DNA from: Candidatus Aminicenantes bacterium
GTDB taxonomy: Bacteria > Acidobacteriota > Aminicenantia > Aminicenantales > Saccharicenantaceae
NCBI GenBank assembly: GCA_963773685.1
Contig: CAVZBY010000005.1
Coordinates: 72,709-136,708 of the forward strand
Reading direction: 5' to 3'
Length of the DNA: 64,000 bases
How positions within the stretch are numbered: position 1 is the first letter of the stretch; each line of letters opens with the position of its first letter. The translations under genes and the position numbers were made by a program. The notes below the pieces were generated by a model. It was not told the DNA's origin, ran no database searches, and saw only the letters and a program-made list of their open reading frames with translations. This document shows, one piece after another, positions 1-64,000 of the stretch.

Positions 1-444
1 GAAGGGATTGCCGCCGGCGTCGCCTTGCGGGAAGAATCCGTTCGGCGTCGAGAGGATGACGAAGCGCCTGGCCAGGCGTTCCATCTGAGCGATCAAAGCC
101 ACGGCCTCCTCCTCGTTCAGGTGCTCGATCACCTCAAGGGCCAGGACGCCGTCGAATGAGCCCGGACCGAACAGCTCCCCTATTTTGAGCACCGATATCT
201 GATGATACTCATCATGGATGCCCAGGGCGCAGCTGGCTTCGATGGCCGGGAGATGGCCGTCGACCCCGACCAGTCGGCCCGGCCGGACCCGGAGATGCCG
301 TACCGGCGAGTCGCGTCCGCAGCCCACGTCGAGCAGGCTTTCACACGATGGGCCTATGAGGCGATCCAGCTCCTTGACCAGGGGAGCCCGGGGCGAACCG
401 AAAAGGGCCATCCAGGCCTTGACGAGAAATGTCTTCGCGGACAT
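1..444 (-). CDS. class I SAM-dependent methyltransferase (C-terminus runs off the window start)
   Basis: Own translation of minus strand from ATG at 444-442: MSAKTFLVKAWMALFGSPRAPLVKELDRLIGPSCESLLDVGCGRDSPV... LDVGCG is SAM-binding motif I. The frame stays open to position 1; the ORF is absent from the track because no stop lies inside the window. Confidence 0.75.
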   Translation of the reverse strand, partial: MSAKTFLVKAWMALFGSPRAPLVKELDRLIGPSCESLLDVGCGRDSPVRHLRVRPGRLVGVDGHLPAIEASCALGIHDEYHQISVLKIGELFGPGSFDGVLALEVIEHLNEEEAVALIAQMERLARRFVILSTPNGFFPQGDAGGNPF

Positions 445-459
445 GGCCGCTTCCTGCGT

Positions 460-1513
460 TCAGGTTTCGATGATCTCGATCCCCTTGAGGGCCTTGGCCT
501 TGGCGTCCGCCCTGAACCATCCGTCCGACCTCAACATGGCCAGGATCTCCTTCCGGGTCAGGAGGTGCGTTCCCGCGGACGAATATTCGGACACCGGGCC
601 CTCCTTGGGGGTGCTCTTGTCCTGGGACCGGGCCCAGGACGGGATGATGAAATAGTCCTTGAGTTCCGTGGTCCGCCACATCTCCTCCTCGGAGACGAGG
701 ACCTCATGCATCTTCTCGCCCGGCCGCATTCCGACGACGGTCATGGGGTAGTCTTTCCGTCCGGTGATGCCGAAGGCCAGCGCCTGCCCCAGGTCGGGGG
801 TCTTCGCCGCGGGCATCTTCTGCACCCACAGATCGCCGGATGTTCCCTTGATGGTCGCCCAGAGGACGAGCCGGACGGCTTCCTTCAGCGTCAGCTGGAA
901 CCGCGTCATGTCGGGATGGGTGATCGGCAGGGGCCGGCCCTTCTGAATGAGATCGTAGAACAGGGGCACGACGCTGCCGCGGCTGCCGAGGACGTTCCCG
1001 TACCGGACGCAGACGAACTTCGTCGCCCCCCCGCTGTAGGTCGGATCGAGCATGATCCGCTCCTGGATCGCCTTGGTCATGCCCATGACGTTGACCGGCT
1101 TGACCGCCTTGTCCGTGCTGATCGAGACGACGGTCTCCACGCCGGCCTCGATAGCGGCCCGCCGCACGTTGTTGGCCCCGATGATGTTCGTTTCGACCGC
1201 TTCGAAGGGCGCGAATTCACAGCTGGGGACGTGCTTGAGGGCGGCCGCGTTGAAGACGATGGCGATGCCCCGCATCGCGTCCCGCGTTCTTTCCAGGTCC
1301 CGGACGTCGCCGATGTTGAACCGCAGGCTCTTGTTCCCCGGATAGGACGCGGCCATGTCGTATTGTTTCTTTTCGTCTCGGCTGTAGACATGGATGAGGC
1401 TCGGCCCCCAGCGGTAACAGCTCCCGGATGATCTGGTGGCCGAAGCTCCCCGTCCCGCCGGTCACGAGGATGTTCTTCCCTCGGAACGCGTCTTTCAACG
1501 ATCGTTGGGTCAT
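460..1513 (-). CDS. CapD/PseB-like polysaccharide biosynthesis protein (UDP-GlcNAc 4,6-dehydratase family), interrupted by a frameshift at the C5 run 1405-1409
   Basis: N-terminus MTQRSLKDAFRGKNILVTGGTGSFGHQIIRELL (ORF 1217-1513) carries the Rossmann GGTGSFG motif. The remainder is in ORF 460-1356. Deleting one C from 1405-1409 gives a continuous ...LPLGPSLIHVYSRDEKKQYDMAASYPG... Confidence 0.85.
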
Positions 1514-1561
1514 GCGATCCTCTCTTATTTTTGGCTCTTCTCCGGAATCCGGAGAAGCCCC

Positions 1562-2845
1562 TTACTTTTTCAGGGCGTTCCGGCAATCGACGAAGGCCCG
1601 CCCGGAAGCCCGGATCCGTTCCCAATCGTAGGCGGCATGATCGGTCACGATCATCACGCAATCCGCCTTCCGAAGGGTCGCGTCCGTCGGCTCGGCGAAC
1701 GGAACGTCGAGTCCGGCGGCGGCGAGCGAGGCCACGAACGGATCATGATAGCTGACGTCGGCGCCCAGCTTTTTCAGCAGCTTGATGATATCGAGCGCCG
1801 GGCTCTCGCGCAGGTCGTCGATATCGGGCTTGTAGGTCACCCCCAGGACCAGGACCCGGCTCCCGTTGACGGCCTTCTTCGCGGCGTTGAGGACGTCGAC
1901 GACCCTCTCGACCCAATAGGCCGGCATATGGCGGTTGATCTCCTCCGCCAGCTGGACGAACCGGGCGTTGTAATCGAGCGTTCTCAGCTTCCAGGAGAGA
2001 TATCCGGGATCGAGCGGGATGCAGTGGCCGCCGACCCCGGGGCCGGGGGTGAACTTCATGAAGCCGTACGGCTTGGTCGCGGCGGCCCCGATGACCTCCC
2101 AGGCGTCAAGGCCAAGCTTGTCGCACATGAGGAGGACCTCGTTGGCCAGCGCGATATTGACGGCCCGGAACGTGTTCTCGAGGAGCTTGGCCATTTCGGC
2201 CGCGGCGACGGAGCTGACCGGGACGGTCCTTTCGGTGACATGGGAATAGAGCGCCGTCGCGACCTCGAGGCAGGCCGGGGTGACGCCTCCGACGATCTTC
2301 GGGGTCGTCTTCAGGGTGAAGTCCTTGCGGCCGGGATCGGTGCGCTCGGGCGAGAAGGCCACGAAGACCTCCCGGCCCACGGCTAGGCCGCTCGCGGCGA
2401 CCTTGGGAAGGATGATCTCATCGGTCGTACCGGGGTAGGTCGTGCTCTCCAGGACGATGAGCATTCCGGGGTGGACGTGGCGGGCGACCATGTCGACGGC
2501 CGCGATCACGTAGGATAGGTCTGGATCGTGGGTCTTCGAAAGGGGGGTCGGAACGCAGATGGAGACGGCGTCGCAGCCGGCCAGAACGCCGAAATCCGTC
2601 GTCGCCTTCAATTTTCCCGAGGGGACCGTTTCTGCCAGATCGCCCGCCGGCACGTCGATGACATAGGAGCGGCCGGCGTTGAGCTCGGCGACCTTGCGCT
2701 CGACGACGTCGATGCCGAACGTCGGAAAGCCCGACCGGGCGAATCCCACGGCCAGGGGCAATCCGACGTATCCGAGCCCGATCACGGCGACACGGGCCTT
2801 GCGGGACTCGATCCGGGCTAAGAGATCCTTGCGTTCTTGACTCAT
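1562..2845 (-). CDS. nucleotide-sugar dehydrogenase (UDP-glucose/GDP-mannose dehydrogenase family; WbpA/WecC-like UDP-N-acetyl-hexosamine dehydrogenase)
   Basis: 427 aa with N-terminal VAVIGLGYVGLPLAV NAD fold, a GGHCIP catalytic-Cys motif and family-typical length. Confidence 0.9.
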   Translation of the reverse strand: MSQERKDLLARIESRKARVAVIGLGYVGLPLAVGFARSGFPTFGIDVVERKVAELNAGRSYVIDVPAGDLAETVPSGKLKATTDFGVLAGCDAVSICVPTPLSKTHDPDLSYVIAAVDMVARHVHPGMLIVLESTTYPGTTDEIILPKVAASGLAVGREVFVAFSPERTDPGRKDFTLKTTPKIVGGVTPACLEVATALYSHVTERTVPVSSVAAAEMAKLLENTFRAVNIALANEVLLMCDKLGLDAWEVIGAAATKPYGFMKFTPGPGVGGHCIPLDPGYLSWKLRTLDYNARFVQLAEEINRHMPAYWVERVVDVLNAAKKAVNGSRVLVLGVTYKPDIDDLRESPALDIIKLLKKLGADVSYHDPFVASLAAAGLDVPFAEPTDATLRKADCVMIVTDHAAYDWERIRASGRAFVDCRNALKK

Positions 2846-3507
2846 GGGACAACCTTTCTCGGCCTTCCTCGGGGCCTGACCGTGAGATTCCTGTTCAAGG
2901 AGCCCTCCAGGGCCCGGATGAACTCCCGGTCCCCGCAGGGCTTCCCCGTCTTCATATTCTTCCGGAGGGCTTCGATCGCCGCGGGATCGCCGGGGCCTCT
3001 CAGATAGGCGGCCCAGTCATCGACCTGGAGGTTGATCGGGCAGGGGGGCCGGAGGACGGGGTCGTCCGCGCCGGAGGAGTGGCTCCGGGCGCTCGACCAC
3101 GGATAGGCCGGGGCTTCATCGACGAGGCGCCAGCGGAGGGGGTTCGTTTCGACGAAGCGTACGGCCTCATAGGCGTGGGGCCCGTCGAGGATGGAGGAAT
3201 AGAAACGCCCCTGCCAGAGATGCCCACGGACGTTTCGTTTCAGGTTCATATACTGGGCGTAGCGCATGTGGAGGGCATTGAACGTCCGCCCCAGGCCGGT
3301 TTCCGTACGGGGAACGCAGATGTGATGGACGTGGTTCGGCATCAGGCAGTAGGCCAGTATCGTGACGCCGAACCGGCGGCCGTATTCGGCGAGCCATTCG
3401 AGATAGCGCTCGTAATCGCCGGCGTCCTCGAAGACGCGATGGCCATAGTTCCCGTACTGGAGCACGTGATGGGGGAGTCCCGGCGCGACCGTGCGTGATG
3501 TGCGCAT
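2842..3507 (-). CDS. IS200/IS605-like Y1 (HUH) transposase family protein, RAYT-like (COG1943-type), possibly inactive
   Basis: 221 aa with the HUH motif in LMPNHVHHICVP, then HLWQGRFYS and the C-terminal helix AVRFVETNPLRWRLV...YPWSSA. The stop overlaps the downstream dehydrogenase start as ATGA (2842-2845). Confidence 0.8.
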   Translation of the reverse strand: MRTSRTVAPGLPHHVLQYGNYGHRVFEDAGDYERYLEWLAEYGRRFGVTILAYCLMPNHVHHICVPRTETGLGRTFNALHMRYAQYMNLKRNVRGHLWQGRFYSSILDGPHAYEAVRFVETNPLRWRLVDEAPAYPWSSARSHSSGADDPVLRPPCPINLQVDDWAAYLRGPGDPAAIEALRKNMKTGKPCGDREFIRALEGSLNRNLTVRPRGRPRKVVP

Positions 3508-3786
3508 GTTTATTAGGGACAGGGGCTATTAAATAGAAGCTACCGCCGTCTGTTTGAGATAATCCTCTCTTCGCGCGAGTCCCATGACTCTGCCGTCGGC
3601 CTTCCGGGCCGAGCCGGGCTATCAGAATAGAACAACCCCCGAGGACGGTGAACAGTGAGCGACGGAACCCTGAAGCCGCGGCTTGCCTAGATACTAAGAG
3701 CGCGCCCGGAGGATGTCAAGGCGAAAATCGGGACAGCTGCTGATTTAGGCGGCATGACTCTTGGCACGGCCTGGCCGGCCGCCGGC

Positions 3787-4884
3787 TCAGGCAGGGGGTC
3801 CCGGACGGCTCCTTCGTCTTTCGACGGCATCCATGAATAGGGCCAGGATCGAGAACGCGAAGAGCGCCAACACTCCGCCGATCGCGACGTTCGCCGCCTT
3901 CTTCGGGGAGACCGGCGCCAACGATACGGTCGGCTCCTTGACGAGCTGGGCGGGATCGATGCGCTGCTTCTGTTCCTCCAGGAGCTCCATGTCGCTCCGA
4001 AGGGCGACGATCTCCTGCTCGATCTTGTCGATCTGGGTCTTGATGCCCCGGATGTCCTGTTCTTTTGCGCGGAGCGACAGCCGGAGATCCTCCTGTGTGT
4101 TCCGTTCCGCGCTCAGGCTCTCCTCGAGGGTATTGGAGTAGCGGACGTTCTGCTGGACCTCGTTCGCGTAAAGGAGGAGCCCGAGGGTCTCGACCCCGCT
4201 CTGCTTCTCGGCGAGCATCGACCGCTGTTGTTTTTCGATGGCTTCGATGCGCGTCCCGACGTTCTTGATCTCCGCGATAAGCCCCTGCGACCGGTCCTCC
4301 GAGATCTTCAGCTTGTTTCGGGCGGTCGTGATCTCCTGGCGGGCCGTCTCGATCTCGATGTTCCTGGATTGGATGTCGTACCCCTTGGCCTTGATATCGC
4401 TTTCCTTCGACGCGATCTGTGTCGTGATGCCTTTGATCTCGACGTCGATCCTTCGGTCGAGTTCCCCCTTGATCCGCCCGAAGAGAGCGGCGAGGATCGG
4501 CCTGTCCTTCTCCGGGTCGGCCGTCCGGAGACTGACCCGGACGAGTTTCGTGTCCTTCAGGACCCCCGCCTCGAGTTTGGGGAACGGCCTCGGGGGCAGG
4601 TTGAGATCGGCGGAGATCAGGCGGTTGTAGGCCCCCTGGTTGATCTGCCCGGCCAGCTGTTTGGGGTCCATGACCACGACCTCCGTGAATGTCCCCTGCG
4701 CGGATTTTACGAAGAACTTGCTCGGCTGGATGATGGCATCGACCTCCCACCGGGACGGGAGGAGCCAGTTGAAGACGCCGACGGCGAGGGCGATGAGCAC
4801 CGTGGGCCCGATGACGAGCCACCGTCGCTTCCAGAGGATCTCCAGGTACGCGATCAGGTCCGTTCCGTTTTCAGACTGGTCCAT
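3787..4884 (-). CDS. polysaccharide chain-length determinant (Wzz/GumC, PCP family) protein
   Basis: 365 aa with an N-terminal DLIAYLEILWKRRWLVIGPTVLIALAVG transmembrane segment, a long coiled-coil periplasmic region and a C-terminal transmembrane segment, which is Wzz topology. Confidence 0.8.
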   Translation of the reverse strand: MDQSENGTDLIAYLEILWKRRWLVIGPTVLIALAVGVFNWLLPSRWEVDAIIQPSKFFVKSAQGTFTEVVVMDPKQLAGQINQGAYNRLISADLNLPPRPFPKLEAGVLKDTKLVRVSLRTADPEKDRPILAALFGRIKGELDRRIDVEIKGITTQIASKESDIKAKGYDIQSRNIEIETARQEITTARNKLKISEDRSQGLIAEIKNVGTRIEAIEKQQRSMLAEKQSGVETLGLLLYANEVQQNVRYSNTLEESLSAERNTQEDLRLSLRAKEQDIRGIKTQIDKIEQEIVALRSDMELLEEQKQRIDPAQLVKEPTVSLAPVSPKKAANVAIGGVLALFAFSILALFMDAVERRRSRPGPPA

Positions 4885-4984
4885 GGGCGCCTCTCTCTTC
4901 CCCTTAATTAGTCCAGGGGCCGAGGCTTGTCAAGCGCGACCGGCGGGCGGCCCCGTCTGTTGAATCCGATGGACGGATGATATA

Positions 4985-7247
4985 ATGAAGCCCATGCGCG
5001 GACGGATCCGTATTCCGGCGTTCCCGGCGGCCCTGAAGGCGGTCGTCCTGCGCGCCGTTCCGGCCGTCCTCGCCCTCTCGCTTACCGCCCCCTCCGCGGC
5101 CCGGGGCCAGGAGGCCCGGACGGTCGTGCCGCCGGCGCCGGCCGCCGCATCGCAGGCCGCGCCCGCGGAGAACGCGGACGCCCTCACCGTTTATGCCCGG
5201 ACCCAGGAGAAGACGAAGGACCGCATCTTCCTCACCGGCGACGTCGAGATCCGCTACAAGGACCTCCGGCTCTTCGCCGACCGGGTCGAGATCGACACGG
5301 CGACCAAGGACTGCCTGGCCACGGGGAACGTTACGATCCAGCTCCCCAACGAGTCGATCACCGCCGAGGAGGCCCGCATCAACCTCGAGACGAAGGAAGG
5401 GAAGCTGGTCAAGCCGGACGGCATGGTCCAGCCCACCATCTTCTATCGCGCCGCGTCGATCGACCGGAAGGCGGGGGACCTCTACGGGCTCATCGACGCC
5501 CGGATCACGTCCTGCGCCCAGCCCGTGCCGCGCTGGCGGTTCGACGCCTCGCGGGCGAACTTCCGCAAGGACGATTACGTCGAGATGTGGAACGCCGTGC
5601 TTCACATCAAGAAGGTCCCGGTCTTCTACATGCCCTATATGCGATACCCCGTCGGACGCGACCGCGCGACCGGCTTCCTCCTCCCGAAGATCGGCTGGTC
5701 GGGCCGGAAGGGCTTCAATTACGAGCAGGGGTTCTACTGGGCCATCGCCCGCAACGTGGACGCGACCGTCAACGCGGAATACTACGCGGCGCGGGGCGTC
5801 GGCGGCGGGCTGAACTTCCGGTACCTCTTCCGCGGCGGGACGGGGGGCGAGATCAACCTCTTCGGCTTCACCTTCAAGCGCGACGCCTCCGGGATAAAAG
5901 AGGACAACGCCTACATCCTCCGCCTCAACCACAACCAGCCCCTGCCGCTCGGCTTCACCCTCGTCGCGGACGTCGACCTCCAATCGTCCTACGACTTCCT
6001 CCGCGAGTTCGACAACAACTTCGGCCGGGCCACCGTCCGCAACCGCAAATCCCAGGTCTACCTCCAGAGGTCGTGGTCCTATTTCAACCTGAGCGCGCGC
6101 GTTTCGCAGTCCGAGACCTACTTCGGGCAGATCAACAGGTCCGTCGTCAGCCGGAGCCTGCCCGAGGTCAACTTCAGCATGTTCAAGGTCAAGCTCTTCG
6201 GGCCGCTCCACGCCTCCTTCACCTCGGGATACAGCCGCCAGGAATACGGCCTACAGCAGGACTACGACAAGGGAAAACAGCGGAAGACGGCCAGCCTGTC
6301 CTTTGCCCCGACGCTGTCCGTCCCGTTCACGGCGCTTCCCTGGCTCACGGCGAACACCGCGGTCACGGGGAGATTCGTCTATTACCCGAAGACCTACAGA
6401 CTGGGGACGTCCACGGTCGTCGACGAGCCCCTGTTCGCCAAGAGCGCCTCGATCACGGCCGAGGTCGTCGGGCCCGTCTTCGCGAAGGTTTACCGGAACG
6501 CGCGAGGGAGACCCGGTTTTCAAGCATAGCATCGAGCCCTTCGCGAACTACCAGTTCGACAGCCCGATCCCGGAGTCGAAGCGCATCATCACGACGTACG
6601 CCTACTTCTTCCGCTACCACAAGATCGAGTACGGTCTCACCAACCGGTTCTACGTCAGGGACCGGAACGACCAGCCGCGGGAGCTGGTCCAGGTGGGCGT
6701 GAGCCAGACGTTCTACCTGGCGCCCGAGGAGGGCCCGCTGAGCCAGTTCCGGGTCAACGGAAGGATCCCGCGCTTCTCCGTCGCCGAGGGGCGCCTGCGG
6801 ATCTACCCGGCCGCGCAGTACAACCTGGACGTGGCGGCCGAGTTCAACCCCTATTACAAGCATCTGACGAGCCTCCGGCTGAGCGCGAACGCCGGGTCGC
6901 GGGTGAAAGGGCAGTACGTGTCCCTGAGCTGGTTCAAGAGCTATAAATCCTGGTTCCGCGACCTGGTCAGCGAGGTGTTCAGCAACCGGCATCAGATCGG
7001 CGTCTCGGCGGGCCTCAAGATCCCCAAGCTCCCGATCGACCTGCTGGCGGAATGCGATTACAACATCAAGCAGCGGAAGCTCCTGTTCCTGGCCTCGAGC
7101 GCCGTCTATCACTACCAATGCCTTGATTTCGAGTTCGAGGTGAAGGTACTATACTTCCGCCTGAAGCCCGAGACCCAGGTCAAGTTCTCGGTGGGCCTGG
7201 GGAACATCGGGAAGACGACGGATTTCCTGGGAGGGTTCGGATTTTGA
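4985..7247 (+). CDS. lptD: LPS-assembly outer-membrane protein LptD (OstA family), interrupted by a frameshift near 6498-6506
   Basis: Signal peptide followed by an OstA-N-like region (DRIFLTGDVEIRYKDLRLFADRVEIDTATKDCLATGNV). The beta-barrel part continues in ORF 6303-7247 (GDPVFKHSIEPFANYQF...). The two ORFs join if 1 nt is removed. Confidence 0.85.
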
Positions 7248-8312
7248 AAGGCTTGATCCTGAGCGGGGGCAAGGGAACGCGGCTCCGGCCGCTGACGTTC
7301 ACCCAGGCCAAACAGCTCGTCCCGGTCGCGAACAAGCCGGTCCTCTTCTACGGGATCGAGGCGCTCCGCGACGCCGGCATCACCGACGTCGGCATCATCG
7401 TCGGGGACACCCGGGACGAGATCCGGGCGGCCTGCGGGGACGGGTCGCGCTGGGGCGTCCGCATCACCTATATCGAGCAGGATGCGCCTCTCGGCCTGGC
7501 CCACGCCGTCCTGACGGCCCGCGCCTTCCTCGGGCGCGACGCCTTCGTCATGTACCTCGGCGACAACATCCTGAAGAGCGGCATCACGTCCCTCGTCGCC
7601 AAGTTCCGGGAGAGCCGGCCGAACGCGCTCATCCTGCTGACGCCCGTGCCCGACCCGAAGATGTTCGGGGTCGCGGAGTTGCGCGCGGACGGCCGGATCG
7701 CCCGCCTCGTCGAGAAGCCGGCCGAGCCGAAGAGCGACCTGGCCCTGGTCGGGGTGTACATGTTCGACGAGCACATCTTCGAGGCGGCCGGGGCCATCCA
7801 GCCGTCCGGGCGGGGCGAGCTCGAGATCACCGACGCCATCCAGTACCTGGTCGACCACGGCTACGAGGTCCAGCCGCACCTCGTCCGGGGATGGTGGAAG
7901 GACACGGGCAAGATCGAGGACATCCTGGAAGCCAACCGCCTGATCCTGGAGGGGATGGCGGGGCAGATCGAGGGCGACGTGGACGCGGCCTCGCGGATCA
8001 GCGGGAACGTCGTCATCGAGGCGGGGGCGGTCGTCCGGAACAGCATCATCCGCGGGCCGGCGATCGTCGGCGCCGGCACGGAGATCGCGCGACGCGTACG
8101 TCGGGCCGTTCACGTCGATCGAGCCGCGGTGCCGCATCGTCGGCACGGAGATCGAGCACAGCATCGTCCTCGAAGGGAGCACGATCGAGGACGTGGGAGC
8201 CCGGATCGACGAGAGCCTCATCGGGCGCGAGGTGCGGATCTACAAGTGCCCGTCCAAGCCCTCGGCCTACCGGTTCATGGTCGGGGACAAGAGCGAGATC
8301 GGGATCAAATGA
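7244..8312 (+). CDS. rmlA: glucose-1-phosphate thymidylyltransferase (long-form RmlA), interrupted by a frameshift at about 8090
   Basis: MKGLILSGGKGTRLRPLTFTQAKQLVPVANKP nucleotidyltransferase signature. The left-handed beta-helix C-terminus (DAYVGPFTSIEPRCRIVGTEIEHSIVLEGS...GIK*) is read in the next frame from 8091. The stop TGA is at 8310-8312. Confidence 0.85.
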
Positions 8313-8779
8313 CGGAGGCGAACATGATCGACGGCGTCAAACTGAAGAAGCTCAGGGTCATGCCCGACGAGCGGGGCCGCCTGACCGAGATCCTGCGGAA
8401 GGACGACGACCTGTTCCTGGGATTCGGCCAGGTCTACGTCACGACGACCTATCCCGGCGTCGTCAAGGCCTGGCACAAGCACATGAAGCAGACGGACAAC
8501 ATCGCCTGCGTCGTCGGGATGATCAAGGTGGCCCTCTACGACGGGCGGGAGAGGTCCCCGACGCGCGGGCAGGTCGACCAGTTCTATCTCGGCGTCCACA
8601 ACCCGGCCCTGCTCCAGGTTCCGGCCGGGGTCACTCACGGCTGGATGTGCGTCAGCGCCGAGGAGGCCGTCATCGTCAACGTGCCGACCGAGGCCTACGC
8701 CTACGCCGCGCCCGACGAACAGCGGCTCGACCCGCACGACAAGAGCATCCCCTACGACTGGACCAGGAAGGATGGCTGA
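8309..8779 (+). CDS. dTDP-4-dehydrorhamnose 3,5-epimerase family (small cupin; RmlC-like or sugar ketoisomerase)
   Basis: The ATG at 8309 overlaps the rmlA stop (ATGA). The product is about 156 aa: MTEANMIDGVKLKKLRVMPDERGRLTEILR...VKAWHKH...HGW, a cupin fold. It appears fused to rmlA in ORF 7244-8779 only because of the rmlA frameshift. Confidence 0.7.
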   Translation: MTEANMIDGVKLKKLRVMPDERGRLTEILRKDDDLFLGFGQVYVTTTYPGVVKAWHKHMKQTDNIACVVGMIKVALYDGRERSPTRGQVDQFYLGVHNPALLQVPAGVTHGWMCVSAEEAVIVNVPTEAYAYAAPDEQRLDPHDKSIPYDWTRKDG

Positions 8780-8787
8780 CCGCAGAT

Positions 8788-9808
8788 TTGAATGGCCAGA
8801 CGCTCCTCGTCACGGGGGGCGCCGGCTTCATCGGCAGCAACTTCATCCGCCACATCCTCGGGCGCTACCCGGACGTCCGCGTCATCAACCTCGACAAGCT
8901 GACCTACGCCGGGAACCTCGAGAACCTGCGCGACGTCGAGGCCGACCCCCGCTACGAGTTCGTCCACGGCGACATCCGCGACCGCGACCTCGTCGCCCGC
9001 CTCTTCCCGCGCGTCCAGGGGGTCGTCCATTTCGCCGCCGAGACGCACGTCGACCGTTCGATCGTCGACGCCGGCGAGTTCGTCCTGACCGATGTCCACG
9101 GGAGCTATCGTCCTGTTCGAGGCCCTCAAGGAGTCGCCGCACGTCGCGTTCTTCGTCCATGTCTCGACCGACGAGGTCTACGGGAGCCGCGACGAGGGCT
9201 TCTTCCGCGAGACCGACCCGGTCGCCCCGTCCTCGCCCTACGCCGCCAGCAAGGCCGGGGCCGACCGCCTGGCCTACGCCTACCATGTCACTTACGGCCT
9301 GCCGATCGTCATCGTCCGGCCGAGCAACAACTACGGCCCGTACCAGCACCCCGAGAAGTTCATCCCGCTGTTCGTGACCAACGCCCTGGAAGGGAAGACG
9401 CTCCCGCTCTACGGACGGGGGACCAACGTCCGCGACTGGCTCTTCGTCGGCGACAACTGCCGGGCCATCGAGATCGCGGCCCAGCGGGGCGCGGCGGGCG
9501 AGGCCTACAACATCGGCGCGGGCAACGAGGCCCGGAACATCGAGGTCGCCGGGCGCATCTGCGACCTGCTCGGGAAGCCGCGCGAGCTGATCAAGCTCGT
9601 CCCCGACCGCCTCGGCCACGACCGTCGCTACGCCGTCGATTGGACGAAGATCCGCGCCCTCGGATGGGCGCCGGAGACGCCGTTCGACGCCGGCCTCGAG
9701 GCCACCGTCCGCTGGTACGAGGGCCATCGCCCGTGGTGGGAGGCCATCAAGAACCGCAACCGCGAGTTCAAGGCCTTTTACGAACAGTATTACAAAGACC
9801 GCCGCTGA
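8788..9808 (+). CDS. rmlB: dTDP-glucose 4,6-dehydratase, interrupted by a frameshift near 9100-9104
   Basis: LLVTGGAGFIGSNFIRH...NLDKLTYAGNLENL, read in the frame of ORF 7891-9849, then STDEVYG...YAASKAG...RPSNNYGPYQHPEKFIP in ORF 9092-9808. The probable start is TTG at 8788. Confidence 0.85.
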
Positions 9809-9830
9809 TACGGCGGAAGCCTGGCTTGAT

Positions 9831-9860
9831 ATGTAGCCGCAGACTTTAGTCTGCGTCTTC
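9831..9860 (+). repeat. REP element (GTAG-headed hairpin), left arm of a REP pair
   Basis: atGTAGCC-GCAGAC-TTTA-GTCTGC-gtcttc. It is the reverse complement of 10087-10116 with 1 mismatch. Confidence 0.85.
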
Positions 9861-9872
9861 ATTTCGCAAACT

Positions 9873-10037
9873 TGTGTTCAGCCCATCATGAGGGAAAGGG
9901 AGGATCTTGCCTCCCATGTTCGATACGCCCTCGAGAATCCGGCACGCAAGGGTGGGGTCGCGAACTCGCGGGAATACCTGTTCAACGGAGCCTTTGGGTG
10001 CGAGGTGGGCGAAGTTTTGGCAGGGCTGTTTGGTTAA
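9873..10037 (+). pseudogene. C-terminal remnant of a YafM-type RAYT (REP-associated tyrosine transposase)
   Basis: Own translation: CVQPIMREREDLASHVRYALENPARKGWVANSREYLFNGAFGCEVGEVLAGLFG*. It keeps the RAYT C-terminal helix pattern HV-x-Y-x3-NP-x-[KR]-x-GWV. No N-terminal HUH part is present, and the remnant is bracketed by inverted REPs. Confidence 0.55.
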
Positions 10038-10086
10038 GAGATGCGGCTAAAGGGCGGATAAATCCCGGCCGATACCAAGGGCTGCG

Positions 10087-10116
10087 GAAGACGCAGACTA
10101 AAGTCCGCGGCTACAT
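10087..10116 (-). repeat. REP element, right arm of the REP pair
   Basis: gaagac-GCAGAC-TAAA-GTCCGC-GGCTACat; inverted copy of 9831-9860. Confidence 0.85.
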
Positions 10117-10149
10117 CAAGAGGAAGTCCCGATCAACGGAAAGCCCAGA

Positions 10150-11118
10150 TCAAGGAGAAGTTCGGGCTGCGGTGAGCAGGTCTTTCAGGGTCCGGGCGAT
10201 GGAGATACGGGGGGACCAGCCGGTGGCGGCGACGATCTTGCGGCTGTCGCCGATGAGGAAGGGGACATCGGTCTTCCGGAGCTTGGCGGGATCGACCTCG
10301 ACGCGGATGGACGGGCCTGCGTCCGGCCCCGTCCTCGCCTCCCCGAGCAGGAAATCCAGGACCTCGCGCAGGGCGATCGCTTTGCCGGAGCAGACGTTGT
10401 AAACCTCGCCGCGCCGGCCTTTCCGCATGAGGGCCGCGTAGGCCTCGACGACGTCCCGGACGTCGCTGAAATCGCGGCGCACGTCGAGGTTCCCGACGCG
10501 CAGGATGGGCTCCGCCTCCCCGCGCTCGATGCGCACGATCTGCCGCGCCCAGTCGGCGCAGACGAAATCCGGCGCCTGCCCGGGCCCGGTGTGCGGGAAC
10601 GGCCGGGCGATGACGATGTCGAGGCCTTCGATCCTCTCGTAGAATCCGCACATCATCTCGCCCGCCGCCTTCGAATAGGCGTAGGGGTTGGTGACCCGGA
10701 GCGGCCGGTCCTCTGCCAGGGGCGCCTCCCCCTCCCCGGCGACGCCGTAGACGTCCGAGGAGCTGATGAACAGAACGCGCGCCCGCGGCGCCTCCAGCCG
10801 GACGGCCTCGAGCAGGTTGTGCGTGCCCAGGACGTTGGTTTCGAGGGTTTCTCGCCGCGCCTGCCACGAATTGCGGACGTTGGAGACCGCCGCCAGGTGG
10901 AATACCTGGTCCGGCCGGACCCGGCGGACGAGGTCGCGGACATCGCATTCGGCCCGAAGGTCGAGGTAGAAGACGTTGGCGGCGCCTGCCGGCGGGGCCT
11001 GGGGGAAGGAGGTGCCGAAAACGGCGGCGGCCTGGTCAGGGCCCTCGCTCCTAGGCTCCAGGTTCTTCGCGAGGTGGCTCCCGACGAAACCTGTTATGCC
11101 CGTGATCAGGATGTTCAT
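10150..11118 (-). CDS. NAD-dependent epimerase/dehydratase, GDP-4-dehydro-6-deoxy-D-mannose reductase (Rmd)-like
   Basis: 322 aa with MNILITGITGFVGSHL and YAYSKAAGE (the YxxxK motif). It lies immediately downstream of gmd in the same orientation. Confidence 0.7.
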   Translation of the reverse strand: MNILITGITGFVGSHLAKNLEPRSEGPDQAAAVFGTSFPQAPPAGAANVFYLDLRAECDVRDLVRRVRPDQVFHLAAVSNVRNSWQARRETLETNVLGTHNLLEAVRLEAPRARVLFISSSDVYGVAGEGEAPLAEDRPLRVTNPYAYSKAAGEMMCGFYERIEGLDIVIARPFPHTGPGQAPDFVCADWARQIVRIERGEAEPILRVGNLDVRRDFSDVRDVVEAYAALMRKGRRGEVYNVCSGKAIALREVLDFLLGEARTGPDAGPSIRVEVDPAKLRKTDVPFLIGDSRKIVAATGWSPRISIARTLKDLLTAARTSP

Positions 11119-11126
11119 CTTTTGCT

Positions 11127-11182
11127 GAGGGGGCGGGCCCTAACATTCGGCTCTTTTGATGAATGTTAGGACCTGACCCCTC
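11127..11182. repeat. GGGGTCAGG/CCTGACCCC palindromic element (long form)
   Basis: gagggggcgggccctaacattc-N12-gaatgttaggacctgacccctc, an imperfect 22-nt inverted repeat between the reductase start and the gmd stop. Confidence 0.75.
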
Positions 11183-11189
11183 ATCGGTT

Positions 11190-12146
11190 CTAGACCCGCT
11201 CCCGCCAGTAGTTGAGCAGGTCGAGGATCGTCTGCTTGAACGGGATCATCGGCCGCCAGCCGGTCAGGCCCATGAACTTCGAGCTGTCGGCGAGCAGGAC
11301 CGGCACGTCCGAGGGCCTCAGCCGCGCCGGGTCGACCTGGACCTCCATCCGGGCCCGGCTGAGGGACATCAACAGGTCGAGGACCTCCTTCATGGCGAAG
11401 GCCTGCCCCCGGCCGATGTTATAGACCTCGCCCTCGACTCCGCGCTCCAGGGCGAGCCAATAGGCCCGGACCATGTCGCGGACGTCGGTGAAGTCGCGCT
11501 TGGCCTCGAGGTTGCCGACGTAAATGACCGGCGGCCGCTTCTTCTTCTCGATCTCGGCGATCTGCTTGGCGAACGACGACGTCACGAAGACCTCGCCCCG
11601 CCGCGGCCCGGTGTGGTTGAAGCCGCGCGTCCGGACCGTCCTCAGCCCGTAGCTCTTGTAGTACTGGAAGGCCAGCAGGTCCTGGGCGACTTTGCTCACG
11701 GCGTACGGGCTCAGCGGCCGGAGCGGGTTGGTCTCTTTCATCGGGATCTCGTCGGAAAAGACCTGTCCGTACTCTTCGCTCGAGCCGGCGATCTGGACCT
11801 TGGGCTTGAGGTCGAGGGCCAGCACGGCCTCGAACAGGTTGATCTCGCCGATGGCGTTGATGGCGAACGTCTCGGCCGGGCAGGTCCAGGAGGCGGGGAC
11901 GAAGCTCTGCGCGGCGAGATGGAAGATGCGGTCGGGTTTCGATTCCGCCAGGGCGGCCCGGAGGGAGACCTGGTCCTTGATGTCGGCCTCGATGAGCCGG
12001 ACCTTGTCCCGGATCGGGACGATGTTGTCCATCCGGCTCCGCCAGCGGACGAGGCCGAAGACCTCGGCGTCGGGGTGGTTGGCGAGGATATATTCCGCCA
12101 GGTGGCTCCCGGCGAAGCCGGTGATCCCGGTGATCAGTACGCGCAT
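11190..12146 (-). CDS. gmd: GDP-mannose 4,6-dehydratase
   Basis: 318 aa: MRVLITGITGFAGSHLAEY..., SSEEYG, YAVSKVAQD, RGFNHTGPRRGEVFVT, typical of short bacterial Gmd. Confidence 0.85.
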   Translation of the reverse strand: MRVLITGITGFAGSHLAEYILANHPDAEVFGLVRWRSRMDNIVPIRDKVRLIEADIKDQVSLRAALAESKPDRIFHLAAQSFVPASWTCPAETFAINAIGEINLFEAVLALDLKPKVQIAGSSEEYGQVFSDEIPMKETNPLRPLSPYAVSKVAQDLLAFQYYKSYGLRTVRTRGFNHTGPRRGEVFVTSSFAKQIAEIEKKKRPPVIYVGNLEAKRDFTDVRDMVRAYWLALERGVEGEVYNIGRGQAFAMKEVLDLLMSLSRARMEVQVDPARLRPSDVPVLLADSSKFMGLTGWRPMIPFKQTILDLLNYWRERV

Positions 12147-12161
12147 CGCGCCTCCTTCAGC

Positions 12162-13631
12162 TCAGATGTTCAGCTCCAGCTGGTCCTCCCGGGCCTGGGC
12201 CCGCTCCTTCTCGATCTCGTTCAGGAGCTCGGCCGATATGTCCCCGGTCGGGTAGACCCCGTCGAAGCAGGCGGCGCAGAACTCGCCCAGCTTGGGGTTT
12301 TCGAGCATGACGGCCTTTTTCAGGGCGTCGAGGCTCTGGTAGATGACCTTGTCCGCGCCGATCCGCTTGGCCACCGTCGCCTCGTCGGCGTTCCGGGCCA
12401 CGAACTCGGTCTTGGACTGCATGTCGATGCCGTAGACGCAGGGGAAGCGGAGCGGGGGGGAGTAGGATGCCAGGTAGACCTTCTTGGCGCCGCACTCCCG
12501 GATCATCTCGATGATGGCCCGCGACGTGTTGCCCCGGACGATGCTGTCGTCGACGAGAAGGACGCGCTTGCCCTTGACCTCGGAGGCGATGGGGTTGAGC
12601 TTCTGGCGCACCGAGCTCTTCCGCTTGTCGTCGGCGGGCATGATGAACGTCCGGCCGATGTACCGGTTCTTGACGAGCGCCTCGCTGTACTTCAGGTCGA
12701 GCTTCCGGGCGATCTCGATGGCCGCGTCCCGGGCCGAGTCGGGCACGGGCACGACGACGTCGATGGGGATCTTGCGCCGCCGGATCTCCGCCGCCAGGAA
12801 CCGGCCCAGGTTGACCCGGACCTTGTAGACGTTCGCGTTGTCGATGATCGAATCCGGCCGGGCGAAATAGACCCACTCGAACAGGCAGGGCGTGTGGCGG
12901 CAGCAGGACAGGCGCTTCGCGTGGACTTTCCGTTCCTTGTCGAAGAACACGGCCTGGCCGGGCTCGACGCTCTTGATGTTGCCGAAATTCATGAGGTTCA
13001 GGCTGACCGTTTCCGAGGCCACGGCGACCGACGGGACGAGCCCGTCGTTCCGCGAGCCGTAGACCAGCGGCTTGATGCCGAACGGATCGCGGAAGGCGAC
13101 CATCCCCTGGCCGGCGATGTAGGCGACGACCGAGTAGCTCCCGTGGACCTTCTTGTAGACGCCCGCGACCGCCTTGAAGACGTGCTCGGGACCGAGGTCC
13201 CGCGTCTTCTGCTCGCCGAGCTCCTGGGCGAAGATGTTGAGGATGACCTCGAGGTCGCAGTCGGAGTTGAGCAGGCGGTGGTGCTTCTCGAAGAGCTCTT
13301 CCTTGAGCTCGCGGTAGTTGGTGACGTTCCCGTTGTGGGCCATGATGATGCCGAACGGCGAATTGACCTGGAACGGCTGGGCGTCCTCGCCGCCGCCCCC
13401 GCCGACCGTCGGGTAGCGGGTGTGTCCGATGCCGACGTTGCCGCGCAGGCGCTGGATGCTCTCGACCGTGAAGATGTCGCGGACGAGGCCGTCGCCCTTC
13501 TTCGTGTGGAACCGCCCGTCGTAGGTGATGATCCCGGCGGCGTCCTGCCCCCGGTGCTGCATGGCCAGCAGGCCCTGGTACATATCGCGGACGATATGGT
13601 CGTTAGCCCAGATCCCGATGACGCCGCACAT
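12162..13631 (-). CDS. purF: amidophosphoribosyltransferase
   Basis: MCGVIGIW N-terminal nucleophile Cys, HRGQDAAGI, and the PRTase motif VLLVDDSIVRGNTS; 489 aa. Confidence 0.95.
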   Translation of the reverse strand: MCGVIGIWANDHIVRDMYQGLLAMQHRGQDAAGIITYDGRFHTKKGDGLVRDIFTVESIQRLRGNVGIGHTRYPTVGGGGGEDAQPFQVNSPFGIIMAHNGNVTNYRELKEELFEKHHRLLNSDCDLEVILNIFAQELGEQKTRDLGPEHVFKAVAGVYKKVHGSYSVVAYIAGQGMVAFRDPFGIKPLVYGSRNDGLVPSVAVASETVSLNLMNFGNIKSVEPGQAVFFDKERKVHAKRLSCCRHTPCLFEWVYFARPDSIIDNANVYKVRVNLGRFLAAEIRRRKIPIDVVVPVPDSARDAAIEIARKLDLKYSEALVKNRYIGRTFIMPADDKRKSSVRQKLNPIASEVKGKRVLLVDDSIVRGNTSRAIIEMIRECGAKKVYLASYSPPLRFPCVYGIDMQSKTEFVARNADEATVAKRIGADKVIYQSLDALKKAVMLENPKLGEFCAACFDGVYPTGDISAELLNEIEKERAQAREDQLELNI

Positions 13632-13649
13632 AGCTCAATTATAGCAGAT

Positions 13650-13681
13650 GGGGTCAGGCCCTGACATTGAAGAACTTAATG

Positions 13682-13698
<17 letters not shown>
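13650..13698. repeat. GGGGTCAGG/CCTGACCCC palindromic element (long form)
   Basis: ggggtcaggccctgacatt-gaagaactt-aatgttaggaccggacccctc. The right arm encodes the last codons and the stop of the heptose kinase gene. Confidence 0.8.
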
Positions 13699-14644
<946 letters not shown>

Positions 14645-14648
14645 GACG

Positions 14649-15912
14649 TTATTCCTTTCTCAGATAGATGGGGTTCGAGACGATCCAGGGGATGTCCGCC
14701 CGGAGAGGCGTCCGCTCCTTGAGATAGACCTCGACCCGATAGACCCCCGGACCCTCGGCGGGAACGTCGAGCCCGGACCCGCGCGTCGCGGCCATGACGC
14801 GCCCGTCGCGAAGGAGACGGATCTCCTTGCGGAACCGGCTCGGCATCAGGGCCCGGAATCGGATCTTCATCGGCGCGGCCGTCGCGATCGCGATCGTATC
14901 GCCCATGCCGTAAGAGCGCCGGCGGTGTCCGGCCGGGTCGCCCGATGCCGCGCCCGCGGAGCCCTCGTCCTTCTCCTCCAACGCTTCGAAACGGAAGCCG
15001 CTCGCGTCCGCGACCGCTTCGACGGCGTTATAGAACCGTCCGCGATGGAGCGATCGCCAGACCGCGGCCCCTTCGGCATCCGCGTCCGCGGGATCGCCGC
15101 CGCCCGCGGTCCCGCTCGGGCCATCGACCAGGACATGGAGCCGGAGCAGGGCGAAGATCCCGCGGTAATAGAGGTGCGCGTCCGCGCTGAAGTAGCCGGC
15201 GATGGCCGCCCGCGCGCCTCGCTTGTCCCAGCGCTGGAGGTTCGCGGCCGGGTGTTCGAGCATCCGGATGAGCGGCAGGCGCGAGCCAAGGAGGAGCAGC
15301 GGTGCGTAGGCGATGACGCGGCGGATAGTTGTTCTTGAACATCGTATCGGCGTTGATGATCTCGATGCCCGAATAGTCGGAGGATTCGCCCCAATCGCCC
15401 CAAGACCACTTGACCTTCGAGTAGGGGTGGGCGATGACGGTGAATCCGCCGAGGGCCTTGACCGCGCCGACGGCGTCCTCGGCCTTTGACGGGAGCGTCC
15501 CCTCTCCGGGCGGCGTCCGGAAGCCCAGGGCCACGAGGTGACCCCGGTTCACGTTGAGCTCCGAGCCGGCGAGGACGAGCACGCCCCTGCGCCGGCCGGC
15601 GGCGCGGAGGCTGGCGTAGTTCGGATTGCCGTGGTCGGTCAGGACGACGAAATCGAGGCTTTCCCGCGCCGCCCGGGCCGCCACCTCATCGACCGTGGCG
15701 TGCCCGTCGGAGAAGGTCGTGTGGATGTGATAAACGCCCTGGAGCTCCCGCACGAGGCGACCGCTTGGGTCCCGGACCGCCGCCGCGCGCTCCCCGTCCG
15801 GATTCTTGTAGCTCCTGAAGGAGAGCTCGGAATACGCCAGCCATGCGGCGTAGATCGCGACGACGGCCAGAGCCCAGCGCAGGATCTTGCGGACCGTCGT
15901 TCCAAGCGTCAT
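14649..15912 (-). CDS. membrane-anchored PHP-domain metallohydrolase (CehA/McbA-like), interrupted by a frameshift near 15322-15326
   Basis: N-terminal transmembrane segment, then YHIHTTFSDGHATVDEV...VVLTDHG (PHP motifs) in ORF 15028-15912. The C-terminal half is in ORF 14649-15263. The junction reads ...FKNNY / IRRVIAYAPLLLLGSRLPLIRMLEHP after removing 1 nt. Confidence 0.7.
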
Positions 15913-15956
15913 GCTATTTCGTGTCCAAGCTTAAAATCGTGCCGAGGCCAAGTCTG

Positions 15957-16016
15957 ATGTAGCCGCAGACTTTAGTCTGCGTCTTCCAGAGCTCAGGCTA
16001 AAGCCTGAGGCTACAT
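15957..16016. repeat. REP inverted doublet (REPIN-like)
   Basis: atGTAGCC-GCAGAC-TTTA-GTCTGC-gtcttc (15957-15986), then gCTCAGGC-TAAA-GCCTGAG-GCTACat (15991-16016). The GTAG ends face outward. Confidence 0.85.
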
Positions 16017-16073
16017 AAAGCCCTGGCGCCGAAGCCTGAGGCCGCGTCGGACACCCTCATCGAGGCCTTCTTT

Positions 16074-16097
16074 TATAGCCGCAAGCCTCAGCTTGCG
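16074..16097 (+). repeat. degenerate REP copy
   Basis: taTAGCC-GCAAGC-CTCA-GCTTGC-g. It overlaps the stop region of the O-antigen ligase gene. Confidence 0.5.
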
Positions 16098-17257
16098 CTT
16101 TCCCTGCCCGCGAACGGCATCGTAATCAGGTACAGGAACAGGATCGCGATCTCCGAATCCCCGAAATTGTATTCGAAGAACCCGGCGACCACCAGGACGG
16201 TCAGGGCCGCGAGTCCGCCCGCCGCGAGGGGCAGGCGGGCCGGGTCCCGGGCCCGTACGACCTTGACAAGCGATACGCCTACCCAGACGATGAACGCCAG
16301 CCAGGCCGCCAGGGCCGGGAGGCCCCGCTCGGCCGCGATCTGAACGAAGTTGTTGTGAAGGTGGACGTTGCGCTTGGCCTCTTCGGACAGGCCGTATTTC
16401 GGGTTCTGGAACACCATATCGACCGTGTCCGGTCCCGTCCCGAGCAGGGGATAGTCGCGGATGATGCCGGCGCCCGCCCGGAGATATTCGACGCGCATGC
16501 GGTTCGAATAGCCCTCGAGGGTAAAAATGCTGAGGGCCCGCTTCTTGACCGAAGCCGGGCTGGCGAAGAAAACGGCCACGACGAGGGCCGGGACGATCAG
16601 AACGAACTTCGGCTTCCAGATGAGGACAAGGACGCCCGCGGCCGCGGCGATGCCGATCCAGGCGCTGCGGGTCAGGGTCATCTCGAGCGCCGCCCCCGCG
16701 GCCAACGCACCCGCCGCCCATAGGTACCGAGCCTTGCCTTTCCCGAAGAGGGCCATGGCCATGGCCAGGGACATGAACAGGGCGAGCAGTCCGGCCTGCG
16801 TCATGTAATGGCCCATGAATCCCATGATCCTCTCTTCCGGTCCGGCCTTGAAGAGCCCGCGATAAACGGCGTAGAGGACGCTCACGGCCGCCGATGCGAA
16901 GACGGCGTAATTAGCCCGCCGGACATCGCGCAGGGCGCGGAGGGACATGTAGGCAACGGGGATCATGAGGTAGAGGGCCATCTCGCGACAGTCGCGGAAG
17001 CTGACCGCCGCGTTGACCGAATAGGCCGACGCCAGGAGGGACAGCGCCATATAGGCGAGGAGCGGGATGAAGAACATCGGGGCGGCAAAACGCCGCTTTT
17101 CGATGATGAGTCCGACCGCCCAGAGGGCGGTCGCCAGGAAGAGGAAGCCCTCCGTCAGGCTGATCGAGACGAGCGAGAAGAGAAGGCTGAAAGCCAGGAC
17201 CTGGCCGGGAAGGGCGCCCCAGAGGCGGGAGGGCTTGACGGTCGGTTCGGTCGGCAT
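16088..17257 (-). CDS. O-antigen ligase family (Wzy_C/WaaL-like) membrane protein
   Basis: 389 aa, polytopic, with the Wzy_C-type region HLHNNFVQIAAERGLPALAAW. Confidence 0.8.
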   Translation of the reverse strand: MPTEPTVKPSRLWGALPGQVLAFSLLFSLVSISLTEGFLFLATALWAVGLIIEKRRFAAPMFFIPLLAYMALSLLASAYSVNAAVSFRDCREMALYLMIPVAYMSLRALRDVRRANYAVFASAAVSVLYAVYRGLFKAGPEERIMGFMGHYMTQAGLLALFMSLAMAMALFGKGKARYLWAAGALAAGAALEMTLTRSAWIGIAAAAGVLVLIWKPKFVLIVPALVVAVFFASPASVKKRALSIFTLEGYSNRMRVEYLRAGAGIIRDYPLLGTGPDTVDMVFQNPKYGLSEEAKRNVHLHNNFVQIAAERGLPALAAWLAFIVWVGVSLVKVVRARDPARLPLAAGGLAALTVLVVAGFFEYNFGDSEIAILFLYLITMPFAGRESAS

Positions 17258-17273
17258 CGGCTTAGATTCTAGC

Positions 17274-18308
17274 CTAAAAGGGGTCAGGTCTCAACTTTTC
17301 AACCTGATCCCTTACCTCTTCCGGAGTGATGAGCTGAAGGCACCGGAAATCGCCGTGGACGCATGTCCTTTGTTTACAGGGCCGGCAGTCGAGGGCCTTC
17401 TCGATGATCCGGGCGCCGCCCGCGGGCCTCCAGGGGGCGAAGTTCGCCGGCAAGGTGGGCCCGAACCAGGCGACGATGGGCGTTCCGACGGCCGCGGCGA
17501 TGTGCATCGGCCCGCTGTCCGGTCCGACGAAGACCGTCGCCTGCCGGATGAGCGCGGCCGTCCCGGCGAGGTCGAGCGCTCCGACGTACGAAAGCGTTCC
17601 CGGCACCCTCCCCAGGATCTCCGCTTCGGCCGCCTTGTCCTCGGCGCCCCCGATGAGGGCGACCCGCGTTCCCTCCGCCTCCCCGAGCAGGCGGACCAGG
17701 CGGACCAGGTTGTCGGTCCCCCAATACCGGAAGCGATTGCCCGCACCTATATGGAGGACGATCATAGGGCCGCGGCCCTGAAGATCAAGGATCGGGGCCT
17801 GAGCCCTTGGCAGGACGAGCCCCGGTATCTCCCCGACCGCGACGCCGAGCGCCCGGACAAGGTTGACATGATTCTCGACGCTATGTATCCGTCCCTGTTC
17901 GGGCGCGCGCGGGACGCGAACGTCGTACAGGAATCCCCTGTACTTGACGGCATAGCCCGCCTTGACCTTCGCCCCCGAAAGAAGCGCGAGCAGGGACGCC
18001 CGCGGCCCGCCGTGGAAGTCGATGACGGCGTCGAAACCCTCTTTCCGCAGCGCGCGGGCGAGCGCGAGGAACTCCCGGCGGGACGCCCCCTTCGGGACCG
18101 CGACGATGCGGTCGATGTCGGGGTTCCCTTCGACGAGCTTCCGGTAGGGCTCCTCGACGACATAGACGAGCTCGGCCCGGGGCAGGGCCGTCCGCAAGGC
18201 CCTTACGGCCGGGGTCGTCAGGATGATGTCGCCGATCCGCCGCAGCCGGATGAGGAGGACCTTGCGGAAGAGGGACGGATCAGTCCTTGATCCGTCTCTC
18301 GGGCTCAA
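17274..18308 (-). CDS. glycosyltransferase family 9 (LPS heptosyltransferase-like)
   Basis: 344 aa: KVLLIRLRRIGDIILTTPAVRAL...VGPDSGPMHIAAAVGTPIVAWFGP, which are canonical GT9 motifs. Confidence 0.85.
   Translation of the reverse strand: MSPRDGSRTDPSLFRKVLLIRLRRIGDIILTTPAVRALRTALPRAELVYVVEEPYRKLVEGNPDIDRIVAVPKGASRREFLALARALRKEGFDAVIDFHGGPRASLLALLSGAKVKAGYAVKYRGFLYDVRVPRAPEQGRIHSVENHVNLVRALGVAVGEIPGLVLPRAQAPILDLQGRGPMIVLHIGAGNRFRYWGTDNLVRLVRLLGEAEGTRVALIGGAEDKAAEAEILGRVPGTLSYVGALDLAGTAALIRQATVFVGPDSGPMHIAAAVGTPIVAWFGPTLPANFAPWRPAGGARIIEKALDCRPCKQRTCVHGDFRCLQLITPEEVRDQVEKLRPDPF
17280..17311. repeat. GGGGTCAGG/CCTGACCCC palindromic element (short form)
   Basis: ggggtcaggtctcaac-ttttc-aacctgatccc. 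It overlaps the last codons (RPDPF*) of the GT9 gene. Confidence 0.65.
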
Positions 18309-18468
18309 TGGAGGCCTCGTCGATGAGCATCACCGGGATCTCGTCCTCGATGGGATAGACGCGGTGGCACTCGACGCACTTCAGGCCTTGCCCGTCGGCG
18401 GTCTCCTTCACGTCGGCCTTGCAGTAGGGGCAGGCGAGGATGGCGAGAAGTTCCGGGTCCAAAGCCAT
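18280..18468 (-). CDS. Trm112/YcaR-family small zinc-ribbon protein
   Basis: 62 aa: MALDPELLAILACPYCKADVKETADGQGLKCVECHRVYPIEDEIPVMLIDEA. It forms the tail of artefactual ORF 18280-19500 and overlaps the GT9 start by 29 nt. Confidence 0.8.
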   Translation of the reverse strand: MALDPELLAILACPYCKADVKETADGQGLKCVECHRVYPIEDEIPVMLIDEASIEPERRIKD

Positions 18469-18521
18469 GGCGTTCTCCTCTCTATATTCATCGTATATGA
18501 CCCCAGGTCCCCCGTCAAGGC

Positions 18522-18548
18522 GAGGGGTCAGTTGAGACCTGACCCCTC
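18522..18548. repeat. GGGGTCAGG/CCTGACCCC palindromic element (short form)
   Basis: gaggggtcag-ttgaga-cctgacccctc, in the divergent intergenic region between the Trm112 and GT4 genes. Confidence 0.7.
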
Positions 18549-18567
18549 CCCGACTTATAATGGAAAA

Positions 18568-19710
18568 ATGAATTGGCTCTTCCTCGGCGGCTACGACCCC
18601 GCCTATCCGCGCACGGCGGTCATCCGCAAGGGCCTCGGGGCCCACGGCGACGGCGTCATCGAATACGCCGCCGACCCGTCCTTCAAGGCCTGGCTCCGGT
18701 ACCCCCTGCTTTTGGCGCGGATCGCCGCGGGCTCCGTATCGCGCTTCCCCCTCCGCCGGGCCGACGCCGTTTATGTCCCCTCTTTCTGCCAGAAAGACGT
18801 TCCGCTCGCCCGCTTCCTGGCCGCTCTCATTGCCCGCCCGGTCGTCTTCGACCCGCTTGCCCCGCGGCACGAGACCAAGATCCTCGATCGCGGCCGCCGT
18901 CCCGCCGATTCCCTGACCGCCCGATGGAACTGGTGGATCGACGCTCTGGCCTTCCGTCTCGCCGATATCGTCCTCGCCGATACGGCCGCCCATGCCGCCT
19001 ATTATAAAAGCGCTTACGGCGTCCCGGCCCGGAAGCTGGTCGTCGTCCCCGTCGGATACGACGATGCCCTCTTCGACCCCGACAGCGGGGCGACCGCAGC
19101 GGCACGGGCCTCGGCCCGGTCTCCCTCCGGCGCGGCCTTCACGGTCCTCTTCTTCGGTTCCTTCCTGCCCCTTCATGGAGTGACGGCCGTCGTCGAAGCC
19201 GCCCGCGAAGTCCTCCGCCGCGACCCCGCCGTCCGTTTCCGTTTCGTCGGCTCGGGAGACACATGGGCCCGGGCGCGCGCCCTGGCCTCGGACCTGGGCG
19301 CCTCCAATTGCGTGTTCGAGCCCTGGGTTCCTTTGGGCGCCCTTCCGACGCTCATCGCCTCGGCCGACGTTGCCCTCGGCATCTTCGGCCGGACCGACAA
19401 GGCCCGGCGCGTCGTCCCCCACAAGATCTTCCAGTCGCTCGGCATGCGCAGGCCCGTGATCACCGCCCGAACCCCCGCCGTCGAGGAGTTCTTCGCCCAT
19501 GGAGAGGACATCTGGCTGTGCGACGAACCTTACGCCGGGACGCTCGCCGACGCGGTCCTCCGCCTGAAAGCCGATGCCGCCTTCCGCGAGCGCCTCGCCG
19601 CCGGCGGGTTCCGCACGGTCAAGGAGAGGTTCACGCCCGCCGCCGTAGCCGCAGCGCTGAGAAGCGCGGTTTTAGATCGTCGCCGCGGGCCTGCCGGCCC
19701 GGACTTGTAG
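18568..19710 (+). CDS. glycosyltransferase family 4 (GT-B fold)
   Basis: Starts MNWLFLGGYDPAYPRTAV. The C-terminal half (FGSFLPLHGV...PHKIFQSLGMRRPVITA) is GT4-like. The upstream part of ORF 18223-19710 is antisense to Trm112 and is discarded. The stop TAG lies inside a partial REP head (tGTAG). Confidence 0.8.
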   Translation: MNWLFLGGYDPAYPRTAVIRKGLGAHGDGVIEYAADPSFKAWLRYPLLLARIAAGSVSRFPLRRADAVYVPSFCQKDVPLARFLAALIARPVVFDPLAPRHETKILDRGRRPADSLTARWNWWIDALAFRLADIVLADTAAHAAYYKSAYGVPARKLVVVPVGYDDALFDPDSGATAAARASARSPSGAAFTVLFFGSFLPLHGVTAVVEAAREVLRRDPAVRFRFVGSGDTWARARALASDLGASNCVFEPWVPLGALPTLIASADVALGIFGRTDKARRVVPHKIFQSLGMRRPVITARTPAVEEFFAHGEDIWLCDEPYAGTLADAVLRLKADAAFRERLAAGGFRTVKERFTPAAVAAALRSAVLDRRRGPAGPDL

Positions 19711-19810
19711 CCGTGGGCCTGTAGCCGCAGGCTTTAGCCTGCGTCTTATCTTGTACCCGCGGACCTAAGCCTGCGTCTTCAAGAGCTCAGGCTGAAATCT
19801 GAGACTTCAT
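19706..19810. repeat. REP cluster (one partial, one good, two degenerate copies)
   Basis: tgtagccgtggg (partial); tGTAGCC-GCAGGC-TTTA-GCCTGC-g at 19720-19748; ttgtacccgcggacctaagcctgcgtcttc at 19751-19780; gctcaggctgaaatctgagacttcat at 19785-19810. Confidence 0.75.
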
Positions 19811-19815
19811 TGCTC

Positions 19816-19851
19816 CTGTCTCGCTTGTCTCGCACATCTCGCCTGTCCCGC
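19816..19851 (-). repeat. tandem 9-nt array (GCGAGAC-NN) x4
   Basis: Plus strand reads ctGTCTCGC ttGTCTCGC acATCTCGC ctGTCCCGC. Confidence 0.8.
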
Positions 19852-19860
19852 GCCTCGGCG

Positions 19861-19889
19861 TTGCCGGGTTCCTTTAAATGTATTATTAT
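19861..19889 (+). promoter_or_regulatory. candidate sigma70-type promoter of the LPS-kinase gene
   Basis: TTGCCG (19861-19866), 17-nt spacer, TATTAT (19884-19889), 30 nt before the ATG at 19919. The -35 box is in 9-nt register with the upstream array. Confidence 0.4.
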
Positions 19890-19918
19890 GACGGGCGAGG
19901 AGCGATCCCCGCCCGACG

Positions 19919-20815
19919 ATGACCAACGAAAAACAACGAACTGTCGGCCTCCAAGCGCCCGAGCCGACGGACGATTCCCCGCGGCAGGGCCCGCCGGCCT
20001 TCGCCGCCGTCGATATCGTCCTCGGAGCCTATCACGGCGCTTTGAATCCCGATATCGACGCGCCCGCGTTCCGCTCCGCCCTGGCCCACCCTGCGGCCCT
20101 CGCTGAAGGCCCTTCCGCCCGCGTCCTCCTCGACCGGCGCAATCTCGTGGCGGTCGCCTCCGTCCCCGCCGGGCCCTCCGGCCGCGCCGACGCCGTCGTC
20201 AAGATGTTCCGCGTCTCGGGCTTCAAGCGTCTCAAAACGCTCCTCGTCCCCGGCAAGGCCGCCCGCGCCTGGCGCGGGGCCTTAGCCTGCCGCGCCCGCG
20301 CGGTCCCGACGCCCCTCCCCATGGCCTACCTCGAGCGCCGCGTCCGCGGCTTCGTCGTCGAGGGCTTCTACCTTTCCGCCTACCTTCCCGACGCCGTCGA
20401 GATCCGGTCGCTTCTCCGCGAGCTTCCGCCCGACGATCTCGGCCGGCTCCTCGCCGGGCTGGCGAAGTTCCTCGTCTTCTGCCATAACGAGGGGATCCTC
20501 CACCGCGATCTCTCGGACGGGAATATCCTCGTCCGCTCGCCCCGGCCGGGCGCCTACGACCTCTGGCTCATCGATACGAACCGCATCCGCGTCCGGCGCT
20601 CGATCCCCGTCCTCGTCCGTCTCCGGAACCTCGTCCGGCTGGGCGTCCCCGCCGCCTACCAGGACCTTTTCCTCCGCTGTTACCTCGGCGACAGCCGCGC
20701 CTCCCGGGCCCTCTTCCTCTGGTACCGGGCGAACAAAGCCTGGTATTCCGGCGTCATCGCCCTCAAGAGGAAGCTCCGCCTGCGCCGTCTCGCCGAGCGC
20801 CTCGGGATCCAGTGA
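19919..20815 (+). CDS. lipopolysaccharide kinase family protein (Kdo/WaaP/InaA-like)
   Basis: 298 aa with the kinase catalytic loop ILHRDLSDGNILV and LWLIDTNR; sits in an LPS-core gene context. Confidence 0.7.
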   Translation: MTNEKQRTVGLQAPEPTDDSPRQGPPAFAAVDIVLGAYHGALNPDIDAPAFRSALAHPAALAEGPSARVLLDRRNLVAVASVPAGPSGRADAVVKMFRVSGFKRLKTLLVPGKAARAWRGALACRARAVPTPLPMAYLERRVRGFVVEGFYLSAYLPDAVEIRSLLRELPPDDLGRLLAGLAKFLVFCHNEGILHRDLSDGNILVRSPRPGAYDLWLIDTNRIRVRRSIPVLVRLRNLVRLGVPAAYQDLFLRCYLGDSRASRALFLWYRANKAWYSGVIALKRKLRLRRLAERLGIQ

Positions 20816-20816
20816 C

Positions 20817-22175
20817 ATGAGCTTCCCGTTCGAGTGGAACCCTCTGGCCGATCAGCCGCACAACGTCGCCCCGCGGTCCGAGCGCTTCCGCCATCACCTT
20901 CGCCATGCCGGAAGCTATTTCGAGATCGCCGGCGCAAACCTCCGCCGCCTCGGACCCGGCCTGCTCCGCTACCGCCGCGCGATGAAGCGCCTCTATCGCG
21001 AGCCGGTCGCCATTCCGCCCGGCGCCTTCGGCTGTGCCGTCTCGCCCGCGCCCGTCCCGGGCTCCGTCCCCGGCCGCGCGCCCACCGCCGCCGGCGACGC
21101 CCAGGTCCTCGACTTGTTCGGCGAGACCGGAGCCTCGCGGGCCCTCGTCCGCCTCGCCTCATGGGAGCGCCGGGACGGAGACCTCGCCGCCCGCGAGGCC
21201 TTCGTCCGCGGCCTCCGCGCCCGGGGGGTCGATGTCATTCTCGCGCTCCTCCAGCGCCGCGCCGACGTCCTCGACCCCGGCTCCTGGCGCGCCTTCCTCG
21301 AGGAGGCGTTCGGTCGCTTCGCCCCCCTCGTCTCGGCGTTCGAGATCGGCCACGCCTGGAACCGGACGAAGTGGGGGGTCTGGGACCATCGGGAATACCT
21401 AGGCCTTGCCGCGCCCGCCTTCGAGCTGGCCCCGCGGTTCGGCGTGAAGCTCGCCGGCCCGGCCGTCATCGACTTCGAGTTCCATCTTTACGCCGTGACC
21501 CTGCCGCGACTGCCGTTCGACGCCGTGACCTCGCTTCTCTACGTCGACCGGATGGGCGCGCCCGAGAACGGTCAGTGCGGCTGGACCGCGGAGAAGAAGC
21601 TGGCCCTGCTCAAGGCCGCCGTGGACACCACGGCGCGCCCCGGGGCGGGGCGGGGCCTCTGGATCACCGAGGTCAACTGGCCCCTCGCCGGCACGGGCGC
21701 GTTCTCTCCGGCCGCGGGCAGGCCCAACGTCGGCGAGGACGAACAGGCCGATTTCCTCGTCCGCTATTATGTTCCCTGCCTGGCCTCGGGCCACGCCGAA
21801 CGCGTCTATTGGTGGCAGCTCGTCGCGCCCGGCTACGGCCTCGTAGACGATCGCGAGAGCCCCTGGCGGCGGCGCCCGGCCTTCCGCGCCTTCGCGGAAC
21901 TCCGCCGCCGGCTCGAAGGAAGCGTTTTCGAAGGGCGCGGGACGGACAGGGGCGGCGCGGCGGAGGCGTCAGGCATCGAGGTCTTCCGCTTCCGCGGAGA
22001 AGGGGGAGCCTTCGCGATCTGCTGGGCGCCCGGCGGGGGGCCCGCCGAGCTCGTCCCGACGGCGCCGGTCGCCGCCGTGTTGGATCGCGAAGGCCGCGAG
22101 ATCCCCGGCGCTTCCGCGGCGCCTCGCAAGATCGTCGTCGACGGGAGCCCGAAATATGTCCTCTTCGAAGAATAG
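20817..22175 (+). CDS. hypothetical protein, possibly a TIM-barrel glycoside-hydrolase-like fold
   Basis: 452 aa with coding-like composition. LWITEVNWP resembles a GH clan-A nucleophile strand, but no NEP acid/base motif was seen. Confidence 0.55.
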   Translation: MSFPFEWNPLADQPHNVAPRSERFRHHLRHAGSYFEIAGANLRRLGPGLLRYRRAMKRLYREPVAIPPGAFGCAVSPAPVPGSVPGRAPTAAGDAQVLDLFGETGASRALVRLASWERRDGDLAAREAFVRGLRARGVDVILALLQRRADVLDPGSWRAFLEEAFGRFAPLVSAFEIGHAWNRTKWGVWDHREYLGLAAPAFELAPRFGVKLAGPAVIDFEFHLYAVTLPRLPFDAVTSLLYVDRMGAPENGQCGWTAEKKLALLKAAVDTTARPGAGRGLWITEVNWPLAGTGAFSPAAGRPNVGEDEQADFLVRYYVPCLASGHAERVYWWQLVAPGYGLVDDRESPWRRRPAFRAFAELRRRLEGSVFEGRGTDRGGAAEASGIEVFRFRGEGGAFAICWAPGGGPAELVPTAPVAAVLDREGREIPGASAAPRKIVVDGSPKYVLFEE

Positions 22176-22866
22176 AACCTCGTCCCCGAAGCCCTTCGAC
22201 CGCCCCGGCGTCGCCGATTACGAGAGGCGCCGGTACAGGGGCCTCGATCAGAAGCTCGTGGATCTCCGCGAACGGCGTCTCCTGCGCCGCGCGTTCGCCC
22301 GGCTCCGGGCCTTGGATCCCGACGCCTGGGCCGCCCCGGTCGGACCCCTCGTCCTCGACGCGCCCTGCGGCTACGGCCGGTTCACCGGGCTCATCCTCGG
22401 GGAGGGCGCCCGGCTCGTTTCTGCCGACCTCGCCCGTCCGATGATCGAGCGCGCCCTCGAAGAACGGGACCGCGCCCGTCATCTCGGCGGGGCCGCGGCG
22501 GACCTGCGCGGCGGACTCCCGTTCAAGTCCGCCGCCTTCGGCTACGTCTTCTCGATGCGCCTTTTCCATCACCTTCATCTCCCCGAGGACCGGCGCGCCG
22601 TCCTTCGGGAGCTTGCCCGCGTCGCGTCGGGCGGCGTGATCATGTCCTTCTACCGGTTCCGAGGCCTGCACGCCCTCCAGCGCCGCCTCCGCCGCCTTCT
22701 CAAGCCGAGCCGCCGCGACATCAGGATGATGGCGGAGGAGACCTTCGAGCGCGAAGCCGCCGAAGCCGGTTTCGTCGTCGACAGGACCTATCCGCTCTTC
22801 CGCGGCATACATGCCCAGCATATCGTTATCCTGAGGAGGGGGTCAGGCCCTTACAAAAAAAAATAA
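22156..22866 (+). CDS. class I SAM-dependent methyltransferase
   Basis: 236 aa with LVLDAPCGYGRFTG (motif I). It overlaps the previous gene by 20 nt. The last codons (GSGPYKKK*) are encoded by a palindromic element. Confidence 0.8.
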   Translation: MSSSKNRTSSPKPFDRPGVADYERRRYRGLDQKLVDLRERRLLRRAFARLRALDPDAWAAPVGPLVLDAPCGYGRFTGLILGEGARLVSADLARPMIERALEERDRARHLGGAAADLRGGLPFKSAAFGYVFSMRLFHHLHLPEDRRAVLRELARVASGGVIMSFYRFRGLHALQRRLRRLLKPSRRDIRMMAEETFEREAAEAGFVVDRTYPLFRGIHAQHIVILRRGSGPYKKK

Positions 22867-22886
22867 ATCTTAGGACCTGACCCCTC
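22836..22886. repeat. GGGGTCAGG/CCTGACCCC palindromic element (long form)
   Basis: gagggggtcaggccctta-caaaaaaaaataaatc-ttaggacctgacccctc. Confidence 0.8.
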
Positions 22887-22910
22887 TTGTTCTATACTAA
22901 AGAGAGGACC

Positions 22911-24143
22911 ATGAAACGCTCGATCATCGGCTTTCTGGTTATCGCCGTCTTGTCGACGACAGCCGGGCTTCCCGCCGTGGCCCAGGAAAAGCCCTCTCCG
23001 ACCTTCAAGATCCTGGTCACCGCGGAGCAGGCCAACATCCGGGATACACCCGACATCGGGAGCCCCATCGTCCAACAGCTCCCCGAGGGCTCCATCCTCG
23101 AAGCCGAGAAGAAGCAGGGCGAATGGTATCTCGTCCGGTTCACCCGCGACGACGGACTTGCCGCCCGTGGCTACATTCATGAAAGCCTGGTCCGGGAACT
23201 CGAGGCCGTGCCGGCCATGCCCGTCGAAGAGGTCCGGCGGGAGCCGGTGAAGAAGGTCGAGGAGAAGCCCGAGCCCGCCGCCGTCGCGCCCGCGCGCCGG
23301 GAACCCGAGCGCGCCGAGGACCGTCCCGAGCCGCCGCGCCCCGCGCCCCGGCGCGTCTCCGCCGCGCTCCCCGAGGCCAAGACCTTCGGGTTCTCGCTCC
23401 TCACCGGCGCCAATTTCGCGGCGGTCGGCGACCTCAACACCGGCGCCCGGGGCCTGGCGGACTATTATCGGGCAGCGCTGGGCATCACCGAAACGGGCGG
23501 CGTCGGGGGACTCCATCTGACCTATATCCTGGGGGCCGAGATCTCCTACAGCCTGATGCCCGGGCTCTTCGCGACGCTCGGCCTGGACTATTTCTCCGGG
23601 AGACGCTCGAGCCTCCTGGAGTTCGCCTCCGGACCCGCCGCCGACTCTCTCCTGACGCGCCCGCGCATCCAGGCCCTCCCCGTCAAGCTCGGGCTGGCCT
23701 ATTACCCCGTTCCCTATCTTTACCTCAAGGGCGGGCTCCAGTATTACTTCGTCTCGGTCAACTATCTCTACCGCTACGAGAAGTCCCTCTTCTGGCAGGA
23801 GTGGCAGGGCGACGCCCAGGCCCGCGGGATCGGGGCGTCGGTCGGGGCGGGCGGGGAGTATGAGCTCTATCCGGGCCTCTTCCTCGTCGGCGAGGCCGAG
23901 TTCCGGTTCGCCCGCTTCGGGGGCTTTACCGGCAAGGACATCACGATCAACTCCGAGGGCGAATCCTACACGGAACAGGGGACCCTCACCTATTTCCTGG
24001 CCGAGGTCGCCGGCCAGGGCGGCTATCCGCTCGTCTTCATCCGCGGCGACCTCCCGTCCGGGCCCGGCGTGAGCGAGGCCCGCGAGGCGCGCGTCAACCT
24101 CAACGGCATGTCGCTCAAGTTCGGGATCCGCGTCCGGTTCTGA
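22911..24143 (+). CDS. secreted SH3b-domain protein with a C-terminal outer-membrane beta-barrel
   Basis: The ATG at 22911 follows the RBS agagagga. Signal peptide MKRSIIGFLVIAVLSTTAGLPAVAQ, an SH3b-like region (ANIRDTPDIGSPIVQQLPEGSILEA...GEWYLV), a Pro/Glu-rich linker, alternating beta-strands and a terminal F. Confidence 0.7.
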   Translation: MKRSIIGFLVIAVLSTTAGLPAVAQEKPSPTFKILVTAEQANIRDTPDIGSPIVQQLPEGSILEAEKKQGEWYLVRFTRDDGLAARGYIHESLVRELEAVPAMPVEEVRREPVKKVEEKPEPAAVAPARREPERAEDRPEPPRPAPRRVSAALPEAKTFGFSLLTGANFAAVGDLNTGARGLADYYRAALGITETGGVGGLHLTYILGAEISYSLMPGLFATLGLDYFSGRRSSLLEFASGPAADSLLTRPRIQALPVKLGLAYYPVPYLYLKGGLQYYFVSVNYLYRYEKSLFWQEWQGDAQARGIGASVGAGGEYELYPGLFLVGEAEFRFARFGGFTGKDITINSEGESYTEQGTLTYFLAEVAGQGGYPLVFIRGDLPSGPGVSEAREARVNLNGMSLKFGIRVRF

Positions 24144-24174
24144 CCTGCGTCCCGGAAGAGCCGAGGGACGCAGG
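24144..24174 (+). terminator. stem-loop directly after the OMP gene stop (no U-tract)
   Basis: CCTGCGTCCC-N11-GGGACGCAGG, a perfect 10-bp stem. The right arm is shared with the REP at 24167-24192. Confidence 0.35.
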
Positions 24175-24192
24175 CTGAAGCCTGCGGCTACA
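24167..24192 (-). repeat. REP element
   Basis: gac-GCAGGC-TGAA-GCCTGC-GGCTACa. Confidence 0.8.
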
Positions 24193-24312
24193 GGAAGAAG
24201 ATCGCGTTTGGCTGTCGGCGACGCCTGGGGCTCCAGCTAACGATGTCCCCGGATCCTTCGCAGTCGATCTCTGCCGCTTGACGCAGGCCGCCGATGGGCG
24301 GAGAACGCAGGC

Positions 24313-27300
24313 TTACTCGTACTCCGCCCAATGGCGGATCTTGAGGTCGCCGACCTTCCGGGCCGCGAGCGCGGCCGCGAACAGCTCTGCGATCTGGAGG
24401 TTGGTCAGGAGGGGCACGGCGAAATCCACCGCCATCCGCCGCATCCGGTAGTCGCTGTCGAACTCGCGCTTCCGGTCGGGATCCGGGACGGAGATGACGA
24501 AGTCGACGGCGCGGCGGGCGATCAGGTCGCGGATGTTGGGCTCCTTGGTCTCGTGGACCTTGAAGACCCGCGTGTTGGGGACGCCGTTCTTCCTGAGGAA
24601 GGCGCTCGTCCTCTCCGTCGCGTACAGGGCCAGTCCCATGTCCCGGAGCCGCTCCGCCGACCGCAGGAACCGGTGCTTGGACTCTTCGCCGCCGATGCTG
24701 ACCAGGATGGACCGCTCCGGCAGGCTGAACCCGGCCGAGATGAGCGCCTTGAGGAAGGCCTCGTGAACGTCCTCGCCCAGGCAGGCGACCTCGCCCGTCG
24801 AGGCCATCTCGACGCCCAGGGCCGGATCGGCGCCCTTGAGCCGGGAGAACGAGAACTGCGGCGCCTTGACCCCGACGTAGTTGAGGTCGAGTGTCGTCTT
24901 CCGGTTCCGGACCGGCGCGCCCATCATCGCCCGGACGGCGACGTCGATGAAGTTGGTCTTGGCGACCTTCGACACGAACGGGAACGACCGGGACGCCCGG
25001 AGGTTGCACTCGATGACCTTGAGGACGTTGTCCTTGGCGATGAACTGGATGTTGAACGGCCCGGTGATTTCGAGGGCCTTGGCGATGCGGCCGCCGATCC
25101 CGCGGATGCGGCGGATGGTCTCGATGTAGAGCTTCTGCGGCGGCAGGACCATCGTCGCGTCGCCGGAGTGAACGCCGGCGTTCTCGATGTGCTCGACGAT
25201 GGCCGAGGCGACGACCTCGCCCCGGTCGGCGACGGCGTCCATCTCGATCTCCTTGCCGTTGAGGATGAACTTCGAGATGACGACCGGGTACTCGGGAGAG
25301 ACGAGCGACGCCTTCTTCAGGTATCGCTCGAGGTCCCGCCCGTTGAAGACGATGGTCATCGCGGCGCCGCTCAGGACGTAGGAGGGCCGGATGAGGACGG
25401 GGTAGCCGATGGACCGGGCGAAGGTCCCGGCCTCGGCGACGCTCCGGAGCTCCTTCCATTCCGGCTGGTCGACGCCCAGCTCGTCCAGGAGCTTCGAGAA
25501 CTTGTAGCGGTTCTCGGCCCGGTCGATGCTCTCCGGCGCCGTCCCCAGGACGCGGAGACCCGCCCGCCGGCATTTCATGGCGATGTTGTTCGGGATCTGC
25601 CCGCCCATCGCCAGCAGGACGCCGCGCGGGTCCTCGCGCTCGTAGATGTCGCAGACGCGCTCGAAGCTCAGCTCGTCGAAGTACAGCCGGTCGCAGATGT
25701 CGTAGTCGGTCGACACGGTCTCCGGGTTGTAGTTGACCATGACGGTCGTCGCGCCCATCCGCCGGAGGGCCTCGGCGGCGTTGACGCAGCACCAGTCGAA
25801 CTCGACCGACGAGCCGATGCTGTAGGAGCCCGAGCCGAGGACCATGACCTTGTTCTTGTCCGGCCGGAAGGCGACGTCGTCCGTGTCGCCCCCGTACGTC
25901 ATATAGAGGTAATTGGTCTTCGCGGGGTACTCGGCGGCCAGGGTGTCGATCTGCTTGACGCACGGCACGATGCCGGCCCGCTTCCGCGCCCGGCGCACCG
26001 CCGCCTCGTTCGAGCGGACGCAGAGGGCGACCTGCTTGTCGGAGAACCCCTTCCGCTTGGCCTCGCGGAGGAGCTCCGCGGGGAGCGTCGCCAGCCGGTG
26101 CTCCTTGAGCTTCGCCTCGACGGCCACGACCGACTTGATCTTATGGAGGAACCAGCGGTCGATCCGCGTCAGCTCGTGGACCCGGTCGACCGACCAGCCC
26201 TTGGCGAACGCCTCGGCGATGCCGAACAGCCGCTCGTCGGTCGGATGGCGCAGCTCCCGCTCGAGGCTGGCGAACGAGTAATTGGCGTTGGCGACGAGGC
26301 CGTACACGCCGATCTGGAGCATCCGGGCGGCCTTCTGGACCGCTTCCTCGAACGAGCGGCCGACGGCCATGACCTCGCCGACCGATTTCATCTCCGAGCC
26401 GATCTTCTTCGACACCCGGCCGAACTTCTTGAGGTCCCAGCGCGGGATCTTGACGACGAGGTAATCGAGGGCCGGCTCGAAGCAGGCCGTCGTGGCCCGG
26501 GTGATGGAGTTCCGGAGCTCCGGCAGGGTCCGGCCGAGGATGAGCTTGGCCGCGACGAAGGCCAGCGGATAGCCCGTCGCCTTCGAGGCCAGGGCCGAGC
26601 TCCGCGACAGGCGCGCGTTGACCTCGATGATGCGGTAGTCGCCGTCGGCCGGGTTCAGGGCGTACTGGATGTTGCACTCGCCGACGATGCCGAGGTGGCG
26701 GACGGCCCGGATGGCGATCTCGCGGAGGCCGTGGTACTCGGCGTTGGTCAGCGTCTGCGACGGGGCGATGACGATGCTCTCGCCCGTGTGGATGCCCATG
26801 GGGTCGAAGTTCTCCATGTTGCAGACCGTGACGCAGTTGTCGGCCCGGTCGCGGACGACCTCGTATTCGATCTCCTTCCAGCCCTCCAGGTACTCCTCGA
26901 CGAGGACCTGGCCCGCGCCGACGAAGGCCCGTTCGAGCGCCTCGCGGAGCTCCTTCGGGTCGTGGGAGATGCCGCTGCCCTTGCCGCCCAGGGCATAGGC
27001 CGCCCGGGCCATCACCGGATAGCCGATCTTCTCGGCGGCCTTCAGTCCCTCGTCGATGCTCCCGACGGCGACGCCCGCGCGGCGTCTTGAGGCCGATCTC
27101 GGCCAGGGCCCGGTTGAAGAGCTCCCGGTCCTCGGTCTTCTCGACGGCCTCCATCGGCGTCCCGAGCACCCGCGTCCCGGCGCGGGATAGGGTCCCGGAC
27201 CTCCACAGGGCGAGACCGCAATTGAGGGCGGTCTGGCCGCCGAACGATACGACGATGCCGTCCGGCCGCTCCCGCTCGATGATCCGGGCGACGAAATACG

Positions 27301-27556
27301 GCGTCACGGGCAGGAAGTAGATGCGGTCGGCCAGCGATTCGGAGGTCTGGATGGTCGCGATGTTCGGGTTGACCAGGACGACCTCGAGGCCCTCCTCCTT
27401 GAAGGCCTTGATGGCCTGGCTCCCGGAGTAGTCGAATTCTCCGGCCTCGCCGATCTTCAGGGCGCCGCTCCCGAGGATGAGGACCTTCCGGGGGGCCGGC
27501 GCCGGGGAGCCGGCGGGCTTGGAGGTCTTTCGCGTCTTCGTCCTGCGCGCGGTCAC
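24313..27556 (-). CDS. carB: carbamoyl-phosphate synthase large subunit, interrupted by a frameshift near 27074-27077
   Basis: The GTG start at 27556 overlaps the carA stop (GTGA). N-terminus ...[26 protein letters not shown]... is read in the frame of ORF 26141-27940. The remaining 900 aa are in ORF 24313-27015. The junction reads [35 protein letters not shown] after removing 1 nt; the total is about 1081 codons. Confidence 0.95.
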
Positions 27557-28617
27557 GGCAGGGCCTCCAGGAAGCGATCGAAGAGGAACGCGGTGTCGGT
27601 CGGCCCCGGGCAGGCTTCGGGGTGGAACTGGACGCCGGCGAAGGGCTTCCGGCCGTGGCGGACGCCCTCGTTCGTCCCGTCGTTGGCGTTCGTGAACCAG
27701 GGCCGCCAGCCCCGCGGGAGCGTCCGCGTATCCACGGCATAGCCGTGGTTCTGGCTCGTGATGTAACAGCGCTCGGTTCCGTCCTCGAGGCACGGCTGGT
27801 TCTGGGAGCGGTGGCCGAACTTGAGCTTGAACGTGTCGCCTCCCGCGGCCAGGGCGAGGATCTGGCTGCCCAGGCAGATACCGAAGAGAGGGACGTTCGC
27901 GCGCATGAGCCGGCGGACCGTGCGGATGACCTCGACGCATCGTTTGGGGTCGCCCGGGCCGTTCGACAGCACGACGCCGCGGGGGGCGAACGACATGATC
28001 TTGGCGAACGGGGTCGAGGCCGGGACGCGGACGACGCAGGCATCCCGCCGGACGAGGCTCCGGACGATATTCTCCTTGGCGCCGCAGTCGAGGAGGACCA
28101 CGGCCTTCGGGGAGTCGGGGTTGAGGATGTGGATGTCGCGGGTGGTGACTTCGGCCACGAGGTCCCGCTTGTTCGGATCGGGGAGGGCCCGCGCTTCGCG
28201 CAGGAAGGGGGCGACCCGGAACGGGGCGTCGGCGACGGCCAGAACCCCGGGCATGACGCCGTGAACGCGGAGCTTCTTCGTCAGGGCCCGGGTATCGATG
28301 CCCTCGATGCCGGGGACCCCGGATTCGCGGAGCCAGGCGTCAAGGGTCTTGCGCGAGGTGGCGTGCGACGGCCTTTCGCAGAGCTCGGCGACGGCGTAGC
28401 CGGCGATCTGCGGCCGCGGGGACTCGAAGCTCGCCGGGTCGACGCCGTAGTTCCCGATCTGGGGGTAGGTCTGGACGAGGAGCTGGCCGCGATAGGAAGG
28501 GTCGGTGATGGACTCGGGGTAGCCGACCATGCCCGTATTGAAAACGACTTCCCCCCAGGCTTTGGCGCTCGCGCCGAATCCCCGGCCTTCGAAGACGGTC
28601 CCGTCCGCGAGGGCCAA
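27553..28617 (-). CDS. carA: carbamoyl-phosphate synthase small subunit (glutamine amidotransferase)
   Basis: 354 aa: [13 protein letters not shown]..., the GATase triad region [10 protein letters not shown], and HGYAV. The only start available after the in-frame stop is TTG, ATT or ACG. Confidence 0.93.
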
Positions 28618-28676
28618 AATCGCGTGTTTCGTGGGCTACTCCAATGCGAAGAGTCGATGGAGTATAGCATAAAAGA

Positions 28677-28694
28677 GCGAGACAGGCGAGACGG
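28677..28694 (+). repeat. tandem 9-nt array (GCGAGAC-NN) x2
   Basis: GCGAGACag GCGAGACgg, upstream of carA. Confidence 0.7.
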
Positions 28695-28710
28695 GAGGGC
28701 CGGGGCGGAT

Positions 28711-28738
28711 TGTAGCCGCAAGCTAAAGCCCGAGGCTC
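28711..28738 (+). repeat. REP element (diverged hairpin)
   Basis: tGTAGCC-GCAAGC-TAAA-GCCCGAGGC. Confidence 0.6.
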
Positions 28739-28773
28739 AGCGCGGGGCTTGCTTTTCTTGAGGAGGCTTTTAC

Positions 28774-28807
28774 CTGGCTCGCGTCTCGCGAGTCTCGCTA
28801 GTCTTGC
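28774..28807 (-). repeat. tandem 9-nt array (GCGAGAC-NN), about 4 units, one shortened to 7 nt
   Basis: Plus strand reads ctGGCTCGC GTCTCGC gaGTCTCGC taGTCTTGC. It overlaps the stop and last codons of the DUF1573 gene. Confidence 0.7.
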
Positions 28808-29568
28808 TTGTCCAGCTCTTTCTCATACTTATCGAACAGGGCCTTGAGATCCTTCTTCGTGATGATGTAGCGGCTGATGTAGATCGAGAGCGAGGCGCGG
28901 ACAGGGTCGTTGGACTTGACGAGGATATAGTCCCGGAGCATCCCCGTCCGGCCGGGGGCCGGGAACCGGACCTCGAGCTCGACATCGCGGCCGGCCGCGA
29001 GGCTCATCGGGAATACGGCGGGCTTCCCTCCCGCGAAGAACTTGAAATCGGGGTGGGCGATCTCGATCTTGAGCTCGAGCTCGCCGACGCTTCGGACCCT
29101 GAACCGGGTGGACGTCGCCTCCCCTTCGAGGCTCAGCCCGAGGTCGGCGTTGTAGCGGTCGAGCTCGATCTTGGGCTGGGGCGGAACGTCGATCTCGGCC
29201 GTGACCTTGAGCTCCCGTCGCCGGCCCGAGGCGTCGTTCGACTCGACATAGACGTATTTGACGACGCTGCCCGCGTAACCTCGCGTGTCGAAGGAGGCCT
29301 TGATGCGGCCTTCCTTGCCCGGAGGGATCCGGTCCTCGGAAGCGAGCGCGGCCGTACAGCCGCACGACGTCGCCACGTTTTCGATGACGAGCGGCGCGTC
29401 GCCTTCGTTGACGAAGACGAACTCGTGGGCGAGAACCTCCCCCTGCTTGACCTTGCCGAAGTCCCAGGTCTCCTCCTTGAACTTCGCACGGGCTTCCTTG
29501 CCCGCGGCCGCCGCCCAGTTCCCGAGCAGAATTATGCCAGCCATCGCGATGATCGTGGTTCTTCTCAT
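28798..29568 (-). CDS. DUF1573 domain-containing secreted protein
   Basis: Start MRRTTIIAMAGIILL (ATG at 29568, RBS GGAGGA). The hallmark DUF1573 motif is FVFVNEGDAPLVIENVATSCGCTAA, followed by a second Ig-like repeat. Confidence 0.8.
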   Translation of the reverse strand: MRRTTIIAMAGIILLGNWAAAAGKEARAKFKEETWDFGKVKQGEVLAHEFVFVNEGDAPLVIENVATSCGCTAALASEDRIPPGKEGRIKASFDTRGYAGSVVKYVYVESNDASGRRRELKVTAEIDVPPQPKIELDRYNADLGLSLEGEATSTRFRVRSVGELELKIEIAHPDFKFFAGGKPAVFPMSLAAGRDVELEVRFPAPGRTGMLRDYILVKSNDPVRASLSIYISRYIITKKDLKALFDKYEKELDKQD

Positions 29569-29588
29569 GCCTTCCTCCGCCATCAGCC

Positions 29589-29617
29589 ATAATCGCATAC
29601 TTAGAAGGGCGAGACAA
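29589..29617 (-). promoter_or_regulatory. candidate sigma70-type promoter of the DUF1573 gene
   Basis: Minus strand: TTGTCT (29617-29612, part of the last 9-nt repeat unit), 17-nt spacer, GATTAT (29594-29589). Confidence 0.4.
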
Positions 29618-29644
29618 GCGAGGCTGGCGAGACAAGCGAGACTG
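29609..29644 (+). repeat. tandem 9-nt array (GCGAGAC-NN) x4
   Basis: GCGAGACaa GCGAGGCtg GCGAGACaa GCGAGACtg. Confidence 0.85.
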
Positions 29645-29736
29645 TAGAGGCGGCGCGAGAAAGATTCCCGATATCCGCCGTCTCTGATTATGAGCGGTGA
29701 ACATGAGGGTTGGCGCCTTATTGATGATCATAGCGC

Positions 29737-29754
29737 GTGTCTCGCTCGTCTCGC
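29737..29754 (-). repeat. tandem 9-nt array (GCGAGAC-NN) x2
   Basis: Plus strand reads gtGTCTCGC tcGTCTCGC. Confidence 0.7.
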
Positions 29755-29764
29755 ATCACATAGC

Positions 29765-29792
29765 TTGCGATTTCGCCGATTCTTGATATCAT
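29765..29792 (+). promoter_or_regulatory. candidate sigma70-type promoter of the usp gene
   Basis: TTGCGA (29765-29770), 16-nt spacer, TATCAT (29787-29792). The RBS GGAAGGAGG precedes the ATG at 29820. Confidence 0.4.
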
Positions 29793-29819
29793 AGGGGACC
29801 AGGTGGAAGGAGGGACCCA

Positions 29820-30701
29820 ATGAAATACGAGATCAAGAACGTCCTGTGGGCGACCGACTTTTCCCGGGAGGCGGCCGACGCCCTGGCCTACGCGGATCTG
29901 TTCGCGCGCAAGTGCGGCGCCCGGATCTCCGCCGTCCATATCGTCCCGGAGATGGGGCCGGCGCTCCTCGAGGCGAGGCCCGCCTATATGGAGGAGGTCT
30001 TCCTCCAGGTGCAGGACAACAAGGAGAAGGCCGCGAAGAAGCTCGCCGATCTGGCCGGCAAGAAGGGGCTCGCGTTCGCCAAGGTCCTCATCGAGTCCGG
30101 CTCGCCGGTCAAGAAGATCATCGAGATCGCGGGCCGGGAGAAGGCCGACCTCATCGTTATGGGCAAGCGCGGACAGTCGACTCTGGAGAAGGTCCTCGTC
30201 GGGAGCGTCGCCAACGGCGTCCTGCGCCACGCCCCGGCCCCCGTCCTCTTCGCGGGGAAGAAGCGCCTGCGCCCGCAGATCAGGAAGATCCTCGTTCCCA
30301 CGGATTTCTCCAAGCGCGAGGAGGTCGAGCGCGACTTCGCCTGGGAGCTGGCGTCGACGTTCGGCGCGGACCTGACGCTCCTTCACGTGCTGGCGCTCTA
30401 CAACTACCGCGTCGGCGCGGAAACCGCCGAGGCCATGCTCCGGGACGTCCTGGCGCGGCTGAAGAAGCGCGAGATCCGCGAGCGGAAGAACTTCAAGGTC
30501 TCCGAGGAGGTCATCCGCGATTTCAACGCCGCGGCCGGGATCGTCAACTATGCCCAGAGCAAGAGGTTCGACCTGATCGCCATCTCGACCTACACCCACA
30601 CGAAGCTCGGCCGGTTCTTCCTCGGCAGCAACACGGAACGGGTCATCTCGCTTTCGGACGTTCCGGTCTTCGCCGTCCCGGGGGCCTGCACCGAAGAGTG
30701 A
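29820..30701 (+). CDS. universal stress protein (tandem UspA domains)
   Basis: 293 aa with two Usp repeats, each ending in a G-x2-G-x9-G(S/T)-type motif (MGKRGQSTLEKVLVGSVANGVLRHAPAPVL; STYTHTKLGRFFLGSNTERVISLSDVPVF). Confidence 0.85.
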   Translation: MKYEIKNVLWATDFSREAADALAYADLFARKCGARISAVHIVPEMGPALLEARPAYMEEVFLQVQDNKEKAAKKLADLAGKKGLAFAKVLIESGSPVKKIIEIAGREKADLIVMGKRGQSTLEKVLVGSVANGVLRHAPAPVLFAGKKRLRPQIRKILVPTDFSKREEVERDFAWELASTFGADLTLLHVLALYNYRVGAETAEAMLRDVLARLKKREIRERKNFKVSEEVIRDFNAAAGIVNYAQSKRFDLIAISTYTHTKLGRFFLGSNTERVISLSDVPVFAVPGACTEE

Positions 30702-30707
30702 GCGGAT

Positions 30708-31808
30708 GTGGACGACCGCCGCGTTCCCTGGATCGCGCTCAATGCGGCCGTCTGCGAGTGCCCGAGAGCGGCGCGGATCGTCCTGAAGGCGTTCCCGGAG
30801 GTCGAGGAGGTCTTCGCCGCCGGAGAGGGGAGCCTTGTCGCGCTCGGCGTCCGGGGGGACGTCGCGCGGAGGCTCGCGGCGCCCGGCGCCCGCGACGCGG
30901 CCAGGGGGGAACTTGAGAAACTCGAGGAAAAGGCCTATAGTATCTTGACTTTCGAGGATGCCGCGTACCCGCCGCTCCTCCGGGAGATCTACGACCCTCC
31001 CCTCGTCCTTTACGTCTCGGGGCGGCCGGAGACGCTCGCGGGGCCGGCGGTCGGGATCGTCGGGGCCCGGCGTCCGACCCCGTACGGGCGGGCGATGGCC
31101 CGCCGGCTGGCCGGGGACCTGGCTTCGCGGGGACTCGTCGTCGTGAGCGGATTCGCCCGGGGCATAGATACGTGCGCCCACTCGGGCGCGGTCGAGGCCG
31201 GCGGCCGGACGGTGGCCGTGCTCGGCTCCGGGCTCGACGAGATCTATCCGCCGGAGAACCGGAATCTCGCGGCGAAGGTCGGGGAAACGGGGGCCGTCGT
31301 GACGGAGCTTCCCCTCGGAGCGCCGCCGCTCGGGTTCCACTTCCCGCTCCGGAACCGGATCATCGCCGGACTGGGGACGGGGGTGGTGGTCGTCGAGGCC
31401 GCCCGGCAAAGCGGTTCGCTGATCACGGCCCGGCTGGCCCTCGAAGAGAACCGCGAGGTGATGGCCGTCCCGGGCAACGTGACGTCCGGACTGAGCGAGG
31501 GGACGAACGGGCTCATCCGGTGGGGAGCGCGTCTCGTCGAAGATTGGGAGGATGTGGCCGAGGGCCTGCCCGCCCCGCTCCGCGACGAGGTCCTCGCGCG
31601 GCGGGCGGAGGAGGCTCCGGCGATCGTCCTTACGGAGGCGGAGAAGGCGGTCCTCGGGGCCGTGCCCGCGGACGCGGAGGTCCATGTGGACGCCCTGGCG
31701 GAGCGGACGGATCTCTCGGTCTCGGAGCTTTTGGGAACGCTCCTCGGCCTGGAGCTGAAGGGGCTGGTCGTCCAGAACCCGGGAAAGAATTTTCAGAGGA
31801 GAATGTAA
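30708..31808 (+). CDS. dprA: DNA-processing protein DprA (Smf)
   Basis: GIVGARRPTPYG...VVSGFARGIDTCAHSGA...FPLRNRIIAGL...VVVEAARQSGSLITA; GTG start. Confidence 0.9.
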   Translation: MDDRRVPWIALNAAVCECPRAARIVLKAFPEVEEVFAAGEGSLVALGVRGDVARRLAAPGARDAARGELEKLEEKAYSILTFEDAAYPPLLREIYDPPLVLYVSGRPETLAGPAVGIVGARRPTPYGRAMARRLAGDLASRGLVVVSGFARGIDTCAHSGAVEAGGRTVAVLGSGLDEIYPPENRNLAAKVGETGAVVTELPLGAPPLGFHFPLRNRIIAGLGTGVVVVEAARQSGSLITARLALEENREVMAVPGNVTSGLSEGTNGLIRWGARLVEDWEDVAEGLPAPLRDEVLARRAEEAPAIVLTEAEKAVLGAVPADAEVHVDALAERTDLSVSELLGTLLGLELKGLVVQNPGKNFQRRM

Positions 31809-34088
31809 GTGTCGCGATCGCTGGTCATCGTGGAATCGCCGGCCAAGGCGAAAACCATCAATCATTACCTGGGTTCGGGATACATCGTCAAGGCCTCCAT
31901 GGGCCATGTCCGGGACCTTCCCAAGAGCAAGATGGGGGTCGACGTCGAGCACGATTTCGCGCCCACCTACCAGGTCATCCCCGACAAGAAGAAGATCGTC
32001 GCCGAGCTGAAGAAGCTGGCCGCCGAGAGCGAGAGCATCATCCTGGCGGCCGACAACGACCGCGAAGGCGAGGCCATCTCCTGGCATCTCCGCGAGCTCA
32101 TCGGGGCCGAGAACCCGAAGGTCTTCCGGGCCGTCTTCAACGAGATCACCGAGGACGGCATCAAGAAGGCGTTCGAGCATCTCGGCGGGCTCGACATGCC
32201 CAAGATCGAGGCCCAGCAGACCCGGCGCATCCTCGACCGGCTCGTCGGATACCTCATCAGCCCGCTCCTCTGGAAGAAGATCGGCCGCGGCCTGAGCGCC
32301 GGCCGGGTCCAGTCGGTCGCCCTGCGGCTCATCTGCGACCGGGAGAAGGAGATCCGGGCCTTCGTCCCCGAGGAGTTCTGGAACGTCTCGGCCAGGCTCC
32401 GGGCGGCCAATCCGCCCGAGTTCAAGGCGGCTCTGGCGAAGATCGACGGCAAGAAGGCCAAGGTCGCGAACAAGGAGCAGGCCGACGCCGTCCTGGACGC
32501 CTGCAGGAAGGCGCCCTTCGTCCTCGAGGCGATCAAGGTCGAGGAGAAGCGGAAGACGCCGCTCCCTCCCTACATCACGAGCTCGCTCCAGCAGGACGCG
32601 TTCCGCCTCCTCCACTATCCGGTCAAGAAGACGATGTTCGTCGCCCAGAAGCTCTACGAGGGGCTGGAGATCGGCGAGCTCGGACAGACGGGGCTCATCA
32701 CCTACATGAGGACCGATTCGTTCCGCATCGCGGACGAGGCGCGGGGCGCGGCCCGGTCGTACATCGAGCGGACCTGGTCCCCGGCCTACGTCCCGTCCAA
32801 GCCCAACGTCTACAAGAACAAGAAGAAGGCCCAGGACGCCCATGAGGCCATCCGCCCGGCTCACCTCGACCTGCCGCCCGACAAGGTCAAGGAATACCTC
32901 AAGAAAGAGGAATACGACCTCTACAAGCTCGTCTGGAACAGGTTCATCGCCTCCCAGATGGCCCCGGCCGTCGTCGAGGAGACCGACTTCGACATCCGGG
33001 CCGCGAACTATCTCTTCAAGGCCAAGGGCGAGGTCCTCAAGTTCGAGGGCTTCCTGGCCGTGGCCCCGAACGGGAACGGGGACATGGACATCCTGCCCAA
33101 GGCGTTCGAGGGGGAGGTCCTGGCGCTCGTCGACGGCGAGGCCGGCGTCGAGGCCAAGCAGAGCTTCACCCAGGGGCCCGCCCGGTACACCGAGGGCACG
33201 CTGGTCAAGGAGCTGGAGGCCAAGGGCATCGGCCGGCCGAGCACCTACGCGCCCATCATCGCGACCCTCCAGAACCGGGTCTATGTCTCCCGGGACAAGG
33301 GCAAGTTCATCCCGACGGATCTGGGCATGGTCGTCACGGAATTCCTGGTCACGCACTTCCCCGAGCTCCTGGACGTGACCTTCACGGCCCGGATGGAGGA
33401 GGAGCTCGACCAGATCGGCGACGGCGAGCGGCCCTGGCTCGAGAGCCTCCGGGAGTATTACGCCGTCCTCGAAAAGTCCCTGAAGGCGGGCGGCGAGGCC
33501 GAGGACCTCAAGAGGACCGGCATCCCCATCGAAGAGAAGTGCCCCAAGTGCGGCAAGGACATGGTCATCAAGTCGGGGCGCTTCGGCCGGTTCAAGGCCT
33601 GCTCCGGCTATCCGGAGTGCACCCACAAGGAGGCCCTGGTCAAGAAGGAGACGAAGCCGCTCGACGAGAAATGCCCCCAATGCGGCGCTCCCCTCGTCAT
33701 CAAGTTCGGCCGCTTCGGCTCGTTCATCGCCTGTTCCTCCTACCCGAAGTGCAAGTACATCCAGAAGGACAAGGTCGACACCGGGATCGCCTGCCCCGAG
33801 GGATGCGGCGGCACCCTCGTCCGCCGGAAGACGCGCCGGGGCAAGTACTTCTTCGGCTGCAGCCTTTACCCGAAGTGCAAGTACGCGACGTGGGACGAGC
33901 CGGTGGCCAAGGCCTGCCCGTTATGCGGGCGGGCGTCCATCCTGAAGAAGAACTCCATCAAGGGCGATCCCTACCTCTATTGTCCGAACGAAAAATGCAC
34001 CTACAAGGAGATCGTCCCGCGGGAGAAGCTCTGGGAGCAGGACAAGGAGGGGCCCTCCGCCCCGCCGGCCGATGAGAAAAGCGATTGA
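31809..34088 (+). CDS. topA: DNA topoisomerase I (type IA) with four C-terminal zinc ribbons
   Basis: LVIVESPAKAKTI TOPRIM start, DNDREGEAISWH, the active-site region ITYMRTDS, and four CxxC...CxxC ribbons at the C-terminus; 759 aa. Confidence 0.95.
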   Translation: MSRSLVIVESPAKAKTINHYLGSGYIVKASMGHVRDLPKSKMGVDVEHDFAPTYQVIPDKKKIVAELKKLAAESESIILAADNDREGEAISWHLRELIGAENPKVFRAVFNEITEDGIKKAFEHLGGLDMPKIEAQQTRRILDRLVGYLISPLLWKKIGRGLSAGRVQSVALRLICDREKEIRAFVPEEFWNVSARLRAANPPEFKAALAKIDGKKAKVANKEQADAVLDACRKAPFVLEAIKVEEKRKTPLPPYITSSLQQDAFRLLHYPVKKTMFVAQKLYEGLEIGELGQTGLITYMRTDSFRIADEARGAARSYIERTWSPAYVPSKPNVYKNKKKAQDAHEAIRPAHLDLPPDKVKEYLKKEEYDLYKLVWNRFIASQMAPAVVEETDFDIRAANYLFKAKGEVLKFEGFLAVAPNGNGDMDILPKAFEGEVLALVDGEAGVEAKQSFTQGPARYTEGTLVKELEAKGIGRPSTYAPIIATLQNRVYVSRDKGKFIPTDLGMVVTEFLVTHFPELLDVTFTARMEEELDQIGDGERPWLESLREYYAVLEKSLKAGGEAEDLKRTGIPIEEKCPKCGKDMVIKSGRFGRFKACSGYPECTHKEALVKKETKPLDEKCPQCGAPLVIKFGRFGSFIACSSYPKCKYIQKDKVDTGIACPEGCGGTLVRRKTRRGKYFFGCSLYPKCKYATWDEPVAKACPLCGRASILKKNSIKGDPYLYCPNEKCTYKEIVPREKLWEQDKEGPSAPPADEKSD

Positions 34089-34957
34089 GGAGTTTCTCGC
34101 CCATCTCGAACACGAGAGGAACGCCTCCCCCCATACCGTCGCCGCCTACGGCCGGGACCTCGGCCAGCTCGCCGCCTACCTCGATGAGGCCCGGGCCGGC
34201 TGGAAGACCGCCGATAACGTCGTCCTGCGCGGCTTCCTCGCCCGCCTTTACGAAGGCCGGCGGAAGAAAACGTCCATAGGCCGCAAGCTCGCGGCCATAC
34301 GCTCCTTCTATGATTATGCGGTGCGGCGGAAATGGCTCGCCGACGAATCCCGCCCGGGTCCTGGCGACCCCGCGCGCCGAGAAGCGGGTGCCGTCGTTCC
34401 TTTCCGAGGACGAGATGGCCCGATTCCTGGACCTCCCTTCCTCCGACCGTCCCCTCGACCTCAGGGACAAGGCCCTCCTCGAGCTCCTCTACGCTTCCGG
34501 GATCCGGGTCGGCGAGCTCGTGGCCATCGATCTCGCCGACGTGGGCTTCGCCGAGCGTCTCGTCCGGGTGAGAGGCAAGGGCAAGAAGGAGCGTCTTGTC
34601 CCGTTCGGCCGTTCGGCCGCGGCGTCGCTCGAGGCCTGGCGCCGGGTCCGGGTCGAAGGGCCGCGGGAGCGGGCCGACGCGGACGCCCTCTTCCTCAATT
34701 ACCGGGGAGGGCGGCTGACGTCGCGCTCCGTGGAACGGATCGTCGCGAAGTACATCCGGCGGACCGCCGTCGCCCGGCATATCAGCCCCCACTCGCTCCG
34801 CCATTCGTTCGCTTCGCATCTCCTCGGCCGCGGGGCCGATCTCCGGACCATCCAGGAGCTCCTCGGGCACGCGAGCCTCGCCACCACCCAGAAGTACACG
34901 CACATGGATCTCAAACAGCTCCTCGACGTCTATCGAAAAAGCCATCCGAGATCATAA
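34072..34957 (+). CDS. xerC: site-specific tyrosine recombinase XerC/XerD family, interrupted by a frameshift near 34344-34347
   Basis: N-terminal SAM-like domain MRKAIEEFLAHLEHERNASPHTVAAYGRDL... (ORF 34072-). The catalytic domain in ORF 34310-34957 has ...RVRGKGKKERLVP..., HSLRHSFASHLL and LLGHASLATTQKYTH. Lies in dprA-topA-xerC synteny. Confidence 0.9.
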
Positions 34958-35002
34958 GGTTAGGATCGCCTTCGAAGGACTCAGGGGCATCCCTTGTTAC
35001 GG

Positions 35003-35227
35003 CGCCGGCTGGGAATATAGCTCAGACGGGACGGCCTCGCTCCCGGTCGGAGGGCGCGGAGGCCGCCCCTTGACCCCAGACCCAGGAACCTCTTCGGGTT
35101 CCCCCATCGCAAGAGCGATGGGCCCCCTTCCCAACTGGGTTTACGGGGCGACGCTCCTTGCCCTATTTTGATGGTTGGCCTTTGATCCCGTCCGCTCGCC
35201 CGCTCCCGTCTGAGCCTCCAGCCGGCG
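35003..35227. other. 225-nt highly structured element (candidate ncRNA or MITE); strand undetermined
   Basis: The ends pair perfectly: CGCCGGCTGG/CCAGCCGGCG (10 bp) and GCTCAGACGGGA/TCCCGTCTGAGC (12 bp). Internal nested hairpins are GGAACC-tcttcg-GGTTCC, CCCATCGC-aaga-GCGATGGG and CCCAG...CTGGG, plus GCCCC...GGGGC enclosing them. Confidence 0.5.
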
Positions 35228-35346
35228 AATTCTAACGATATTCGGATATCCCCTGCGACCTTTTCGACGATTCCCGTTTTCCTTAAGAGCCGCTTAAGTT
35301 CGTTCGGGGACCGGGCAACGGCTTTTTACGCAACGAGACGACGTTG

Positions 35347-35371
35347 GAGGAGGGGGGAGGCCCCCCTCCTC
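35347..35371 (-). terminator. strong GC hairpin 10 nt downstream of the comEA stop (no U-tract)
   Basis: GAGGAGGGGGG-agg-CCCCCCTCCTC, a perfect 11-bp stem. Confidence 0.4.
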
Positions 35372-35381
35372 ATGATTCGCG

Positions 35382-35684
35382 CTAATTCGTGCCTACCGTG
35401 ATCAGGTCCTTGAGCTGGTTGAAGAGCTTCTCGCCCACGCCTTTGACCTTCATGATCTCCTCGATCTTCTTGAAGGCCCCGTTCTTCGTCCGGAAATCGA
35501 CGATCTCGCGGGCGATCTTGGGACCGATGCGGGGAAGGCCCTCGAGCTCCGATTGCGAGGCCGTGTTGATGTTGACCTTGGGGCCGGAAGCCGCGGGCGT
35601 CTCGGCGAAGGCCCAGGAGAAGGTCAGGACGACGAGCGCCAGGACGAGGCCCAGCGCGGTTACGGTGATGCGACGGTTTTTCAT
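35382..35684 (-). CDS. comEA: ComEA-family helix-hairpin-helix DNA-binding protein
   Basis: Start MKNRRITVTALGLVLALVV (ATG at 35684 after the RBS AGGAGG). VNINTASQSELEGLPRIGPKIAREIVDFRTKNGAFKKIEEIMKVKGVGEKL is the HhH motif. Confidence 0.85.
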   Translation of the reverse strand: MKNRRITVTALGLVLALVVLTFSWAFAETPAASGPKVNINTASQSELEGLPRIGPKIAREIVDFRTKNGAFKKIEEIMKVKGVGEKLFNQLKDLITVGTN

Positions 35685-35879
35685 GAAAACCTCCTTTCGA
35701 CCCTTTCCTATGCGGATCCCGGGCCAAAAGAGGTTGACATGCAATGTCTTTAAATACAACGATATGCGAATAGGTTCGGTCGGCCCCGGGTCAATGGAGG
35801 TTCACGTTCGGGACGCCTGGGGATAACCGGGGTTGACCGTGACCCGAAGCCGGGAAGCCCGGCCGCCGGCCAGGAGCCG

Positions 35880-36500
35880 CTAGCGCCCGCCGGCTTCCCT
35901 TCGCAGGACCTTGACCATCTTCCGGAGGGCCCGGCCCCGATGGCTGACCTCGTTCTTGGCCTCGGGCCCGAGCTCGGCGAAGCGCTTCCCCAGGCGCGGA
36001 TAATAGAAGACGGGGTCGTAGCCGAAACCGTTCGAGCCCTTCGGGGTCTCGGCGATGATCCCGCGGACCTCGCCGACGACCTCAGCGACGATCCCGTCGG
36101 GCCCGGAGAGGACCATGGCGCAGACGAACCGGGCCCGGCGCTTCGGGCGCGGGACGTCGCGAAGGAGCCGGAGGACCTTTCGCAGGTTCCTCTCGTCGGT
36201 CGGATCGGGCCGGGCGAAGCGGGCGGAATGAACGCCCGGAGCGCCGCCGAGCGCCTCGACCTCGAGCCCGGAATCCTCGGCCAGGGTCAGCAGGCCCGAC
36301 AGCCGGGCGTAGTGACGGCTCTTGCCGCGGGCGTTTTCCAGGAACGTTCGGCCCCGCTCGCGATAGGAGGCCTTCGGCAGGACTTCGGCCAGGCTGACGA
36401 CCTCGAAGGGAAGACCGGCCAGGGCGCGGCCGATCTCGCGGACCTTCCCGGCGTTGGTCGAGGCGACGAGGAGCTTCGCCCTATTCGATGCGGAGCTCAT
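35880..36500 (-). CDS. rdgB: XTP/dITP diphosphatase (RdgB/HAM1 family)
   Basis: LLVASTNAGKVREI...GAPGVHSARF...GFGYDPVF...SHRGRAL; 206 aa. Confidence 0.9.
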   Translation of the reverse strand: MSSASNRAKLLVASTNAGKVREIGRALAGLPFEVVSLAEVLPKASYRERGRTFLENARGKSRHYARLSGLLTLAEDSGLEVEALGGAPGVHSARFARPDPTDERNLRKVLRLLRDVPRPKRRARFVCAMVLSGPDGIVAEVVGEVRGIIAETPKGSNGFGYDPVFYYPRLGKRFAELGPEAKNEVSHRGRALRKMVKVLRREAGGR

Positions 36501-37128
36501 CGATCTCCCCGAGCGCGAGAAGCCCCTGGTTGAACTCCTGCTCCTTCTCTTCCGAGGCGAGGAAGGTGAAGCTGATGATGCTCCCGTCCTTTTCCTTCTT
36601 CAGGCTCAGCCGCTCGAGCTTGATGCCGTGATGGAAGCCGAGCCGGCGGAGCCCGGACAGGACCTGAGCCGGCTGTCCGACCTTGAGATGGTAATGGTGG
36701 AGGGTCTTGCGGAGGTAGGCGTCCTCGATCCTCCGGAAGAGGATGAGGGTGAACATGATGAGGGCCGTGAGCAGGACGGCCGGCACATAGTAACCGGAGC
36801 CGATGACGAGCCCCAGTCCGGCGACGACCCACAGCGTCGAGGCCGTCGTCAGTCCCGCGACCATTCCCCGGGCGTGGACGATGGTCCCGGCCCCGAGGAA
36901 CCCGATGCCGGTAACGACGCCCGCGGCCATCCGGACGAGGCTGTCGCCCGTCCCCCCTTTCGCCCCGACGAGTCCCGCGGCGAGGCTCATCATCATGGCC
37001 GAGCCGACGCAGACGAGGATGTTGGTCCTGAAGCCGGCCGGCTTCTCCCGGGCCTCCCGTTCCAGGCCGATGAGCCCGCCGAGGGCGATGGCCAGGACGA
37101 GCTTGAGAAGGATGTCGACGAGTTCCAT
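36481..37128 (-). CDS. MgtC/SapB family membrane protein with a C-terminal ACT-like domain
   Basis: LKLVLAIALGGLIGLEREAREKPAGFRTNILVCVGSAMMM; 215 aa; overlaps the rdgB start by 20 nt. Confidence 0.85.
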   Translation of the reverse strand: MELVDILLKLVLAIALGGLIGLEREAREKPAGFRTNILVCVGSAMMMSLAAGLVGAKGGTGDSLVRMAAGVVTGIGFLGAGTIVHARGMVAGLTTASTLWVVAGLGLVIGSGYYVPAVLLTALIMFTLILFRRIEDAYLRKTLHHYHLKVGQPAQVLSGLRRLGFHHGIKLERLSLKKEKDGSIISFTFLASEEKEQEFNQGLLALGEIDELRIE

Positions 37129-37143
37129 GGGGTCCCCCTTTCG

Positions 37144-38028
37144 TCAGTGTCCGTGCCGTCCGAGCAGGAACGCCGCGGCGAAGAGCAGGATGAGGGCGGC
37201 CGTATAAGCGGCGTACTTCGGGCGGGCCAGGAGCTTTTCCGGCTCCTCCATGACCTCCTTCTCGGCCAGGGTCTTGCGGAGGAAGAGGAACAGGTAGAAG
37301 GCCAGGAAGGGCGAAAGCGCATAGAAGCCGTTGAGGCCGTAGGCCGCGGCGAAGGCGAAATAGCCGGCGAAGAGGACGACCGCGCTCGCCCCCATGCCGA
37401 GGAGGAGCGTCCCCCGCGAATAGCGCCGGAGCGAGGCCCGGTAGTCGCCCGCCCGTTCTCCCAGGAACCGGAATTCCGAGAGCCGTTTCGCGACCATCAG
37501 GAAGTTGCCGAAGGCCCACCAGCAGACGAGCAGGCTCCACGGCGGGAAGGCCGGCGCGGCCAGGGCGTACCAGCCGATGAGGAAGCGGATGGGGTTGTTG
37601 ACCGACTCCGAGATGGAATCCAGGAACGGGATGTCCTTGGTCCGGACGGGCTTGAGGTTATAGGCGAAGCCGGCCAGCAGGAGGGCGAGGAGCATGAGAA
37701 AAAAGGTCCGCGAATAAAGGAGACGGGCCAGGGCGAGGCTCGCGCCGGCGAGGATCGCCGCCCAGACGAGGAGAGGCCCCTTGCGGACCGCGCCGCTCGC
37801 GAGCGGCCTCGTCTTCTTCGTCGGATGGTGGACGTCGAACGGCGCGTCGGCGATCTCGTTGATGATGTAGTTGGCCGTCGAGACGGCCCAGGTCAGAAGG
37901 AACGCGCCGGCGACGCGGAGGGCGATCGCGGCCGGGCCGAGACGGGACAGGACGCTCGGATCGAGGACGAAGAGCGCGGCGCTCCCGACCAGGATGGCCG
38001 TACTGCGCGGCCACCGCTCGAGGCGCAT
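37144..38028 (-). CDS. UbiA-family prenyltransferase (decaprenyl-phosphate phosphoribosyltransferase-like)
   Basis: Start MRLERWPRS at 38028. NYIINEIADAPFDVHHPTKKTRPLASG resembles the NxxxDxxxD UbiA motif; polytopic. This is only the C-terminal part of artefactual ORF 37144-39000. Confidence 0.75.
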   Translation of the reverse strand: MRLERWPRSTAILVGSAALFVLDPSVLSRLGPAAIALRVAGAFLLTWAVSTANYIINEIADAPFDVHHPTKKTRPLASGAVRKGPLLVWAAILAGASLALARLLYSRTFFLMLLALLLAGFAYNLKPVRTKDIPFLDSISESVNNPIRFLIGWYALAAPAFPPWSLLVCWWAFGNFLMVAKRLSEFRFLGERAGDYRASLRRYSRGTLLLGMGASAVVLFAGYFAFAAAYGLNGFYALSPFLAFYLFLFLRKTLAEKEVMEEPEKLLARPKYAAYTAALILLFAAAFLLGRHGH

Positions 38029-38045
38029 GGCCTTGGGATAGGGAT

Positions 38046-38964
38046 TCAACGGGGCCCGTCCTTCCGGGCGTAGATCTCGAAGGAATCGCCCAGGGCCAAT
38101 CTTATCGGAATCCGGCCCAAAAAAGAAGCGAGCCGTCCGCTGACAAGGAAACGAAAGGCGGGTTTGCGCGAGGCAAGGTAGCGGGCGCTGAACGTCCAGC
38201 TGTAGGTCCGGCGCCGGACGACCGCGAACCCGGCCCGGCGGAGGAGGGCGTCGAGGCTCTGCCTCGTGAAGTAGGCCAGGTGGGCGGGGCGGAGGTGCCA
38301 CCACGTCCTGCCGGCGAGCCGGGCCGCGACGCTCCGGATGTCCGGGGTTACGATGCACAGGAGGCCGCCCGGACGCAGGACCTCTGCGGCGCGTCGGAGG
38401 GCCTCGTAGGGCCGGGCCGTATGTTCGATGAGATCGACCATCGTCACGACGTCGAAGGAGGCCGGCGGGACCGCCGCGGTCTCGAAGACTCCCGCGCGGA
38501 CGGCGAGCCCGTACCGGTCGCGGGCGAAGGCGACGGCCCAGGCGCTCGGCTCGACGCCGTCGACCTCCCAGCCGCGCTCCCGGGCCAGGTCCATCAGGAT
38601 GCCCGTCGCCGCCCCGACGTCGAAAAGGCGTCCCTTCTCCGGCCGGAGCCGCTCGATCCGGACGAGGACGCGGCGGAAGTTCATCGCCCGCCCCCCGGCT
38701 TCCTCCTCGTAGAGCGGGTCCTCGAGGGCGCCGTAGAGGGACGCGATGAACGCGGGCGTCGGGCAGGGATCGGCGAAGATGTGCCCGCAGTCGCCGCAGC
38801 GGGCGAGGTCCCAGGTCAGACCGTAATGGCTGGTCGGTGATGAGGAAGGCCTCGGGCCTGAGGTCGGACGCGTCGATGGAGCCCTTCTTCCACGGCCGGA
38901 ACCGCGCCCCCCCGCATGCGGGGCAGTGGAGGACCTTTTCGAATCGGGCCGCGTCCGTGGTCAT
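38046..38964 (-). CDS. class I SAM-dependent methyltransferase with N-terminal Cys4 zinc ribbon, interrupted by a frameshift near 38828
   Basis: MTTDAARFEKVLHCPACGGARF...ITDQ, then in the next frame YGLTWDLARCGDCGHIFADPCP...EEAGGRAMNFRRV...LFDVGAATGILMD (motif I) in ORF 38046-38684. Confidence 0.75.
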
Positions 38965-39090
38965 GGTCAGCGCAATTATACACGGGAGGCGAGGGGGCAA
39001 CCAAAGGGTATTTCCAACCGGAGCGGCCTCGGCGCGGAGCCGGGCTTCGTCCTTGACGTCCGTCCCCCGCTTCTCCTATGATGATTTCCG

Positions 39091-40794
39091 TTGAAAAGCG
39101 TCATCGACACAAGCCATCTCCTGGACCCCGGCTCCCGGAGGCAAAGGCTGGCCCTCGCGTTTCTGCTGTCTTTCCTGGTTCGGGCCCTGCTCGCGATCCC
39201 CGTCGTCGGGTATGGCACGCCGCCGAAGTTCGACGAGCAGTCGTATTTCCGGCGGGCCGAGGCGTTCGAAGGCATCCTGAAGGACGCTGCTCGCTTTCGC
39301 ACCCCTCAGGCGGACGAGCGGGACACGTTCTACGATAGCGGGTACCGGCCCCCGTTCCAGTCCGTCGTGATGTCCTTGGGGATGCTTTTCCTGGGAAACA
39401 GCGCCGCTGCCGCCCGCTTCGTGATGGTCCTCCTTTCGGCCCTGACAACGGTCCTCATCCTCCTGGTCACGGAGCGGCTGGCCGGCCCGAGGGCGGGCTT
39501 GGCGGCCGCGGCCTTGCACCTGGCTTACCCGAGCTTCGTGGCCTTTTCCCATTATCTTTGGGCGGAGACTACGTTCATCTTCCTGCTTTTCCTGTCCCTG
39601 TATATGGCTCTCCTCATCCCGGATTGCCGGGGATCGCGGGGAAGGGCCGGGCTTTCCATTCTCCTGGGCGTCGTCTTCGGCTGTCTGGCCCAGACCCGCT
39701 CGGCGGCCTTCCTGCCGATGCTCATCCTTCTCGTCTGGATCGTGGCGGCATCGAAAGGGATGCGCGCGAAGATCTTGAGCCCCGTCCTGGTCCTGGTCTT
39801 CTCCTTCCTCACCATTCTTCCTTGGGAGGTCACCCTCTATCGCCGGGAGCACAAGATCCTGCCGTTGGCGAACAACACCGGGATCCTCTACTTCGTCCAT
39901 AATCCCTGGCGAAGCGTAGAAGGGGAGGATTCCGACGAGAGCATCCGCCGGCACATCTGGGAGGCCACGAGGGCGTACGCGCAGGAGCGGTCCGTCGACA
40001 TCGAGGCCGCGGCCACGGCCCTGGCCCTGAAGGAGATCACGTCCCATTTCGGGACGTTCGTGGCCCGGTGCGCTCGAGAGGCCGCGTTTCTCTGGACGTT
40101 CGACTTCTTCCCCGTCCGCCATGTCGTCAACGCCGTTTACCCCCCCCTGCCGGTCGGCTTGGTCCTCCCTCTGGTCATCGTCCTTGCGGGGAGCGCCGTC
40201 GTCCTCTATCTGCTCATTCTGAAGGGTCTGATGGTGCGAACGGCGCCGTTCCGGAAAAAAACCCTGCTCCTCGTCCTCGTGGCCGGAGGAGCGGCGCCCT
40301 ATGTGCTCTCCTACGGGAACAGCCGGTACAACCTGCCGCAGATCGCGCTCCTTCTGCCCATCGCGGGCTTCGGACTGGCGTATTTCCGGGAGAGGACCCG
40401 GGGGTTCCTCCCGCTCGCTCTGCTCCTGGCGGCCGGGTCCATCGTCCTTTTCGTTAAAAGCTATCCGGGGTACGTCTCTCCCGGGATCAGGCCCAGCAGT
40501 ATCTATTCCGGGCCGGTCGGCCAAATGGACAAGCTTTGCCGGACGCGGTCACTGTATGGGGACGAGTTCTTTCTGGAAGATCCCGGGGTAAAGTCCCCGG
40601 CCTATGTGACCCTGACCATCCTCAATGCGGACGGAAGCGATTATTCCTTCAGTCAGGAGGAGCCCCGGGACCAGCAACGGATCCTCATCGCGCCGAGGAG
40701 GACGCGGGCCTTCTTGGTCGTTTTCGCGAAAGCGCCCCGGGTTCCGCTGAAACTGAGGGTTTCCTCGCCCGAAAGAGGGGGGAGGTCGAATTGA
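39091..40794 (+). CDS. ArnT/PMT-like (GT39/GT83-type) polytopic glycosyltransferase
   Basis: 567 aa with about 11 transmembrane segments. The first loop, GYGTPPKFDEQSYFRRA, contains a DE/DxD-like motif, which is typical GT-C architecture. Divergent from the UbiA/methyltransferase pair. Confidence 0.7.
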   Translation: MKSVIDTSHLLDPGSRRQRLALAFLLSFLVRALLAIPVVGYGTPPKFDEQSYFRRAEAFEGILKDAARFRTPQADERDTFYDSGYRPPFQSVVMSLGMLFLGNSAAAARFVMVLLSALTTVLILLVTERLAGPRAGLAAAALHLAYPSFVAFSHYLWAETTFIFLLFLSLYMALLIPDCRGSRGRAGLSILLGVVFGCLAQTRSAAFLPMLILLVWIVAASKGMRAKILSPVLVLVFSFLTILPWEVTLYRREHKILPLANNTGILYFVHNPWRSVEGEDSDESIRRHIWEATRAYAQERSVDIEAAATALALKEITSHFGTFVARCAREAAFLWTFDFFPVRHVVNAVYPPLPVGLVLPLVIVLAGSAVVLYLLILKGLMVRTAPFRKKTLLLVLVAGGAAPYVLSYGNSRYNLPQIALLLPIAGFGLAYFRERTRGFLPLALLLAAGSIVLFVKSYPGYVSPGIRPSSIYSGPVGQMDKLCRTRSLYGDEFFLEDPGVKSPAYVTLTILNADGSDYSFSQEEPRDQQRILIAPRRTRAFLVVFAKAPRVPLKLRVSSPERGGRSN

Positions 40795-40967
40795 CGCCCA
40801 CCGATCGGGTCTATTGGGACCGGTTCCGGGAGATCGGCCTCGGGGGTCTCCGGCTGAGGTGGCGGGGCGGCCGTTGAGCCCTGCGGCGGCCCGCCCGCGT
40901 CCCGCAAAAGGTCATTGTTATTGATGAGGAAATCCTGCAATAATGGAGCCAGCGGGGTGAGAACGGA

Positions 40968-42380
40968 ATGAAAAACCTCCGGCAGAAAGAGCGCTATGCT
41001 ACCCTGTTCGAGACCATGCCCATCGGGGTGGTCCAACAAGAGACTGACGGGACGATCAGCTACGCCAACGCCGCGGCCCTGCGCATCCTCGGCCTGACCG
41101 AGGACCAGATCATGGGCCGCAACTCCATTACCCCGGATTGGCGCGCCGTCAGCGAGGACGGCAACGATTTTCCCGGGGAGAGGCACCCGTCGATGTTGGC
41201 TCTGCGGACCGGCGCGGAGGTCCGGGGCACCATCATGGGCGTGTTCAATCCCGTGACCGGATCGAACACATGGATCAGCATCAACGCCGTTCCCCTGTTC
41301 GAGCAGGGGACGGAGCGGCCCTCCGGCGTTTACACGACGTTCGAGGACATCACCCAACAGCGCAACGCCGAAAAAGAGCTCCGGGACAGCGAGGAACGAT
41401 ACCGCATGCTCTTCCGTTCCAACGTCGCCGGCATGGCCCTCCACCAGATCATTCAGGACCCGGCCGGGCGGCCGGTGAATTACTGCTTTCTGGACGTCAA
41501 TCCGGCCTTCGAGCGGCTGACCGGCCTCCGGGCCAAGGATGTCGTCGGCCGAACCGTCCTCGATATCCTTCCGGGGACCGACGCTTCCCTGATCGAGCGC
41601 TACGGCCGGGTCGCCCTGACCGGCGAACCGGAGTCCTTCGAGATCCTCCATCCCGATCTGAGCCGGCATTATGCCGTCAACGCCTATTCTCCGAGGCCGG
41701 GGCAATTCGCCGCGATCTTCGTGGACATCACCGAGCGCAAGGCGGCCGAAGCCCGCGTCAAGGCCCTCCTGGGCGACAGGGAGCTGCTCCTGAAAGAGGT
41801 CCACCACAGGGTCAAGAACAACCTGGCGACGATCGCCGGCCTGCTCTCGCTCCAGGCTCGCGCTCTCTCGGACAGCGAGGCCGCGTCGGCCCTGAAGGAT
41901 ACGCGGGCCCGCGTCGAGACGATGATGAAGATCTATGACCGGCTTTATCGCTCGGGCGAATACCGCGAGATGCCCATCAAGCCTTACCTCTCGAGCCTCG
42001 TCCGGGATGTCGCCGCGGTATTATCCGGGCGGGCGGAGATCGGGATCGAGGAGAGGATCGACGACATCATGCTCCCGTCCGGTTCGGTGTTCCCCATAGG
42101 GATCATTATCCATGAGCTGATCACGAACGCCTTCAAGTACGCCTTCCCCGACGGGCGGTCGGGGACGATCCGTGTCTCGCTGGCCGACCGAGGGCCGGAG
42201 GGCCTGGAGCTTCGCGTCGGGGACGACGGAGTCGGTCTTCCGGCATCGACGGATCCCGCCGACCCGATCGGCTTCGGATTCACCCTGGTTCAGCTGCTCT
42301 CCGATCAGCTGGGCGGGCGCATCGAGATCGATCGGAACAAAGGGACCGAATTCCGCATCCTCTTCCCCGGGCCCAAATAG
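40968..42380 (+). CDS. PAS-domain sensor histidine kinase (HisKA_2 / HWE-type H-box)
   Basis: Two PAS repeats, the H-box LLKEVHHRVKNNLATIAGLLSLQA, and a HATPase_c region with HELITNAFKYAF and VGDDGVGL. No adjacent response regulator. Confidence 0.85.
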   Translation: MKNLRQKERYATLFETMPIGVVQQETDGTISYANAAALRILGLTEDQIMGRNSITPDWRAVSEDGNDFPGERHPSMLALRTGAEVRGTIMGVFNPVTGSNTWISINAVPLFEQGTERPSGVYTTFEDITQQRNAEKELRDSEERYRMLFRSNVAGMALHQIIQDPAGRPVNYCFLDVNPAFERLTGLRAKDVVGRTVLDILPGTDASLIERYGRVALTGEPESFEILHPDLSRHYAVNAYSPRPGQFAAIFVDITERKAAEARVKALLGDRELLLKEVHHRVKNNLATIAGLLSLQARALSDSEAASALKDTRARVETMMKIYDRLYRSGEYREMPIKPYLSSLVRDVAAVLSGRAEIGIEERIDDIMLPSGSVFPIGIIIHELITNAFKYAFPDGRSGTIRVSLADRGPEGLELRVGDDGVGLPASTDPADPIGFGFTLVQLLSDQLGGRIEIDRNKGTEFRILFPGPK

Positions 42381-42401
42381 GTCCTTGAAGCTCCCCCCCT
42401 C

Positions 42402-42462
42402 CCGTCTCGATACTCTCGTCAATCTCGCTCGAATGGGGAGGCGCCAGTCTCGCGCGTCTCGC
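42402..42462 (-). repeat. tandem 9-nt array (GCGAGAC-NN), 3 + 2 units split by 16 nt
   Basis: Plus strand reads ccGTCTCGA taCTCTCGT caATCTCGC -16 nt- caGTCTCGC gcGTCTCGC. Confidence 0.7.
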
Positions 42463-42469
42463 TTGATGA

Positions 42470-42499
42470 TAGACACGGGCGGCGGGCTGGTGATAAAAT
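42470..42499 (+). promoter_or_regulatory. candidate sigma70-type promoter of eno
   Basis: TAGACA (42470-42475), 18-nt spacer ending in TGa, TAAAAT (42494-42499). The RBS GAGGAG precedes the ATG at 42536. Confidence 0.4.
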
Positions 42500-42532
42500 G
42501 CTCTGGCAAAACAGGAAGGTAAGAGGAGATAA

Positions 42533-43819
<1,287 letters not shown>

Positions 43820-43921
43820 TCGGCTGCCGGATCTTCGCGCCGGACTCGCAGCCGTCGGCTCAGCCCATAACCGCAGTAGCCGGATTGCCTATGAAAGGTA
43901 GTCTCAGGCTTGGCTGTGAAC

Positions 43922-43976
43922 TGTAGCCGCAGGCTTCAGCCTGCGTCTTAGCTCAGGCTAAAGCCTGAGGCTACAT
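43922..43976. repeat. REP inverted doublet
   Basis: tGTAGCC-GCAGGC-TTCA-GCCTGC-g (43922-43945), then gCTCAGGC-TAAA-GCCTGAG-GCTACat (43951-43976). Confidence 0.85.
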
Positions 43977-44029
43977 CAGGATAAAGCCAAGACCCAAATA
44001 TGAGGCGGGGTTCGGCCCTTAGGCTCGGC
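43951..44029 (+). repeat. copy A of an approximately 80-bp direct duplication (REP plus a 48-bp tail)
   Basis: gctcaggctaaagcctgaggctacatcaggataaagccaagacccaaatatgaggcggggttcggcccttaggctcggc. It matches 44144-44223 with scattered mismatches. Confidence 0.8.
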
Positions 44030-44037
44030 CAATCTAC

Positions 44038-44061
44038 TGTAGCCGCAGGCTTTAGCCTGCG
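44038..44061 (+). repeat. REP element
   Basis: tGTAGCC-GCAGGC-TTTA-GCCTGC-g, followed by the hairpin CCCCCC-tttcctaaa-GGGGGG (44068-44088) and a G7 run. Confidence 0.85.
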
Positions 44062-44107
44062 CAATTTCCCCCCTTTCCTAAAGGGGGGTGGGGGGGATTT
44101 GCCCGGA

Positions 44108-44131
44108 ACTCAAGCTGAAATCTGAGGCCAT
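44108..44131 (-). repeat. degenerate REP copy
   Basis: aCTCAAGC-TGAAA-TCTGAG-GCCAt. Confidence 0.5.
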
Positions 44132-44143
44132 GACAAGGCAAGA

Positions 44144-44223
44144 ACTCAGGCTTAGGTCTGAGGTTACATTAGGACATAGCCAAGACCCAAATATGAGGCG
44201 GGGTTCGGACCCTTAGTCTCGGC
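44144..44223 (+). repeat. copy B of the approximately 80-bp direct duplication (REP plus a 48-bp tail)
   Basis: actcaggcttaggtctgaggttacattaggacatagccaagacccaaatatgaggcggggttcggacccttagtctcggc. Confidence 0.8.
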
Positions 44224-44264
44224 ATTATTGCTTTCTATCGGTGAGTTCAAACCAGAAAAATCGC

Positions 44265-44294
44265 TTGACAGAGCCATTTCTGTAGTGGTATATG
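44265..44294 (+). promoter_or_regulatory. candidate sigma70-type promoter of the Rrf2 regulator gene
   Basis: TTGACA (44265-44270), 18-nt spacer ending in TGg, TATATG (44289-44294). Confidence 0.5.
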
Positions 44295-44307
44295 ACATTG
44301 TCGATTG

Positions 44308-44323
44308 AATTAGTCGACTAATT
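44308..44323. promoter_or_regulatory. perfect 16-bp palindrome, candidate operator (Rrf2 autoregulation?)
   Basis: AATTAGTCGACTAATT, located between the predicted -10 box and the ATG at 44336. Confidence 0.5.
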
Positions 44324-44335
44324 AGGCCAAGCGAA

Positions 44336-44770
44336 ATGAAACTATCGACCAAGGGCGAATACGCGAGCCGGGCGATGCTGGAGCTTGCCCTCAAGTATGA
44401 CCGGGGGCCCCAGCATATCATCAAGATCTCCCGGGCCCAGGCCATCCCCCAACGGTTCCTCGAACAGATCCTGCTCCTCCTCAAGAGGGCGGGCTATCTC
44501 AAGAGCAAGAAGGGCCCGAAGGGCGGCTATTACCTGGCGAAACCCCCCGCCGAGATCAATGTGGCCGAGGTCATCCGGGTCCTCGAAGGCCCCCTCGCCC
44601 CCATCGATTGCGTCAGCGTCATGGCCCACGAGCCGTGCCCGATGGAGGCGACCTGCGGCCTGCGCTGGCTGTGGAAGGATGTCCGGGACTCGGTGGCGGA
44701 GATCCTGGAGCGGACGACCTTCGCCGATCTCGTCCGGCTGAACGGTCCCATCAATGATCCGGATGAATAA
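44336..44770 (+). CDS. Rrf2-family transcriptional regulator (IscR/CymR-like, three-Cys cluster-ligand pattern)
   Basis: MKLSTKGEYASRAMLELA..., an HTH region (ISRAQAIPQRFLEQILLLLKRAGYLKSKKGPKGGYYLA), and Cys-x8-Cys-x5-Cys (DCVSVMAHEPCPMEATCG). Confidence 0.9.
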   Translation: MKLSTKGEYASRAMLELALKYDRGPQHIIKISRAQAIPQRFLEQILLLLKRAGYLKSKKGPKGGYYLAKPPAEINVAEVIRVLEGPLAPIDCVSVMAHEPCPMEATCGLRWLWKDVRDSVAEILERTTFADLVRLNGPINDPDE

Positions 44771-44775
44771 AAGAT

Positions 44776-44811
44776 GCGAGACGGGCGAGACAAGCGAGAG
44801 AAGCGAGACGA
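44776..44811 (+). repeat. tandem 9-nt array (GCGAGAC-NN) x4
   Basis: GCGAGACgg GCGAGACaa GCGAGAGaa GCGAGACga, starting 6 nt after the Rrf2 stop. Confidence 0.85.
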
Positions 44812-44866
44812 GAGGCCCATTAGGGCATTTTTTGGAGAATGACTGATGGTCGGTGCGGGTTCGAAA

Positions 44867-44929
44867 TGTAGTCGCAGGCTTCAGCCTGCGTTTTAAAAAG
44901 AAGCCTCAGGCTGAAGCCTGAGGCTGCAT
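44867..44929. repeat. REP inverted doublet
   Basis: tGTAGTC-GCAGGC-TTCA-GCCTGC-g (44867-44890), then GCCTCAGGC-TGAA-GCCTGAGGC-TGCAt (44903-44929). Confidence 0.8.
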
Positions 44930-44943
44930 GAAGGAAGCTCGAG

Positions 44944-45963
44944 ATGAGGAGGAACCAGATGAACCGGATGATGCGGACGAAGAGGCTGGGGGCGGCGGCG
45001 GCGATGCTACTGCTTCTCGCGGGCGCGGCCTTCGCCCAGGACAAGGAAAAGGACAAGAAGGAATCTCCTTCCCTGGCCATCAGCAAGGCCTTCAAGCTCA
45101 GCGGCTGGACCCAGGTCCAGTACGTGGATTGGAAGACCGGGATGGACAGTTTCTCGGTCCGGCGGTCGCGACTGACCTTGAGCGGCGACATCATGAAGAA
45201 CATGCACTACAAGATCCAGATGGACATCGCCAAGACCCCGACCCTCCTCGACGCCAGCGTGGACTACGAGTTCTCCAAGGCCGTCCAGCTCCGGGTCGGC
45301 CAGTTCATGGTCCCTTTCAGCCTCGAGAACGTGACGGGCACCTCGGACATCGACATGATCAACCGGTCCCAGCCCGAGGAAAAGCTCGTCCCCGGCCGCG
45401 ATAACTCCGCCCAGGGCCGTGACGTCGGTGTTTCGGTCTTCGGGACATATTCCGTCGTCGATTACACCGCGGCCATCCTCAACGGAGCCGGGATCAACAA
45501 GGCCGACACGAACAGCCACAAGGACCTGGCCGGACGCGTCGTCTTCCGGCCTATCGACCACCTGGCGGTCGGCGGCTCCGTTTATCTGGGCAAGCAGAGC
45601 GCTGCCGCGGAGGCCCCGCTCGTCAAGCGCGACAAGGCCGGACTCGAGCTCGCCCTGGTCTATCCCCGCGCCTCGCTCAAGGCGGAGTACTACTTCGCCA
45701 AGGACGACACGATCTCCCGGGACGGCTGGTACGTCCAAGGCGGGTACTTCGTCCTCCCCAAGAAGGTCCAGGTCCTTCTCAAGGCCGACGCCCTCGATAT
45801 GAACCGGGACCTCGACGGCGACCGGATCAACCGGTATTCGGCCGGCGTCAACTGGTTCATCGCCGGCCGGACGAAGCTCCAGGTCAATTACGAGATCTAC
45901 GACGGCGAGCTCGAGAAGAACGACAACCACGCCATCCTGGCCCAATTCCAGGTGGCGTTCTGA
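44944..45963 (+). CDS. phosphate-selective porin O/P family outer-membrane protein
   Basis: Signal peptide ...AAAMLLLLAGAAFAQ; LSGWTQVQY...RRSRLTLSG...VGQFMVPFSLE; terminal F. The more likely start is the ATG at 44959, which follows the RBS GAGGAGG. Confidence 0.8.
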   Translation: MRRNQMNRMMRTKRLGAAAAMLLLLAGAAFAQDKEKDKKESPSLAISKAFKLSGWTQVQYVDWKTGMDSFSVRRSRLTLSGDIMKNMHYKIQMDIAKTPTLLDASVDYEFSKAVQLRVGQFMVPFSLENVTGTSDIDMINRSQPEEKLVPGRDNSAQGRDVGVSVFGTYSVVDYTAAILNGAGINKADTNSHKDLAGRVVFRPIDHLAVGGSVYLGKQSAAAEAPLVKRDKAGLELALVYPRASLKAEYYFAKDDTISRDGWYVQGGYFVLPKKVQVLLKADALDMNRDLDGDRINRYSAGVNWFIAGRTKLQVNYEIYDGELEKNDNHAILAQFQVAF

Positions 45964-45997
45964 GAGGCGGTCCCGGACCGCGAATAAGGAGAGCATC

Positions 45998-46966
45998 ATG
46001 AAGAAAGCGTTCGTCGCGGCCCTCGCGGCCGTATCCCTGCTGGCCCCCGCGGCCGGCGTGTCCTTCGGGCAGTCCGGAAGCCCCGTTTCCGGCAACCTCA
46101 GCCTCTCAGGAGCCTGGGCCCTCTACCCGATGGCCCTGAAGTGGGTCGAGGAGTTCCAGAAGCTCCATCCGGGCGTCCGGATCGACGTCCAGGCCGGCGG
46201 CGCGGGCAAGGGCATCGCCGACGCCCTGGCGGGCATGGTGGACGTCGGCATGGTCTCCCGCGAGATCAATCCGGCCGAGCTCGAGAAGGGCGCGTTCGCC
46301 GTCGCCGTCACCAAGGACGCCGTGGTTCCCACCCTCAGCGCCCGGCACCCGCTCCTCAAAGAGCTCCTGGCGCGGGGCCTCAAGAGAGAGGAGTTCATCG
46401 GACTCTGGATCACGAAGACCGTCACGTCCTGGGACGCCCTTCTCGGCCGCAAGGGCAAGGCCGAAGCCCACGTCTATACGCGGTCCGACGCCTGCGGCGC
46501 GGCCGAGACCTGGGCCGCTTACATGGGGAAGAAGCAGGAGGACCTCGGCGGGGTCGGCGTTTACGGCGATCCCGGCCTGGCCGACGCGGTCAAGAGGGAC
46601 CCGCTCGGGGTCGGATTCAACAACGTGAACTTCGCCTACGACGCCAAGAGCCTCAAGCCCGTCGCGGGCATCGTCATCCTTCCCATCGATCTCGACGGGA
46701 ACGGGAAGATCGACCCGGCCGAGAGCGTTTACGCGACGCGGAACGACGTCACGAAGGCCATCGCGGACAACGTCTATCCGTCGCCGCCCGCCCGGGACCT
46801 CTATTTCGTCACCAAGGGCAAGCCGGCGAAGCCGGCCCTCGTCGCGTTCCTGAAGTGGGTCCTGACGGAAGGCCAGAAATACGTTCCGGAAACCGGCTAC
46901 ATCCCCCTGAGCGAGGCCAAGCTGGCGGAAGGGCTGGACAAGATCGGGGCGGCTGGGGCAAAATAA
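45998..46966 (+). CDS. pstS: phosphate ABC transporter substrate-binding protein
   Basis: Signal peptide, GSGAG-like region (QAGGAGKGIADALAGMVDVGMVSRE), 322 aa, upstream of pstCAB. Confidence 0.88.
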   Translation: MKKAFVAALAAVSLLAPAAGVSFGQSGSPVSGNLSLSGAWALYPMALKWVEEFQKLHPGVRIDVQAGGAGKGIADALAGMVDVGMVSREINPAELEKGAFAVAVTKDAVVPTLSARHPLLKELLARGLKREEFIGLWITKTVTSWDALLGRKGKAEAHVYTRSDACGAAETWAAYMGKKQEDLGGVGVYGDPGLADAVKRDPLGVGFNNVNFAYDAKSLKPVAGIVILPIDLDGNGKIDPAESVYATRNDVTKAIADNVYPSPPARDLYFVTKGKPAKPALVAFLKWVLTEGQKYVPETGYIPLSEAKLAEGLDKIGAAGAK

Positions 46967-46973
46967 GCGGACC

Positions 46974-47860
46974 ATGAGGCTCTTCAAGGACGTCTTCGCC
47001 AGGAAGACGATGTTCCTGGTGACGCTCGTTCCGAGCGTCCTGGTCCTGCTCATCATCTTCGGGCTCTACCAGAAATCCAAGGCGCTCCTGGGGCTCAAAT
47101 CCCTGGGGACGCTCCTCTTTTCCACGACCTGGTCGCCGCTCAAGGGCGAATTCGGCTTCCTGCCCTTCATCATGGGCACCCTGTGGGTGACGGCCGTCGC
47201 CCTGGTCATCGCCATCCCCGTCTCCCTGTTCACGGCCATCTATCCTCTCGGAGTACGCCCCGAAGGTCTTCCGGGAGCTCGCCAAGCCGGTCATCGACCT
47301 GCTCGCCGGCATCCCCTCGGTCGTCTTCGGGGTTTGGGGCATCATGGTCATCGTCCCCTTCGTCGGCAACGTCCTGGCCCCGCTCTTCGGCGTCTACTCC
47401 AGCGGCTACAGCATCCTGGCCGGCGGCATCGTCCTGGCCATCATGATCTTCCCGACCATCATCCACGTCTCGCTCGAGGTTTTTGCCTCGATCCCCGTCG
47501 CCCTCCGGGAAACGTCCCTCTCCCTCGGCGCGACCCGGTGGGAGACGGTCCGCCACGTCGTCCTCCGGAAGGGCGCCCAGGGGATCCTGGCCGCGGCCAT
47601 CCTCGGCCTGTCCCGGGCGTTCGGCGAAACCATGGCCGTGCTCATGGTCGTCGGCAACGTCCCCTTGGTCCCCAAGTCCCTGTTCCAGCCCGGATACCCC
47701 CTGCCGGCCCTCATCGCCAACAATTACGGGGAGATGATGTCCATCCCCCTCTATGACTCGGCCCTGATGCTGGCCGCCCTGGTCCTTCTCGCCGTCGTCC
47801 TTGTCGCCAGCATCCTCGGGCCGCTGGATCCTGGTCAAGGCGGAACGGAGGGCCGAATGA
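46974..47860 (+). CDS. pstC: phosphate ABC transporter permease PstC, interrupted by a frameshift at about 47244 and probably a second at about 47821
   Basis: ...VSLFTAIY / [32 protein letters not shown]... (EAA-type permease). After removing one C near 47821 the C-terminus reads ...[16 protein letters not shown], with the TGA at 47858-47860 overlapping the pstA ATG (ATGA). Confidence 0.8.
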
Positions 47861-48736
47861 AGCTCGAGACGAGCCCGGCCCATCTCCGCCGCCGGCGGAT
47901 GGTCGAGACCACCGCCCGGGTCCTGATGATCGGCTCGACGGCCCTCGTCATCGGGAGCCTCCTGGCCATCATCGGGGTCATCGTCTGGAAGAGCCTGCCC
48001 GTCCTGAACCTCGACATGATCACCCGGACGCCCAAGGGCGGCTATTACCTGGGCAAGGAAGGCGGCATCCTCAACGCCATCATCGGCTCGCTCTACCTCG
48101 GGGTGGGGGCGACGGCCCTGGCCCTCGTCTTCAGCCTGCCCATCGTCCTCTACCTGAACCTCTATACGAAGAAGAAATCCCGCATCGCCGAACCTGACGC
48201 GCTTCGCCTTCGACGTCCTCTGGGGCATTCCGTCCATCGTCTACGGCGCCTTCGGCTTCGTCCTGATGATGGCCCTCGGCCTCCGGGCCTCGCTCCTGGC
48301 CGGGATCATCACGGTCGCCCTGCTCGAGCTCCCCATCATGTGCCGGGCCATCGACGAGGTCATGGTCCTCGTCCCCCGGGAGCTCACGGACGCCTCCTCG
48401 GCCCTCGGGGCGACGCGGCTCGAGACCGCCCTCAAGGTCGTCATCCGCCAATGCATGCCCGGCATCCTGACGGCCATCCTCATCGCCTTCGGGCGGGGGA
48501 TCGGCGACGCGGCCTCGGTCCTGTTCACGGCCGGGTTCACCGACCGCATCCCGACCTCGCTCCTCCAGCCGGCGGCGACGCTCCCCCTGGCCATCTTCTT
48601 CCAGCTGGGGACGCCCTTCCCGGAGGTCCAGCAGAGGGCCTACGCTTCGGCGGCCGTCCTGACGCTCCTCATCCTCCTCATCAGCCTCGCCTCCCGCCTC
48701 CTCATCAAGCGGCTCACGAAGCACGTCATCAAATGA
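47857..48736 (+). CDS. pstA: phosphate ABC transporter permease PstA, interrupted by a frameshift at about 48190
   Basis: [24 protein letters not shown]...[10 protein letters not shown] / [30 protein letters not shown]..., continued in ORF 48266-48736. Confidence 0.85.
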
Positions 48737-48750
48737 GAGACAGGTAAGCC

Positions 48751-49512
48751 ATGGAAGAACGAACGCATATCAGCATCCGGGACCTCAACGTGTATTACGG
48801 GGGGCTCCAGGTCCTCAAGGGCATCAGCCTGGACATCCCCGACCGGAAGATCACGGCCATCATCGGGCCGTCCGGCTGCGGCAAGACGACCCTCCTCAAG
48901 TCGCTCAACCGGCTCCTGGACACGGTCGACGGGGTGCGGGTGGACGGGAAGATCCTCGTCGACGGCGAGGACATCTACGGCCCGAAGGTCGAGGTGACGG
49001 CGGTCCGGAAGAAGATGGGGCTCCTGTCCCAGAAGCCCCAGGTCCTGCCGATGTCCATCTTCGACAACGTCGCCTACGGGCCGAAGCTGCACGGCGTCAA
49101 GAACAAGGCCCGGCTGGATTTCATCGTCCGGAACCACCTGGTCGAGGCGGGCCTGTGGGACGAGGTCAAGGACCGGCTCCACCATCCCGCGTCGCGCCTC
49201 TCGGTCGGCCAACAGCAGAGGCTGTGCCTCGCCCGGGGCCTGGCCGTCGGGCCCGAGATCATCCTCGGGGACGAGCCGACCTCGGCCCTCGACCCCCAGT
49301 CGAGCCAGCACGTCGAGCGGAAGCTCGTCGACCTCAAGAACGACTACACGGTCATCGTCGTCACCCACATCCTCCGCCAGGCCCGGCGCATCGCGGACTA
49401 CGTGGTGTTCCTGTACCTCGGCGAGCTCGTCGAGCACGGCCCGGCCGAGGAGATCTTCTCGAACCCGAAGAACCCCCGCACGCGGGCCTACATGACCGGC
49501 GAGATCAGCTGA
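48751..49512 (+). CDS. pstB: phosphate ABC transporter ATP-binding protein
   Basis: Walker A GPSGCGKTT, signature LSVGQQQRLCLARG, Walker B ILGDEPTSALD; 253 aa. Confidence 0.95.
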   Translation: MEERTHISIRDLNVYYGGLQVLKGISLDIPDRKITAIIGPSGCGKTTLLKSLNRLLDTVDGVRVDGKILVDGEDIYGPKVEVTAVRKKMGLLSQKPQVLPMSIFDNVAYGPKLHGVKNKARLDFIVRNHLVEAGLWDEVKDRLHHPASRLSVGQQQRLCLARGLAVGPEIILGDEPTSALDPQSSQHVERKLVDLKNDYTVIVVTHILRQARRIADYVVFLYLGELVEHGPAEEIFSNPKNPRTRAYMTGEIS

Positions 49513-49516
49513 AGAA

Positions 49517-49552
49517 GCGAGGCGGGCGAGACGCGCGGGACAGGCGAGACGC
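49517..49552 (+). repeat. tandem 9-nt array (GCGAGAC-NN) x4
   Basis: GCGAGGCgg GCGAGACgc GCGGGACag GCGAGACgc, starting 5 nt after the pstB stop. Confidence 0.8.
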
Positions 49553-49764
49553 GAGGTCGGTCAAGGCATCTGCGAGCCCAGGCTTCGCCGCCGCCCGAAC
49601 TTGGGCGGGCCGTCGGGCCTTTCTCAAAGAAGATGCCGGATTGACGATCGACGATTTCAAGAAACTTCTCTGAATCCCATCCTTGTTATCCCGTTTTACG
49701 GGGATCGCCCTTTTGTTGTATTATCTTCGACAAGCGAAATTCATATGACCCCAGGATAACACCC

Positions 49765-50541
49765 ATGACGATCGCGTTCGACAAGTACCAGGGCGCCGGG
49801 AACGATTTCATCATCATCGACAACCGGAAGGATGTCGTCGATCCGGCCGACTTTCATCTCATCAACAGGCTGTGCGACCGTCGTTTCGGCATCGGAGCGG
49901 ACGGGCTCATCCTGGTCTCCTGTCACGACCGGGCCGATTACGAGATGAAGTATTTCAACGCCGACGGCAAGCTTGGCTCCATGTGCGGCAACGGGGGACG
50001 ATGCACCGCCCATTTTGCCCTGAGATCGGGGATCGCCGGCGCGAAACAAAGATTCCTGGCCTTTGACGGGCTTCATGAAGCGATCGTCGCCCGGGATACC
50101 GTCCGCCTGCAGATCGGCGACGTCTATGAACACAGGAAGATCGGCGGGAATTATTTCATCGATACGGGATCGCCGCATTATGTGGTCTTCGCGGACGATC
50201 TGGACAACCTGAATGTCGTCGAGGAGGGCAGGAAGCTCCGATGGTCCCCCCTTTTCGCCCCGGGAGGGACCAACGTCAACTTCGTCCGGATCGACGACAA
50301 AGGGATTTCCATCAGGACCTTTGAACGGGGAGTGGAAGACGAGACCCTGGCCTGCGGAACGGGAGCGACGGCTTCGGTCATCGCCTCGATCCTGGCGGGG
50401 CGTTTCGATAGGGCCCCGGTCAGCGTCAGGGCCAGGGGGGGAGCCCTGAGCGTGGATTTCAAGATCCAAAAAGACAAGATCACCGACATCTGGCTCACGG
50501 GCCCGGTATCGTTCGTCTTCGAAGGGAAGATTGGAGTCTGA
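49765..50541 (+). CDS. dapF: diaminopimelate epimerase
   Basis: FDKYQGAGNDFIIID...NADGKLGSMCGNGGRC...ETLACGTGA (both catalytic Cys motifs); 258 aa. Confidence 0.9.
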   Translation: MTIAFDKYQGAGNDFIIIDNRKDVVDPADFHLINRLCDRRFGIGADGLILVSCHDRADYEMKYFNADGKLGSMCGNGGRCTAHFALRSGIAGAKQRFLAFDGLHEAIVARDTVRLQIGDVYEHRKIGGNYFIDTGSPHYVVFADDLDNLNVVEEGRKLRWSPLFAPGGTNVNFVRIDDKGISIRTFERGVEDETLACGTGATASVIASILAGRFDRAPVSVRARGGALSVDFKIQKDKITDIWLTGPVSFVFEGKIGV

Positions 50542-50568
50542 CCCGGCCTTCGCCGATGGGAGAGCCCG

Positions 50569-51325
50569 ATGAAACAATGGTACGAAGAGCTGTTCACCGA
50601 TTACGCCCGGACCTATGACCAGGAACTTTTCACCCAAGGCACCCTGCAGGAAGTCGGGTTCATCGAAAAAGAGATCCGGAAGAACAAGCGGGTCAGGATC
50701 CTGGATGTGGGCTGCGGGACCGGCCGGCACGCCATCGAACTGGCGCGGCGGGGCTATGACGTCACGGGTTTGGACCTTTCCCCCTCCCAGCTCGAGCGCG
50801 CGAAGAGAAAAGGCCAGGGCGGCCGGGGTCAAGGTCAGGTTCGTCAGGAAAGACGCCCGCGATTTCGACTTCCAGGGCCGGTTCGGGCTGGTGATCATGC
50901 TTTGCGAGGGCGGTTTCCCGCTGATGGAGACCGACGCGATGAACTACCTCATCCTCGAGAACTGCGCGAAGTCGCTCCGGAAAGGCGGCAAGTTCATCTT
51001 CTCGACGCTCAACGCCCTGTATCCGCTCGTTTCCTCGCTGAAGAAGATCCTCAACGAAGGCGCCGTGGGCACGAGAACATCCGGGATCACCTTCGATATC
51101 GCCACGCTGCGCGAAAGATCGGTGCTGGAAGTCAAGGATGACAACGGGAAGACAAAGGTCCTCTGCTGCAGCGAGCGGTTCTATATGCCCTCCGAGCTGA
51201 CCTGGATGCTGAGAACGCTGGGCTTCCGGAAAGTGGAGATCTTCGGGGGCACGGTCGGCAAGTTCAGCCGCAAAGCAAGACCGTCACCGAAGGAATTCGA
51301 ATTGCTCGTGGTGGCGGAGAAATAG
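50569..51325 (+). CDS. class I SAM-dependent methyltransferase, interrupted by a frameshift near 50806-50813
   Basis: RILDVGCGTGRHAIELARRGYDVTGLDLSPSQLERAKRK / ARAAGVKVRFVRKDARDF..., continued in ORF 50615-51325. Confidence 0.75.
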
Positions 51326-51352
51326 GAACGGGCTTTCCCGCCCCCCGACTCG

Positions 51353-52231
51353 TTACAGCTTGGCCAGGCGGAAAAGCTTGATCAGCGTCATCATGTCGCC
51401 GGCCGTGAAGCTAACGGTGTGCTCGTCCTTGCGGACCGCGTCCGGGATCCAGGAGGCTTTCTGGGCCCCCCCTTCGTCGGCAAAGGCGACCTCGAGCGTG
51501 TAGGGAGGGGCGAGCTTATAGGGTTTGAAATCCTTTATCCGGCGCAGGGCGGCGGTCGTCCTCTCGCGGATCAGGGCCTGGGCGGCCTGGGGGGAGAGGC
51601 CCAGCTCGGCGGTTCCGATCCCTTCCTTGACGACGACGGTCTCCACGTCCCCGAACAGCTCGCGGGCCTGCCCGCAGAGGGCCTTGTCGCCCGTGACCAG
51701 AATGACCGGGACGTCGAACATCCCGGCGATGAGTCCGTTGATACCGGCTTCGGGCATCTTCAGGCCGTTGACGACGACGTCGAGCAGCTTGGTCGTCATG
51801 GTGTGCTTGAGGACCGCGTCCGGGGTCGAAGCCCGGGCGTGGTAGCCGATGAAGATGACGGCGTCGAAGGACTTGTCGATCCCCTCCATCATGCTCAGCG
51901 GGCCATAGCTCCAATCGCGCAGGAGCTTGACGTTCGGATTCAGAAGGTCGGGAAGGATGTTGCGGCCGGTGTCGTGGGCGTCCCGGACGACGATCTCGGT
52001 CGCGCCCGCAGCCTGGGCGCTTTCGATCGCCGCGTTGACCTCCTGGGTCATGATCCTCCGAAACAGGCCATAATCCTGGCCGCCCGGGGTCACGTCGTCC
52101 CAGTTGACGATGCCGGTGATCCCTTCCATGTCCACGGAAATGAAGATCTTGAGGCCCTGGGCGGGCGCCTGGGCGGAGGCGAAGGCGACGGCCGCCAGGA
52201 GCAGGAAGATCGCGATGCCGGTCTTTTTCAT
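51353..52231 (-). CDS. M55-family metallopeptidase (DppA-like D-aminopeptidase), secreted
   Basis: Signal peptide MKKTGIAIFLLLAAVAFASA, then KIFISVDMEGITGI...VVRDAHDTGRN; 292 aa. Confidence 0.85.
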   Translation of the reverse strand: MKKTGIAIFLLLAAVAFASAQAPAQGLKIFISVDMEGITGIVNWDDVTPGGQDYGLFRRIMTQEVNAAIESAQAAGATEIVVRDAHDTGRNILPDLLNPNVKLLRDWSYGPLSMMEGIDKSFDAVIFIGYHARASTPDAVLKHTMTTKLLDVVVNGLKMPEAGINGLIAGMFDVPVILVTGDKALCGQARELFGDVETVVVKEGIGTAELGLSPQAAQALIRERTTAALRRIKDFKPYKLAPPYTLEVAFADEGGAQKASWIPDAVRKDEHTVSFTAGDMMTLIKLFRLAKL

Positions 52232-52371
52232 GAGGTTTCCTCCTGGAATGAGAACATCTTATAAGCAACACATACGGCGTTCAAGCGGAGAATATCGTAC
52301 GGCGCCTGCCCCTCATGACGGGCGGGCTCGGCTGAAAAAGCGAAAAGCGCGAGACCGGCGGGGAAAGATCT

Positions 52372-52836
52372 CTAGATCTGGTTGATCTGCCAGGTCCCGC
52401 TGCCCTTGCAGCGGTCGGTCGATCCGATCTCCTCCCAGGTCCCCTCGGCGTGCCATTTTCCGGACCTCATGCAGATGGTAGCGGTGAACTTGACCGTGTT
52501 GCCGCTGGGCGTGAGGAAGCTCCCCTCGAGCTTGCAGCACCCGCGGATCGCCGCCCGGCTGAGCGTTCCAGTCCAATTATTAACCGTTCCGGCGGGGTCG
52601 GTGATGGTCCCCTTGACATCCGCCCCGCACTCGGCCGCCTGCTTGATGGCCATCTTGAATATTTCCTTGACCGGGACGGGACAATTCGGCTTGGCATAGG
52701 CGATCTGAAAGCCTTCGTAGTCTCCGGCGACGCAACAAAGCCTCTTGGCTTGGGCCTGCAGGGAGATCCCGGCCGACAGGCCAATGACAAGAGCGAATAA
52801 GGCTATCGAAAACGCGATCCTGAAACTTTTGTTCAC
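52372..52836 (-). CDS. small secreted Cys-rich hypothetical protein
   Basis: 154 aa with signal peptide MNKSFRIAFSIALFALVIGLSAGISLQAQA. The mature part has 8 Cys, including two vicinal CC pairs (RLCCVAG, RGCCKLEG). I recognised no family. Confidence 0.6.
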   Translation of the reverse strand: MNKSFRIAFSIALFALVIGLSAGISLQAQAKRLCCVAGDYEGFQIAYAKPNCPVPVKEIFKMAIKQAAECGADVKGTITDPAGTVNNWTGTLSRAAIRGCCKLEGSFLTPSGNTVKFTATICMRSGKWHAEGTWEEIGSTDRCKGSGTWQINQI

Positions 52837-52944
52837 GGTCCCCTCCTTGCTTATGACAATAGAATAGAAAAAGCTCGTAAGAATATCAATGAATATTTGC
52901 TTGCCTCTCTGCAGTTCCGGGAGGCCGGGGCGCGGCTAAGCGAA

Positions 52945-53110
52945 GAGAATAACTGACCATTTATTGAACATATTCATGATTGCCTATTAAACTATTATAT
53001 ATCTATTATATAGCCTACATAGGTTGTCGTTAGTGTTCTTATTATGAACACTATTAGCATGCTATAAAACATCGCCAAAATCCTTCTATTTCTTTTATAT
53101 TCTTTGTCTT
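52945..53110. other. AT-rich island in the divergent intergenic region (probable promoter/regulatory region)
   Basis: Visibly AT-rich against the GC-rich background. Contains the direct repeat CTATTATATA twice, 11 bp apart (52992-53001, 53003-53012), and the palindrome GTGTTC-ttattat-GAACAC (53033-53051). Confidence 0.6.
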
Positions 53111-53158
53111 ACAGTCGCTTCGTCTCCGTGGCACGCTTTTCGCTTTAGTAAAGGTATC

Positions 53159-53749
53159 ATGAACACGAAGGAGACGAAGATGAAGACGAAGAAGATGATG
53201 GCCGTCGGCGCGGCCGTTTGTATCCTGGCGATCGGTTCCCTGAGCGCCAAAGAGATCGAGTTCTCGCTCCTCGAGACCTCCGCGACCCCGCAGACGTCGC
53301 TGTTCTCGCCCGATGTGATGACCCTGGCCGCCTCCATGGTCGCCGCACCGGCCCCCGTTCCGGCCCCCCTCGCGGCGCTTCCGGTCAACATTGTCCGTCC
53401 CCGGGGCTTTTCCGACCCGTTCCGCGGGGACCGGCTCGAGAAGGGCCTCTTCACCGCCTCCCTCTTGGCCATGACGGCCCTGAACGTCGCGGACTACCTC
53501 TCCACCCGCCAGGCCCTCAAGAATACGGGGCTTGTCGAGGGCAATCCCCTCATGAAGCCCTTCGTCAAGAACGCCTTGGTGTTCGCCGCGGTCAAGGCCG
53601 GGACGACCGCCCTGAGCGTCTGGGGGATGAAGAGCCTCTTCAAGCGCGACAAGAAGACGGCCTGGGTCATGACGACCCTCTCCAACTTCCTTCTCTCCTA
53701 CGTCGTCGCCAACAATATGCGGCTCATCTCAAGAGCGCGTCCAAGGTAG
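53159..53749 (+). CDS. DUF5658-like small membrane protein (hypothetical)
   Basis: 196 aa. The C-terminal half, LNVADYLSTRQALKNTGLVEGNPLMKPFVKN...SNFLLSYVVANN, resembles the DUF5658 pattern (E-x-NP motif between transmembrane helices). An alternative start is the ATG at 53180, after the RBS AAGGAG. Confidence 0.6.
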   Translation: MNTKETKMKTKKMMAVGAAVCILAIGSLSAKEIEFSLLETSATPQTSLFSPDVMTLAASMVAAPAPVPAPLAALPVNIVRPRGFSDPFRGDRLEKGLFTASLLAMTALNVADYLSTRQALKNTGLVEGNPLMKPFVKNALVFAAVKAGTTALSVWGMKSLFKRDKKTAWVMTTLSNFLLSYVVANNMRLISRARPR

Positions 53750-53778
53750 GGGCGCGGGGCGCCCTCTCCACAGCGGGC

Positions 53779-53812
53779 GGGGCCGGGCCGCATGGCTCGG
53801 CCCCCTTTTTTT
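53779..53812 (+). terminator. intrinsic terminator downstream of the DUF5658-like gene
   Basis: GGGGCCGGGCC-gcat-GGCTCGGCCCC followed by T7 (53806-53812). Confidence 0.6.
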
Positions 53813-53822
53813 GGGGGGGGGG
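53813..53822. repeat. G10 homopolymer directly after the T7 run
   Basis: cccccTTTTTTTGGGGGGGGGGc read directly from the sequence. Confidence 0.9.
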
Positions 53823-53849
53823 CGATCCTGGTCCTCGATTAGTGCTTGA

Positions 53850-53917
53850 TGTAGCCGCAGACTTTAGTCTGCGTCCTGGGCCGGACCTGAGCCTCAGGCT
53901 GAAGCCTGAGGCTACAT
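53850..53917. repeat. REP inverted doublet
   Basis: tGTAGCC-GCAGAC-TTTA-GTCTGC-g (53850-53873), then GCCTCAGGC-TGAA-GCCTGAGGC-TACAt (53891-53917). Confidence 0.85.
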
Positions 53918-53985
53918 CAAAGAGCCGGCAAGCGCCGGGACCGGAAAGCTGGCCGCGGGGCGGATCGCAGGAGAGAGGACCGCGC

Positions 53986-55683
53986 CTAATAATAGAGCAC
54001 CGGGTTCTTCTTCCAATCCTTGTCCTTGTCGTGCCCGTACTCGGCTACCCGGGGCCGGCGCTCGAGGAGCCGCACGGACTCCAGCCCGCAAGCGTAGCCC
54101 GAGCTCCGCGCGCTCCTGCCGACGCAAACGAGACGGAGGACGTGCGGGCCGGGCTCGGGCCAGAGGTCGAGCAGGGGAAAGACGGTCCCGGAGGCAGGGT
54201 CCGCGAAGAAGTCGAGCGGTGCTCCGAGCTTCACGCCGTCGAGATAGGCCTGGTAGAGGCCGCCGTCCGGTGACGTCTTCGCCCCGAGCTCCAGCCGCAG
54301 AGGCTCTTTCGCCGCGACCGTGATAGGGAATTCCAGCCAGGCCCCCGCTTGCCGGGCCGGCCGGTACGCGAGGCTTTCGCTCCCGTCGAGCTCATCGACG
54401 GACTTCACGATCTCTCCTTCCCCGTGCCGCCGGGGCGCGGCCGGATCCCAGGCGCGGACGACCGTTCTGGCCAGGTCGGGAAGGCGCCGCTCGTCCGCCC
54501 CGGGGGCCCGGGAGGCGAAGGCGGGCGTCCCGGTCTGATACCAGAAAGCCACGCTGGCGTAGTCGTCCTGCCGTTCGTTCCAGCTCGTGGCCTTGTACTC
54601 GGGATTCTCGTCCTCGGACATCCAGCCCATATGCTCCAGCGTGACCTTGATCCCGGTATTGAAGACGACCGGGTCGTGGAGATGCCAGCGATAAGAGCTG
54701 ACGTGCCCGCCGATCGTTTGGTGATCGAAGAAGGGGACGCCGAAATAGGGCGTGCTCGAGGTCCCCAGGCCCCAGGCCGCAAGGAAGTAATCCTCGGTCC
54801 CCGTGCCCCAGATGGACGGCGTCGTTTCCCCGTCGATATAGATCTTCTCGTCGCCCTCGCCGAACCAGTTCGGGCTCCGCATCCGGACGCCCAGGACCGC
54901 GCCGACGAAATGGCCCTTGCCCCTGGTTTCGAGGAGGAGATAATCCTCGCCTTGGCGGACGGGATATTCCTGGCGATACTGCGCGTAGAAATAGGGCGTG
55001 TCCTCCGGCAGGCCGTCCAGCCGGATCCAGTCGATGTTGTAATAGAGGAGGCTGAGCGGCTTGCCGCTCTGATTCTCGATCTCGATCCTGGCGGACTTGC
55101 GGAAGGGCATCCGCCAGAAGGCGTTGTAGGAGTCCCCGCCCTCGACGACGATCGGAACGCTGATGACCTCGCTGCGCCGGCCGAAGCAGTTGGCGAAGAA
55201 ATCGCCCACCGGCGCTTCCACGGCCGGGCGGGGATCGCCGTCCCAGAAGATCCTCAGCATGAGCTCCTGGTGATCGGCGGAGCCGCTCGTCGCCCAGTCC
55301 TGGGGCTCCGGGCCGAGGAAGGTGAGCCAGATGTGGGTGATCACTCCGGGGCCCTGTTCGTCCATCAGGACGTGGGTGCCGCCGGGAGGGACGTTGAAGT
55401 TGTCCCAATTGCTCTTGACGTCGGCATCCCCCCGGGGGACGGCCGCGGGGTCGTAGCGGCGTTCGCCGGCGTTGCGGTCGCCGTCGGGCCCGCGGCGCAG
55501 CTCGCCCACCCGCATGGCCGAGGTGGCCCGCATGGAACGCCCCTGCTGGGGCTTGGCGAGCCCCTCGAGGGTCCCGCCGCCCGCGAGCCCGGGAGCCTTG
55601 TCTTTACGGCAGCCCCAGGCTACGAACAGAACGGCCAGGACCATCGCGGCCATTACCAATTTTCTATGATGTTTCATGGACAT
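53986..55683 (-). CDS. DUF2961 domain protein (glycoside hydrolase family 172-like), secreted
   Basis: 565 aa with a signal/lipobox-like N-terminus (LFVAWGC). FWDGDPRPAVEAPVGDFF...NAFWRMPFRKSARIEIEN...FGEGDEKIYIDGE...GTGTEDYF are typical DUF2961 blocks. Confidence 0.85.
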   Translation of the reverse strand: MSMKHHRKLVMAAMVLAVLFVAWGCRKDKAPGLAGGGTLEGLAKPQQGRSMRATSAMRVGELRRGPDGDRNAGERRYDPAAVPRGDADVKSNWDNFNVPPGGTHVLMDEQGPGVITHIWLTFLGPEPQDWATSGSADHQELMLRIFWDGDPRPAVEAPVGDFFANCFGRRSEVISVPIVVEGGDSYNAFWRMPFRKSARIEIENQSGKPLSLLYYNIDWIRLDGLPEDTPYFYAQYRQEYPVRQGEDYLLLETRGKGHFVGAVLGVRMRSPNWFGEGDEKIYIDGETTPSIWGTGTEDYFLAAWGLGTSSTPYFGVPFFDHQTIGGHVSSYRWHLHDPVVFNTGIKVTLEHMGWMSEDENPEYKATSWNERQDDYASVAFWYQTGTPAFASRAPGADERRLPDLARTVVRAWDPAAPRRHGEGEIVKSVDELDGSESLAYRPARQAGAWLEFPITVAAKEPLRLELGAKTSPDGGLYQAYLDGVKLGAPLDFFADPASGTVFPLLDLWPEPGPHVLRLVCVGRSARSSGYACGLESVRLLERRPRVAEYGHDKDKDWKKNPVLYY

Positions 55684-55942
55684 CCTCTCTTTCTTAGAGC
55701 GCGATTATAGCCTCTCCGGCGGGGGCAGGCAAGGAAGAGGCAAGGTGCAGCCATGGGGCCATAGCTTGTTCCTGCGGAGCAAGACTTTGTTTCGGCAACC
55801 GGGACAGCACCCCCATAAAACCTGCCGCCCGGAGAGGCTGTCGGGCGATCGCCGATCTCGGATCTCACAATCCTTCGGTAAAAGGACCCTAAAACCGCGG
55901 ATCGTTCGAGGACCCGCGCGTCTTCGTCCCATGGCCCGATCT

Positions 55943-55958
55943 TGGCACATATCTGGCA
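55943..55958 (+). promoter_or_regulatory. candidate sigma54 (-24/-12) promoter upstream of the first multicopper oxidase
   Basis: TGGCAC-atatc-TGGCA versus the consensus TGGCAC-N5-TTGCW (one mismatch, GG and GC correctly spaced), 55 nt before the ATG at 56013. Confidence 0.45.
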
Positions 55959-56012
55959 TTGCGCTTGAGACAGTTTTGGACCCTAAAGTCTATTGAGGGG
56001 AAGGAGGAGAGC

Positions 56013-58034
56013 ATGAGGATCTTGGAGAAAAGGGCGCCGTACGTTCTTGCGTTGGCGCTCGCCGTGGTTTCCATCTTCGTCGTGGCGGGCCTTCTGGGCC
56101 AGGCCCAGCCGTTCCCGCCCAACCCGGCGGCCATTCCGGGAGGCACGCTGACCCCGGATCTCGTCCCGAAATACGTCATGCCGCTGGTCATCCCCCCGGT
56201 TATGCCCCTAACTTCGACGATCAAACCAAAAGGCGGCATGCAGATCGACTATTACGAGATCGCCGTCCGCCAATTCGCTCAACGGATTCTGCCGCCGGGC
56301 CTTCCGACGACGACCGTTTGGGGTTACGGCTCCGTCACGACGCCCGGGACGTTCAATTACCCGTCATTCACGATCGAAGCGAAGGCGAAAAGACCTGTCC
56401 GCGTCAAGTGGGTCAACGGCCTCGTCGACGCCTTGGGCAACTTCCTGCCTCCGATCGTGCCGGTGGACCAAACCATTCACTGGGCCAATCCTCCCGGCGG
56501 GACCGCGGACCGCGACAGCGTGGGCTCCGTTGGCACCCCCTACGCGGGACCTGTTCCGATCATCACGCATGTTCACGGCGCCCATGTGGAAGAGGACAGC
56601 GATGGCTATCCGGAAGCCTGGTATCTTCCCGTGGCCAACAACATCCCCGCGGGATACGCGAAAGTCGGCAGCTTCTACGATGCCAACAAGGCCCTGTTCC
56701 AGGCCAGGACCGGAGTCGTCTGGGAGCCCGGCTCCGCCACCTTCCAGTATCCTAATGACGGGCGCGCCCAGACCGTCTGGTACCATGACCATGCCCTTGG
56801 CATGACCAGGACCAACGTCTATTCCGGGATGGCCGGGTTCTACCTCGTCCGGGGCGGCCCGGCCGACCTCAAGCTGGGCTATCGCGCGCCCAATGCCGGT
56901 GACAAACCCGCTGTCGCCAAGAACTACACCGAGATCCCGATCGCCATCCAGGACAAGTCATTCAACGACGACGGGGCGCTCTTCTTCCCCGCTTCGAGGG
57001 AGTTCTTCGACGGCTTCACGGGCCCCTACGCCCCCGACCCGGCGAGCGACATCTCCCCGATCTTCAACCCCGAGTTCTTCGGGAACATGATGGTCGTCAA
57101 CGGCCGGACCTGGCCGTCGCTGAACGTCCAGGCCCGCCGCTACCGCTTCCGCTTCCTCAACGGCTGTAACGCCCGGATGCTGATCCTCCGCCTGGCGACC
57201 GACAATACGCCCCTCGACGGAACGATCGATGACGGCGACTGGACCGCCCTCCCCGGGGTGTTCTGGATCATCGGCACCGAGGGGGGCTTCCTGCCGGCGC
57301 CGGTTCAGCTGGACGAGCTGGCCCTCGGCCAGGCCGAACGGAACGACACGATCATCGATTTTGCGGCCTATCAGGGCCAGACCCTCTATCTGGTCAACGT
57401 CGGCCCCGACGAGCCGTTCGGCGGCGGTGTCCCCGGCATCGATTTCGCGGCCTCGCATCCGGCGTCCACGGGTCAGGTGATGCGCTTCGTTGTCACGGCT
57501 CCTCTATCCCTGGACGCGACCGTCGCGCCGAGCCTGCTGACCCTGCCGGCCCTTACGCCGCTCGGCGCTCCGTCCGTCACGCGGCAAGTCTCCTTGAACG
57601 AGCTGGATTCGGCCCTTCTTCCCGGCGTCGGTCCGCTGAAGGCCCTCCTCGGTCTGGTCGATCTGATCACCGTACCCGGGACTCCTATGGGGATGCCGAT
57701 GATGTGGGACGATGCCATCACCGAGAATCCGGCCCTGAACGCGACCGAGGTCTGGGAGATCTACAACTTCACTGAGGATGCCCACCCCATCCATCTTCAC
57801 CTGGTCCAGTTCGAGGTCGTGAACCGGGAGGTGTTCGATCCGCTGCTTCCCGGCTTTGGCGTCGCGAGGCCTCCGGAAGCCTGGGAGACCGGACTCAAGG
57901 ATACGGTCCTGGCCTTCCCGGGCGAGATCACCCGGATCAAAGCCAAGTTCGACCTGGCCGGCCTCTATGTCTGGCATTGTCACATTATCGATCATGAAGA
58001 TCACGAGATGATGAGGCCCTATCGCGTTCAGTAG
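56013..58034 (+). CDS. multicopper oxidase (CotA/bilirubin-oxidase-like, three cupredoxin domains)
   Basis: The ATG at 56013 follows the RBS AGGAGG. N-terminal transmembrane/signal segment. Copper ligand motifs: HVHGAH, WYHDH, HPIHLHLVQF, HCHIIDHEDHEMM. Confidence 0.9.
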   Translation: MRILEKRAPYVLALALAVVSIFVVAGLLGQAQPFPPNPAAIPGGTLTPDLVPKYVMPLVIPPVMPLTSTIKPKGGMQIDYYEIAVRQFAQRILPPGLPTTTVWGYGSVTTPGTFNYPSFTIEAKAKRPVRVKWVNGLVDALGNFLPPIVPVDQTIHWANPPGGTADRDSVGSVGTPYAGPVPIITHVHGAHVEEDSDGYPEAWYLPVANNIPAGYAKVGSFYDANKALFQARTGVVWEPGSATFQYPNDGRAQTVWYHDHALGMTRTNVYSGMAGFYLVRGGPADLKLGYRAPNAGDKPAVAKNYTEIPIAIQDKSFNDDGALFFPASREFFDGFTGPYAPDPASDISPIFNPEFFGNMMVVNGRTWPSLNVQARRYRFRFLNGCNARMLILRLATDNTPLDGTIDDGDWTALPGVFWIIGTEGGFLPAPVQLDELALGQAERNDTIIDFAAYQGQTLYLVNVGPDEPFGGGVPGIDFAASHPASTGQVMRFVVTAPLSLDATVAPSLLTLPALTPLGAPSVTRQVSLNELDSALLPGVGPLKALLGLVDLITVPGTPMGMPMMWDDAITENPALNATEVWEIYNFTEDAHPIHLHLVQFEVVNREVFDPLLPGFGVARPPEAWETGLKDTVLAFPGEITRIKAKFDLAGLYVWHCHIIDHEDHEMMRPYRVQ

Positions 58035-58218
58035 ATAGGCCTTAGCAAACGACTCGCCGCCCGCGGGGGACTCGGCTCCCCTGCGTGGCGGCCTTTCCCG
58101 CTCCCGCCGGCAGGACGGATTCCTGCAGGGGCGGGATTCAGCGTCATCGCCTCGCCGACCCGAGTTTCGTTCCGTCGGGCCTCCCCGGTCGAAGCCGCCG
58201 CTCTCCCGCGAACGGCCT

Positions 58219-58234
58219 TGGCATGAATCTTGGA
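58219..58234 (+). promoter_or_regulatory. weaker sigma54-like motif upstream of the second multicopper oxidase
   Basis: TGGCAT-gaatc-TTGGA. The flanks resemble the first site (cttggcaNNNatct). The -12 GC is replaced by GG. Confidence 0.25.
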
Positions 58235-58283
58235 TAGCTTCCATGACGATGAAACTCCATTCAGCCGGGAAGGGAGAACGACC

Positions 58284-59819
58284 ATGAAAAGGATCCTGTT
58301 CCGAAAGTCCAAGGGCCTTCTGCTGTTCGCCGGGGTCATTGCGGCGTTCATCCTGCTCTACACGGGTCTGGACGCGCAGATGCGGGGCGGGGGCGGCTGC
58401 GGGCCCGGCGGATCGATCATCGACCCGCCGGTCGGAGCGGCCTTCAAAGACCTGTCGACCCTGCCTAACCAGAGCGGCATTCCCGGAGTCGTCGAGGTCT
58501 CCCTCGATGCCCGGTATGCGACCGTCAATTTGAACGGCACGAACGCCAAGCTCATGACCTACAACGGCCTCTATCCGGGACCCGTCCTCCGGTATAAGGT
58601 CGGGGACAGCGTCATCGTTCACCTGACCAACTCCCTGCCGGCGACGACCGAGCGCAACTATCTCGGCTATCAGAAGAATTTCACCAATCTCCATACCCAC
58701 GGCTGGCACGTCTCGCCCAACGCGCCGGCGGATTATGTGATGTACGAGCTCGCTCCCGGCGGATCCTATACGCATACCTACGACACGTCGCTCCAGGATC
58801 CCGGGACCGTCTGCCTCTACCATCCCCACAAACACGGTCTTGTCGGCGAGCAGGTCTGGGCGGGCCTGATCGGACCGCTCGTCGCCGAGGATCCCGATAC
58901 GAAGCTCGCCGGTTACGAGACGCACCTCATGCTGCTCAAGGACATCGGCCTGAGCGGCGGGAATCCCGCTCCCCATTCGAGCATGATGGACTTCATGATG
59001 GGCAAAGAGGGCAACATCGTCACCGTCAACGGCCAGGTCAATCCGCGCCTCACCATTAAAAAGGGCCAGGTCCAGCGTTGGCGGATCGTCAACGCGAGCC
59101 AAGCCCGGTTCTATAAGATCGCCCTGGACAACCACAGTCTTCAGCTCATCGGGACCGACGGCGGCCTGCTCGATAAGCCCTATCAGGTCCCCTACATCAT
59201 CCTTTCCCCCGCCGAGCGCGTCGACGTCCTGGTCAAAGCGACGCAGAGCTCCGGGAGCTACAAGTTCAAGTCGCTCCCTTATTCCCGCGGGGGCTGCGGC
59301 GGCTGCAAGTCGACGGGCCAGACGATCACCCTGATGACCGTGACCTACAGCGGCACCCAGAGCCCGGCCCAGAGCTTCCCCGCCGTCGTCAATGCCGGGG
59401 CCGCGCGCCTCACGATCGACACCGCGAATCTTCCCCACAAGACCTTCACGCTGTCGATGGGAAGCGGTCAGGGATTCATCAACGGGCAGAACTTCGACGC
59501 CGACCCCCTGATGTCCATGTCGAACGTCGGGGATTACGAGGTCTGGACGATCGTCAACCAAAGCGGCATGGATCACCCCTGGCACCAGCACGTCGACTCG
59601 GCGCAGGTCCTCTCCATCAGCGGGGGAGATTCCGCTTACAAGCTCTATGCCTCTATCCCCGCCAGGAAGGACGTGACGCTGATCCCCAAGATGGGGAGCG
59701 CCACGATCCTCGTGCCGGTCATGGACTATGCGGGGATGACCATGTTCCACTGCCACATCCTGGAACATGAGGATATCGGGATGATGGGCATGTGGATGAT
59801 CATGGACATGCCGATGTAG
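58284..59819 (+). CDS. multicopper oxidase (laccase/CueO-like) with a Met-rich C-terminal tail
   Basis: Start MKRILFRKSKGLLLFAGVIAAF. Motifs HTHGWH, YHPHKHG, HPWHQHV, HCHILEHEDIGMMG. Ends in MMGMWMIMDMPM. Confidence 0.9.
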   Translation: MKRILFRKSKGLLLFAGVIAAFILLYTGLDAQMRGGGGCGPGGSIIDPPVGAAFKDLSTLPNQSGIPGVVEVSLDARYATVNLNGTNAKLMTYNGLYPGPVLRYKVGDSVIVHLTNSLPATTERNYLGYQKNFTNLHTHGWHVSPNAPADYVMYELAPGGSYTHTYDTSLQDPGTVCLYHPHKHGLVGEQVWAGLIGPLVAEDPDTKLAGYETHLMLLKDIGLSGGNPAPHSSMMDFMMGKEGNIVTVNGQVNPRLTIKKGQVQRWRIVNASQARFYKIALDNHSLQLIGTDGGLLDKPYQVPYIILSPAERVDVLVKATQSSGSYKFKSLPYSRGGCGGCKSTGQTITLMTVTYSGTQSPAQSFPAVVNAGAARLTIDTANLPHKTFTLSMGSGQGFINGQNFDADPLMSMSNVGDYEVWTIVNQSGMDHPWHQHVDSAQVLSISGGDSAYKLYASIPARKDVTLIPKMGSATILVPVMDYAGMTMFHCHILEHEDIGMMGMWMIMDMPM

Positions 59820-59913
59820 ACGGCGAGCCGGCAAAGCGGCGCCGTCTCCGTCCGGGCTGAGTCGGGGCCGCCCCCGTGATCGTTGACTTTACGCCTCGCC
59901 GGAGATACATTCC

Positions 59914-60732
59914 GTGGCGATGGCCCGCCGGACCGCGTCGAAGGAGCCCTTGCGCTGGGCGGAATGCCGCGACAATGGGCGGTGCCTCATCACGGGAGGC
60001 GACGCGCTTCATGAGTGGATGTTGCCCTGGTGGTATGAGAATGCCCGGCGGCACTGCGGATTGCCCGTCGTTTTTATCGACTTCGGGCTGAGCCCGCGGG
60101 CCCTTGCCTGGTGCCGGGCGCGGGGCGAGGTCGTGCACGGGAGCGTTCCGGCCGCCAACGCCTTCGTGGCGAAGCCACTCGGGATCATCCAAAGCCCCTA
60201 CGCGGAAAGTCTCTGGGCCGACCTGGATTGCGAGATCCTCGAGCCCGTGGAGCCGGTCTTCGAAGAGACCCTCTCGGAGATCGGCGTGGCGCGCGACGTG
60301 CCGGACGCCTTGGACCCCATCCAGGCCGGCGTCATCGTCGTGCGTCACGGCTCCGCGACGGCCCTGGAGTGGGCGGAGCTTTGCCGCGATTGGAAACAGC
60401 TCGACCGCTCGCGGATCCCCACCCTCCATAAGGACCAATCCCTGCTCGGTCACCTCTGGGCGGTAAAGCCGGAGGCGTTCACGCTCCTGGGGCAGAAATG
60501 GAACCGGTCGCGTGTAATTCCCGACGCGCGGGCGCCTAAAAATGAACCGAGCGCCGCGGGGGATGCGGCGATCGTCCACTGGTGGGGCCGGGACGGAAAG
60601 GCCGAGATCCGCCGGCGCATCGCCGCCCGCCCGCCCGCCGATCCATGCCGGGCCCTCGAGGGGAGGTCTTTCCCTCTCGCCCGACGCGCCTGGGCCGAGT
60701 TCAGGCGAAGGCGCCAGCGCGCCGTTCGTTGA
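59914..60732 (+). CDS. hypothetical protein (possibly a nucleotide-sugar-transferase-like fold)
   Basis: 272 aa with coding-like composition. An acidic DLDCE motif and IVHWWGRDGK are loosely reminiscent of GT-A/GT8 enzymes. No firm family call. Confidence 0.45.
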   Translation: MAMARRTASKEPLRWAECRDNGRCLITGGDALHEWMLPWWYENARRHCGLPVVFIDFGLSPRALAWCRARGEVVHGSVPAANAFVAKPLGIIQSPYAESLWADLDCEILEPVEPVFEETLSEIGVARDVPDALDPIQAGVIVVRHGSATALEWAELCRDWKQLDRSRIPTLHKDQSLLGHLWAVKPEAFTLLGQKWNRSRVIPDARAPKNEPSAAGDAAIVHWWGRDGKAEIRRRIAARPPADPCRALEGRSFPLARRAWAEFRRRRQRAVR

Positions 60733-60828
60733 ACTCCGCACGGATGCCCCCCGGAAATTCCTTGATTTCGCCGGATGGGAGCGCTTATCATTCCGGGGCC
60801 ATGAGAATCACGGAAGCCGCGCGTTACT

Positions 60829-62152
60829 ATGCGGCTTCGGCCTTATTGGCTGAGACGCATGATCGCGAATCGGGCCGTTTCGCCCGAACGGCTCCGGCGC
60901 CGCCAGATCGCGAGGCTGCGGGCCGCATTGACCCATGCGCAGAGGCATTATCCTTTCTACCGGGCCCGCCTGGAAGAGGCCGGCATCGATCCGGGCCGGT
61001 TCTCCGACCTCGACGACCTCCGCAGGCTCCGGCCGCTCGACCGGGAGGCCTACCGGGAGTTCGCCGAAAGCCCCGAGACGGAATCCGTGCGTCTCGCGCC
61101 CTCCACGACCTTCGGCCTGACGAGCGGCAGCTCGGGCCGGCCGATCAAGGCCTTCCGGTCGCCGGGAGAGCGCGCCCGCCAGACGGCCAAGTTCTTCATG
61201 GCGCTCTTCCTGAACGGCTATCGGATCCGTGACAAGACCTTCCAGATCTCCATGCCCGGCGAAGCGACCATCCGGGACGGCTGGCAGAAGAAGCTCGGGA
61301 TCCTGGGAGGGACCCACGTTTCCGGCGGCGAGGACGTCACGGCTGTGGATCGAGGCTTATGGCCGCCTCAGCCCCGAGATCCTGTACTCCGATCTGTGCC
61401 ACCTCGTCCGAATGGCGCTTTACGCGGCCGAGCACGGCATCCCCCTCGTTCGTCCGAAACTCTGCGTCAGCTACGGCGAGACGATGGACGGAGCCTCCCG
61501 GAGGATCCTGGCCGAGACGTTCGGCGGCGGGAACACCGTCCAAATGTACGGTTCGGCGGAATTCGGGCTCCTCGGCTTCCAGACGAGGACGGCGCCCTTC
61601 TTCCATCTCTGCCACGAGACGAGCTACTTCGAGCTCGAGACGGGGCCCGCGGCCGAGGGCGCCGGCGGGGCCCTTCTCGTGACGGATCTCTATCCGCGGC
61701 CCTGCCCACTGATCCGCTATCGATTGGGGGATTCCGTCGTCTTCGGGCTGGAGGGCGGCCTCCCGGTCCTCCGCTCGATCATCGGGCGCGAGAACGATCT
61801 CATCAGGCTCCCGGACGGCTCGCGCCACGGAAGCCCCGTCTTCGAGATGATCATGGAGCGACGGGCCGAGGTCCTCCAGTACCGGATCGTCCAATCGGTC
61901 CCGGACGCGCTGGATATCTCCATCGTCGCCCGTAAGGATTCCGACCGCGACGCCTTGACGGCCCGGATCGTCGGGGACCTCGAGCGCGAATTCAGCCCCG
62001 CGCTCCGCTACCGCGTCCATCACGTGCCCCGGATCGACCCCGACCCGGGCGGCAAGCGGAGGGCCCTTGTGAGCAACTTGGCAAAGACCGCTATTTCGCC
62101 TCTCCGAGATATTGGCGGAACCACTCGATGTTCCGTTTCCCGGCATCGATGA
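60829..62152 (+). CDS. phenylacetate-CoA ligase family adenylate-forming enzyme (CapK / F390-synthetase-like), interrupted by a frameshift near 61339
   Basis: RLRRRQIARLRAALTHAQRHYPFYRARLEEAGIDP...TSGSSGRPIKAF (AMP-binding P-loop) in ORF 60829-. The protein continues RLWIEAYGRLSPEILYSDLCHLV...MYGSAEFG...IRYRLGDS in ORF 61229-62152. The 3' end overlaps the convergent peptidase gene by 62 nt. Confidence 0.75.
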
Positions 62153-64000
62153 TGAGCCGCGGCTCTCCGATCCCGTGGGGCTGGCGCGGATAGACGATCA
62201 TCTTGACGGGCGTCCCCTGCCGCTTCAGCGCATGGTACAGCTCGTACCCCTGGCCGATCGGGACCCGGATGTCCTGCTCGCCGTGCTGGATGAGCGTCGG
62301 GGTCGTCGCTCCCTTGATGTTGAACATGGCCGAATGCTTCTGGATGACCTCCGGATCCTCCCAGTGCTCCGCCCCGAAGTAGCTGACGATGAAGTCCGGG
62401 ATGTCGGTCGTCCCGCTCATGCTCATGAGATTGGTGACCCCGGCCCCGACCGAGGCCGCCTTGAACCTCTTGGTATGGGTGATGACCCAGGAGGTCATGT
62501 ACCCGCCGTAGCTCCAGCCCATGACGCCGAGACGGTCGGGATCGGCCACCCCCATGGCGATGACCTTGTCCACGCCGGCCATCAGGTCGCGGTAATCCTT
62601 CCCGCCCCAATCTCTGTAATTGGATAGGCGGAAGGCCTTCCCGTAGCCCACGGACCCGCGGATGTTGCACTTCAGGACGGCCCAGCCCTCGGCCGCGAAC
62701 GCGGCGACGGGATAGACCCCGGGCGAGGCGATAAAGCTCTGGCTGAAGACCCCCGCCGGCCCTCCGTGGATCACGACGACGAGGGGACAGCGGCGCCCCT
62801 TCTCGTAGCCGGCCGGATACGTCAGGAGGCCTTCGATCTCCAGGCCTTGCGGGCCCTTCCAGCGGACGACCTCGGTCCGGCCGAGTGGATGCCCGGGGGC
62901 ATCGGCGTTGGCCCGGCTGACCTGGACGGGCGCCCATTTTCCCACGGGCGTCACGAAGGCCTCGGACGGGGAATCGCAGTCCTGGATGGAAAGGCCGAAC
63001 ATCGTTCCGTCCGGGCTGAGCGACGCGGAGAGGACCTGGTCCGTTCCCGCATTGAGGGGCGCGGGCGCGCCCCCGTCAGCGGGAAGGAAGCCGAGCCGGA
63101 TGATCGTCCCCTCGGATTCCGTATAATAGAGCCCCTTGCCGTCGGCGGACCAGCCGACGACGTTGGGCTCTTCGTCGAACGTGGGGGCGAGGACCCGGAC
63201 CGGTCCTCCGGCCGCCGGCGCGACGGCGACCCGGGAGGCCCCCGCCCAGTAGGGCGGGATGTCGCTGACGCTGTAGGCAAGCCGCTTCCCGTCGGGCGAG
63301 AAGAGGGGCTCGGATTCGGAGGCCGCGGTCATGGCGAAGGGCTTCGACTCCGCCGTCGCCGTGTCGACGATCTCGATATCCGACCGGAAATGGTCGTTGG
63401 TCCGCAGAGAGGGGACATGGGCGAAGGCGATGGCCGCGCCGTCCGGAGACCAGTCGAACCCGGAGACCGTGAACGCGCCCTGGGTCAGCCGCTTCGGCTC
63501 CCGCTTTCCGTCCTTGTCCCGGGCGACCGCGACGACCCAGAGATGGTTCTTCTTTTCGTTCTCCCCGACGACCCGGGCGTCGTTCCGGGCCTTTTTATCC
63601 TTTTCCTCCTGGTCGCTCGGCGGGTCGGCCATGACGAAGGCGATCCGCGCGCCGTCGGGAGACCAGGCGAAGCCGCCGACGCCGGTCTTGACGTCGGTCA
63701 GCTGTTCGGCCTCCCCGCCGTCGGCCCGGATGATCCAGATGTTGCTCTTCCCGGAGCGGCCGGAGGTGAAGGCGATCCAGCGGCCGCAGGGAGACCAGGC
63801 CGGATTGGCCGCGGATTTGTCGCCGAAGGTGAACGGAAAGCTCCCCGAGCCGTCGGCGGCGGCCATCCAGAGGTGGGTGAGGAACTCGCTCTTGTCGTCG
63901 GTCATGACGGCCGTGGACACGGTGAATACGGCCCGCTTCCCGTCCGGCGAGACCCGGGGGACGCCGACCGATTTGAGCTTCATCATCTCTTCGGGGGTCC
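62091..64000 (-). CDS. S9-family serine peptidase (prolyl oligopeptidase/dipeptidyl aminopeptidase type, N-terminal beta-propeller); N-terminus beyond the window end
   Basis: Propeller repeats (SPDGKRAVF, WSPCGRWIAFTS, WSPDGARIAF...) and a catalytic domain with GWSYGGYMT (nucleophile Ser). The frame remains open upstream of MMKLKS to position 64000 (...PEEMMKLK). Confidence 0.9.
   Translation of the reverse strand, partial: TPEEMMKLKSVGVPRVSPDGKRAVFTVSTAVMTDDKSEFLTHLWMAAADGSGSFPFTFGDKSAANPAWSPCGRWIAFTSGRSGKSNIWIIRADGGEAEQLTDVKTGVGGFAWSPDGARIAFVMADPPSDQEEKDKKARNDARVVGENEKKNHLWVVAVARDKDGKREPKRLTQGAFTVSGFDWSPDGAAIAFAHVPSLRTNDHFRSDIEIVDTATAESKPFAMTAASESEPLFSPDGKRLAYSVSDIPPYWAGASRVAVAPAAGGPVRVLAPTFDEEPNVVGWSADGKGLYYTESEGTIIRLGFLPADGGAPAPLNAGTDQVLSASLSPDGTMFGLSIQDCDSPSEAFVTPVGKWAPVQVSRANADAPGHPLGRTEVVRWKGPQGLEIEGLLTYPAGYEKGRRCPLVVVIHGGPAGVFSQSFIASPGVYPVAAFAAEGWAVLKCNIRGSVGYGKAFRLSNYRDWGGKDYRDLMAGVDKVIAMGVADPDRLGVMGWSYGGYMTSWVITHTKRFKAASVGAGVTNLMSMSGTTDIPDFIVSYFGAEHWEDPEVIQKHSAMFNIKGATTPTLIQHGEQDIRVPIGQGYELYHALKRQGTPVKMIVYPRQPHGIGEPRLIIDAGKRNIEWFRQYLGEAK

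Follow-up and report, generated by a model that had tools for sequence, protein, structure and literature searches.

Tandem arrays of a 9-nt unit at gene edges

What are short tandem arrays of a single 9-nt unit doing at the edges of unrelated genes? In a 64,000-nt stretch of Candidatus Aminicenantes bacterium (GCA_963773685.1, CAVZBY010000005.1:72709-136708; hereafter, the window), a sequence-only reading had reported eight loci with head-to-tail copies of GCGAGAC-NN (NN-GTCTCGC on the complement) and had offered a regulator or nucleoid-protein binding array, an RNA motif in UTRs, or the footprint of a mobile or recombination system as possible explanations. Our preferred answer, to which we assign a probability of about 0.55, is that each array forms the core, variable in length, of a small, polar and interspersed repeat module (~45-90 bp), in which the array would be a protein-binding platform and effects on host genes would be by-products.

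The two-unit pattern GCGAGACNNGCGAGAC, with at most two mismatches, has 22 matches in the window compared with 2.48 ± 1.54 (maximum 7) in dinucleotide shuffles, and 17 of these 22 fall within the eight reported loci, which therefore stand far above chance. The GCGAGAC 7-mer alone is barely enriched, with 32 copies versus 23.6 ± 4.7, and 20 of the copies are inside arrays. Among close same-strand pairs of unit matches, the exact 9-nt spacing occurs 19 times and every other spacing at most three times. The array signal is the 9-nt phasing and not the 7-mer word, and the distinction originally drawn from response-regulator sites, which usually repeat every 10-11 nt, is upheld by these spacings. 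The 7-mer core carries 1.5-2.0 bits per position, a value inflated because unit detection required at most one mismatch, and the 2-nt spacer between units is purine-biased (AA, AG, GG, GA), so the unit can be written as GCGAGAC-RR; a near-invariant GAGAC core followed by two variable positions had been described correctly. Seven loci are as listed, while the one at 42402-42462, given as three plus two units, holds only two canonical ones. No other 9-mer with the same array pattern was found in the window or in relatives. With 9-nt units, 2-nt variable positions and no 23-50-nt repeats separated by unique spacers, the arrays are not CRISPR, as had been stated.

Position relative to genes and promoters

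Although gene calls, which are approximate, cover at least 81% of the window, all eight arrays lie outside them except for 28798-28807 in array 3, the last three codons and stop codon of a DUF1573 gene (p < 2e-6 for eight of eight outside genes by random placement). This sole overlap agrees with the claim that the arrays are intergenic or clip only last codons and do not encode a peptide; a coding peptide repeat (GET/SET), which would lie in a long open frame with identical spacers, was rejected for the window on the same ground. Both orientations relative to transcription occur, with five of the eight arrays reading GTCTCGC toward the downstream gene and three adjoining stop codons and pointing into the gene. 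Some multi-unit copies coincide with a host promoter or lie 7-10 bp upstream of it, and others adjoin stop codons. The flanking genes are unrelated housekeeping genes that form no coherent set.

Three arrays have their heads just upstream of predicted promoters. Array 1 (19803-19851, minus strand; units at 19818-19851) consists of four units, GCGGGAC AG, GCGAGAT GT, GCGAGAC AA and GCGAGAC, followed by the tail AGGAGCAATGAAGTC. Its head faces the promoter of a Kdo-kinase-like gene, a predicted sigma-70-like TTGCCG-17-TATTAT (19861-19889, plus strand) that begins 9 nt past the head. The spacer between the glycosyltransferase and kinase genes measures 208 nt here, made up of two REPs, the array and the promoter, versus only 21 nt in the relative L122 and 70 nt in L124. 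Array 5 (29739-29754, minus strand) has two units and a head 10 nt upstream of the Usp promoter predicted by the promoter scan (TTGCGA-16-TATCAT, 29765-29792, plus strand); the same site has four units in L125 and L126, two to three in L124, one in L122 and none in L121. Array 6 (42385-42462, minus strand) is composite, with two canonical units (42447-42462), three distal, shortened TCTCG cores spaced by ~10 nt rather than 9, and a tail, GGGAGG..TTCAAGGAC, that adjoins the stop codon of a histidine-kinase gene. Its head is 7 nt upstream of the -35 box of the enolase promoter, predicted by the same scan as TAGACA-18-TAAAAT (42470-42499, plus strand).

Arrays 2 and 4 come closer still. Array 2 (28677-28702, plus strand) has two units at 28677-28692, then the tail GGGAGGGCCG, and its head ATAAAAGA is separated by 10 nt from the carA -10 box TATACT (28661-28666, minus strand; extended -10 TGc), a position and register kept in L121, L122, L124 and L126. 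In array 4 (29609-29650, plus strand; four units at 29609-29642, then the tail TGTAGAGG), the last unit and its TT spacer read on the minus strand as part of TTGTCT-17-GATTAT, which, judged by its sequence, is likely the DUF1573 promoter; the promoter scan's list does not include it. The window shares the arrangement ...cgcTTGTCTCGC plus 14 nt plus GATTAT with L121, L122, L124 and L125, and L126 and L127 have one-base variants of the last unit.

The remaining arrays are found at gene ends. Array 3 (28774-28807, minus strand), which reads GCAAGAC TA, GCGAGAC TC, GCGAGAC and then the tail GCGAGCC, has three units at 28783-28807 and a partial unit out to 28774. Present only in the window and L125, it adds the codons KQD and a stop to the DUF1573 gene, whose product ends in ...KELD*, ...KELE* or ...KDLL* in relatives, and a native near-unit, GCTGGAC-TA-GCG, lies exactly at its start site. 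The head of array 7 (44771-44815, plus strand), AAGAT, directly follows the TAA stop codon of an Rrf2 gene and leads into four units (44776-44809) and the tail GAGAGG; this Rrf2 gene is the only regulator gene seen next to an array. Array 8 (49513-49567, plus strand) likewise begins with its head, AGAA, after the TGA stop codon of pstB, continues with four units (49517-49550) and ends in the tail GCGAGGTCGGTCAAGGC, with TTGACC on the minus strand. It holds a 17-mer, GCGAGACGCGAGGTCGG (49544-49560), that recurs in other phyla.

A polar module with conserved flanks

The sequence-only reading had described the units only, yet the arrays have conserved flanks that are common to unrelated loci. In the GTCTCGC reading the module is polar, running from a tail, TTGAC(N)..CCTCNC, through one to five GTCTCGC-YY units in strict 9-bp phase to a pyrimidine- and AT-rich head (YCTTYT.., RAAGR-rich on the other strand). 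The tail, in the form GNGAGG(N0-6)GTCAAGGC, follows the last unit in 13 of 15 matches, the other two being a single-unit copy and a chance coding-sequence match seen in two relatives. The -35-like TTGAC(N) is located 8-9 nt from the first unit (12 in one copy).

The single-unit copy is a ninth member of the family (3691-3722, minus strand), with TTGACA in the tail, TCCTCCG, a degenerate unit GGCGCGC and the head TCT-TAGTAT. It matches the sigma-70 promoter consensus as TTGACA-17-TAGTAT, the unit falling within the 17 bp that separate the -35 box from the -10 box, and lies upstream of a RAYT-like gene (REP-associated tyrosine transposase, IS200-like Y1; 2842-3507, minus strand; Pfam PF01797, E = 3.6e-11) whose best NCBIfam match, REP_Tyr_transpos, is below that model's cut-off. 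The RAYT-like gene may encode a factor that acts in trans on the GTAG REPs, and a link to the arrays would be conjectural. The true REPs of the window (TGTAGCCGCAGGCTT..) are a family separate from the arrays, and we rejected the arrays as REPs themselves, as they have no GTAG, no dyad symmetry and, as solo arrays, no fold. The earlier statement that the two are unrelated holds for sequence and less well for location: in four of the eight arrays the tail is 20-84 nt away from a GTAG-type REP, the other four have none nearby, and the RAYT-like gene is in the same window.

Solo arrays show no folding beyond that of shuffles (z = +0.4 to +1.4), and this lack of intrinsic structure fits a linear binding platform. 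Inverted array pairs, only two of which occur in the window, do fold (z = -2.8 to -3.7); the lowest value belongs to the minus strand of 28672-28812, where UCUUU follows the stem. Solo modules have unlike ends. A search of the whole window against Rfam 15 at the gathering threshold produced no match.

Filled and empty sites in relatives

We surveyed 940 kb from relatives, including ~800 kb from more distant ones. All 31 arrays detected are in the closest relatives, and none was found in the ~800 kb of more distant relatives, though the same genes are present there. Among these relatives the arrays are confined to a narrow clade, in which filled and empty sites occur. Between the Rrf2 stop codon and the porin start, the array 7 site is filled in the window and in L131/L132 and empty in L130 and L133, whose Rrf2 proteins have 99% and 92% amino-acid identity; at the empty sites 14-29 nt separate the stop codon from the porin start. 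L127 has an empty site between the DUF1573 stop codon and the carA -10 box, and in L122 and L127 the core enolase promoter is retained and the array is absent. The array sites are 40-190-bp insertions with shared flanks and do not look like point-mutational gains.

Unit number at orthologous sites changes in 9-bp steps. Two units in the window correspond to four in L125 at the Usp site and to 4+4 in L126 at the carA site, and four at the pstB site correspond to two at the same site in L133. Larger arrangements are also seen. In L125 and L126, carA and DUF1573 are each preceded by two arrays with a ~29-nt spacer between them, and L126 carries 64-65-nt tandem modules, for which we rejected a CRISPR assignment as the 'spacers' are near-identical rather than unique. 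Two module copies in inverted orientation can enclose either a short segment or a gene: in L126, an inserted 23S_rRNA_IVP gene is flanked by inverted arrays, and the site is empty in both L124 and L127. Among genomes whose proteins are 82-98% identical, the register of the carA and DUF1573 arrays to the -10 box is unchanged, as would also be expected of a selected operator. At three pairs of filled and empty sites (Rrf2, carA and IVP) we could identify neither a target-site duplication nor clean terminal inverted repeats, and no transposase or recombinase gene lies beside any array in the window or among the matches listed from other phyla.

Related arrays in other phyla

The window 17-mer GCGAGAC-GNGAGGTCGG (49544-49560) is the reverse-complemented right arm of foldback elements in Deltaproteobacteria. 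The cross-phylum scan was seeded with the GCGAGAC 7-mer itself, and its results apply to the matches listed. Among these, similar arrays occur in Nitrospira and Holophagales, variable-spacer arrays are found at several loci or more per MAG, and inverted array pairs recur in Nitrospira and delta MAGs. In two delta MAGs (L116 and L059) and a Planctomycetota MAG (L016), arrays are 17-25 nt upstream of a start codon, likely in the 5' UTR. Perfect, slippage-type GCGAGAC-NN repeats, often coding, are common among the listed matches from high-GC genomes and viral contigs, and many of the high-GC matches fit a GET/SET peptide-repeat reading.

Comparison with known repeat systems

By its published description, the closest precedent in anatomy is a set of paired tandem-repeat 'putative global regulator binding sites' (classes 1-3) in Geobacter metallireducens (Aklujkar et al. 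2009, PMC2700814). These are intergenic, multicopy sites of three to five tandem 7-9-nt units (GTTGCTYN, TCTCCGTS[Y] and MTYCTGA), mostly in opposite-strand pairs at variable distance, species-specific and absent from a close relative (PMC2700814). They were reported as unexplained, with a guess at IHF/HU binding, and insertion sequences were noted at a fixed distance (PMC2700814). Their layout is matched by the two inverted pairs in the window and by the Nitrospira and delta MAG pairs, although the unit sequences differ from GCGAGAC-NN. In the light of these sites, the view that the arrays are not a described element needs qualification (PMC2700814). The ends of IS1535, of the IS607 family, are similar in another way: transposase dimers bind subterminal direct repeats cooperatively, forming a nucleoprotein filament, and both terminal inverted repeats and a target-site duplication are lacking (Chen et al. 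2018, PMC6188088), which matches our failure to find a duplication at the arrays. The likeness is one of anatomy (short direct repeats, no TIR, no TSD), since the IS1535 motifs keep helical phase with a spacing of about 10-11 bp (PMC6188088) and the array units recur strictly every 9 bp, with unrelated sequences; neither the window nor the array neighbours in other phyla contain a serine transposase (tnpA) or TnpB gene near the arrays.

Like BIMEs, in which REPs and other short motifs are mobilised by RAYTs, the arrays are dispersed intergenically at gene ends and vary between strains; half of them, with a GTAG-type REP nearby, may be mosaic with REPs, and the predicted promoter of the RAYT-like gene is the one-unit member. 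Unlike BIMEs, they are not palindromic, do not fold and, in half of the cases, have no REP nearby. RAYTs recognise a GTAG-plus-hairpin signature, which the arrays do not have. The arrays resemble MITEs in being small, multicopy and variably present among close strains, but the ends of a non-autonomous DDE transposon were rejected, given that no target-site duplication was identified at the Rrf2, carA and IVP pairs and that the ends of solo modules are unlike. Promoter simple sequence repeats, such as the 7-bp repeats upstream of Haemophilus hmw and the ToxR heptads at ctx, tune or switch transcription. Their tracts are also in or just upstream of the promoter with strain-variable copy number; however, array units are non-identical, with variable spacers, and lie at many housekeeping loci and 3' gene ends. 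Ribbon-helix-helix operators consist of direct or inverted repeats bound by one dimer per repeat with cooperative contacts between neighbours, and the MetJ 8-bp metboxes and omega-protein 7-bp heptads comprise 2-10 abutting repeats at promoters without helical phasing. These serve few specific operons or plasmid genes and are not dispersed as insertion-like modules. Boxes of OmpR/PhoB-type response regulators were rejected on the 9-bp period (not 10-11), the unrelated genes, and the missing arrays at the same promoters in relatives.

Weighing the explanations

A conserved 7-mer, a drifting 2-nt spacer and a fixed phase suggest that the array is a putative protein-binding platform. Transposases bind subterminal repeats head to tail, and ribbon-helix-helix proteins do likewise on contiguous short repeats. 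In the mechanism that we propose, a protein supplied in trans would bind head to tail with one protomer per 9 bp, and this binding would spread or maintain the module, after which slippage may add or remove units, as may recombination between unequal copies. Any consequences for host genes would be by-products, such as long hairpins at inverted copies, new codons at the C-terminal end, or an altered geometry of the -35/-10 region or of the sequence upstream of the promoter. Of the three explanations originally offered, the footprint of a mobile or recombination system is the best supported, given the filled and empty sites, 9-bp steps, shared flanks and patchy distribution. On our best reading, the family is insertion-prone, has spread to gene edges in one narrow Aminicenantes lineage and does not represent fixed regulator sites.

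An unlikely competitor would make the arrays operators for a global transcription factor specific to the lineage. This small protein would bind GTCTCGC every 9 bp at or just upstream of the -35 region of many housekeeping promoters and activate or repress them, with 3'-end arrays as extra sites for looping or roadblocks. The conserved 7-mer with its variable spacer agrees with this, as do the five arrays pointing as GTCTCGC toward the downstream gene, the three array ends 7-10 nt upstream of a -35 hexamer, the -35 overlap at carA and DUF1573 in a register to the -10 box that several relatives conserve, and the precedent of MetJ and omega protein for contiguous short-repeat operators in 2-10 copies. 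Against it, the sites look like 40-190-bp insertions with shared flanks and not like point-mutational gains, and three arrays adjoin stop codons and point into the gene. The array-linked genes form no coherent set, slightly more distant relatives have the same genes and no arrays, and other phyla also have the core and the 17-mer, both in 5' UTRs and inside foldback repeats. A regulator or nucleoid protein is plausible as the molecular role of the 7-mer, but, with core promoters standing intact in relatives that have no array there, a conserved regulon is not supported.

We consider a function in RNA to be less probable again. The GUCUCGC repeats would be pyrimidine-rich sites for Rho loading or anti-Shine-Dalgarno pairing, GCGAGAC an unstructured purine-rich leader or 3' UTR, and the inverted pairs terminator or RNase III hairpins. 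The folding of those pairs, above all on the minus strand of 28672-28812 with its z of -3.7 and UCUUU after the stem, speaks for it, as do the likely 5' UTR arrays of L116, L059 and L016 and the Shine-Dalgarno-like head and tail on the purine strand (GGAGG, AGAAGG). Solo arrays, by comparison, have no structure (z > 0), no Rfam match and no internal helix to covary, and stand in both orientations relative to flanking genes; arrays 1, 5 and 6 are upstream of promoter-like sites and therefore need not be transcribed. The proposal of an RNA motif in UTRs is accordingly weak. Neutral, microsatellite-like slippage without dispersal, each array having grown in place from a chance seed, is the least credible account. 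Unit number does vary in 9-bp steps, a near-unit lies exactly at the start of array 3, and perfect, often coding repeats are common in the high-GC genomes and viral contigs among the matches listed. Even so, adjacent units differ in spacer yet share one 7-mer at all loci, no other 9-mer behaves in this way in the window or relatives, and unrelated loci have the same tail and head, the shared flanks having largely refuted this account already.

More speculatively, and with odds well short of even, the modules may represent an undescribed, cross-phylum class of non-autonomous mobile elements with ends made of 9-bp protein-binding units and a split, tunable promoter. If so, the array ends would follow foldback or IS607-like logic with a different enzyme, and the promoter would be divided between a -35 box in the tail and a -10 box in the head, with spacing set by unit number. 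Such modules would be mobile promoter cassettes, open to tuning or to being switched off, and would rewire transcription at gene boundaries.

Frequency, phasing and placement of the arrays

The GCGAGAC-NN arrays of the window are real, and their organisation goes beyond the first description. With up to two mismatches permitted, the two-unit pattern GCGAGACNNGCGAGAC has 22 matches in the window, 17 of them inside the eight reported loci, against 2.5 +/- 1.5 in dinucleotide shuffles. The single 7-mer GCGAGAC is hardly enriched by itself, with 32 occurrences in the window for 23.6 expected, and the signal therefore lies in the regular 9-nt succession of head-to-tail units: where two unit matches lie close together on one strand, 19 pairs are exactly 9 nt apart, and every other spacing is found at most three times. 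The 92 units compared from the window's lineage have the core consensus G-C-G-A-G-A-C with a purine bias in the spacer, so that the unit can be written GCGAGAC-RR. In search form the signature is GCGAGACNN in at least two copies plus the tail GNGAGG..GTCAAGGC, with the unit as a four-copy repeat being (GTCTCGCTT)4. The coordinates and unit counts of the sequence-only reading hold at all loci except 42402-42462 (array 6), where the canonical units are confined to 42447-42462 and the three distal ones are reduced to TCTCG cores at intervals of about 10 nt.

The arrays had been described as intergenic or clipping only last codons, and with gene calls that cover at least 81% of the window all of them fall outside genes except array 3 (from 28774), whose sequence forms the end of the DUF1573 gene (three codons and the stop). 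Apart from these codons the arrays are not coding in this window, in line with the earlier remark that they encode no sensible peptide, and we agree that they are not CRISPR. The window has a G+C content of about 65%, and the neighbours of the arrays are ordinary genes: a glycosyltransferase and a Kdo-kinase-like gene, carA, the DUF1573 protein gene, Usp-dprA-topA-xerC, a PAS histidine kinase, enolase, Rrf2 with a phosphate porin and pstSCAB, and dapF. The Rrf2-family regulator gene, directly upstream of the phosphate-selective porin and pstSCAB (44336-49512), makes an unusual combination with a phosphate-uptake operon; since it ends only 14-29 nt from the porin start in relatives that have no array there, these genes look like one operon. 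The xerC-like integrase adjoining topA is split over two frames (34072-35073), with the N-terminal SAM-like domain in the frame that begins at 34072 and the catalytic domain in 34310-34957. In relatives it is one gene of 294 aa; either a frameshift has turned the window's copy into a pseudogene, or the split reflects a sequencing error. A gene-free, AT-rich stretch at 52840-53160, flanked by two small ORFs that match no Pfam family, has a local G+C of about 0.59 (2-kb bin), compared with a mean near 0.65 for the window; within it are several palindromic AT runs and a tandem repeat of 11 nt, CTATTATATAT.

Anatomy of the module

The arrays are polar. On the 5' side in the GCGAGAC reading they have a purine-rich head (ATAAAAGA, TTAGAAGG, TAAAAGAT or TGAAGAA), and the last unit is followed directly, with no spacer, by the tail GNGAGG and a few bases further by GTCAAGGC or a near variant. 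In the GTCTCGC reading this tail supplies a -35-like TTGAC(N), usually 8-9 nt ahead of the first unit. Heads adjoin gene boundaries and tails face the intergenic interior. Arrays 1 (from 19803), 5 (from 29739) and 6 (from 42385) end 9, 10 and 7 nt, respectively, upstream of the -35 hexamer of a promoter-like site, and array 2 (from 28677) ends 10 nt from the extended -10 box of carA. Array 4 (from 29609) overlaps a putative TTGTCT-17-GATTAT site that was read by eye and that the promoter scan did not list, while arrays 3, 7 (from 44771) and 8 (from 49513) abut or overlap stop codons. At 3691-3722, upstream of a gene for a RAYT-like transposase, lies a ninth member of the family, with a single degenerate unit; from tail through unit to head it reads TTGACA-17-TAGTAT, a 10/12 sigma-70 match in the promoter scan.

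Spacers with two arrays have them in inverted orientation, tails inward (28677/28783 and 29609/29739), and the inverted-repeat tool overlooks such pairs because the variable spacers break its exact seeds. From an ATG in the head of array 7 a 22-codon frame stays open through the array (MRDGRDKREKRDERPIRAFFGE*; 44774-44842), resembling the small bridging ORFs of mycobacterial MIRUs, and its counterpart in the related contig L131 (3951-4019) ends 1 nt ahead of the porin start codon. We rejected a small ORF as a general feature, since none spans the other arrays and the frame differs at pstB.

Other repeats in the window

The RAYT-like gene (2842-3507, minus strand), inside a polysaccharide-synthesis cluster, encodes a 221-aa IS200-like Y1 transposase (PF01797) whose best NCBIfam match, under the cut-off, is the REP-associated tyrosine transposase. 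Its product is probably responsible for the GTAG-type REPs (TGTAGCCGCAGGCTTYAGCCTGCG), of which roughly 15 are spread over the window, and in four arrays such a REP lies 20-84 nt beyond the tail. We rejected a REP identity for the arrays themselves: a solo array has no stronger fold than its shuffles, and folding is confined to the inverted pairs (z -2.8 to -3.7). The motif GGGGTCAGG(T/C)C, with 8 occurrences against 2.6 expected in the window (11170, 13650/13686, 17280, 18536 and 22839/22874), partly as inverted pairs at gene junctions, is a repeat family separate from the GCGAGAC arrays. In the relative L122, Usp and DUF1573 are separated by an inserted long palindrome of the same type. The window gave no match to Rfam families or tRNAs, and plasmid and phage BLAST searches with the arrays returned only chance matches (E of 2 or more). 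The three-unit pattern was found at 27 loci in viral contigs, essentially all perfect slippage-type or coding repeats, so that the viral scan is uninformative.

Gain and loss of modules in related genomes

The decisive evidence is the comparison with relatives. Orthologues of the window's DUF1573 protein carry Aminicenantes or Acidobacteriota names, and syntenic contigs were recovered for comparison; for the window's Usp protein an exact look-up returned no recorded entry. In genomes with proteins 82-98% identical, the arrays at carA and DUF1573 hold their register to the -10 box, and their unit number varies from 1 to 4+4. At other loci whole modules are present or absent between matching flanks. 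In the window and in L131 and L132 the Rrf2 stop codon is followed by AAGAT, four units and GAGAGG, whereas in L130 (Rrf2 99% identical) and L133 the porin starts 14-29 nt past that stop. The DUF1573-carA spacer of L127 is 60 nt long with no array, and the DUF1573 protein there ends in ...KELD* as against ...KELDKQD* in the window. L122 and L127 keep the enolase core promoter without an array, and the glycosyltransferase-kinase spacer is 208 nt in the window versus 21 or 70 nt in relatives. No target-site duplication was identified at three filled/empty pairs.

Composite forms are also found. L125 and L126 have an array, a spacer of about 29 nt and a second array upstream of carA and of DUF1573 alike, and L126 contains tandem modules of 64-65 nt. 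In L126 (3343-3925) a 23S_rRNA_IVP gene (PF05635, Avd-like four-helix bundle) is inserted between the comEA-like terminator and the end of xerC, with one array at its left and three such tandem modules, inverted, at its right; L127 and L124 lack any insert at this site. A link between the arrays and this gene was dropped, as the gene occurs in L126 only.

The sequence-only reading had proposed a check of conservation in related genomes. Here, 940 kb of related contigs contain 31 arrays, all in the closest relatives, and about 800 kb from slightly more distant ones contain none. These more distant relatives have no substitute arrays of another unit at the same sites, and their other 9-nt periods appear coding or low-complexity. 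The comparisons show a polar module with common flanks dispersed to unrelated gene boundaries, gained and lost whole between close strains, and changing its unit number in 9-bp steps.

Similar arrays in other phyla

A scan of one genome per species, seeded with the GCGAGAC 7-mer and requiring three perfect units, returned at least 120 loci. Most of the high-GC matches listed are coding Gly-Glu-Thr or Ser-Glu-Thr repeats with identical spacers and were set aside. A second class among the matches listed is non-coding with variable spacers, often at several loci per MAG, and comes from Syntrophobacterales and other Deltaproteobacteria, Nitrospira, Holophagales, Lentisphaeria and another Aminicenantes MAG. 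In the deltaproteobacterial MAGs the array is the left arm of a foldback element of about 100 nt, whose right arm consists, in reverse complement, of GCGAGAC-GNGAGGTCGG in two copies; this 17-mer, GCGAGACGNGAGGTCGG, also ends array 8 of the window (49544-49560). The genes beside the non-coding arrays in other phyla are ordinary, and a Pfam scan of 84 adjacent ORFs found no recurrent family or transposase.

Some GCGAGAC runs in other phyla continue into 9-nt-period arrays of other units, GGTTGATCT, CTGACTGGC, GGCGGGAAA, GGGCGAGTG and GGGTGGGAC (contigs L049 7700-7880, L083 5830-5930, L093 1978-2100, L016 and L017), which suggests a broader class of 9-nt-phased intergenic arrays. Elsewhere an ORF ends in the array, which makes up its final 10-15 codons as a SETSET-type tail (gammaproteobacterial L031 1944-1981, Vampirovibrio L046 2143-2189 and Aminicenantes MAG L081 6233-6270), resembling the three-codon DUF1573 extension in the window.

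Interpretation

The arrays are best filed as a new form of bacterial interspersed repeat in which short units stand in tandem. That they are instead the operators of a regulator seems unlikely to us; this explanation keeps some weight because the register held at carA and DUF1573 is also expected of a selected operator. A PhoB box, brought to mind by the pst operon, is ruled out by the period and the gene set.

The interspersed repeat keeps its 7-mer and its phase while the spacer drifts, from which we infer that a protein supplied in trans would bind the array, one protomer per unit. The analysis turned up neither an enzyme nor a binding protein for the module. Ribbon-helix-helix operators are built from abutting 7-8-bp repeats. 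IS607-family elements have neither inverted repeats nor a target duplication, and four direct motifs of 9 bp at their ends nucleate a filament of transposase (PMC6188088). Both resemble the unit-wise binding proposed here, and the window element is a member of neither. If multi-unit copies are built like the one-unit promoter match, the tail TTGAC would lie 26, 35 or 44 bp from the head and, as this distance grows with the units, unit number could set or abolish promoter activity. Literature searches with the GCGAGAC 7-mer gave only noise, and no printed two-unit array was found in the papers searched. The descriptive precedent, judged by its published description, is the set of paired arrays in Geobacter metallireducens, each with 3-5 tandem units of 7-9 nt, which a 2009 paper presented as putative global regulator sites without explaining them (PMC2700814).

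The 7-mer in 9-bp phase together with the 17-mer gives the family a searchable signature. Repeats of the short interspersed kind influence how promoters, terminators and operons are built and make useful strain markers; to our knowledge, they are almost undescribed beyond a few model bacteria. What stands out here is that housekeeping promoters of an uncultivated phylum gain and lose the module between strains, and that the signature has relatives in other phyla from similar habitats. Should no binding protein or transposase be tied to the family, it would be one further selfish or neutral repeat family of local interest. If such a factor is found, it would account for the Geobacter tandem-repeat sites, unexplained since 2009, and would represent a new way for mobile DNA to alter promoter geometry.

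What the first reader, a model, noticed from the sequence alone, without database searches (positions are those of the whole stretch)
19816..19889. 9-nt arrays abut, and are in register with, -35-like boxes of predicted promoters
In four loci the array lies just upstream of a gene on the strand where it reads TTGTCTCGC, and a sigma70-like promoter can be placed at its downstream edge. At 19861, TTGCCG-17-TATTAT keeps exact 9-nt register with the array (LPS kinase gene). On the minus strand at 29617-29589, TTGTCT-17-GATTAT uses the last repeat unit itself as the -35 box (DUF1573 gene). At 29765, TTGCGA-16-TATCAT lies 10 nt after the array (usp). At 42470, TAGACA-18-TGaTAAAAT lies 8 nt after the array (eno). 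The fifth upstream array (28677, upstream of carA) has the same orientation, but I could not place a well-spaced -35/-10 pair at its edge. The repeat unit TTGTCT resembles the -35 consensus TTGACA. The arrays could therefore be stacked -35-like or activator sites that tune strong housekeeping promoters. The three remaining arrays (28774, 44776, 49517) sit at gene 3' ends and point back into the gene, so they could instead drive antisense transcription or act in 3' UTRs.
Basis: inference. Interest (0 to 1): 0.6.

Follow-up and report, generated by a model that had tools for sequence, protein, structure and literature searches.

The report
REP-linked 9-nt arrays at gene edges
The 9-letter repeats that were read as stacked promoter boxes are one module of a fast-multiplying family of intergenic repeats whose "head" always faces the nearest gene end (a promoter, or more often a stop codon or tRNA end), so they are not -35 boxes and their function is still open.

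Summary
The abutment is not chance. Genome-wide, 7 of 68 arrays are followed 6-12 nt later by a consensus TTGACN-17-TANNNT promoter, against 0.1 expected.

The reading as in-register -35 mimics does not hold:
- The constrained part of the unit is (G)TCTCGC. The two leading bases are only "pyrimidine".
- Offsets to the -35 box vary from 6 to 12 nt.
- The LPS-kinase-like, usp and eno promoters are conserved in congeners that have no array there.
- 38 of 68 arrays face a gene 3' end, often 0-7 nt from a stop codon or about 10 nt from a tRNA end.

All arrays are polar. The head is nearer a gene in 53 of 68 cases, and inverted neighbours are tail-to-tail 10:0. The tail side carries decayed units and a REP hairpin in fixed orientation (27:2). 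Array and REP numbers rise together within the genus, and a RAYT-like transposase ortholog is found in the same subclade.

The same heptamer arrays occur in distant phyla. I read this as a new REP-linked, STRR/TAACTGA-like mosaic repeat, probably protein-bound. One promoter (DUF1573) plausibly uses the last unit as its -35 box.

The parts
19816..19851 (+). Array of 4 units (CTGTCTCGC TTGTCTCGC ACATCTCGC CTGTCCCGC), plus a decayed fifth unit up to 19860. The head faces the promoter of the LPS-kinase-like gene.
   Evidence: The array is absent at the orthologous site in G002 and G007, where the promoter is conserved.
19861..19889 (+). Promoter-like TTGCCG-17-TATTAT of the gene 19919-20815.
   Evidence: 9/12 match. 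Conserved in G007 and G002, which have no array here.
19720..19750 (+). REP element (GTAG plus hairpin GCAGGCT-TT-AGCCTGC plus TCTT) on the tail side of the array. Here it has the minority relative orientation.
   Evidence: The scanner flags it as terminator-like.
28677..28692 (-). Array of 2 units plus decayed units. The head faces the carA promoter, whose extended -10 TGCTATACT lies on the minus strand at 28670-28662.
   Evidence: An array is present at this site in G002, G005 and G006, with 2-3 units.
28776..28807 (+). Array of about 4 units (GGCTCGC GTCTCGC GTCTCGC GTCTTGC). The head faces, and overlaps, the 3' end of the DUF1573 gene. The stop codon (CTA on the plus strand, 28798-28800) lies inside the array.
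   Evidence: Present in G002, not seen in G005 or G006.
29609..29642 (-). Array of 4 units. Its last unit, TTGTCTCGC, supplies a -35-like TTGTCT for the DUF1573 promoter (TTGTCT-17-GATTAT, 29617-29589). The gene start is at 29568.
   Evidence: The array and the 17-nt spacing are conserved in G005 (4 units) and G007 (2 units).
29737..29754 (+). Array of 2 units. The head lies 10 nt upstream of the usp promoter TTGCGA-16-TATCAT (29765-29792).
   Evidence: A 2-unit array is also present in G006. It is absent in G002, G005 and G007, where the promoter is conserved.
42404..42462 (+). Three decayed units plus two perfect units. The head lies 7 nt upstream of the eno promoter TAGACA-18-TGaTAAAAT (42470-42499). 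A class-B leader-like sequence lies at 42381-42403.
   Evidence: G002, G005, G006 and G007 keep the promoter without the array.
44776..44809 (-). Array of 4 units. The head lies 5 nt after the rrf2 stop codon (TAA, 44768-44770). REP hairpins follow on the tail side at 44865-44930.
   Evidence: G002 has 3 units, G007 only decayed units, and G005 and G006 have none.
49517..49550 (-). Array of 4 units. The head lies 4 nt after the stop codon (TGA, 49510-49512) of the pstB-like ABC ATPase gene. The tail runs into the class-B leader GCGAGGTCGGTCAAGGCATC.
   Evidence: G002 has 1 unit. G005, G006 and G007 have none. G000 carries about 190 extra nt relative to G007.
2842..3507 (-). Gene for a RAYT-like Y1 (HUH) transposase. 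It is the candidate mobiliser of the REP family that is linked to the arrays.
   Evidence: PF01797, 45 bits. NF047646, 48.8 bits, below its cutoff of 80. Orthologs at 70-82% identity occur only in G002, G005 and G007.

Best explanation
The 9-nt arrays are one module of a mosaic intergenic repeat family. The family is linked to REP elements, resembles BIMEs and STRRs, and has recently amplified in this Aminicenantes lineage.

A full module, read 5' to 3', has four parts:
- a REP hairpin in a fixed orientation;
- about 20 nt of 'leader' that looks like decayed units (class A GGCTTCATCGAGCCTCTT, class B GCCTTGAMCGWCCCTCYY);
- 2-6 units of YY-GTCTCGC;
- a pyrimidine/T-rich end.

The 'head' end lies flush against whatever functional element bounds the spacer. 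That element can be the -35 or -10 box of a promoter, a stop codon, or a tRNA 3' end.

Shown:
- the polarity of the arrays;
- the linkage to REP and the shared amplification;
- rapid gain, loss and change of unit number, while the neighbouring promoters stay conserved;
- growth both by 9-nt units and by copying of 44-96-nt [leader+array] modules next to an existing unit;
- stronger constraint on the heptamer than on the 2-nt spacer.

Inferred:
- Each heptamer is a contact site for a sequence-specific DNA-binding factor that binds the arrays multivalently. The inference rests on three points: the arrays occur in both orientations relative to transcription, they have no RNA structure, and the same heptamer is reused in distant phyla.
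- The arrays are not -35 boxes. Promoter abutment follows from their edge-seeking polarity. Occasional co-option does occur, with the DUF1573 promoter as the example.
For: - Periodicity and family size: 102 arrays, of which 68 have at least 3 units.
- 59 of 68 arrays are intergenic.
- The head is nearer a gene than the tail in 53 of 68, p=4e-6.
- Neighbouring inverted arrays are tail-to-tail 10 times and head-to-head 0 times.
- 16 of 38 3'-facing heads lie -1 to +7 nt from a stop codon. Others lie about 10 nt from tRNA 3' ends.
- A conserved leader and decayed in-register units occur on the tail side only.
- A REP lies within 150 nt of the tail in 30 of 68 arrays and of the head in 5 of 68.
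- The relative orientation of REP and array is 32:7 overall. It is 27:2 among arrays with a REP in only one orientation, and this holds in all four gene contexts.
- Array dimers per genome: G000 71, G002 22, G005 17, G006 8, G007 7, and 0 in G001, G003 and G004.
- REP copies per genome: 263, 44, 34, 8, 51, and 1, 0 and 6 in the same order.
- The RAYT-like ortholog is restricted to the same subclade.
- Promoters are conserved without arrays in congeners.
- A module was inserted next to a single seed unit at C5:179496.
- Leave-one-out conservation of the core is 75-95%, against 45% T / 41% C at the spacer.
- No RNA structure: z about 0. No Rfam match.
- The same arrays occur in genomes whose enolase is only 60-67% identical, with the same head-to-gene layout.
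Against:
- The tight 6-12 nt spacing to consensus -35 boxes (p=2e-11) fits a real promoter-upstream function as well as it fits edge-packing.
- Arrays are enriched at consensus-like promoters.
- Arrays are retained at the carA and DUF1573 promoters, which lack a good -35 box, in 6 of 6 congener sites with data.
- The polarity itself is not explained by simple selfish spread.
- Arrays in other phyla are not obviously REP-linked.
- Gene calls came from my own crude ORF caller. Individual distances can be off, especially at gene starts.
- Congeners are not independent samples.
Confidence: 0.5

Rival explanations
1. The arrays are a polar boundary element. A protein bound to them presents one face, on the head side, to RNA polymerase. 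Upstream of a promoter it recruits polymerase or insulates the promoter. Just past a stop codon or tRNA end it acts as a roadblock, or, together with the REP hairpin on its tail side, as an 'exit' terminator for polymerase leaving the gene.
For: - One rule covers both classes: the head faces the gene at 5' and 3' ends.
- A polymerase moving outward from a gene meets the array first and then a REP in its GTAG-to-T-rich orientation, which looks like a terminator.
- Heads are flush with stop codons and tRNA ends.
- The spacing to the -35 box is tight.
- The heptamer is constrained.
- The same layout appears in other phyla.
Against: - No candidate protein is known.
- Arrays are gained and lost freely between genomes that are 88-99% identical, while the genes and promoters persist.
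- Only about 5% of consensus promoters carry one (7-10 of 156).
- No dedicated sequence-specific roadblock-terminator protein is known in bacteria (background knowledge).
- Unit spacing of 9 bp puts successive sites on different helix faces.
Confidence: 0.22
2. The arrays are stacked -35-like or activator sites that tune strong promoters, and arrays at 3' ends drive antisense transcripts.
For: - The abutment is significant.
- Arrays are enriched at consensus promoters.
- At the DUF1573 promoter the last unit gives TTGTCT at 17 nt from GATTAT in three genomes.
- Arrays are retained at the carA and DUF1573 extended -10 promoters.
- Hexamers resembling a -10 box are enriched just past the heads of 3'-type arrays: 4.5 against 1.4 bits, p=1.5e-5.
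Against: - The TT of the unit is not conserved.
- Distances from head to -35 box (6-12 nt) and from head to -10 box (1-14 nt) are variable.
- Three of the five in-window promoters are conserved without arrays in relatives.
- Most arrays are at 3' ends, where a promoter would have to lie inside coding sequence.
- The genes served are diverse.
- The arrays co-amplify with REPs.
Confidence: 0.13
3. The arrays are amplified arms of former bidirectional intrinsic terminators (A-tract, GCGAGAC, loop, GTCTCGC, T-tract). Their loops were later filled by REPs. Heads point outward because they are the outer ends of the two stem arms.
For: - Inverted pairs are tail-to-tail only (10:0).
- The head flank is T-rich, YYTTYTWW.
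- In G005 the tRNA-rplU spacer holds a minimal hairpin, GCGAGGC-TCTCAT-GTCTCGC-TCTTCTTT, at the site where G000 has outward-facing arrays at the two ends of a much longer spacer.
Against: - Short-loop GCGAGRC-N3-10-GYCTCGC hairpins are no more frequent than the reversed-pattern control in 31 related genomes. None with a T-tract was found in G000.
- About 43 of 53 array-bearing spacers have only one arm.
- Spacer bases of paired arms are not complementary (read).
- Arrays also lie between divergent promoters.
Confidence: 0.08
4. The arrays act at the RNA level, as multivalent binding sites in 3' UTRs or antisense RNAs. This was proposed for the TAACTGA repeats.
For: - Many arrays lie between a stop codon and a terminator-like REP, so they would be transcribed as (GCGAGACRR)n.
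- The sequence is unstructured.
Against: - In tandem-gene spacers the array takes either orientation relative to the flanking genes (12 against 18), so there is no single RNA sense.
- 5'-type arrays lie upstream of promoters.
- There is no Rfam match.
Confidence: 0.05

Closest known systems
REP elements and BIMEs (bacterial interspersed mosaic elements) mobilised by RAYT transposases
   Same: - The genome holds an abundant GTAG-plus-hairpin REP: 263 copies at up to 2 mismatches, about 90% intergenic.
- It also holds a RAYT-like Y1 transposase.
- The arrays are joined to REPs in fixed relative orientation and co-amplify with them, like the extra-REP motifs of BIMEs.
   Different: - The known BIME motifs are single sequences between alternating REPs. 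They are not tandem 9-nt arrays.
- No head-to-gene polarity has been described for BIMEs.
- Modules can spread without a REP.
- Similar arrays occur in other phyla without an obvious REP.
TAACTGA heptamer direct repeats of Beggiatoaceae, cyanobacteria and Bacteroidetes, and cyanobacterial STRR sequences (MacGregor 2015, PMC4679880)
   Same: - There are dozens to hundreds of intergenic sets of 2-6 tandem copies of one short unit.
- Related units are not amplified.
- The distribution across phyla is patchy and has no evident vector.
- The adjacent genes are diverse.
- The function is unknown.
   Different: - The unit here is 7+2 nt and GC-rich.
- TAACTGA sets lie mostly a few nt upstream of start codons, in the sense orientation. 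These arrays lie upstream of promoters or just past gene 3' ends, with the head facing the gene.
- These arrays are linked to REPs.
Operator arrays of ribbon-helix-helix repressors: MetJ met-boxes (2-5 tandem 8-bp boxes) and the omega repressor heptads of pSM19035 (7-10 heptads, direct or inverted). From established knowledge, not tested here.
   Same: - Contiguous short direct repeats are present in variable number at promoters.
- Each unit would be one protein contact, bound cooperatively.
- Both direct and inverted arrangements occur.
   Different: - Those arrays define small regulons and overlap promoters.
- Here there are about 100 sites, most of them at gene 3' ends, with rapid turnover.
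- No cognate protein has been identified.
Sigma-70 -35 hexamer and UP element
   Same: - Arrays occupy roughly -42 to -80 of several consensus promoters.
- TTGTCT matches TTGACA at 4 of 6 positions.
- At one promoter (DUF1573) the last unit sits at a conserved 17-nt spacing from the -10 box.
   Different: - The TT is not conserved and the conserved bases are TCTCGC.
- The sequence is GC-rich, whereas UP elements are A/T-rich.
- The spacing is variable.
- Promoters persist without arrays in congeners.
MITEs that carry promoter or terminator activity (for example Neisseria Correia elements). From established knowledge.
   Same: - They are small non-autonomous intergenic repeats next to genes.
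- They show presence/absence polymorphism between close relatives.
- Their flanks are AT-rich, and here TA often lies within 0-6 nt of the head.
   Different: - No terminal inverted repeats of unique sequence were found.
- No consistent target-site duplication or clean empty site was found.
- Growth is by tandem units and by module duplication.

Membership tests
Sigma-70 -35 box (stacked copies) | T1, T2 and G3 of TTGACA are the best-conserved positions. | tested here: not met
   Unit positions 1-2 are 45-47% T and 40-42% C. G3 is 75-86%. TCTCGC is 76-98%.
Sigma-70 -35 box (stacked copies) | Fixed spacing of 16-18 nt from a unit's TTG hexamer to a -10 hexamer. | tested here: not met
   In my reading of the head-flank sequences, the distance from last core to -10 box is 1-14 nt in eight cases, and only two have the 14 nt needed. 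The requirement is met and conserved at DUF1573 only.
Promoter-upstream activator or UP-type site | Located at a defined distance upstream of the -35 box. | tested here: inconclusive
   Seven arrays end 6-12 nt before a consensus -35 box, against 0.1 expected. However, only 7-10 of 156 consensus promoters have one, and 38 of 68 arrays face 3' ends.
Promoter-upstream activator or UP-type site | Conserved together with its promoter in relatives. | tested here: not met
   The LPS-kinase-like, usp and eno promoters are conserved without the array in at least two congeners each. The carA and DUF1573 arrays are retained.
REP/BIME mosaic element | A REP consisting of GTAG plus an imperfect palindrome, in high copy number and extragenic. 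| tested here: met
   263 copies at up to 2 mismatches. Of 162 hairpin-pattern hits, 90% are intergenic.
REP/BIME mosaic element | A RAYT (Y1/HUH transposase) is present in the genome. | tested here: inconclusive
   PF01797 scores 45 bits, above its cutoff. NF047646 scores 48.8 bits, below its cutoff of 80. The gene is not visibly flanked by REPs.
REP/BIME mosaic element | The extra motif is physically joined to REPs in a regular arrangement. | tested here: met
   A REP lies on the tail side of 30 of 68 arrays and on the head side of 5 of 68. The relative orientation is 27:2. Copy numbers co-vary across 8 congeners.
Dispersed short tandem direct repeats (STRR / TAACTGA type) | Many intergenic sets of 2-6 tandem copies of one short unit, with a patchy distribution across phyla. 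| tested here: met
   102 sets in G000. Trimer matches in five distant genomes are 39, 12, 15, 20 and 3, with reversed-pattern controls at 0. Their enolase is 60-67% identical.
Dispersed short tandem direct repeats (STRR / TAACTGA type) | Position just upstream of start codons, in the sense orientation. | tested here: not met
   Arrays lie upstream of promoters or past 3' ends.
MITE | Terminal inverted repeats, a target-site duplication and clean empty sites. | tested here: not met
   Filled and empty comparisons show no duplication and ragged boundaries. In one case the flanks share only the unit itself.
Intrinsic terminator | A GC-rich hairpin directly followed by a U-tract. | tested here: not met
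   Arrays with their leader have no excess structure, z about 0. Short-loop arm pairs are at control level. The head flank is T-rich but rarely reaches 5 T in 8 nt.
Known structured RNA families (Rfam 15) | A covariance-model match. | tested here: not met
   No hit at gathering thresholds in the window. Nothing at the arrays up to E=10.
RHH-type operator arrays (MetJ / omega) | A cognate repressor binds each unit. | not testable with these tools
   No candidate protein could be singled out. This needs pull-down or EMSA experiments.

The most novel reading that the evidence does not exclude
GTCTCGC-N2 arrays are a cross-phylum, orientation-dependent 'gene-edge' element. An unidentified, horizontally shared DNA-binding factor coats the array. 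With its head-side face it touches RNA polymerase, helping or insulating promoters at 5' ends and stopping polymerase at 3' ends. This would be a bacterial counterpart of eukaryotic Reb1/TTF-I-type promoter-proximal and terminator sites.
Probability: 0.2. Interest if true: 0.8.

Novelty: new variant of a known kind. Interest (0 to 1): 0.5.

Why it matters
If the reading holds, three points follow.

- Promoter-looking repeats in high-GC metagenome-assembled genomes should not be annotated as regulatory boxes without comparative checks.
- REP/RAYT systems can carry tandem-array modules with a strict head-to-gene polarity. That property has not been described for BIMEs or STRRs.
- The same heptamer array has spread, or arisen repeatedly, in Aminicenantes, Syntrophobacterales-like bacteria, Lentisphaeria, Holophagales and Nitrospira. 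This points to a shared recognition factor worth finding.

The polarity rule gives a concrete question that can be tested: what senses the edge of a gene at both its ends?

Tried and rejected
- Rfam at gathering and at permissive thresholds gave nothing at the arrays.
No TSS or 3'-end data were obtained.
- A literature search by the sequence strings returned only primers.
- RNA folding of leader plus array on both strands gave z about 0.
- The terminator-arm origin was tested. Short-loop hairpins are at control level in 31 relatives and absent in G000.
- Array and REP orientation was compared with GC skew. The skew is too weak and the result was not significant.
- A phage vector was considered. 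Only 8 hits were found in 2.9 million viral contigs.
- A MITE with a TA target was considered. TA is frequent near heads, but the empty sites give no duplication.
- A regulon reading was considered. The downstream genes are diverse.
- Coding or leader-peptide readings were considered. The class-A leader contains GAGG-N4-ATG on the opposite strand, but class B lacks the ATG. Arrays also abut tRNA ends, so a link to translation was dropped.
- Earlier scan notes were consulted and added no tested evidence.
Full report
**What is at the coordinates**

- 19816-19851 holds four units: CTGTCTCGC, TTGTCTCGC, ACATCTCGC and CTGTCCCGC.
- A decayed fifth unit follows. TTGCCG-17-TATTAT then starts at 19861, exactly 45 nt from the array start.
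- The other boxes are also present: TTGTCT-17-GATTAT on the minus strand (29617-29589), TTGCGA-16-TATCAT (29765) and TAGACA-18-TGaTAAAAT (42470).

A consensus scanner independently reports the promoters at 19861, 29765 and 42470. They are the only two hits in 10.5 kb and one of three hits in 8 kb. The DUF1573 box matches 8 of 12 positions and fails the scanner's threshold.

Pfam confirms carA, DUF1573, Usp, enolase, Rrf2 and an ABC ATPase. The 'LPS kinase' label rests on a sub-threshold Kdo hit. The DUF1573 start codon is at 29568.

**The repeat is a genome-wide family**

The window is G000:C5:72709-136708, from a 3.42-Mb, 64% GC, 14-contig MAG. Its enolase is closest to Candidatus Aminicenantes, at 81% identity.
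- The exact core GTCTCGC occurs 759 times. Same-strand spacings are 9 nt x71, 18 x25 and 27 x9, and every other spacing occurs 3 times or fewer.
- Chaining cores in 9-nt register gives 102 arrays. Of these, 68 have at least 3 units: 33 with three, 27 with four, 7 with five and 1 with six.
- With a home-made ORF and hexamer gene caller, 59 of 68 arrays are intergenic. The rest sit at called gene edges.

**Polarity is the main regularity**

I call the 3' end in the GTCTCGC orientation the 'head'.
- The head is closer to a gene than the tail in 53 of 68 arrays (binomial p=4e-6).
- Thirty heads face a gene 5' end and 38 face a 3' end.
- Of the 38 that face 3' ends, 16 lie -1 to +7 nt from the stop codon. 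Others lie about 10 nt from the 3' ends of tRNA genes. The link is therefore to gene ends, not to translation.
- Within one spacer, arrays on the left read GCGAGAC and arrays on the right read GTCTCGC. Neighbouring inverted arrays are tail-to-tail 10 times and head-to-head never.
- In spacers between co-directional genes the array takes either orientation relative to those genes (12 against 18). No single RNA sense is favoured.

**The promoter association is real but is not a register**

For 5'-facing arrays the sequence past the head is strikingly promoter-like.
- Examples include CTTATAA-TTGACA-N17-TAGAAT, CCTTTTAA-TTGACA-N17-TACAAT and CTTAGA-TTGACA-N17-TATCAT. Among the array-adjacent promoters are two that lie upstream of tRNA genes and one upstream of rplU.
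- A strict TTGACN-16..18-TANNNT follows 10 of 27 such arrays, against 156 of 1330 upstream regions in general (odds ratio 4.4, p=7.5e-4).
- Seven of the 68 arrays have the -35 box starting 6-12 nt after the last core, against 0.1 expected (p=2e-11). None has this on the tail side.
- The offsets are 6, 6, 6, 7, 8, 9 and 11 nt. In my reading of the flanks, only the LPS-kinase-like and rplU cases are in 9-nt register.
- In about eight further cases a -10 hexamer, often in extended form, follows the head at 1-14 nt by my reading. A unit can sit at the -35 position only when that distance is 14 nt.

The unit is not conserved like a -35 box.
- Positions 1-2 are 45-47% T and 40-42% C. Position G3 is 86%. 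TCTCGC is 85-98%.
- A leave-one-out estimate that removes detection bias gives 75-95% for the seven core positions.

**Comparison with congeners**

I compared orthologous spacers in G002, G005, G006 and G007. Their enolase is 91-95% identical to that of G000, and their DNA is 82-99% identical.

| Site | State in congeners |
|---|---|
| LPS-kinase-like promoter | TTGCCG-17-TATTAT kept in G002 and G007; no array |
| eno promoter | T(T/A/G)GACA-N18-TGATAAAAT kept in G002, G005, G006 and G007; no array |
| usp promoter | kept in G002, G005 and G007 without array; G006 has two units |
| carA promoter (extended -10, no good -35) | array kept in G002, G005 and G006 |
| DUF1573 promoter (extended -10, no good -35) | array kept in G005 and G007, with last unit TTGTCT at a constant 17 nt from GATTAT |
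| rrf2 3' end | units in G000/G002/G007/G005/G006: 4, 3, decayed, 0, 0 |
| pstB 3' end | units in G000/G002/others: 4, 1, 0 |
| tRNA 3' end (C5:159686) | G000: one 4-unit array flush with the tRNA end, plus two further same-orientation arrays of 3 and 2 units; G002, G005 and G007: 2, 1 and 1 units |

At C5:179496, G002 has a single unit flush with the gene end. G000 has the same unit plus a 68-nt [flank + class-A leader + 4 units] module inserted between the unit and the gene. This shows copy-paste of whole modules next to a seed unit. Tandem higher-order repeats of 44-96 nt, each a leader plus an array, are also common.

**The tail side and the link to REP elements**

Upstream of the first unit lies a recurrent sequence of about 20 nt. 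Class A is GGCTTCATCGAGCCTCTT and class B is GCCTTGAMCGWCCCTCYY. It looks like decayed units. In-register unit-like 7-mers persist beyond the tail (15%, 9% and 6% at successive positions) but not beyond the head (7%, 0% and 0%). Background is 1.6%.

The genome carries a classic REP, GTAG plus the hairpin GCAGGCT-N2-4-AGCCTGC.
- There are 263 copies at up to 2 mismatches. About 90% of the 162 hairpin-pattern hits are intergenic.
- A REP lies within 150 nt of the tail in 30 of 68 arrays and of the head in 5 of 68.
- Its orientation relative to the array is fixed: 32:7 overall, and 27:2 among arrays that have a REP in only one orientation. This holds in all four gene contexts. By contrast, REP orientation relative to genes is weak.

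Copy numbers co-vary across the genus.

| Genome | G000 | G002 | G005 | G006 | G007 | G004 | G001 | G003 |
|---|---|---|---|---|---|---|---|---|
| Array dimers | 71 | 22 | 17 | 8 | 7 | 0 | 0 | 0 |
| REP copies | 263 | 44 | 34 | 8 | 51 | 6 | 1 | 0 |

A RAYT-like Y1 transposase gene lies in the window at 2842-3507(-).
- It scores 45 bits on PF01797 and 48.8 bits on NF047646, which is below that model's cutoff.
- Orthologs at 70-82% identity occur only in G002, G005 and G007.

The arrays therefore behave as a module of a REP-associated mosaic that has recently amplified in G000.

**Beyond this genus**

An exact three-unit pattern hits more than 118 loci in the species collection. Many are coding Gly-Glu-Thr-type repeats, but several genomes carry multiple non-coding arrays.

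| Genome | Lineage | Trimer matches |
|---|---|---|
| G041 | Deltaproteobacteria MAG Spart_124 | 39 |
| G042 | a second delta MAG | 12 |
| G043 | Lentisphaeria MAG | 15 |
| G044 | Holophagales UBA2201 | 20 |
| G045 | Nitrospira MAG | 3 |

- Reversed-pattern controls give 0 in all five.
- Their enolases are only 60-67% identical to that of G000. The DNA around their arrays is about 50-70% GC. They are therefore truly distant.
- Heads again face gene 5' or 3' ends, and inverted arrays are tail-to-tail around an AT-rich centre.
- The tail motif CCGACCTC (GAGGTCGG on the other strand) is shared with G000's class-B leader.
- No phage vector is evident. There are only 8 hits in the viral collection.

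**What the arrays are not**

- They match no Rfam family.
- They have no excess RNA structure on either strand.
- They are not MITEs with target duplications.
- They are not amplified arms of a common terminator hairpin. G005 has a neat GCGAGGC-TCTCAT-GTCTCGC-TCTTCTTT hairpin in the tRNA-rplU spacer. However, such short-loop pairs are at control level in 31 relatives and absent in G000.
- GC skew is too weak to test a replication-strand bias.
- The genes served are diverse, so there is no regulon.

**Interpretation**

The closest described things are two.
- BIMEs: REPs plus extra motifs, mobilised by a RAYT.
- STRR/TAACTGA families: dispersed tandem heptamers with a patchy cross-phylum distribution and unknown function.

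This family differs from both. It has a 7+2-nt GC-rich unit, strict head-to-gene polarity, a link to REPs, and a position upstream of promoters or just past gene 3' ends.

I infer multivalent recognition by a sequence-specific DNA-binding factor, analogous to MetJ met-box or omega-heptad arrays (established knowledge, not tested here). Three observations lead to this:
- the heptamer is constrained while the spacer is free;
- the arrays work in either orientation relative to transcription;
- the same heptamer recurs in distant phyla.

Whether that binding has a host function is open. It could be promoter help or insulation at 5' ends, and roadblock or 'exit' termination together with the outward-oriented REP at 3' ends. 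Alternatively it could serve only the element. The tight spacing to -35 boxes and the retention at two promoters without a -35 box keep a promoter role alive. The free gain and loss at other promoters and the 3'-end majority argue that it is not the general rule.

**Limits**

- Gene calls are my own and are crude at start codons.
- Congeners are related, so counts across them are not independent.
- Labels of MAGs from other phyla are those of the records. Their distance from G000 was checked with enolase only.
- No transcript data could be obtained.

Noticed in passing
window 19720-19750, 28708-28750, 43880-44330 (several copies), 44865-44930: An abundant REP family, TGTAGCCGCAGGCT-N2-4-AGCCTGCG(TCTT). 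It has 263 copies at up to 2 mismatches in G000 but only 0-51 in congeners, so it was recently amplified. The eno-rrf2 spacer is filled with about 500 nt of these elements, which G005 and G004 lack.
   Followed up: partly
window 2842-3507 (-): A RAYT-like Y1/HUH transposase gene (motif LMPNHVHHI) embedded in a polysaccharide-synthesis gene cluster. It is not visibly flanked by REPs. Orthologs occur only in the REP-rich subclade.
   Followed up: partly
window ~44140-44180; G000:C5:176700-179500; locus L091: A third repeat family, CCCCCC-TTT-N-AAAGGGGGG-(T)-GGGGGGATTT. It fills long spacers in G000 and G007. A near-identical copy lies in a Syntrophobacterales MAG next to GTCTCGC arrays. Several repeat families therefore seem to be shared across phyla.
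   Followed up: no
G000:C5:154827-155077 (outside the window): A small conserved minus-strand ORF appears to read through an array, so the repeat would encode an Arg/Asp/Lys-rich C-terminal tail. Arrays contain no stop codon in any frame, which lets them extend ORFs. Longest-ORF calls also produce artefactual N-termini such as MSRLSRLSR.
   Followed up: partly
window 28776-28807: The DUF1573 stop codon (CTA on the plus strand, 28798-28800) lies inside the array, so the last codons of the gene are array sequence.
   Followed up: partly
window 27042-28617 (-): The carA region shows two long overlapping minus-strand ORFs in different frames (27042-28043 and 27553-28617). This could be a frameshift or assembly error, or an unusual gene junction.
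   Followed up: no
G000:C2:343048 and C11:33536: Two near-identical 4-unit arrays, with the same extended leader, follow the stop codons of two paralogous genes. The arrays were copied along with the gene duplicate.
   Followed up: no
window 44336-49512: The genes for Rrf2, a phosphate-selective porin and a pstB-like ABC ATPase lie on one strand and look like one operon. It is bracketed by a 3'-type array after rrf2 and another after the pstB-like gene.
   Followed up: no

Follow-up and report, generated by a model that had tools for sequence, protein, structure and literature searches.

The segment at positions 34963 to 35275 of the window, i.e., the 64,000-nucleotide stretch of Candidatus Aminicenantes DNA that was analyzed as a whole, is most probably a fossil copy of a nested foldback-type MITE, and thus non-coding mobile DNA and not an RNA gene. 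The element is layered, with a T-shaped core set within inverted-repeat shells that represent the ends of two other repeat families. Better-preserved relatives of the element have moved, and the window copy presumably arrived as they did; its mode of arrival is deduced from them because it has no duplication and its outer arms come from other families. It appears to be an ordinary kind of selfish DNA, of an undescribed family whose T-shaped center is unusually conserved, and we found no match to this family in Rfam or in the literature. An earlier note on this DNA had proposed that a 225-nt segment of the spacer between xerC and comEA (35003-35227) was either an ncRNA or a MITE. The MITE option gained the support of multiple copies, filled and empty sites, terminal inverted repeats (TIRs), 8-bp duplications, an absence of orientation bias and pairing limited to Watson-Crick pairs, whereas the ncRNA option gained nothing beyond covariation.

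The palindrome proved wider than first described, since pairing reaches from about 34963 to about 35275. It lies between two convergent genes, coding for an XerC-type tyrosine recombinase on the left and, on the - strand, for a ComEA-like helix-hairpin-helix protein on the right. The only ORFs across the palindrome are off-frame read-throughs without family matches. The element is short (under ~500 bp), with a palindrome of 313 nt and a core of 115 nt. In a DNA fold, the region 34960-35280 forms one hairpin (-74.7 kcal/mol, z = -4.8), and 34975-34987 and 35250-35262 constitute an inverted repeat with 85% complementarity. The dense structure reported for the 225-nt segment was confirmed, as none of 200 shuffles folded as well as the RNA of the + strand (-124 kcal/mol, z = -7.2) or that of the - strand (-130.8 kcal/mol, z = -5.5). 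All the helices that had been named, i.e., the 10-bp and 12-bp terminal helices, GCCCC/GGGGC, CCCAG/CTGGG and the two tight hairpins, are present. As for the hairpin of roughly 40 nt also described, CGGCCTCGC...GCGGAGGCCG, its sequence is there, but it competes with the family-conserved pairing GGAGGCCGCCCC / GGGGCG..CUCC. The parts of the window copy are the following:

34962-34996: outer left arm ("module A"), GGTTAGGATCGCCTTCGAAGGACTCAGGGGCATCCC, 5 nt past the xerC stop codon
35003-35049: inner left shell, CGCCGGCTGG, 7-nt bulge, GCTCAGACGGGACGGCCTCGCTCCCGGTCGGAGGG; perfect helices of 10 and 12 bp with 35204-35227
35003-35012 / 35218-35227: outer helix, 10 bp, 100% complementary, CGCCGGCTGG / CCAGCCGGCG
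35020-35031 / 35204-35215: second helix, 12 bp, 100% complementary, GCTCAGACGGGA / TCCCGTCTGAGC
35050-35163: conserved core, a three-way-junction (T-shaped) palindromic module; score of 119.9 bits with the R1 covariance model
Core stems: P1 GGAGG/CUCC; P2 CGCCCC/GGGGCG; P3 GACCCCAG/CUGGGUU
Core hairpins: P4 GGAACC-UCUUCG-GGUUCC; P5 CCCAUCGC-AAGA-GCGAUGGG
Unpaired core stretch, 3' of P5: CCCCCUUCCCAA
35164-35227: inner right shell, with a degenerate interior (CTATTTTGATGGTTGGCC...) and the ends TCCCGTCTGAGC and CCAGCCGGCG
35243-35275: outer right arm, in which module A is inverted and has diverged (GGATATCCCCTGCGACCTTTTCGACGATTCC); it closes the 313-nt hairpin in the DNA fold

Module A pairs with 35243-35275 in the DNA fold. 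The outer arm of the window copy belongs to a family, GGATCGCC...GGGACATCCC, of which ~16 copies of the form GGATCGCC(TTCGA/GGCTC)AGGACTCRGGGACATCCC are present in the same genome and many more in its congeners. The sequence of the inner left shell is also found at C1:506646-506821, C10:86479-86710 and C1:296384-296523, and a repeat family of ~300 nt (L006:1672-1971) has it as its inverted ends. On the right, the homology of the inner shell to C1:506646 and C10:86479 extends to 35193. A perfect 11-bp G/C hairpin, GAGGAGGGGGG-AGG-CCCCCCTCCTC, is located at 35347-35371, 10 nt past the stop codon of the comEA-like gene. It has no T-tract, is kept in the genome G007, and possibly represents a terminator-like structure that is not part of the repeat.

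The segment had been described as single-copy, and a search of the whole genome had been suggested on the grounds that many copies would favor a MITE. We compared the 225 nt with the genome from which the window comes (G000; 3.42 Mb in 14 contigs, 84.8% complete) and obtained 45 matches, which revealed a modular element. The core (35050-35163) has about 17 copies with 70-94% identity, and both the left shell (35019-35050) and the stretch that follows xerC (34960-34994) recur separately elsewhere in the genome. An alignment of the 17 copies yielded a consensus structure, from which a covariance model (CM), R1, was built; it gave 27 core matches in G000. With 17 close and ~10 more distant copies of the core, and with outer parts that are repeated as well, the element is not single-copy. 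The consensus consists of a bulged closing helix (P1-P2-P3) and two tip hairpins, P4 (GGAACC / GGUUCC) and P5 (CCCRUCG / CGAYGGG), followed by an unpaired C-rich strand. At C11:558448-558513 and C11:1074455-1075051, G000 has a small hairpin repeat, GCCTCAGGCTT(T/C)AGCCTGAGC, where G007 has full cores, and at C11:558415-558463 only the first ~30-49 nt of the core are left.

Genomes other than G000 were MAGs of variable completeness. Of the 151 genomes sampled from the order to which G000 belongs, 75 contained the core, often in more than 20 copies and in many cases in at least about 24. Its frequency differed among families (31/44 genomes in f1, 16/20 in f7, 14/27 in f3 and 3/43 in f6), and none of 150 genomes from the rest of the phylum had it at E ≤ 1e-4. 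It was also detected in a second, unrelated order, that of the Elusimicrobia-titled MAG G317, in 7 of 61 genomes with 1-6 copies each, and five MAGs titled Elusimicrobia or Terriglobales contained 7-51 copies each. A pattern scan of one genome per species returned mostly records titled Candidatus Aminicenantes, Aminicenantales or Saccharicenans, together with several MAGs titled Elusimicrobia that came from independent studies. One record titled "Desulfaltia" and some titled "Eubacteriales" had coordinates and scores identical to those of genomes of G000's order; as record titles are unreliable for some MAGs, the second order was counted via genome handles. The patchy distribution fits horizontal spread. 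Searches for carriers among plasmids, phages and IMG/VR gave no match.

Filled and empty sites were found by comparing related genomes. At site L006, ~490 nt of repeats including a core copy are present between two genes in G000 and G007, and only a 15-18-nt spacer is found in G005 and G006. Several of the G007 copies sit where G000 has spacers of 22-94 nt. Because composite replacements distinguish the sites of G000 from those of G007, the exact junction or duplication of the core is unreadable at those sites. A second, better-preserved subfamily of G000 comprises 175-200-nt elements in which the core is central (e.g., C13:100079-100263 and C5:145761-145947), bounded by a TIR of 22-26 nt (GGTTCTTCTCCGGATTCCGGGG). 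The TIR pairs of this genome span 171-775 nt.

The preserved elements are flanked by repeating AT-rich 8-mers, such as AATTTTAA / GATTTTAA. Among 26 TIR pairs taken from several genomes, flanks of 8 nt matched at 5.19 of 8 positions on average, compared with 3.01 for mismatched controls, and 62% of the pairs but 9% of the controls matched at 6 or more positions. One copy in G105 has a perfect duplication, TATTATAA. In that genome, the same TIR also bounds ~310-340-nt MITEs with an unrelated interior. Conversely, the core of the family was found inside at least four different shells, and ends and centers are therefore interchangeable modules. The TIRs and the 8-bp AT-rich duplications of these relatives point to cut-and-paste transposition by a DDE transposase acting in trans. 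At the window copy, whose shells are not of the GGTTCTTCTCC type, no target-site duplication is visible, in agreement with the earlier note, and none is visible at the module-A pair on C10. Other arrangements of the same components were observed in G000. A 29-nt palindrome at positions 1533-1561 of the window (C5:74241-74269) consists of two MITE ends head to head (GGCTCTTCTCCGGAATCCGGAGAAGCCCC) and may be a minimal or collapsed element. At C1:537078-537333 and C5:289031-289394, a TIR-bounded core is interrupted by another repeat (...CTGACGGAGACACTGACATCCAG..CCCCTTTGAATTCCAAGGGGG...).

An 8-bp AT-rich target duplication is a trait of the ISL3 family (ISfinder), and the TIR start, GGYTCTTC, is also the start of ISL3 copies in related genomes (GGCTCTTCAGCC...). 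In its TIR start and its duplication, the TIR-bounded subfamily resembles ISL3-family elements; past the first 8-9 nt the TIRs differ. We looked for an autonomous partner in G000, where no TIR pair or solo TIR encloses or adjoins a transposase gene and the long ORFs adjacent to TIRs are unrelated to one another. Transposase domains of the ISL3, IS1595, IS256 and IS66 types were not found in G000, a result to be read against the facts that IS copies often remain unassembled and that this genome is 84.8% complete. The ISL3 transposase was not found in the genus of G000. In g6, a genus with the TIR, 20 of 21 genomes gave no ISL3 transposase either, and ISL3 is rare among the TIR-bearing genera. 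The transposase partner may have been lost or may not have been assembled.

The history of the window copy can be followed in G007, whose orthologous site contains the 421-nt spacer in full, at 89% identity. As the spacer is common to both genomes, the insertion is older than their split, and the copy, inserted before G000 and G007 diverged, is now drifting. In the outer stems, the two genomes differ by T.C and A.C oppositions that are not compensated and by the loss of 5 nt, which in the G007 orthologue affects the inner right shell, where uncompensated changes are also located. In the G000 core, P3 has lost 1 nt and P2 contains a C.A mismatch, neither of which is seen in G007 or in the family consensus. 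Changes of this kind mark a copy whose fold is no longer maintained by selection. The core is ~96% identical between G000 and G007 compared with 92% for xerC, the counts being small. If the window copy has any effect at present, it would be incidental, e.g., as a putative two-way transcription barrier or 3'-end stabilizer between the convergent xerC- and comEA-like genes. The xerC-like gene itself (34072-34957) is split over two frames in G000 near position 34340; the frame that starts at 34072 codes for the N-terminal SAM-like domain, and that of 34310-34957 for the catalytic domain. The G000 gene has a 1-nt insertion (CTCGCCGACG versus GTCG-CGACG) that the orthologue of G007, intact with 297 aa, does not have, and this represents either an assembly error or a pseudogene.

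A covariation analysis had been proposed, and covariation among the copies was indeed strong. In 86 diverse copies, 91.9% of cells were in standard pairs, compared with 67% in shuffles and 37-58% with slid partners, and both sides had changed in 591 cells versus 169 in shuffles. A second set of 45 copies agreed on the pairing covariation. The changes were nearly all from one Watson-Crick pair to another, with 1.3% G-U and 3.5% A-C. After removal of poorly aligned columns, the proportions were 95.9% Watson-Crick, 0.9% G-U, 1.9% A-C and 1.3% other, with G-U no more frequent than A-C or other mismatches, whichever strand was considered. Neither strand shows the wobble tolerance expected of RNA. 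Compensated point changes also occurred among close copies, e.g., GCCGCCCC/GGGGCGGC to GCCTCCCC/GGGGAGGC in C13:68260, showing that the covariation does not all result from the swapping of shells.

Covariation does not discriminate in favor of an RNA here because constraints at the DNA level explain it equally well. In the MITE model, the preserved relatives would be moved by cut-and-paste by a DDE transposase supplied in trans, and the hairpin and three-way junction would be maintained at the DNA level. Pairing might be kept through a restriction of propagation to foldable master copies or through mutual correction of the two arms; by either route, pairing would co-vary and yet stay Watson-Crick. 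The best-conserved stretch of the family is the unpaired CCCCCTCC that follows P5, along with the GGAACC/GGUUCC arm. The family is the reverse of the textbook MITE pattern, in that its center is conserved and its arms are variable.

Neither master-copy selection nor arm correction explains why unpaired bases are conserved, and a sequence-specific partner of the core is therefore possible. Judging from its conservation, the unpaired CCCCCTCC hints at a sequence-specific role beyond plain hairpin formation. One could accordingly imagine that the ~115-nt core is an independent functional module with a putative sequence-specific partner, rather than passive filling of a MITE. The partner would recognize the invariant GGAACC/GGUUCC arm and the unpaired CCCCCUCC, and the core would home to the centers of other palindromic repeats, which would account for its constant position at the tip of unrelated shells. 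Alternatively, the core might act as a folded single strand, of DNA or RNA, in a role conserved across two bacterial phyla. We regard this module hypothesis as unlikely.

That the core is a multi-copy structured ncRNA, i.e., an sRNA gene or a cis-acting RNA element of which the repeats are merely carriers, appears quite improbable. The covariation strongly supports the structure, the RNA fold has a z value of -7.2, the unpaired CCCCCTCC and CCC-GGAACC are highly conserved across subfamilies, and the core is present in several unrelated shells. However, G-U pairs, at 0.9-1.3%, are rarer than A-C mismatches, orthologous copies gather uncompensated changes, and 20-50 copies per genome are atypical for an RNA gene. 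The orientation of the copies relative to the neighboring genes, based on crude codon-model gene calls, also showed no bias. At 88 classifiable loci in other genomes, 18 copies were co-oriented and 26 anti-oriented with tandem genes, and 27 lay between convergent and 17 between divergent genes; the corresponding figures for G000 were 8, 5, 6 and 4. No gene recurred in the neighborhood beyond generic ones for histidine kinases, GT2 glycosyltransferases, epimerases and ABC ATPases. The xerC-comEA spacer contains no promoter-like site, and the candidate has no terminator. Neither tRNA nor tmRNA was detected, as the earlier note had said. The Rfam search that it had recommended matched no family: gathering scores were reached neither in the window nor at 20 loci that contain diverse copies, and at E ≤ 10 the only matches were chance ones to miRNA models.

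The element might instead have been adopted by its host, like BIME/REP or Correia sequences, as a DNA or transcript element that binds a nucleoid protein, blocks read-through from one convergent gene into the other or protects mRNA 3' ends. The copies are all intergenic, often 20-150 nt past a stop codon, and the window copy starts 5 nt past that of xerC, between convergent genes; the core has also diverged less than xerC, on the small counts given above. Nevertheless, insertion into AT-rich intergenic targets accounts for these facts as well. In addition, copies have been gained and lost between congeners, and the window copy has undergone changes that weaken its structure. We therefore consider host adoption very improbable.

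A REPIN-like mechanism, in which a RAYT or IS200-type Y1 (HUH) transposase would copy the repeat in the form of folded single-stranded DNA, is scarcely credible. Compensated stems in a hairpin-forming repeat are also a feature of REPINs (PMC3116915), and a Y1_Tnp protein of the IS200-like, RAYT type (221 aa) is encoded in the same window on the - strand (2842-3507). Its gene overlaps the end of a UDP-sugar dehydrogenase-like gene by 4 nt in a polysaccharide cluster and is not flanked by any of these repeats. Single Y1_Tnp genes of a similar kind are present in 127 of the 151 genomes of the order, so that the gene looks domesticated. Moreover, its occurrence does not match that of the element. 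The Y1_Tnp gene is missing from G025, a single-contig genome with at least 23 copies, and from G038 and G134, whereas the genera g9 and g20 have the gene but not the element. A link with RAYT and REPINs was thus rejected on gene context and co-occurrence, the latter test largely refuting this reading. The 8-bp target duplications of the TIR family also argue against it, since HUH single-strand transposition (IS200/IS605) is not known to make any. Finally, a fortuitous palindrome in GC-rich intergenic DNA, which the earlier note had kept as a fallback and which has nothing but the high G+C content in its favor, is dismissed, as 0 of 200 shuffles fold as well and hundreds of homologous copies exist across many genomes.

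The MITE reading places the element next to known prokaryotic MITEs that fold into hairpins, namely Correia/NEMIS of Neisseria, ERIC/IRU of enterobacteria, RUP and Nezha (PMC10969869, PMC3184786). Like them, the window family is small, non-coding, multi-copy and intergenic, has TIRs and stable stem-loops, uses AT-rich targets with short duplications that fade with age, and would depend on a transposase in trans. It has no sequence similarity to any of them. Unlike them, it has a conserved three-way-junction center with conserved unpaired bases, around which the arms vary or are swapped, and its core occurs in at least four different TIR shells and in two unrelated bacterial orders. With REPINs it shares interspersed hairpin repeats with compensated stems, dozens of copies, and mostly vertical inheritance within a lineage (PMC3116915, PMC3337134). 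It differs from REPINs in that its core is a three-way junction and not a REP doublet, in that it does not co-occur with Y1/RAYT, and in that its 8-bp duplications point to a DDE transposase. The mosaic units, in which the ends of one family surround the interior of another, are reminiscent of Tn3-derived TIMEs and of BIMEs (PMC4133298), but the TIRs of the family are unlike those of Tn3, and its duplications measure 8 bp and not 5 bp.

Recognition of the segment as a MITE removes a false ncRNA candidate. It also reveals that several interspersed families of palindromic repeats form a mosaic in the intergenic DNA of this uncultured lineage, and predictions of RNA motifs and terminators will be misled by them. 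Of specialist interest is a three-way-junction center with conserved unpaired bases that is kept across an order, recurs in a second, unrelated one and is carried by interchangeable transposon shells. If this center were a recognition element for some mobilizing enzyme, the spread of orphan MITEs in genomes that lack transposases would become easier to understand.

Two more multi-copy intergenic repeat families, of ~180 nt and ~110 nt, were observed at locus L002 (G000:C1:505146-508321), at its positions 1137-1317 and 1357-1466, respectively. Both are common to all congeners, and one of them is inverted at the orthologous site of G007.
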